DNA of 63,833 nt, the filler included, from Kipferlia bialata (taxonomy: Eukaryota), in assembly GCA_003568945.1 (NCBI GenBank). It is 7 parts of 6 records of this genome, joined end to end, with 100 filler letters (N's around TTAATTAATTAA, not from the genome) between each part and the next. Parts side by side here need not be neighbours in the genome. Positions count along the whole stretch, not along the records: positions 1 to 6,594 come from BDIP01001064.1; positions 6,695 to 10,849 come from BDIP01001064.1; positions 10,950 to 23,531 come from BDIP01001065.1; positions 23,632 to 36,185 come from BDIP01001066.1; positions 36,286 to 48,837 come from BDIP01001067.1; positions 48,938 to 61,484 come from BDIP01001068.1; 1 more part is not named here. One strand, 5' to 3'. Positions 1 to 63,833 of this stretch are shown in pieces; the stretch's first letter is position 1, and the number at the start of each line of letters is the position of its first letter. A program made the translations under genes and the position numbers. The notes beneath the pieces are model-generated. The model saw only the letters and a program-made list of their open reading frames with translations. It made no database searches and was not told the DNA's origin.

Positions 1-196
1 AAAACCAAAAGGGGGAAAATCCCCCCCCCCCCCCCCCCCTCACACACACAACCCACCACCACCACCCACATGTGGCATTTGCTTATATGGACTCTTAACC
101 CCCAGGACCCATGCCCATGCTGCCACCCCTCAACTCTCTCTCTCTCTCTCTCTCTCTCTATTTCAAGTTTACCCTTGTGTCCTTCTTAACCATTAG

Positions 197-288
197 GACC
201 CATGCCCATGCTGCCACCCTTCAGCTACTGGAGTCACTCAGAGAGGCCATGGATGACACACAGGTAGGGAATGTATGGTGGTCTATTG

Positions 289-332
<44 letters not shown>

Positions 333-3300
333 TCCCTCTTTACCATCAGGTCTCAGGTGCCCGCACTGTCCTGCCTCTCTCTCTCTCTCTCTCTCTCTCT
401 GTCTTAACCATCAGGTCTCAGGTGCCCGCACTGTCTTGCCCCAGCTATGCACTGCGGTGGCACACTTCTTTGTGGCACAGCTATTTAGGGACACGGCGCT
501 AGGTGAGTATATATATATATATGTGTGTGTGTGTATGTATGTATCCATTCAAGCAATGTTATTGCCCACTTCTTCGTGGCACAGCTATTTAGGGACACGG
601 CACTCGGTACGAGAAGTGACTATACATATATATGCGAGTCTTGTACTCGTAACGATGGCTGAATACTTATACTCTGACTCCTGTACACTGTACTTACCAC
701 CCAGGCGAGGCTGTCTCTCTGATAGTGACTGGTCTCAACCACAGAGACCCAGAGGTCAGGGGGGCATGCGCCAACATCGTCAGGTAGGACCATTTCTATA
801 TAGTACTGTGACTTTGTGCATCTTGACTCACCTTTAGGCACATCTACACCCAGGCCCAGCAGCTGTTGGTCTCTGCCCCTGCCCTCGTGTCATTCTGTGT
901 GGGATCACCCGCACTCCAGGTACGATGATATAGTGTATTACGTAATACTATACTATGTACCTATGGGTATTCTTGCATGTGTCTAACCCCCAGGACCAGG
1001 CCCCCACCCTCCTCAACAGTCTCTCTCTCTCTCTCTCTTTTCTTATCTTTCATGTCTAACCCCCAGGACCAGGCCCCGACCCTCCTGGCTGCTCTTACAC
1101 CCATCAGCAGACGCTATGCCGCCACCATGTCCCTCCCTGCCGCCTCTGCCAGGCACACCCAAGTGCAGATAGCTAGGTATGTGATACTAGTGCATTATGT
1201 AGTGTATAGTGTATACATATAAATGTATATAGTAATAGTGCTTCTGCCAGACACGCCCAAGTCCAGATAGCGAGGTACCAATGCTAGTATATATATACCA
1301 GTATTGTATATATGTACAATTTTCTCACCCACCAGGCTGATTAGTGGCCAGGGCAACCCCAGAGGAGTGGCCATGGCCCTCAAGGTATCCACTGTCATTC
1401 ATATCACCCACTTATATATATATACCCACTTACCCCCAGGAGTCCCTGGATGGTGCCCGGGGCGGCATGGGCATGGGGCAGACAGGGGACTTCCAGAAGG
1501 TACAGCCTCTCTCTCTCTCTCTCTCTCTCTACACCCTTAATGGTAGGTCTGTCAGGTCATGTCCAACACCATCTCTCTCTCTCTCTCTCTCTCTACACCC
1601 TTATTGTCAGGTCTGCCAGGTCATGTCCAACACCATCCTGGAGTGTGTTCTGTCTGAGAGAGAGAGAGAGACCTCCAGGCTGGACGAGAAGGAGAGGGAG
1701 AGAGACAGAGAGTCCCCAGACGGCAAGGAGAAGAAGGCTGAGCGCGAGAGGGAGAGGGAGAGGGAGAGGGAGAGAGATATCATCTGCCAGTTTGTGGACT
1801 ATCTCGACCCCGAGATCTACGCCTGCCTCAGAGCCGAGCTCCTCAGGAGAACAAGGTACTATATGTACGCAGTATGATCTTAATATTACGCGATATATAC
1901 TGATACCCAGGGATGTTGTGTCGGACATTCTCGCCGATGCCCAGAGTCACTGTGAGAGGGAGAGAGAGAGGGCGGAACAGAAGGAGAGAGAGTCTGCTGC
2001 TGATACCGAGAGGGAGAGAGAGAGAGTCCGCGATGACAGGGAGAGAGAGAGAGAGCTCGAGAATGCTGACCTGAGGCGCATGTCCCTGTCGCCCACATTC
2101 GTCAGCAGGTAATGCGAATGTACTCACACATAGAATGATAATTAGTTCATTGTCCCTGCTGGGTAAACTTGCATTCTTCATTCTCTTACCCTCAGGGACC
2201 CTTCTCACATGAGACTGCTCGAGAGGGAGCGTGAGAGGAAGAGGGAGAGGGAGAGAAGAGAGGGCCATGCCTCAAGTGACAGGGAGAGAGAGAGAGAGTC
2301 TGACCTGGAGGAGGTGTGCTCGGTCCCAGTCTCTCAGGTACCAATAATGTTGAGTATATATTGTATATATTGTACCTTATCCTCAGGTTGCCACTCTGGG
2401 TGCTGTCCTGGGCCGTCTGACTGTGGCCCTGTCCAGACCCATCCTCAGGAGGGAGCTGGACCTCAGGTATATACACCTCCCTATCTCTCTCTCTCAGCAT
2501 GATGTTATGTAAGTTCTTTCTAGTGAATGCGTCTTACCCGCAGAGCCCTGCTTCTGACCTCCCTCCAGTACAACGAGGCCCAGTCTATGGAGAGGGTCAT
2601 TGTGCTGGCTATTGGGATTGTCAGAGCTTGCAGGTAAGTATTTTGTTAGAACACGAATATGTTCACTCTTTCTCTCCCTGTCTGACCCTCTAGGTGGAGC
2701 AGGTTCCTCCCCATCACCAGCTCATGGGCCGTGGACATACTGTCCGTGGTGCAGGTAAAGACACTAATCTCTCTCTATTATGTAAAGATCCACACTCTCT
2801 ATTTGATTTCATCTCACCATCTATTATTATTTTAACCCCCAGGAGATCAGTTTGTATTCTCTTTGTTAGTCTTATTCTCTTGGTTAGTCATTTGATTACT
2901 TCCAACCCTCAGGAGATCATCCACAAGAGAAGTGACATTGTCACCCTGAGTGCCAAGCTGGAGCTGTCGACACTTAAGACTGATTGCCCGGGGATCAGGT
3001 ATTATACACATTTCATATTCTTCAAATATACACATTCTAAGTTTCCAGACAGAATAGTGTTTGTAGTAGTCCTTTCTCAATGCTCACCCCAGACATGACA
3101 AGCTCATTGACCGCCACCTCGTCACACCACTGGCTGTGCCCAAGGTAGGGACTTCTCTCTCTCTCTCATGGTTCTTCTTCTCTCTCTATCCCTTACCCTG
3201 TTACACATGGCTTTCTTTGCACTCTCTTTCACTATCTACTTTGTAGTATACATATACGTATAGTCTCTTCATATTAACACAAGGCCGTCTGCCCCGTCCT

Positions 3301-6300
3301 TGTCCCCCACTCCATGCCAGCTCTGGTGCCACCACCAAGGTATCTCTCTCTCTCTCTCTCTCTCTCTTAGTATCCCCACTTCTCTCAATTGCGCGCGCGC
3401 TCCTTCTCTTCCCCTCTCACCCCCCAGAGCTCTATCCGACACCCTTCTCCTCTCCCACGGCCTGTCCTCGTCAGATGCCAACTGGAGAAGGTATGCACAC
3501 ACACACACATGTGTATGGTATCCATTCCACTTATAACAATATCCCTTGTATATATATACAAGGTCTATGTCTATTTGTCTTTCTCACCCCCAGGCTGAGC
3601 CCCCTGGCAGAGGCACTGGCAGCAGCCAACCCTACACTCCTACAGGTATGGCCACTATTTAGCTGCATATAATGCTTAAATATCGCGTATATTTCTCACT
3701 GTAGGACGTCCAATCTGCTGCCAAGACAGCCAAGGAGCAGGTGGAGGCCGAGGTTGCCAGGAAGGCCGCCACACAGGCCATGGCCACAACGGCATCTCTC
3801 ATACCATACGGTACGGACTAATCTACGCGATGTGATGGTACTACACGATCCTTACTGACTCCAGATCTGTTTGCCGGCGAGACCCACTCTGTTGTGGGGT
3901 CTGAGGGTGTCCCTGCCTTTGCCCAGTCCCACTCGGCATCACTCCCGCAGAGGAAGCCACAGCCTATTAGGAGGTATATATATATACATACATGTATATA
4001 TATATATTTATATGGTAATATATGTGTATATGTATATATATTGCCCAGTCCCACTCGGCATCACTCCCACAGAGGAAGCCTCAGCCAATTAGAAGGTATA
4101 GACTGAGTGTACAGCAGTCCTAATATCTCTTTCATTGGTTCTCTCTAACTCTCCAGGAGTGCCATTGAGGCTGTCCTCTATGCCACTGTGGCCAAGCTAG
4201 CCGGGTCACTGGCAGCTGGGTCTCTGCTGGTCAAGCTCAGGTATGCAAGCCATATGGAAAGACAAGCGTCAGTGGCATTGATATCATACATTTTATTTTG
4301 TATATACATATACTTCGTTTCTTACACCCAGGAACCAGCTCATGGATGCCATCCTGCCCAACGTCACAAGGTATGAAGTGTATGTGACATTATAGTTTTA
4401 CAGTTGTGTCTCTCTCTCTTTCTATGTATGTCTCACCCCAGCACTGTCCCCGAGGCAATGAATGTAGTATATACATATATTTGTAGTGATGTCTAAGTGT
4501 ATGTGTGTCTCACCCCAAGCACTGTCCCCGAGGCAGAGCAGCTGGTGCTGAGGCTGGTGGCATCACTCATTAGAAGGTATTGTTCACAATGTGAACTTCA
4601 CATATACATGGGACTATACTCCATGATACATTTACATGTGAGTAATGTCATTGTGTTGGTGATTCATTCGGATTCGGAATATTCATTCATTTACCATAGG
4701 GTTGTGCAGGGCCACATTGGTAAGGTGGAGGCCACAGCTGCAGACCTGGCCAAGAAGATGATGCACGAGAGGTATGGATACAGTATGTATATATCAATGT
4801 GCAGGATCTACATCAGATAGTATATTGAGTGTATTTGTAATTATAGAGTTGGGTTGCTATGACCTGGCCAAGAAGATGATGCACGAGAGGTATGATATGG
4901 TTATAATGAATATTCATAGCGTCATGCATGTATATTTCTAATTCCTAGGCTATCTGGCATGCTTGCCTCTGACCCCCGTCCCATCCCCAAGCACCTGAGG
5001 GTCAGCAGCAGACTGCTCAGCAGTGACATGGGTATGTTCGTGTGTTACGTGTCATACTAACAACCACATGTCTACTCTACTATAGCTCTGAAATGATACA
5101 TATGTATATGAATGTGTGTTTATGTCTTTGTCTTACCCCCCAGTCCACAAGTCCACCATGGGCCTCTACCATGACATTTTTTCCATTCTATAAGTATATA
5201 AGTATATATGAGTGTGTTCTTGTATAGTGTAGATTCACTGCCTTACCCCCCAGCCCACAAGTCCACCATGGGTCTGTGCACCGACCTGCACCCAACCCTC
5301 AAGGCAGTCAAGGGCGTCATCAGGTATATACATTATATACAGTATATTCACATTATTGTGGGTAGGCCACAGGATAATTGTATTTATAGTATGTGTGTCA
5401 TATACATCCTAGTGTATGTATATACTATATAGAACACTCAAGGCAGTCAAGGGCGTCATCACCTGATGATAGTGTGTTTGATATATACACGTATGTGAAT
5501 ATTAATATATATTTCTCTCCTCACACTAGGCGTAGTACTGAGGGCCCCCTTGTGCGCACTCTCTCTCTCTCTATCTCTTTAATAACCCCTCCTTATACAT
5601 AGGCGTAGTACCGAGGGCCCCCTTGTGCGCACTGTGTCTGTGGATGACAGGGCCAAGCTACTGGCATATGCACCCAGGGTGCTGGGAGACCAGCCAAGGT
5701 ATATATTAACTACTGATATAGTATAGTACTACTAGGTACATTCCTTACCTTTCCTCTTTACATTTGTATATGTCTGAATGTGAATCACTAGCTACTCTTG
5801 ATATCACATATACATATGCACCCAGAGTGCTGGGAGACCAGCCTAGGTATATATATACACTGCCTAGTATTTATTCAGATTATTCTTAGACCCATGTGTT
5901 GATATCTTCTCTTGCATAATGCATAATGTGTATATTTAACAGTGTGTATGTATGTATATGGCTGCCGTCTTCTCCTCTCACTCCCAGGGGTGGCCGGTGT
6001 CTGATCCCCCCCTCAGCAGATGGAGAGACATCCCTCAAGCTGTCAGAAGACGCAAGGTATAGTGATTATAGTGGAATGAATTTAAGGTGTACTCTCTGTC
6101 ACTGTGACATCCCTCAAGCTGTCAGAGGACGCAAGGTGTGTATACAATATCGTGTAGTATAGTAGACTATTAGTATAGACGTGAAGTAGTACAATACCCA
6201 GTATCTCTTCTTACCATCAGGTTGAGTGAGGACAGCCAGCTGATAGCCCCTGTCCTGAGGGCAGTACATGCATCAGTGAGGCAGTACTCGTATTACATGG

Positions 6301-6528
6301 ACAATGAGCCAGGTACAGTTTACGTAACCGTATCCTCTCTCTCTATGTATGCATGCACTTCCATCTTTACCCTCCATCTTACTCTGACCTATCTGATGTA
6401 TAAATGTATGAGTGACATACTCTTACCCCCCAGCTGACTCCGATGCGCCCTCTACCAGTGGCACCCCCTCCCCCATCCTGGCCTGTGACAGTCACGTCAC
6501 CCCAGAGGCAGTCAGGACAGCCCTGCAG
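197..6528 (+). CDS. Large multi-exon (about 25 or more exons) alpha-helical protein with a HEAT-like repeat and ER-rich tracts; truncated at both ends
   Basis: Hand-spliced GT-AG exons keep frame, e.g. ...AQLFRDTAL|GEAVSLIVTGLNHRDPEVRGACANIVR|HIYTQ... The segment LNHRDPEVRGACA resembles a HEAT-repeat turn. Family not recognised. Confidence 0.75.
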
Positions 6529-6594
6529 GTAAATACACTCCTTATCCCCCCCCCCCCTCTCTCTCTCTCTCTCTCTTCAAATGTGTACGTGCAT

Positions 6595-6694
6595 NNNNNN
6601 NNNNNNNNNNNNNNNNNNNNNNNNNNNNNNNNNNNNNNTTAATTAATTAANNNNNNNNNNNNNNNNNNNNNNNNNNNNNNNNNNNNNNNNNNNN
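6595..6694. other. Artificial contig spacer (N44-TTAATTAATTAA-N44)
   Basis: The same 100-nt linker, with stops in all frames, recurs at 10850-10949, 23532-23631, 36186-36285, 48838-48937 and 61485-61584. Confidence 0.98.
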
Positions 6695-6733
6695 CGCTGG
6701 CAGGGGGGTGGGGGGGTGGGGGGGGGGACTCAC

Positions 6734-6968
6734 TTGGGAGACCTTCCTTGGTCTTAGTGGCCCACACATTGTCAGAGCCGTCGACTGGCTCGAGCGACGC
6801 CTCCTCATACCGCCTGTCTGCAGACTGGTACCACAGATCACACTCGGACAGCAGGAAGCTCTGCTCAATGGAGGCACGGCGCTGGTGCCGCCTCCTGACA
6901 TTAAGGGCACATGCCACACCCGTACAGACTGTGGTGCCCACTGCCAGCAGTTCAACACAGTTCAGCAT
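6734..6968 (-). CDS. First exon of an unknown protein with an N-terminal hydrophobic anchor; remainder lost at the contig end
   Basis: MLNCVELLAVGTTVCTGVACALNVRRRH... followed by a GTGAGT donor at 6733. Confidence 0.55.
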
Positions 6969-7260
6969 CGATGAACACTGCCTAAAGAGAAGTGAACCAA
7001 GTCTCTCATTCAAGGGGCTCTAATACAATGAACAATCATTTATGCAGTATACCCTGGCCTTACAGGCAGTGGTCTTGCAAACGCCAGTATGACACATATT
7101 AAACAACACCCCACACTTCTTAGGGAAGGCGGGCACAAAAATACCGGAGAAGCGCAGCGCATTGATACAGATAGAATCAACACAGTCTGCGGCAAACCTC
7201 CAACCGGAACGAGGCAGAAACCCACACATCTGCCATCCCAGACTCTCAACGTCCCTCCCC

Positions 7261-7602
7261 TCACAGCTTGTCCTTGGCGGTCTTTGTGAGCATGGCGGTG
7301 GCAAACTCCCCACAGTGGGCTGCAGCAGAGGCAGACCTGTTTCTGGCAAACTCAATCACCATGTCCTTGCCAAACACGTTCATGCCCTGGAACCGCTGCA
7401 TGGCACCGGCAGCCTCCTCGGGCTTGGAGAACACGACAAAGGCCTGTCCACGCATGGGGCCCCTCTTGCACACAACTGAGATGACCCTCCCATGGGAGCT
7501 GAACAGGTGGTACAGGGACTCAGTCAGGTCCTTCTTGGAGACATGGTCATTGAGGTTCTTGATGTAGAGTGTCTCGTGGACGCTATCTCCCTCTACCTCC
7601 AT
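7261..7602 (-). CDS. U1A/U2B''/SNF-family spliceosomal single-RRM protein (113 aa, intronless)
   Basis: ETLYIKNLND...LYHLFSSHG...MRGQAFVVF...QGMNVFGKDMVIEFAR matches the U1A/U2B'' RRM1 pattern (TIYINNLNE, MRGQAFVIF, QGFPFYDKPMRIQYAK). An upstream in-frame ATG at 7701 is an alternative start. Confidence 0.9.
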   Translation of the reverse strand: MEVEGDSVHETLYIKNLNDHVSKKDLTESLYHLFSSHGRVISVVCKRGPMRGQAFVVFSKPEEAAGAMQRFQGMNVFGKDMVIEFARNRSASAAAHCGEFATAMLTKTAKDKL

Positions 7603-7733
7603 CCGATGATCAAGGTACAAGAAGAGAGCCATTCCAGCAGTGAGGGTATCCTCATTTCTTGCTCTCCCATCACTTTTTTCATACCCTCTCCTCTGAGCCA
7701 TGGACAGTTCCAGTCTGAACCGTCTCTAACAAC

Positions 7734-8863
7734 ATGAACCAGCACTACACCGAGCTATCTGCATCCCGTGAGGCCGAGGGCGCCCTACAGGCCAAGGTGT
7801 CCTCAGTGAGACACGAGAGTACGTGTCCATGCTCTTTCATCATTTCAAACATTGGTGACCAATGTGAATAGTCTGCCTCACCCCAGTTGTTGTTGCCTTC
7901 CATGCCCTGGACAATGGCAAGATATCCCCCGCCCAGTTCTATGCCGAGATGAAGGACCTTGGCGTGTACATGACAGAGAGCAGGTGGGTCTGGTTGAGTC
8001 GCATGTCACGATGCTTGGTATTATGATACTAGCCTGGTGCTGCTTGTCTTGTTTCGTACATAGGCTAACCCCAGCCGCCGTCTTATCACGGACTTCAAGT
8101 ACAGTGGTAACCTAGTGTTTCAGAGCCTGTTCAAGGCCATGTGTACACCAGGTAGGGTGTGTCAGTGAGCACCTGTCCTCTCCCCTTACATTCAGATGAG
8201 GGCTACATCAAGGAGTATGCTGTCAATGCCGGAATTGATGTGCAGCCCCCTGTCACAGAGGTGGAGGCACGCTACGAGAGGCCTGCCCCTCCCCAGGAGA
8301 GAGACAGGTGTGGCTTGTGTGCTTGCTATATCTCTCCCCCATGTATATACACATTTGTGTGTATCGCATGCGACTGACCCCAGCACCACTAGGTCTGAGC
8401 GTGTCCGTTCCATCATGACCACCTTCTGCGATGGCCACATGAGGCCAGAGGAGGCAGCCAGGGTGGGGCATGTCACAATATGTATATGACACTATGACTC
8501 TCTGATGAGCCTCGCCCTCACTCCCAGTCCCTGGGTGCCCTTGACCTCACTGTGTCCGACGAGTTGACCAGAGTCATGAACAGGCACTTCCAGACATCCT
8601 GCTCCTCCTTCAGAGAGATGATGCACCTCATCACCATAGCCAACGAGGAGGCAGGGGCAGGGACCGGAAAGGTATGTCACGGGTATAGTGTCACAAATGC
8701 AGTAATGTACTAGACTTAGGGTATAATATCTTTACCAGTCCCACACCAGCCCCTGGTGTCTGTGAGGCATGCCCCCCTCGATCAGTGTGTGTCCCCCCAG
8801 AGTGAGAAGGTCCAGAGGGACATTGTGGGGAAGGGGGTCAGAGACTCAATCTCCTGGTTCTAG
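7734..8863 (+). CDS. Seven-exon protein with degenerate EF-hand-like segments
   Basis: Spliced: MNQHYTELS...RHE|IVVAFHALDNGKISPAQFYAEMKDLGVYM...|...RDSISWF*. The segment AFHALDNGKISPAQF is EF-hand-like. Confidence 0.65.
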
Positions 8864-9138
8864 AGGAAGTGTGAGTCAGTGTATGAGTAGAAGAATGAGA
8901 ATATTGTAGATTGACCGTAATAGATATCGATTTGAGAGGTGTCAAGTCAGATGCAACAGCATTTGAGTAGCTTAAAACCAGTATACGAACCGCATCACAC
9001 CACACAGAGACTATCTCAATTATTCATTCATATTCTTCAATCGTATTCTCGCTTGGACCGTCTCTACCCTGGCCCAAGTGCCGGCACACCCTCCAAACGG
9101 AGAGCAGCAGGCCCTAGCTAAAGCCACGCCGTCACACC

Positions 9139-10797
9139 TTACTCAAGGTCGATGTCAGCGTAGTTGGTGCCGCCCATCAGCCTCCTCTTGTCTCCTCCGT
9201 ACCTGGAGTAGACGTAGAAGATGCCGAAAGCAGCGGCGGCCACTCCGAGGATGGCCAGCACCCAGATCCACCAGGTGGAGGAGGCAGAGAACTCCTGGGG
9301 CAGGTATGCGGACATGAGGCCGTTCTCGAGGTCCTTGGCCAGCACATTGACGTAGAAGTCCTCGTTGGGGTAGGCCACGGTGGATGTGATGGTGAAGGTG
9401 TTGGAGTCGGGGATGGAGGGGAAGACCACCCACTCCGACCCAGAGTTGAGGTCGTAGTACAGGGGGCTGCCGCCGCCCATGACACCGCAGGAGGTGGAGG
9501 GCACCCAGGCCGAGGAGGAGCCGTCGCCCTTGGGCACCATGTACACGGCATAGGCTATCTGCTGGGGGGAGCTGCCGGGGCTGGAGGACACGGCGGGGGG
9601 GAAGGTGACCTCGATGGAGTTCTTCTTGCCAGAGGCGAGGGAGATGCCGCCCTGCTTCTCGGGGACGGGCCTCTGCTCACCGGCGGAGAAGTACAGCTCG
9701 TAGTCGTCGGTGGATCCACCGGTGGAGGAGGCGTCGACGACGGAGGCGTAGTATGTGATGCCCCTGGGGTCGTCAGAGCCGGTCTGGAAGAAGAGCTCGG
9801 TGCCCCAGTTGCCGGACACGGAGTACTGGTAGCTGGTGGCGGTGGGGAAGGCCTCCATGGAGGAGATGAACAGCTCGGGGTTTCCACGGCAGGGAGACAC
9901 AGTCCAGGAGTTGGCCAGAGAGTCGACGTTGCAGCCGAAGTAGCGGTAGTCGCCGGTGACCTGGTCGGACACGTGGACGTGGTCGTTGAGCCTGATGCCT
10001 GTGATGGTCTTGTCGGAGTGCAGGTTGGCCATGTAGGTCATTCTCTCGTCCAGCTCGGCAGTTCCCTCAACGGCAATGTACATGTTGCCGGATCCAAGGT
10101 AGGAGCGGGGGATAGTGATGTATGAGACACCTCCTCTCATCACGCTCCACTGGGCATTGAGGGAGTTGGGCAGGGGGTTGTCGTCGTCGGCGTTGACGTA
10201 CATCTCAGCGGTGGCGTCGAAGAACTGCTCGGGGAAGAAGTAGTCGTCGAAGTAGGGGGACAGGGTGAGGGTGTAGTAGGTGTTGGTGGAGGACCCGGAC
10301 AGGATGTACTTCATGTACTCGAGGTCGCCTGGGGTGTAGAGGTCGAGCTGCACGTCGTGGTCGGCGGCGTCCCTCTGGACAAGAGCGGCAGTCACGGAGA
10401 TGACCTCGGGGTCACCGGCCTCACCGTCCCACAGGATGGTCATGTATCCAACCTGGTTGACGTTGGAGGTCTCGACGTTGATGTGGGCGTTGCCGGGGGC
10501 GTTGAAGACCATGTCGCAGTCGTTGACATCACCGATGCGGGGGTGGGACACGGAGGCAGAGTAGCACACCTGGCAGGGGGCACCGGTCACCTGGAGCCAC
10601 AGGTCGGTGAAGGTGAATACAGGGGGGAACCAGAAGTCAAAGTAGTCGGCATCGTTGGCCTCGAGGTTGATGCTCTTGGCCACGTCGAAGTCCATCCTCT
10701 CGTTGAGCTCGAGGGACATGCCGAAAGTGGAGTCGGGGGAGATGCGGCCGGGGAAGAAGCCGATGTACACGTTACCGGCAACAAAGAGAGGGGACTC
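9139..10797 (-). CDS. Type I membrane protein with a beta-sandwich/FN3 ectodomain (NDNF-like), C-terminal TM helix and YxxPhi tail; 5' exon(s) missing
   Basis: A 553-codon last exon follows a CCCCAG acceptor and has very high GC3. TM helix WWIWVLAILGVAAAAFGIFYVY; tail ...GGTNYADIDLE*. Confidence 0.85.
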   Translation of the reverse strand, partial: ESPLFVAGNVYIGFFPGRISPDSTFGMSLELNERMDFDVAKSINLEANDADYFDFWFPPVFTFTDLWLQVTGAPCQVCYSASVSHPRIGDVNDCDMVFNAPGNAHINVETSNVNQVGYMTILWDGEAGDPEVISVTAALVQRDAADHDVQLDLYTPGDLEYMKYILSGSSTNTYYTLTLSPYFDDYFFPEQFFDATAEMYVNADDDNPLPNSLNAQWSVMRGGVSYITIPRSYLGSGNMYIAVEGTAELDERMTYMANLHSDKTITGIRLNDHVHVSDQVTGDYRYFGCNVDSLANSWTVSPCRGNPELFISSMEAFPTATSYQYSVSGNWGTELFFQTGSDDPRGITYYASVVDASSTGGSTDDYELYFSAGEQRPVPEKQGGISLASGKKNSIEVTFPPAVSSSPGSSPQQIAYAVYMVPKGDGSSSAWVPSTSCGVMGGGSPLYYDLNSGSEWVVFPSIPDSNTFTITSTVAYPNEDFYVNVLAKDLENGLMSAYLPQEFSASSTWWIWVLAILGVAAAAFGIFYVYSRYGGDKRRLMGGTNYADIDLE

Positions 10798-10949
10798 CTG
10801 GGGATGAGGGGGGGGGGGGGGGGGGGGGGGGGGAAAGGGTATAAAAACANNNNNNNNNNNNNNNNNNNNNNNNNNNNNNNNNNNNNNNNNNNNTTAATTA
10901 ATTAANNNNNNNNNNNNNNNNNNNNNNNNNNNNNNNNNNNNNNNNNNNN

Positions 10950-10999
<50 letters not shown>

Positions 11000-11138
11000 G
11001 TATCCACTGTATTTATGTCTATATGTATTGAGTATATATCTCCCCTTAGGTGATGACCATGAGTTTGAGGGCAAGCTGTATCTCTCTTTCTCTCTCTAGC
11101 CTATATATATATATACAGTATACATATCCACACCTTAG

Positions 11139-12263
11139 GCGATGACGATGAGTTTGAGGGCAAGCAGTCCCCTGCTGACCTGCATATGCACGAGACACAC
11201 CAGGTATGAGTGTATATCTGCGACAGTGTATACGTGTATCTTGTTTCTCCATCAGACCCTGGCCCTAGCAGATCGAGACATTTACTGGGATCAGCATCAC
11301 TTGTATTCATATACTCACCCCCATATCACCCTATAGATCTATATATACTTATATATGCTCATGTGATACTCACCCCCTAGTCCCTTGCACAGCAGGTCAG
11401 GGCCTCAATACCCTCTCTCTCTCTCTCTTTGAAGTAGTTCTATAAGTCTACTTCTTTTCATCTCTATATACCTCTGTATCTCACCCCCCAGTCCCTTGCC
11501 CAGCAGGTCGGGGTGGCACCGGTGGTAGGGTACAGCAGGTTGGTATAGACCATATATATATATATATACTAATTACTCACCAACATCCAACATCGGTGGA
11601 TATATATATATATTGTTTACAGAGTCTATATGCAGTAGTGGTGGCACCAGTGGTAGGCTACAGCAGGTATGTGTACTGTGTGTACATAGTTATATGTAAA
11701 TTGTTGTATGAATATAGACTGAGAGATAGGTACTGTATTTGTTCCATCTCTCTCTCTCTCCCCTTCTGACATTAAGGGTTGACCCTATGCTCAACCCCAA
11801 GATCAAGCTCTGTGCCAATGGCGCTGTTGTCCTTGTAGGGCTACTCTGCTGCCTGTACTACCCCAACGTGGGAGACATCCTAGGTATCGCGCAGATATTG
11901 TAGTAAGCTTATGTGAGTGTCGCGTAGTATATCAACCTAGTTTTGTCCTCTAACCATAGGCTATGCCGGTGCCATTGGGGGAGGCATGTATGCCTTCCTC
12001 ATGCCTGTCCTCACCCACAAGAAGATCATACAGGTATGGGTCTCTTCTCTCGGACTACGTCTTACTCGGCATATACTGAGGGGCCGTGGCTCTCAGTATA
12101 TGCCGAAGTCCTTGGTCTGTATAGCATATTTGTGGAATGGTCTCTCCCTCTACCCCCTTAATACCAGGTCTTTGGCCGATGGGACATGAGGCAGGAGATC
12201 GTCAGCTGGCTGTGTCTGTCTGTGGGTGCCACAGCCATCATAGGGCAGTTCCTCTTCACATAA
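11139..12263 (+). CDS. Amino-acid transporter (Aa_trans), SLC38A9-like, C-terminal exons only
   Basis: Spliced ...GLLCCLYYPNVGDILGYAGAIGGGMYAFLMPVL...VGATAIIGQFLFT* parallels the SLC38A9 C-terminus (FYPNIGGIIRYSGAACG...FIYPS...LIVQFFM). Confidence 0.75.
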
Positions 12264-49454: not shown

Positions 49455-52400
49455 ATGTCCAGCATGTCAAGTGATGACTGTGCGTCACATACATACCCCT
49501 TTGTGGCCCACAAGGCATTCAAACCGTACAGGTGTGATGGAACACATGTCACACCCTGTGACGTTGTCACACTCTGCCCTGGGACCATGGTACGGTTCAT
49601 AGTCGTGGATGAGGGCACCACTGTCACACCCATGCATCTCTCAGAGGCTGGGGAGACGGTGCCATATCCATCGGGTATCACCCACATACCATTCCCAGCC
49701 TATGGTGTCCGAGAGGGAGATTGCCTGGTGGGTGTGGAGTGGGATATGGCTGAGAGAGACAGATTGGGCAAGGGAGATGGAGATGGGAGCAACATGGAGG
49801 GGCAGCGAGAGGATATGCTTGGAGGCACCAAGGCCAAGAGATGCTGCCGTATCCTTCCCTCCCTCCAAAAGGAGGACTACATCGATCCTGCCAGGCCCTG
49901 TGGAGAGGTTTCCAAAATGATGATGCACCTAATACCACGGCCTGGCAAGACACCTCTTTGCCTGGGTCCCTATGAGTTCTATTTCCAAAAGGATGACCCT
50001 TTTGTGGACACTCACTATGACGAAAAGGCACATGTGATTATTGGAGATACAAGGAGGGCTTTTGAGGACCAAGAGACCCAGGAGTGGCCACTTGTGGGTT
50101 GCGAGGGGGACTACTCTATGGTATCGCAGAGACCGATACTCTGGGATGTGGATGTAGTACACGTTGCTATTGCGAGCGCTCACTCTGTTGAGTGTGGCAT
50201 GCTACCCTACAGAGTGTCAATTCCACCTGTCATCCAGCTGGCGATGCTGGGGTATCAATATCTGCACCAGACAGCAAGGTATCGTGATTCCTCTCTCAAT
50301 AGTCTAATCATCTCATTGCAGGCTACTCCATCAGCAGCTTTTCATAGTCAATACAAATATTTGATATATTTCATATCACCAGAGGTACCAAAGACACAGT
50401 TGTGTCCCCCATGGCTGTATGTAGGCGAAATATTGTATATCTACGTCGCCTCTCACTTCCAGTCAACTCAACACTATCCCAGCCAATGTGGCATTCCGTC
50501 ACTGTCGCTCCTTGTCAGCACTGGGATATGTCAGGGACGCCCTAAGGGTGGTGAATGGTACACTCACAGGGCTGGAGAGGGTGGCTGGGTTGTGTGGCTT
50601 AAAGATGGGACTCTCAGATACAGAGATTAGTCTTTGCGAAAAGATTGTCCAGTCGAGCGGGATAGTAGCCAATGAGGAAGGGATAGTTGCTGCATTCTGC
50701 ATAGGGATGCAAGGCTCCAAGGTGGATGATGTCTTGATGATGGACAGTCCCTTTGTGCGGCATGTGTGTGCCCTGGCCACCATCGCACAGGGAGTCAATG
50801 TACCCATCAGCATTCCAAGTGTGCCTGTGGTGGACGCCCTCTGCCAGGTGTCAGCAGCGCTGTATCCAGACAGACCTCTCTTCAGCGCATCGACCTCCAC
50901 CCAAGAGGAGTATCTCTCTGTTGTGATCACTGCAGCAGCACGGGCACCCCTCTATATGCCTTTCTGGAGAGATGTGTCACGTGTCATATTATTGATCACC
51001 CCTGAGTCTAGACTAGAGTCTAGTACATGTGTCCTGGACCTCTCCCTCCTATCACTAGAGACCCTGCCCCCTGGACACACCATGGCTAACATCTTATCAC
51101 TGCTGCACAGGGTATCCTTTAGAGCCCTTGTGGGTGCTAGGAGGCTGTCTCTCTTGCTACACCCATCGGTCCCACCTCTTCTTGCAGATGTGTTGGAAGC
51201 AGCCCTCTTGTCGAAGGAGGATATGGAGAATGATGCTCTCGAGTATGAGGACTATGATGGCCCGTATGATCTATATCCATCAGTGGCTGGGGTTTCTTTC
51301 ACCCCCTACAAGATACTTATGCATATTCCAGGTTCGGTGTGTGTAGGTGTCTTTCTCTTAGTTCAGTGTTGTAGATGTCTTGGAACACAATGATTAATTA
51401 CTTTCAAGTATAGTGTTCCTTGCATTCATACACACTGAGACTCACTAACAGGGTCTTCCTATCCAGTGACTGTGCGGGGGTGGCAACAGCTTGTGCCTCT
51501 CTCGCAGACAGAGGTTAGTGCTATATTTATTACATCTTCTCCTCCTATATTTCAATTCATGTAGTGGCAGATATGTTGCCCTTCAGTAAGAAACGTTGGT
51601 GACACACTGGTACAAGGGAATCACTAGAGTTCCACACTATCTCCATCCCATTCGAACTATAATCCCAGACGTTCTGCTTCGGTCCGCACAACGACCCCAC
51701 CAAAGATCCTCTAAACGATTTCATGTCTATTGCATCGGACAGGCAAATGCTTAGAGGAGAATACGAGGATGTCCTAAGTGGTGACATCCCATCTCTACAC
51801 GAGGCAGTTGCCCAGCCGGTGTTAGCACCAGAGACCAGCAGTAGCCTGCAGTGCGGTATATGGCGCAGATCGGTGGATGAGAGTACTGGCCACGTTGAGC
51901 ACTTCTGGGATCCTATCCTTTGCAATCCAAGAGCCCAAGGAAGGCAACCTGTCTATATCTCCGGCTGCATTCACTACTACCTGCCTCTCAGCGACACCCA
52001 CCCTCCCTCCGTGCTCACCCTGGACCTCGCCACCCATGACTGGAGCACACATCCGTCTGAGGAATCCCTCGGGTATGGACTCGTCTGTGAGATGCATGGG
52101 TGCCTCAGTGTACTGGCGGAAGGTAGCATTCCGGGGCATCGGGCGGTGTGGATGTGTGAGGTGACGGCCGGGTATCGCTGGCACTGCGGCACTGTTGCTG
52201 TTACGGGATCAGGGGGTGGGGGCAGTACACTGTGCAGAGAGAGAGATGACCACAGCGCTGGGTATTTGGAGGGTTCAGTTGTCATCAACAGCTATTCATC
52301 ATGCCAGGAGGAAACATCTGACTATATCATCACCCCATACCTGCTGGACAACTCACTAAGACTGTCCCCGCTTACACCTGACAGAATAGGGGGACATGTC

Positions 52401-52712
52401 ACCCTGGGTTCATGCGGCCTTCGAGCTCACCAGAGCGGTATCCGCGCCCTGTTACTCCAGGATGCAGTCAGTGGATCATGGTCGCAGCCATATACCGTCC
52501 CAGATGACCTTCCACCTCAGTTGGTAGTCATTGACCAGTTCACAGTGCTGGCCCTGGGAGAAGAGGGCAGGACATACCTGATCAACCTGCAGGAGTGGCT
52601 GTGGAACAATTGCATGGAGGCGGCACATGAGAGGCTCACTATTATGGACTTCGCAGCATCACGAGAACGGGTTGGAACTGGTCCTGAGAATGCGTATTAC
52701 ATAATGTTGTGA
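49455..52712 (+). CDS. Large lineage-specific protein (about 5 introns) with a C-terminal kelch-like propeller
   Basis: ORFs 49455-, 50488- and 51723- can be linked by GT-AG introns. The C-terminal VLTLDLATHDWS and QDAVSGSWS segments are kelch-like. Confidence 0.6.
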
Positions 52713-52966
52713 GTCACTTTGGTGATCACATTACTGATATGAGAGTTTTGCTCAAGCGTGAGAATATTATGTCTGATATATAGTATATTCAATACTGTTA
52801 CCATCAGTAATACTCATTTTCCCAACCGAATTTTAGACTTGAAGAATCGATATAATATGGACTCACTGATGTCAATGAAATCGACGTCATACATCTGGTA
52901 CTCTTCATTTATGGTTGCCCTATCGCTACATCAGTACGTGTCACAATGCATACAGTCCTTGTCTAT

Positions 52967-54085
52967 CTACTGACTGGTGTTGTGGGTACCGCACTCTGGG
53001 CACTTGTAGCACACAAAGTGCCTCTTGTCAGTCCAAGTGTTCTCACACTCCCTAGGGGGTCAGAGGAAGAGTATAACGATAGTACCTATATATATATAAT
53101 CACATATATGTCTGTACCTGCAGTGCACTTCGACCGGTGTCTGCAGGTGCTCTGGGATCACGTATGCGGCCCTCCTCTGTGCCATCCAGTCCTCCCAGGA
53201 CTGCTAAAGGTTTAGAGGCATGGATATCAACGCGATATGCATAATCGTGTAAGAATATAGTCCTTCCATATATCAACGCGATATCTATCAATCGTGTAGC
53301 TCCGTACCTTGTCCTTCCCCTCCAGGACCAGCTTGTTGCACAGGGGGCAGGTGTACATGTGGTTCTCCTCGCACTTGACACTGGGGGTGAGGGAGGGGAA
53401 TACGAAGATAGGTTGAATAATATTGTAAATATACAGAGTGAGTGATACTGGACACTGGGGGTGAGGGGGGGAAGTATAGTATACTCATATTCAAAGAGGC
53501 TGAAAAGTCTACATCAAGAGAAAGAGAGAGAGAGAATACACGTACAGGCACTTGTGGTGGACGCAGTGAAAGAGTGGTCACAGATAGATATCTAAAGCAC
53601 ATATATATTCAATATTACATATATACACTATTACTCACAGGCACTTGTGGTGGACGCAGTGTCCACAGGGGAGTATCACACTTGTATATTCAACATATTA
53701 TATGTATCCGTATACATAGTAATGTCAATACATATACTATCATACGTACAGGCACTTGTGGTGGACGCAGTGCCCACATGGCAGCACAATGGTGGCAAAG
53801 ACAGAGTGCATCAAGGGGTCAGCACAGATGGGACAATCCTGGTATAAAGGGGGTAGAGGGTGAGAGAGAGAGTGCATCAGGGGGTCAGCACAGATGGGGC
53901 AGTCCTAGAATTAAGGGTGTAGGGGGGGGGAGGGAGAGAGAGATAGTTAGGGGGTCAGCACAGATGGGGCAGTCCTAGAGTTAGATAAGTACACATACAT
54001 GTAAATAAACATATAAATGGTGTATAGATGTATACTAATATGCTATGCATCACAGATGGGACAGTCCTGGTATTAAGGGGGTAGG

Positions 54086-54132
<47 letters not shown>

Positions 54133-54579
54133 TGTACCTTGGTGGGCTTTGCGCATCTGTGGCTGTCGAAGTACTGGGAGAAGTAGCATGTGTTGCACTC
54201 GTCACAGTGCTTGAGCATGCCATCAAGGGCTACACGGCACACACCTAGGGGTAAGGGATATTGTATCCATATATAATAATACACATAACATACAGCATAT
54301 ACAGAAGTACATACCACGTAATATTTACAGTATATACAGAACTACATACCACACTGGTCGCAATGCACAGTGGGCTTCGTGTCTGGGCCGGTGGAGTCAA
54401 ACAGCCTGGGGGGTTAATATGATAATGCTATATATATATATAGTCAAAGAGCCTGGGTCAACGTTGGGAAAATTGGATAGTGAAGTAACAGCCTTTCAAA
54501 TACCATATATTAGTCAATACCTGCAAGGTCCGCAGTAGTGGTCTGCGTAGACTGTCCCACACTTCTCCCTCTCTCTCTC

Positions 54580-54621
<42 letters not shown>

Positions 54622-56687
54622 TCTCTCTCTCTCTCTTTATATATATATATATATATGTATATGAATATATATATACATACCTACAGGGTCCGCAGTAGTG
54701 GTCTGCGTAGACTGTGCCGCACTTCTCGCAGTGGTCCATGATACCAGACTCGTGGCCACACTCTAGGCACCTAATGCGCTGGATCTCAAACCTATACGTG
54801 AGGTACATGGATATATAAAAGAAGAGAGAGAGACAGGATAGGAAGCGATGTGAGGGGACTATAAATCTGATGCCAGAGAGAGATGTATATATATACAAAC
54901 CTAGGCATCGCGTGGTCCACAATCTCTGCTGCTCATATATATATATGATAGAGATATAGGTAGATATATATATATACATATACACTATATATGTGTGTAT
55001 ATATACCTAGGCATCGCGTGGTCCACAATCTCTGCGTCGTGGCAGCGTCTGCACATGTACCACTCCCCACACACAGAGCACTGGGCCTCGCACTTCCTAG
55101 GGGTGAATGGCACTTAATATGTCTATATACATATATACTATACCTGATGTAGTCACTCTACTATATATATGAATATAAATACATCCTGTATACATATACT
55201 ATACCTTATGTAGTGTGGGCACCCCCTCCTTCTGACTGAGTATATATTCATCTATATCTTACTATATACTATATATACTATATATATATATATATATATA
55301 TACATACCTGATGTAGTGTGGGCACCCCCTCCTTCTGACTGAGTATACATACATCTCTCCCTATACTATACATATACATGTATACATACATATATACATC
55401 CTGTACCTGATGTAGTGTGGGCACCCCCTCCTTCTGACTGAGTATATATACATCCCTCTGGCTCTATCTACTATGCATACTCTCTCTTGCTATATACTAT
55501 ATATATATATTCATACATATATGTCTACATACCTTATGTAGTGTGGGGACCCTCTCCTTCTGACTGAGAATATACACCTCTCACTCCCTATATACTTTAT
55601 ATATATATGTGTGTGTGTGTGTATATATGTATGTATATATATATATATATATACCTGATGTAGTGTGGGCACCCCCTCCTTCTGACTGGGTCTGGCAGGA
55701 CACGCAGGTATACACAGTCAGCTGGGATGTCATCGTAGTTCTCCTGGGGTTGGATAGAGAATCATTTATGGTTAAATAGAGGAACACAGAGAGAGTGGGG
55801 AAATGAGTAAGAAGGACAAGAAACTGAACATGAGTCTGATGTCATCGTAGTTCTCCTGGGGTTAGAGAGAGGTTCATCTATACTATAGTATATACATGCA
55901 TAGATTACTGATACTGATACTGATGTTATAGTAGTTCTCCTGGTATGTTAGATAGAGAATCATTTATACTATAGTATACATGTATAGATACTGATACTGA
56001 TACTGATGTCATCGTAGTTCTCCGGGGGTTAGATAGAGGACAGGGAATAGAGGAAGGAAGAGAGTTCATATTGTAGAAGTATCAATTTAGATTATAGTAT
56101 ACATACATACCTCCTCCTTCTCCTTCTCCTTCTCCTCCTCCTTCTCCTTCTCTCCCTCTCCCTCGGCAGCCTCAGCCTCAGTCTCCTCCTCTCCGTCTCT
56201 CTCCCTCTCTCTCTCTCTCTCCATATCAGCATCAGCAGCGGCCTCAGCCTCAGCCTCAGCCTCAGCATCAGCCTCTGCCTCTACGTCTGCGAGTACATCA
56301 CCCTCGGCAGCGACCAGGGCCTCCATCAGCTCGGCCTCCATTCCTACGCGGTCAGAAACACTCATCGCGTAAGAAATAACGTATATATAAATATAGCATG
56401 ATGTACCTGTCAGCTCCTCCTCTGTGTTTCCAATCTCCATGTCCACATCATATGTAGTGTCGGTCCCCTCTGTGGCCTCTGTCTCTGTGGTACCCTCCTC
56501 CTCCTCCTCCAGGGCGTGGAGCATGTCCTCTAGGTTCTCAGGGTCAAGACCAGCAGCAATACGGGCCCTGGGGTTAGTATATAAATAAGGCTTTAATTAA
56601 TACTGTATATAAAATAATATACCTCTGCATGGCCTCTGCTGCCTGCTGGGCTGCAACAATAAACCACACAGTAAATATATACATATA

Positions 56688-56725
<38 letters not shown>

Positions 56726-59027
56726 CACCTCTGCATGGCCTCTGCTGGGCTGCAACAATAAACCACACAATATATATATATATATATATATATATACTAT
56801 TATATATATATATATATATATATCCCACCTCTGCATGGCCTCTGCTGCCTGTACTTCATACGCTATACAACTAAAATAGATACATATATACCATCACCCT
56901 CTCTCTAATGAATATATTATATACATAAATATATACAAAATAGCAACAATGTACCTCTGCATGGCCTCTGCTGCCTGCTGGGCTGCAACCATGCGCTCCC
57001 TGGAGGGTAAGGGTATAGGAAACACAAAACAATCACAATACTCAATCACAATAATTCACGTATTTTACCTTGTAACTTATATCAATAGTGCTGTATCACA
57101 GTATATACCTGGATGGCATTGTTATCAGCAGGTCACATATCCATGTACGTATACTACCTAGCATATATATAATGCCATTCCTAGAATATATACATACATA
57201 TTTGTATATATACATATATATATGTATGTATATTCATGTATATGCATACCTGGATGGCATTGTCCTCAGCAGGTTACAGACCTCTCCCAGAGAGGACTTG
57301 GAGAGGGTCTCTGTACGGGCCTGGGGGTTAGGAACAAAGAATAAAACTACAATATTCTTTACAAAACAATAAATACACACACATATATGCTATAAGCACA
57401 TACTGGGACAGAGCCTCGGTGCGGGCCTGGGGGTAGAGTGTGACAACACAAAACAATGGGTACCACATATACATGATATATATCCACACACCTTCTCCGC
57501 CTCTGTCTGTGCCTCCGAGTCCTCTAGGCATATATATACTAAGACATAATATAACACATTTACTAATATATATGTATATATACATTATACCTTCTCCTCC
57601 TCTGTCTGTGCCTCTGTGTCCTCTGGGAATGCAATGCCAACAACAGTCTGCATGGTGGCATGGAAGGCCTCAACGATAGGCCTGAGTTTAGTATCAACAT
57701 ATGTATGTATATATATAAATGTATATATATATATGGAGAGAGAGGCACTGGATGTATGGTGGCATGGAAGGCCTCAACGATAGGCCTAGAGGGTGGGTAT
57801 ACACACACTACTCATCTATACACATATTGTATAAGTATATATGTATCCATCCATACTTTGCCTCCTCCGACACGTCTGCGTGCATCACCCTCCACTGCAC
57901 ATAGGTGGCCATGACATTGGTCAGAACTGGAGGTTAGTATAAGGTATATTGCATACACACACTCACACACACACATATATATATATATATATACATAATA
58001 GAATACTTCTTCACTGCACATAGGTGGCCATGACATTGGTCAGGACTGATGATTAGATTAATGGATATGGTATACTACCAACATGTATATGTGTAAATAT
58101 ATACTATGATAGAATACATCTCCACTACACATAGGTGGCTATGACATTGGTCAGGACTGGGGTTAGTGTATGAGGTATAATATATCAGTATAAAAGTATA
58201 TATACTATAATACAATGTATATTATAACTATACATAGGTGGACATGACATTGGTCAGGACTGGGAATGAGGGGATATATGAAACACAATACTTCAACCAT
58301 ATATATATATATATATATATATACATACGCATATATAATGTATACAGTCCACACCTGGGGGGAGTCTTCTAATGACCGACCCGATATCTCCATCACCGAG
58401 TAGGTTCAGCATATGTGTATCGTGTAGATTGTGTGTGGCATCGCGTAGAATACGGAATCTCCACTTTCTGAACACCAGTCCCAGCACAATTAAAACGATG
58501 TCTAGAGCGATGGTAGAGAGAGAGAGAGAGGTGGGGCGGACTCCAGCAAAGATAAACACTGCAGCAGCCACTATACAGGTCAGTACCCCCAGCATCTCAG
58601 GGCTGAGGGCTGGGGGTTAATATATTAGTATATGTACATATACAGAGTACACACTACCATATCTGCATCTGTCATTAACTAACCTACTGGCAGTCTTCCA
58701 CTGATGGGTATCACCCTCATAGAGCATACATGCATANNNNNNNNNNNNNNNNNNNNNNNNNNNNNNNACCCTCATAGAGCATACATGCATACATACATCT
58801 ATATAGAGTATAGTATATGCACCATATACACATTGTATCACTAACCTACTGGCAGTCTTCCACTGATGGGTATCACCCTCATGGGCTGCTCCTCAGGCTC
58901 AAGGCCAGCGGCAGCACGCTTCTAAGGGTGAGGGGGTTGATTATAAAGAGACCATAACTGGAAATAACTGGTTTTGAACGGTCACCCTGTCATACTTTAG
59001 GCATATATATATACGCATATCTATCTA

Positions 59028-59063
<36 letters not shown>

Positions 59064-61283
59064 CTACACATACCTCCGCTGCCTCCTTGGTCTTCCTGTC
59101 AAACTCAAGGCAGTCAGAGATGATCTGGTCGGCAGACAGTCTGGGGGTAAGAATACACTACGGATATATCAATACAATGTATACATAGAGAGAGAGGGAG
59201 AGAGGGAGAGAGATGATTTGGTCGGCAGAGAGCCTAGGGGTAAGGATACTAATACAATACTCATGGGTGCATGTGGCAAATAGAAATGTAAATACCAAGT
59301 ATTCCTCTATACCTGAATGTCTCATCCATCTTATACATATAGTATACATATATGATGTATCATATATCATATATACCATTTCATGTATCATACATATGAT
59401 ATATACATAATTACCTGAATGTCTCCTCCCTCTGGATGACAGCAGCAGACACCATATGTGATATACACATAGTATACACATATGTATATAGTGTATCATA
59501 TATCATATATATGATATATATGATATCTATTACACACCTGAATGTCTCCTCCCTCTGGATGACAGCAGCGGACACCTCGGCAGTCCTCTCCTGATGTGAG
59601 AGGGGAATATACAAGATATATATATACTATGTACCCAATACATTAATACATTACATATAGTTGTGATACCTCGTCTGTCCTCTCCTGGTGTGAGTATGGT
59701 GTGTGTATAGGTATCATGGTGTATATTCCAGTATAGAGTGGAATATACTATATACCACATGAATATATTTGACTACTTGACACTTCGGCTGCCTGGGGGG
59801 TGAGACGTGTACACATGCATATACTCTGCTCTTCTCCGGCAGTCATTATTTCTTGAGTGGTGAATAGTGTATATATCAGTCAGAATAATCATACCTCCCT
59901 CTCCCTCTCTGCAGCTGCCAGGGCCTCGGCACGGACCTGGAGGTGAAGGGATAAAGAAACCATGACACAGAGTATATATACAAATGATATTATTACAGAA
60001 ATACTATCAAAATATAGTAAAATACTAATAGAAATATGGTATATAGTAATGACTATATGTAAAAATGTATGTATGAATACACAAATGCATACCTTAGCGT
60101 TGTGCTTGGCCTGGCGCCTCTTGTTAATATATATATATATATATATGTACAATTATATATATGTTAATATCTCTATATACATATATATACGTACCTTAGC
60201 GTTGTGCTTGGCCTGGCGTCTCTTGTTCTCGTGGTACCTGGGGGTAAAGATACAGAAGGTATATGCAACCTGAACTTGCGCCCCATCTTGTCAGGACATA
60301 CTCATTGACGATATATATGCATGTGTGTGTGTGTATATATAATATCTATATATCCACCTGAAAATGCGCCCCATCTTGTCATCAATGATACTCATTTACT
60401 ATATTATATACATATATACATTATTAGATATATACACATATATATACAAATATATATAAAGTATTCTACATACATATACATATACATATATATATACATT
60501 TATATATATATATTCTACCTGAACATGCGCCCCATCTTGTCATCCATGATACCTATTGACTATATATACATGTGATATATATACATATATGTACATATTA
60601 ATGTATATATAATATCTATATATCCACCTGAACATGCGCCCCATCTTGTCATCCATGATGTACCGGAAGTGTTTGTGGTCCTGGGGGTCAGAGATACAAT
60701 GTAGGAGAGAAATATACATATATCACTCTCTCTCTCTCTATATACATGTAAATGTACACATACACACACATGAAGTGCTTGTGGTCCTAAGGGGTAAGAG
60801 ATACAGTGTAGGAGAGTAATACAATATATATGTATGTGTGGCTGCATCTGACCCTGGGGTCAGAGATACATCACAAGGGATTACAACTGATATATCAATA
60901 TGTCCATCTATATCTATATCTATATAAACATCTATATATATATATATATATTGTACTCCTCAAATGCACATATGAGCTGACTCCTTGCAATCCCCCCACT
61001 AATTCTATACATACGTATACATTTACGAGTGTACACATATATTTACCTCATACTCCTCAAATGCACATATGGGCAGCATGTCTGCCTCCTTGCAGTTCTC
61101 TCTCTCCCTATCTCTCTCTCTATCTACATATATATATATACAAATGAGGATATATACACATACCTCATACTCCTCAAATGCACAGATGGGCAGCATGTCT
61201 GACTCCTTGCAGTGGTCCTTGTCCACAATGTGGCCAAACTCATCAGTATCATTGCCAATGGCAAACACAAACTCACGGAGTAC
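52967..61283 (-). CDS. Pirh2/RCHY1-type E3 ligase (CHY + CTCHY + RING-H2 + zinc ribbon) with a long N-terminal extension containing a hydrophobic hairpin; 5' truncated
   Basis: Frame traced across about 22 exons: GCPHYIR|KCEAQCSVCGEWYMCRRCHD (CHY), HCDQCG|VCRV, DCPICADPLMHSVFATIVLPCGHCVHHKCL|...YTCPLCNK (RING-H2), YKCPECGTHNTSQ*. Confidence 0.88.
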
Positions 61284-61430
61284 CTAGAAGTAAGACATAA
61301 ATATGTATATACGTACAAATGTTTCTATATCACATAATATATATATAATACCGAAGATATAAGAGAGAGACAGATAGAGATCATCAGTGTCATTGCCAAT
61401 GGCAAACACAAACTCGCGGAGGACCTACCG

Positions 61431-61484
<54 letters not shown>

Positions 61485-61643
61485 NNNNNNNNNNNNNNNN
61501 NNNNNNNNNNNNNNNNNNNNNNNNNNNNTTAATTAATTAANNNNNNNNNNNNNNNNNNNNNNNNNNNNNNNNNNNNNNNNNNNNGTTTTTTTTTGGTGTG
61601 TCCCCCCCCCCCCCCCCCCCCCCCCCGTACTTCCCCACCCCAG

Positions 61644-63047
61644 ACATGTTCTCTGACATCGGGGTGTCTCTGTTTGAGTGTGCAGAGGCAGTGAGGCCCC
61701 ACCTCTTGGTATCCACCCCAGTCACAGTGCCAGCTGTGCATATTGCAGAGGTAGGGGGAGAGGGTCATTAAGATGTATCTACATCATGCACCCCCCCCCC
61801 CCCACCCCAGGCCATGTCCATCCCCCTTGTGTACTGTTTCACAATGCCCTGGACAGCCAGTGGGGAGTACCCCCACCTCTTCTTCCCCATCCGACTGCCC
61901 CAGGTGGCCAAGGGGGAGGGGGAGGGGGAGGGGACAGGGAGTAGGGGCCACCAGCTGCTGCAGACAGCTAGGTACGGAGTAACGGAAGTCAATGCAAACA
62001 AACTGTTCTCGTGGTATTGTAGTTCTGTTTGATCAATCTACCCCCCCCCACCCCCAGCCACTCTTTGAACAAGGCCACCTGGCTAGTGTTTGATGAGGCC
62101 TTTGCCGATGTGTTTCTGAGACCCATGAACAGACTCAGAAAGAGGATGGGGCTGGCGTCTGTTTCAGTGCTCTCAGCACCACATCGGGGGATGCATGCCT
62201 CAAAGAACAGCCACTTGGGCAAACACGCAGGTATATGGGCATACTTCAATACTTTGCTTCTCTTCCTGTCTACTGTACTTACAATCCCTCCCAACTTTTA
62301 GGCCGCCATCCCTACCGAGCCCCCTACTACATCTACCACTTCTCCCCCTCCGTGGTGCCTGTGCCTGTGTCCTGGGGGAGTCTGTCTAGGGTGCATGTCA
62401 CAGGGTATGTGCACCCCCCACCTGCATTGGACATATGCCCAGAGGGGGAGAGAGAGGCTAGGGTAGAGGCCCAGCAGCGTGTACTAGCCTTTGTTGATTC
62501 ATGCTCCCATGCCTCCCCCCCTGTACCTGTTATGTATGCTGGGTTTGGGTCTGTGCCTGATATGCCCAGACTGGAGTCATCCCTCCTCTCCTGCTGCACT
62601 GACCTAGGGGTGGCTGTGGTGCTGTGCTCAGGGTGGAGTGAAGCGGGGGAGAGGGAGAGTGGGGATCACCCTATGGTGCATCGGGCCCAGTACATTGACC
62701 ACAGTGTGCTCTTCCCCCTGTGTCTATGCGCACTACATCACGGGGGAGCGGGCACCACAGCTGCCTGCCTCCTAGCCGGGTGCCCCTCCCTCACCGTCCC
62801 CCACATGGGTGATCAGTTCTTCAACGCAGCATGCCTCCAGTCACTGGGGGCAGGGGTCACAGTGCCGGGGGGAAGTCCCACACTCTTTGCCAAGCACTTA
62901 AGACCTGCCCTGCAGGGTATACTGGGCAGTGACAGGGCGAGACTGGCCGCCCAGGCAGCAGGGCAACAGCTGAGGCAGGAGAGAGGGCTGGAGAAGACAG
63001 TCGATGTCATTGCCTCGGTGGTAGATAGACACATAGGGCAACTGTGA
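61644..63047 (+). CDS. Sterol 3-beta-glucosyltransferase (UGT80/Atg26-like GT-B fold), 5' truncated
   Basis: HIAE|AMSIP...FTMPWTASGEYPH, YAGFGSV, GWS, DHSVLFP, HHGGAGTTAACLLAGCPSLTVPHMGDQFF. Confidence 0.92.
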
Positions 63048-63386
63048 CGCTCTGGTACAATATTAGTAAACACGTGTGGCGTTTCTACATTGTAGTTGGG
63101 CATATGCAGAGCTTCTACTTAGACATCTAACTGGTCACAGGGTGTGAGTCACACCGTGTGACATAATTGATTCCAGTATCGAGTTGAGACTATTCTTTCA
63201 ATATGCAAACAATGGTCACGATGTTTGTGTCTCTCTCTTTGTCTGGCTGAAGATTCACCCTGTCTGTCACACAGAGCAAGTTGGTGCTTATACTGTGAAG
63301 TGGTTGACCAGTGAGTGTGTAAGAGTCCGTTATTGCTTGTGTAAGAGCTTCATAGCGTTCGAGAAGGCGTGTGTGATACCTTCTCT

Positions 63387-63790
63387 ATGCCGGGTGCCAT
63401 TCTCTACACCTCCCGGGGTGAGGGGCATGTGCTGTCCTTGGAGGACCTGCCGGACCTGCCCCCCTACCAGCGGATAGTCAAGAGCTGTGAGCACATGGGC
63501 TCTGAGGTGGCCACCCCTGAGCAGGTATGTACACATGGGTGGGATGGAGTGTATAGTGATAGTGATTATGTTAATGCATCTTGCGTCTCCCCTGCGCCTT
63601 CCCTGTACTCTGCTTATTGCGCTGTGCAGTTTGTGTCTCTATTTGTCTTTTTGTTTCTCTCTCTCTCTCTCTCTGACCCCCAGATCCGGGATGCCCTGTC
63701 CACCCTCATGGTCACCCCCCCCAACATGGCACTGGAGCAGGAGTCTCTGCCAGGCAGCCTCACTGCACAGCTGGTACAGAGCACCCCAAA
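63387..63790 (+). CDS. First two exons of an unknown gene
   Basis: MPGAILYTSRGEGHVLSLEDLP...TPEQ|IRDALSTLMVTPP... with a GTATGT donor and a CCCCAG acceptor. Confidence 0.5.
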
Positions 63791-63833
63791 GTATGGATCC
63801 ACATGTATCTCTCCCCCCCCCCCCCGCCCCCCC

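What the first reader, a model, noticed from the sequence alone, without database searches (positions are those of the whole stretch)
95..61430. Consistent polarity of echoes places decoy donors and acceptors inside introns
Seen: copies of an exon's 3' end, usually with its GT donor, lie in the downstream intron (e.g. 4860-4895, 19452-19490, 21833-21880). Copies of the branch point/AG plus the exon's 5' start lie in the upstream intron (e.g. 95-132, 340-376, 983-1013, 18955-18988, 20020-20063, 22200-region). I saw none in the reverse arrangement. Introns therefore read GT...[echo]GT...AG[echo]...AG. The innermost pair would be the shortest intron but would insert junk. Inference: splicing needs exon definition (only the copy with both sites is used) or nested/recursive removal, which is unexpected in a short-intron protist. 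The process could also drive intron growth, exon replacement and intron gain by tandem duplication.
Basis: partly seen in the sequence, partly recalled or inferred. Interest (0 to 1): 0.72.

Follow-up and report, generated by a model that had tools for sequence, protein, structure and literature searches.

The report
Exon-end echoes from lost alleles
In this protist, about half the introns modelled here hold short extra copies of the neighbouring exon's end, splice site included, and these copies differ from the exon almost only at silent codon positions, so they are likely scars of DNA repair that copied a different working version of each gene, a possible trace of hidden sex or hybridisation.

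Summary
In 10 hand-curated Kipferlia bialata gene chains (142 exons, 132 introns), 54 acceptor echoes lie upstream and 53 donor echoes downstream of their exon, none reversed; 62 of 132 introns carry one. DNA contigs hold echo and exon on one contig at single-copy depth, and a probable RNA contig skips 7 echoes in 4 introns. The polarity itself is weak evidence: it follows from any local duplication with one end inside an exon. The new result is that echo-exon differences are mostly synonymous (pN/pS 0.10, 95% interval 0.065-0.148; a junk copy predicts about 0.5). Echo splice signals differ in sequence yet stay intact, and identity falls from about 0.95 to 0.5 at the splice site. Echoes therefore likely come from a diverged working allele, probably by homologue-templated break repair closed by end joining. 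Outer-site use fits exon-centred recognition; nested or recursive splicing is not supported. No second haplotype is visible now, and only one window was tested.

The parts
197..6528 (+). Gene chain G1 (unnamed protein), 30 exons, 14 echoes (7 acceptor, 7 donor)
   Evidence: open chain, all introns GT-AG; counts
93..135 (+). acceptor echo of exon 197-263 (exon nt 1-30)
337..375 (+). acceptor echo of exon 415-502
980..1013 (+). acceptor echo of exon 1067-1176
4861..4894 (+). donor echo of exon 4700-4771; 0 mismatches in 29 exon nt, intron flank no better than unrelated introns
11139..12263 (+). Gene chain G2 (3' part of a membrane protein), 5 exons, 3 echoes, all on one DNA contig at single-copy depth
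14955..18110 (-). Gene chain G3, 8 exons, 17 echoes including arrays of 4 acceptor copies (16842-17224) and 3 donor copies (17273-17539); RNA-type contig leaves room for exon 16383-16440 only
18385..23492 (+). CCDC39-family gene (PF24161, KIPB_004808), 22 exons, 14 echoes; model equals P0001 over 608 residues and is collinear with unbroken homologue matches
   Evidence: the name CCDC39 for PF24161 is recalled
18953..18988 (+). acceptor echo skipped in the RNA-type contig
19188..19233 (+). acceptor echo, scored stronger than the true site, skipped in the RNA-type contig
19451..19487 (+). donor echo of exon 19289-19387
20019..20063 (+). acceptor echo of exon 20123-20215
20263..20421 (+). two donor echoes of exon 20123-20215; 5 and 4 differences, all synonymous
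21833..21883 (+). donor echo of exon 21691-21781
21932..22192 (+). acceptor echo array before exon 22234-22315 (spans an N gap)
36355..39286 (+). Gene chain G5 (exportin-2/CSE1-like C-terminus, name recalled, not tested), 16 exons, 6 echoes
41188..42824 (-). Gene chain G6, 8 exons, 2 acceptor echoes
43547..48308 (-). Gene chain G7 (amino-acid-transporter-like, name recalled, not tested), 18 exons, 18 echoes
52967..61283 (-). CHY/RING zinc-finger gene (KIPB_004822), 22 modelled exons, 36 echoes
55190..55566 (-). array of four donor echoes of exon 55655-55743; the public protein carries one extra 9-residue repeat matching one copy
61381..61427 (-). acceptor echo of exon 61164-61283; 3 differences, all synonymous

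Best explanation
Each echo is a 15-59 nt piece of exon end plus its splice signal lying 64-162 nt from the next copy, and it was likely copied from a diverged working allele of the same gene during repair of a DNA break. Shown: the structure, the synonymous bias, the intact but different splice signals, and outer-site use in 4 introns. Inferred: a break, often at a (CT)n tract, was extended on a homologous chromosome of another lineage (about 19% synonymous divergence, near-unalignable introns); synthesis ran across the intron into the next exon and was closed by microhomology end joining instead of in-register annealing. That leaves two versions of one junction side by side, and unequal exchange likely multiplied some into arrays. 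Selection likely keeps only products whose extra copy holds a truncated exon, which explains the polarity. The spliceosome likely picks the sites nearest each other across a full GC-rich exon, so echoes are skipped and decay slowly.
For: pS 111/630 = 0.176, pN 44/2181 = 0.020 over 95 echoes; 95 of 139 unique differences synonymous versus 0.37-0.52 expected for a neutral echo beside an exon that changes only silently (P = 7e-5 against 0.52). One echo per boundary (68): pN/pS 0.10, interval 0.065-0.148; synonymous counts are Poisson (dispersion 0.98), fitting one fixed divergence; exponential ages reached this in 0 of 2,000 simulations, uniform ages in 1.65%. Identity about 0.95 on the exon side and about 0.5 from donor +3 on; 40-nt intron flank better than unrelated introns in only 23 of 97. 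Echo AG intact 48 of 50, GT 44 of 48; branch motif kept in 34 of 50 despite 3.4 differences per 12 nt, versus 16-24 simulated. Non-synonymous differences look like recent decay (26 GC-to-AT versus 10, 3 stops among 44), synonymous ones are nearer symmetric (40 versus 28). No local repeats in 23,140 bases outside the models. 27 of 50 acceptor junctions lie beside (CT/GA)n versus about 10% background. Metamonads lack Ku/DNA-PKcs and fornicates lack Rad51A but have two Dmc1 (PMC8516963 section 8); failed SDSA closed by theta-mediated end joining gives tandem duplications in C. elegans (PMC8654963 passages).
Against: No donor haplotype is visible: 1 other letter in the laid DNA contigs, flat depth over exons, and one protein per query, so the source is inferred. 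About 10 of 97 echoes have closely similar intron flanks and look like same-chromosome duplicates. Spacers within arrays diverge quickly even where echo parts are near-identical, so fast slippage alone can erase intron similarity. Donor junctions are barely enriched for (CT/GA)n (8 of 48). Junction microhomology could not be measured because the second parent is unknown. Differences not shared by all copies of an array are only 17 synonymous to 16 non-synonymous. The 23 kb control is partly coding and poor in microsatellites. One window only.
Confidence: 0.55

Rival explanations
1. Same-chromosome tandem duplication first; afterwards the exon copy was swapped for other alleles by ordinary recombination or gene conversion confined to exons, while the echo kept the founding allele. 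It also needs diverged alleles and recombination; only the order differs.
For: Explains the synonymous bias equally well. All 9 differences shared by every copy of an array are synonymous; about 10 of 97 echoes have similar flanks; arrays often share one breakpoint.
Against: Young same-chromosome copies should keep similar intron flanks and the same donor +3..+6 (identical in 7 of 44). No excess of echoes with zero synonymous differences (25 seen, 21 expected). No comparable repeats outside intron-exon junctions.
Confidence: 0.22
2. Echoes are kept by present-day function: as conserved splicing decoys, as steps of nested or recursive splicing, or as silent cassettes converted into the exon.
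For: Splice signals are intact. The public zinc-finger protein includes one echo-like 9-residue mini-exon.
Against: Recursive anatomy is absent (8 of 50; 0 of 48). Use of an echo site gives a stop in 74 of 93 and is in frame and open in 9 of 93. Three unique echo differences are stop codons. The RNA-type contigs skip them. By my equilibrium argument (inference), cassette conversion on one chromosome cannot push pN/pS below about 0.5.
Confidence: 0.1
3. Ordinary neutral tandem duplications by slippage at microsatellites, filtered by selection; echoes are junk from birth.
For: Explains polarity, spacing and microsatellite association (55 of 62 echo introns versus 26 of 70 others hold a dinucleotide run, though length confounds this).
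Against: Predicts pN/pS of 0.5 or more and at most 52% synonymous differences under 12 mutation models; observed 0.10 and 68%.
Confidence: 0.06
4. Assembly artefact: two haplotypes or strains were stitched in tandem by a short-read assembler.
For: Uniform synonymous divergence is what two haplotypes would give. One probable local misassembly lies at a donor array (17614-17683). Many junctions abut microsatellites.
Against: Separately assembled contigs of run X1 run through echo and exon without gaps (11010-12487, three pairs; 17277-17628) at depth 465-488 versus 496 between genes, with no sign of a second haplotype over exons; X1 holds 0.97 of sampled words of 100-6000. Arrays of 3-4 distinct copies exceed two haplotypes.
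Confidence: 0.05

Closest known systems
Tandem duplications from aborted homologous repair closed by polymerase theta end joining (helq-1 and brc-1 C. elegans; PMC8654963, passages read)
   Same: Head-to-tail local copies of about 100 bp and up; proposed route of synthesis on a template followed by end joining.
   Different: There the copies are new and rare, median about 1 kb, and not tied to splice sites. Here they sit at about half the introns, span 64-162 nt, and the two copies carry a coding-selection signature.
Intron gain by tandem genomic duplication (Hellsten 2011, PMC3265369, abstract read; PMC4974935 and PMC2891723, search listing only)
   Same: A segmental duplication creates competing splice sites and the outer pair is spliced.
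   Different: Those are single cases that create a new intron position. Here an existing junction is doubled, the intron grows, and no new position was shown.
Competing splice sites: intron-centric versus exon-centric proximity rules (PMC9225289, passages read)
   Same: With equal-strength sites the pair nearest across the exon is chosen under exon definition, as seen in the 4 introns checked.
   Different: That paper ties exon definition to introns over about 250 nt in humans. Here echo-free introns have a median near 90 nt, the innermost alternative a median of 80 nt, and U1-70K, U2AF35 and SF1 were not detected in this species (PMC6679479 supplement file 10).
Recursive splicing and fungal stwintrons (recalled; PMC8469720 search listing only)
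   Same: Introns with internal splice sites in a nested order.
   Different: No regenerated splice site at the inner junctions in most cases; inner removal would leave junk in the message.
Tandem whole-exon duplication with mutually exclusive splicing (recalled)
   Same: Duplicated exon sequence under protein-level selection.
   Different: Echoes cover a median 36-45% of the exon and one splice site only and are not translated where checked.

Membership tests
Neutral same-chromosome tandem duplication | Head-to-tail copy next to its source | tested here: met
   steps of 64-162 nt, same orientation
Neutral same-chromosome tandem duplication | Junk copy diverges without regard to codon position (pN/pS about 0.5 or more against the exon) | tested here: not met
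   pN/pS 0.10, interval 0.065-0.148; 126 of 176 mismatches at third positions
Neutral same-chromosome tandem duplication | Whole unit, intron part included, about equally similar | tested here: not met
   23 of 97 flanks beat unrelated introns; identity step at the splice site; fast slippage is a confounder
Duplication by homologue-templated repair plus end joining | One copy matches a different allele | tested here: inconclusive
   selection signature fits but no second haplotype is present; the metagenome scan gave only 3 distant relatives
Duplication by homologue-templated repair plus end joining | Microhomology or templated insertion at the junction | tested here: inconclusive
   27 of 50 acceptor junctions beside (CT/GA)n, 8 of 48 donor junctions; second parent unknown
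Duplication by homologue-templated repair plus end joining | Repair genes (polymerase theta, HELQ, Dmc1) present or absent as the model needs | not testable with these tools
   no genome held; only group-level statements read in PMC8516963; its Supplementary Data 2 was not read
Exon definition (exon-centric proximity) | Of competing equal-strength sites, those nearest across the exon are used | tested here: met
   4 of 4 echo-bearing introns that could be checked, 7 echoes skipped; acceptor scores equal; contigs show the main path only
Exon definition (exon-centric proximity) | Cross-exon assembly shown by mutation of the partner site | not testable with these tools
   needs minigenes
Recursive or nested splicing | First step regenerates a splice site at the new junction | tested here: not met
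   8 of 50 acceptor echoes begin GT; 38 of 48 donor echoes end AG but 0 have a branch motif before it
Intron gain by tandem duplication | New intron position flanked by duplicated coding sequence | tested here: inconclusive
   one annotated 9-residue echo-like mini-exon in P0002, no RNA check

The most novel reading that the evidence does not exclude
The K. bialata genome was once heterozygous for two lineages about 19% apart at silent sites and was homogenised junction by junction by Dmc1-only, NHEJ-free repair. The echoes are a genome-wide fossil record of the lost haplotype, and so evidence of sex or hybridisation in a metamonad. They also show a reduced spliceosome, with no detected U1-70K or U2AF35, choosing sites across exons in a genome of 90-nt introns.
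Probability: 0.35. Interest if true: 0.88.

Novelty: new variant of a known kind. Interest (0 to 1): 0.72.

Why it matters
Sex or parasex has not been directly observed in Metamonada (PMC8516963, passage). If echoes are captured alleles, one haploid-looking assembly holds thousands of paired allele fragments (extrapolating from 110 in this window), which makes past recombination and diversity testable from a single genome. The echoes are also a natural set of equal-strength competing splice sites in short introns, which makes exon versus intron definition directly testable in a lineage with a reduced spliceosome. They give a concrete route of intron lengthening (87 to 250 nt median) and mislead gene finders: my own predictor and possibly the public annotation took echoes for exons.

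Tried and rejected
No whole genome is held, so no genome-wide count. Read laying succeeded for one stretch only (10950-19800); the other genes have no RNA check. No listed holder is on record as RNA; X2 is a guess by the tool, though its joints are GT-AG and skip introns. The metagenome scan found 3 relatives of P0001 at 24-30% identity and no close strain. My automatic gene finder included echoes as exons, so chains were curated by hand. Two terminal exons I had guessed (58520-58609, 58355-58412) were dropped after P0002 showed one gene; searches used the uncorrected split. The three echoes of exon 17614-17683 were left out of all codon counts because that exon is frameshifted in the window. 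Age ordering within arrays was not significant (pN 5/486 nearest versus 14/620 farther, P = 0.16). Exon-side divergence did not predict flank similarity (rho -0.14, P = 0.17). Mutation bias up to kappa 8 and fourfold GC-to-AT could not give the synonymous excess. Same-chromosome conversion and pop-out hazard were rejected by argument, not by data. Two look-ups of earlier findings returned nothing. Paper searches listed no description of such echoes in Kipferlia or elsewhere; the library lacks most subscription papers, and only listings were seen for most hits.
Full report
Setting. The window is several scaffolds joined by N spacers. Exon 18385-18510 matches KIPB_004808 of Kipferlia bialata at 100% and exons at 56408 and 61164 match KIPB_004822. 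The species is a free-living fornicate with 124,912 annotated GU-AG introns (PMC5874029, passages). No whole genome was available, so every count below is for this window.

Gene models. A small gene finder trained on the window took many echoes for exons, so I curated chains by hand, requiring GT-AG and an open frame (two mistyped coordinates of the CCDC39-family chain were corrected). Checks: that chain equals the public protein over 608 residues and aligns to L003 over residues 17-609 with two one-residue gaps (24% identity; L001 and L002 have 12 and 7 gap openings). 22 of my 24 exon peptides for the zinc-finger region occur in P0002; the other two were wrong terminal guesses and were dropped. 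The public models are predictions, so they are only partly independent. Final set: 10 chains, 142 exons, 132 introns.

The observation. Each exon was aligned to both flanking introns. Strict scan: 50 acceptor-type echoes upstream, 48 donor-type downstream, none reversed, 3 other, and 0 hits in 1,440 foreign pairs. Relaxed scan: 54, 53, none reversed, 3 other; 62 of 132 introns carry echoes; in all 11 introns with both kinds the donor echoes come first. The three others also lie on the expected side. Echoes hold 15-47 nt (acceptor, median 30) or 23-59 nt (donor, median 35.5) of exon; successive copies are 64-162 nt apart; 19 of 68 boundaries have arrays of 2-4 copies. Two compact chains (11 introns) have none.

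Are they real DNA? Contigs of run X1 cross echo and exon without gaps, for example 11010-12487 (three pairs, depth 474.7) and 17277-17628 (depth 488), against 495.6 between genes; only one other letter is listed and depth does not double over exons. X1 may be the window's own source, but these contigs were assembled separately. Against: at 17649-17664 the RNA-type contig lacks 10 letters, no X1 contig is laid at 17664, and the window's exon there is frameshifted, so one array is probably misassembled.

What the polarity means. A head-to-tail copy with one end in an intron and one in the adjacent exon always leaves the partial copy on the intron side of its own junction. The reverse order needs a copy of a whole exon or whole intron, which would make a complete extra exon and is likely purged. 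The polarity is therefore expected (inference) and is not itself evidence about splicing.

Which sites are used. In run X2 (RNA by the tool's guess), record 12 has GT-AG joints at 18508-18638 and 19122-19285 and leaves exactly 82 letters for 19041-19122; record 11 leaves exactly 58 letters for exon 16383-16440. That skips 7 echoes in 4 introns; the middle exons are inferred from lengths, and contigs show only the main path, so decay of mis-spliced forms is not excluded. The decoys are not weak: AG intact in 48 of 50, GT in 44 of 48; by a weight matrix from 75 echo-free introns the echo acceptor scores as high or higher in 26 of 48, while donors are modestly weaker (true higher in 27 of 44, P = 0.005). 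The innermost intron has a median of 80 nt, like normal introns, and 29 of 62 echo introns are under 250 nt, where the intron-centric rule would pick the inner pair (PMC9225289, passages). Echo use would give a stop in 74 of 93 cases. What differs is context: 30-60 nt beyond the AG the GC content is 0.56 for true sites and 0.39 for echoes; before the GT, 0.59 and 0.32. Exon-centred choice is the likely rule (my odds about 0.75). It is notable because U1-70K, U2AF35 and SF1 were not detected in this species while U2AF65, U1A, U1C, Luc7 and SR-like proteins were (PMC6679479, supplement file 10). Recursive removal lacks the needed sites.

Over 99 echoes, with 3 nt trimmed at the ragged end, 126 of 176 mismatches fall on third codon positions and 120 are synonymous; a neutral echo beside a silently changing exon predicts 37-52% across 12 mutation models. 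With the strict set (95 echoes; 3 dropped at the frameshifted exon) pS is 0.176 and pN 0.020; 95 of 139 unique differences are synonymous. One echo per boundary gives pN/pS 0.10 (0.065-0.148), with Poisson-like synonymous counts that fit a single divergence better than spread-out ages. Detection was by DNA similarity and blind to frame. Identity drops from about 0.95 to about 0.5 immediately inside the intron (background 0.3-0.65), yet branch motifs and donor consensus are kept better than neutral change would allow. Non-synonymous differences look like recent AT-biased decay and include 3 stops. Both versions of each junction were thus likely working, translated sequence for most of their divergence, and the echo became junk only recently.

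Mechanism. The simplest source is another allele or lineage. Metamonads lack canonical NHEJ, and fornicates lack Rad51A and have two Dmc1 paralogues (PMC8516963 section 8); tolerance of Dmc1 for mismatches is recalled, not checked. Failed strand annealing closed by theta-mediated joining is a known source of tandem duplications (PMC8654963, passages). With unalignable introns, repair must run exon to exon; an out-of-register closure leaves two junction versions. Acceptor junctions lie beside (CT/GA)n in 27 of 50 cases against about 10% background, donors in only 8 of 48. No such repeats were found in 23,140 bases outside the models, and the 3 purely intronic ones lie in echo arrays, as expected if only exon parts of a diverged template stay recognisable; that control is partly coding and microsatellite-poor. 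Against: the donor haplotype is not visible, about a tenth of echoes look like same-chromosome copies, array-private differences are only half synonymous, and later swapping of the exon copy would give the same codon signature. I put 0.55 on capture at birth, 0.22 on later swapping, so about 0.77 on an allele origin of either kind.

Comparison and verdict. The parts are known: repair-born tandem duplications, competing splice sites, intron gain by duplication (PMC3265369, abstract; PMC11782384, abstract, concerns 4-30 bp repeats at the two ends of an intron; 10.1101/051292, first part read, found no such signatures in a mite). Nine paper searches listed no report of dense, polar exon-end copies with a coding-selection signature.

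Noticed in passing
window 55190-55443 (minus strand): The public protein P0002 repeats 9 residues of the CHY region; this matches a 27-nt AG-to-GT unit inside the donor echoes. It is either an exonised echo or an annotation error.
   Followed up: partly
window 17614-17683 (minus strand): The exon is 10 nt longer than the RNA-type contig and frameshifted; no DNA contig is laid at 17664. Probable local misassembly at a donor-echo array.
   Followed up: partly
window 58350-58620: About 270 nt of GC-balanced, non-repetitive sequence inside the 919-nt intron 57927-58845 of the public zinc-finger model, with splice-like sites at both ends; origin unexplained.
   Followed up: no
window 11130: The DNA contig has T where the window has A, at full depth; the T would give a better branch motif at the true acceptor. 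Base error or rare heterozygous site.
   Followed up: no
window 6695-10849, 23632-36185, 49400-52900, 61585-63833: Compact genes with short, microsatellite-poor introns or none (Sec23/24-family 29768-32302, CoaE 32567-33472, WD40 25498-26460, glycosyltransferase-like 62097-63044) carry no echoes, suggesting two gene compartments.
   Followed up: partly
window 45127-45236: A 55-nt unit made of part of an acceptor echo plus a GA run is itself exactly tandem-duplicated, a clear recent same-chromosome event.
   Followed up: partly
window, all modelled introns: A YTNAC branch-like motif lies 4-15 nt before the exon in 100 of 132 introns, mostly at 5-7 nt, resembling the fused branch point and acceptor of diplomonads.
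   Followed up: partly
window 1650-2300, 34790-36010, 56110-56340: GA dinucleotide runs invade coding exons and give long Glu-Arg repeats in several proteins.
   Followed up: no
window 40200-40231: Short near-tandem, partly palindromic element between genes; not examined.
   Followed up: no
L001-L003: Metagenome contigs hold relatives of P0001 (24-30% identity) that match in one unbroken stretch of about 1,776 nt, so apparently without introns; organisms not examined.
   Followed up: partly
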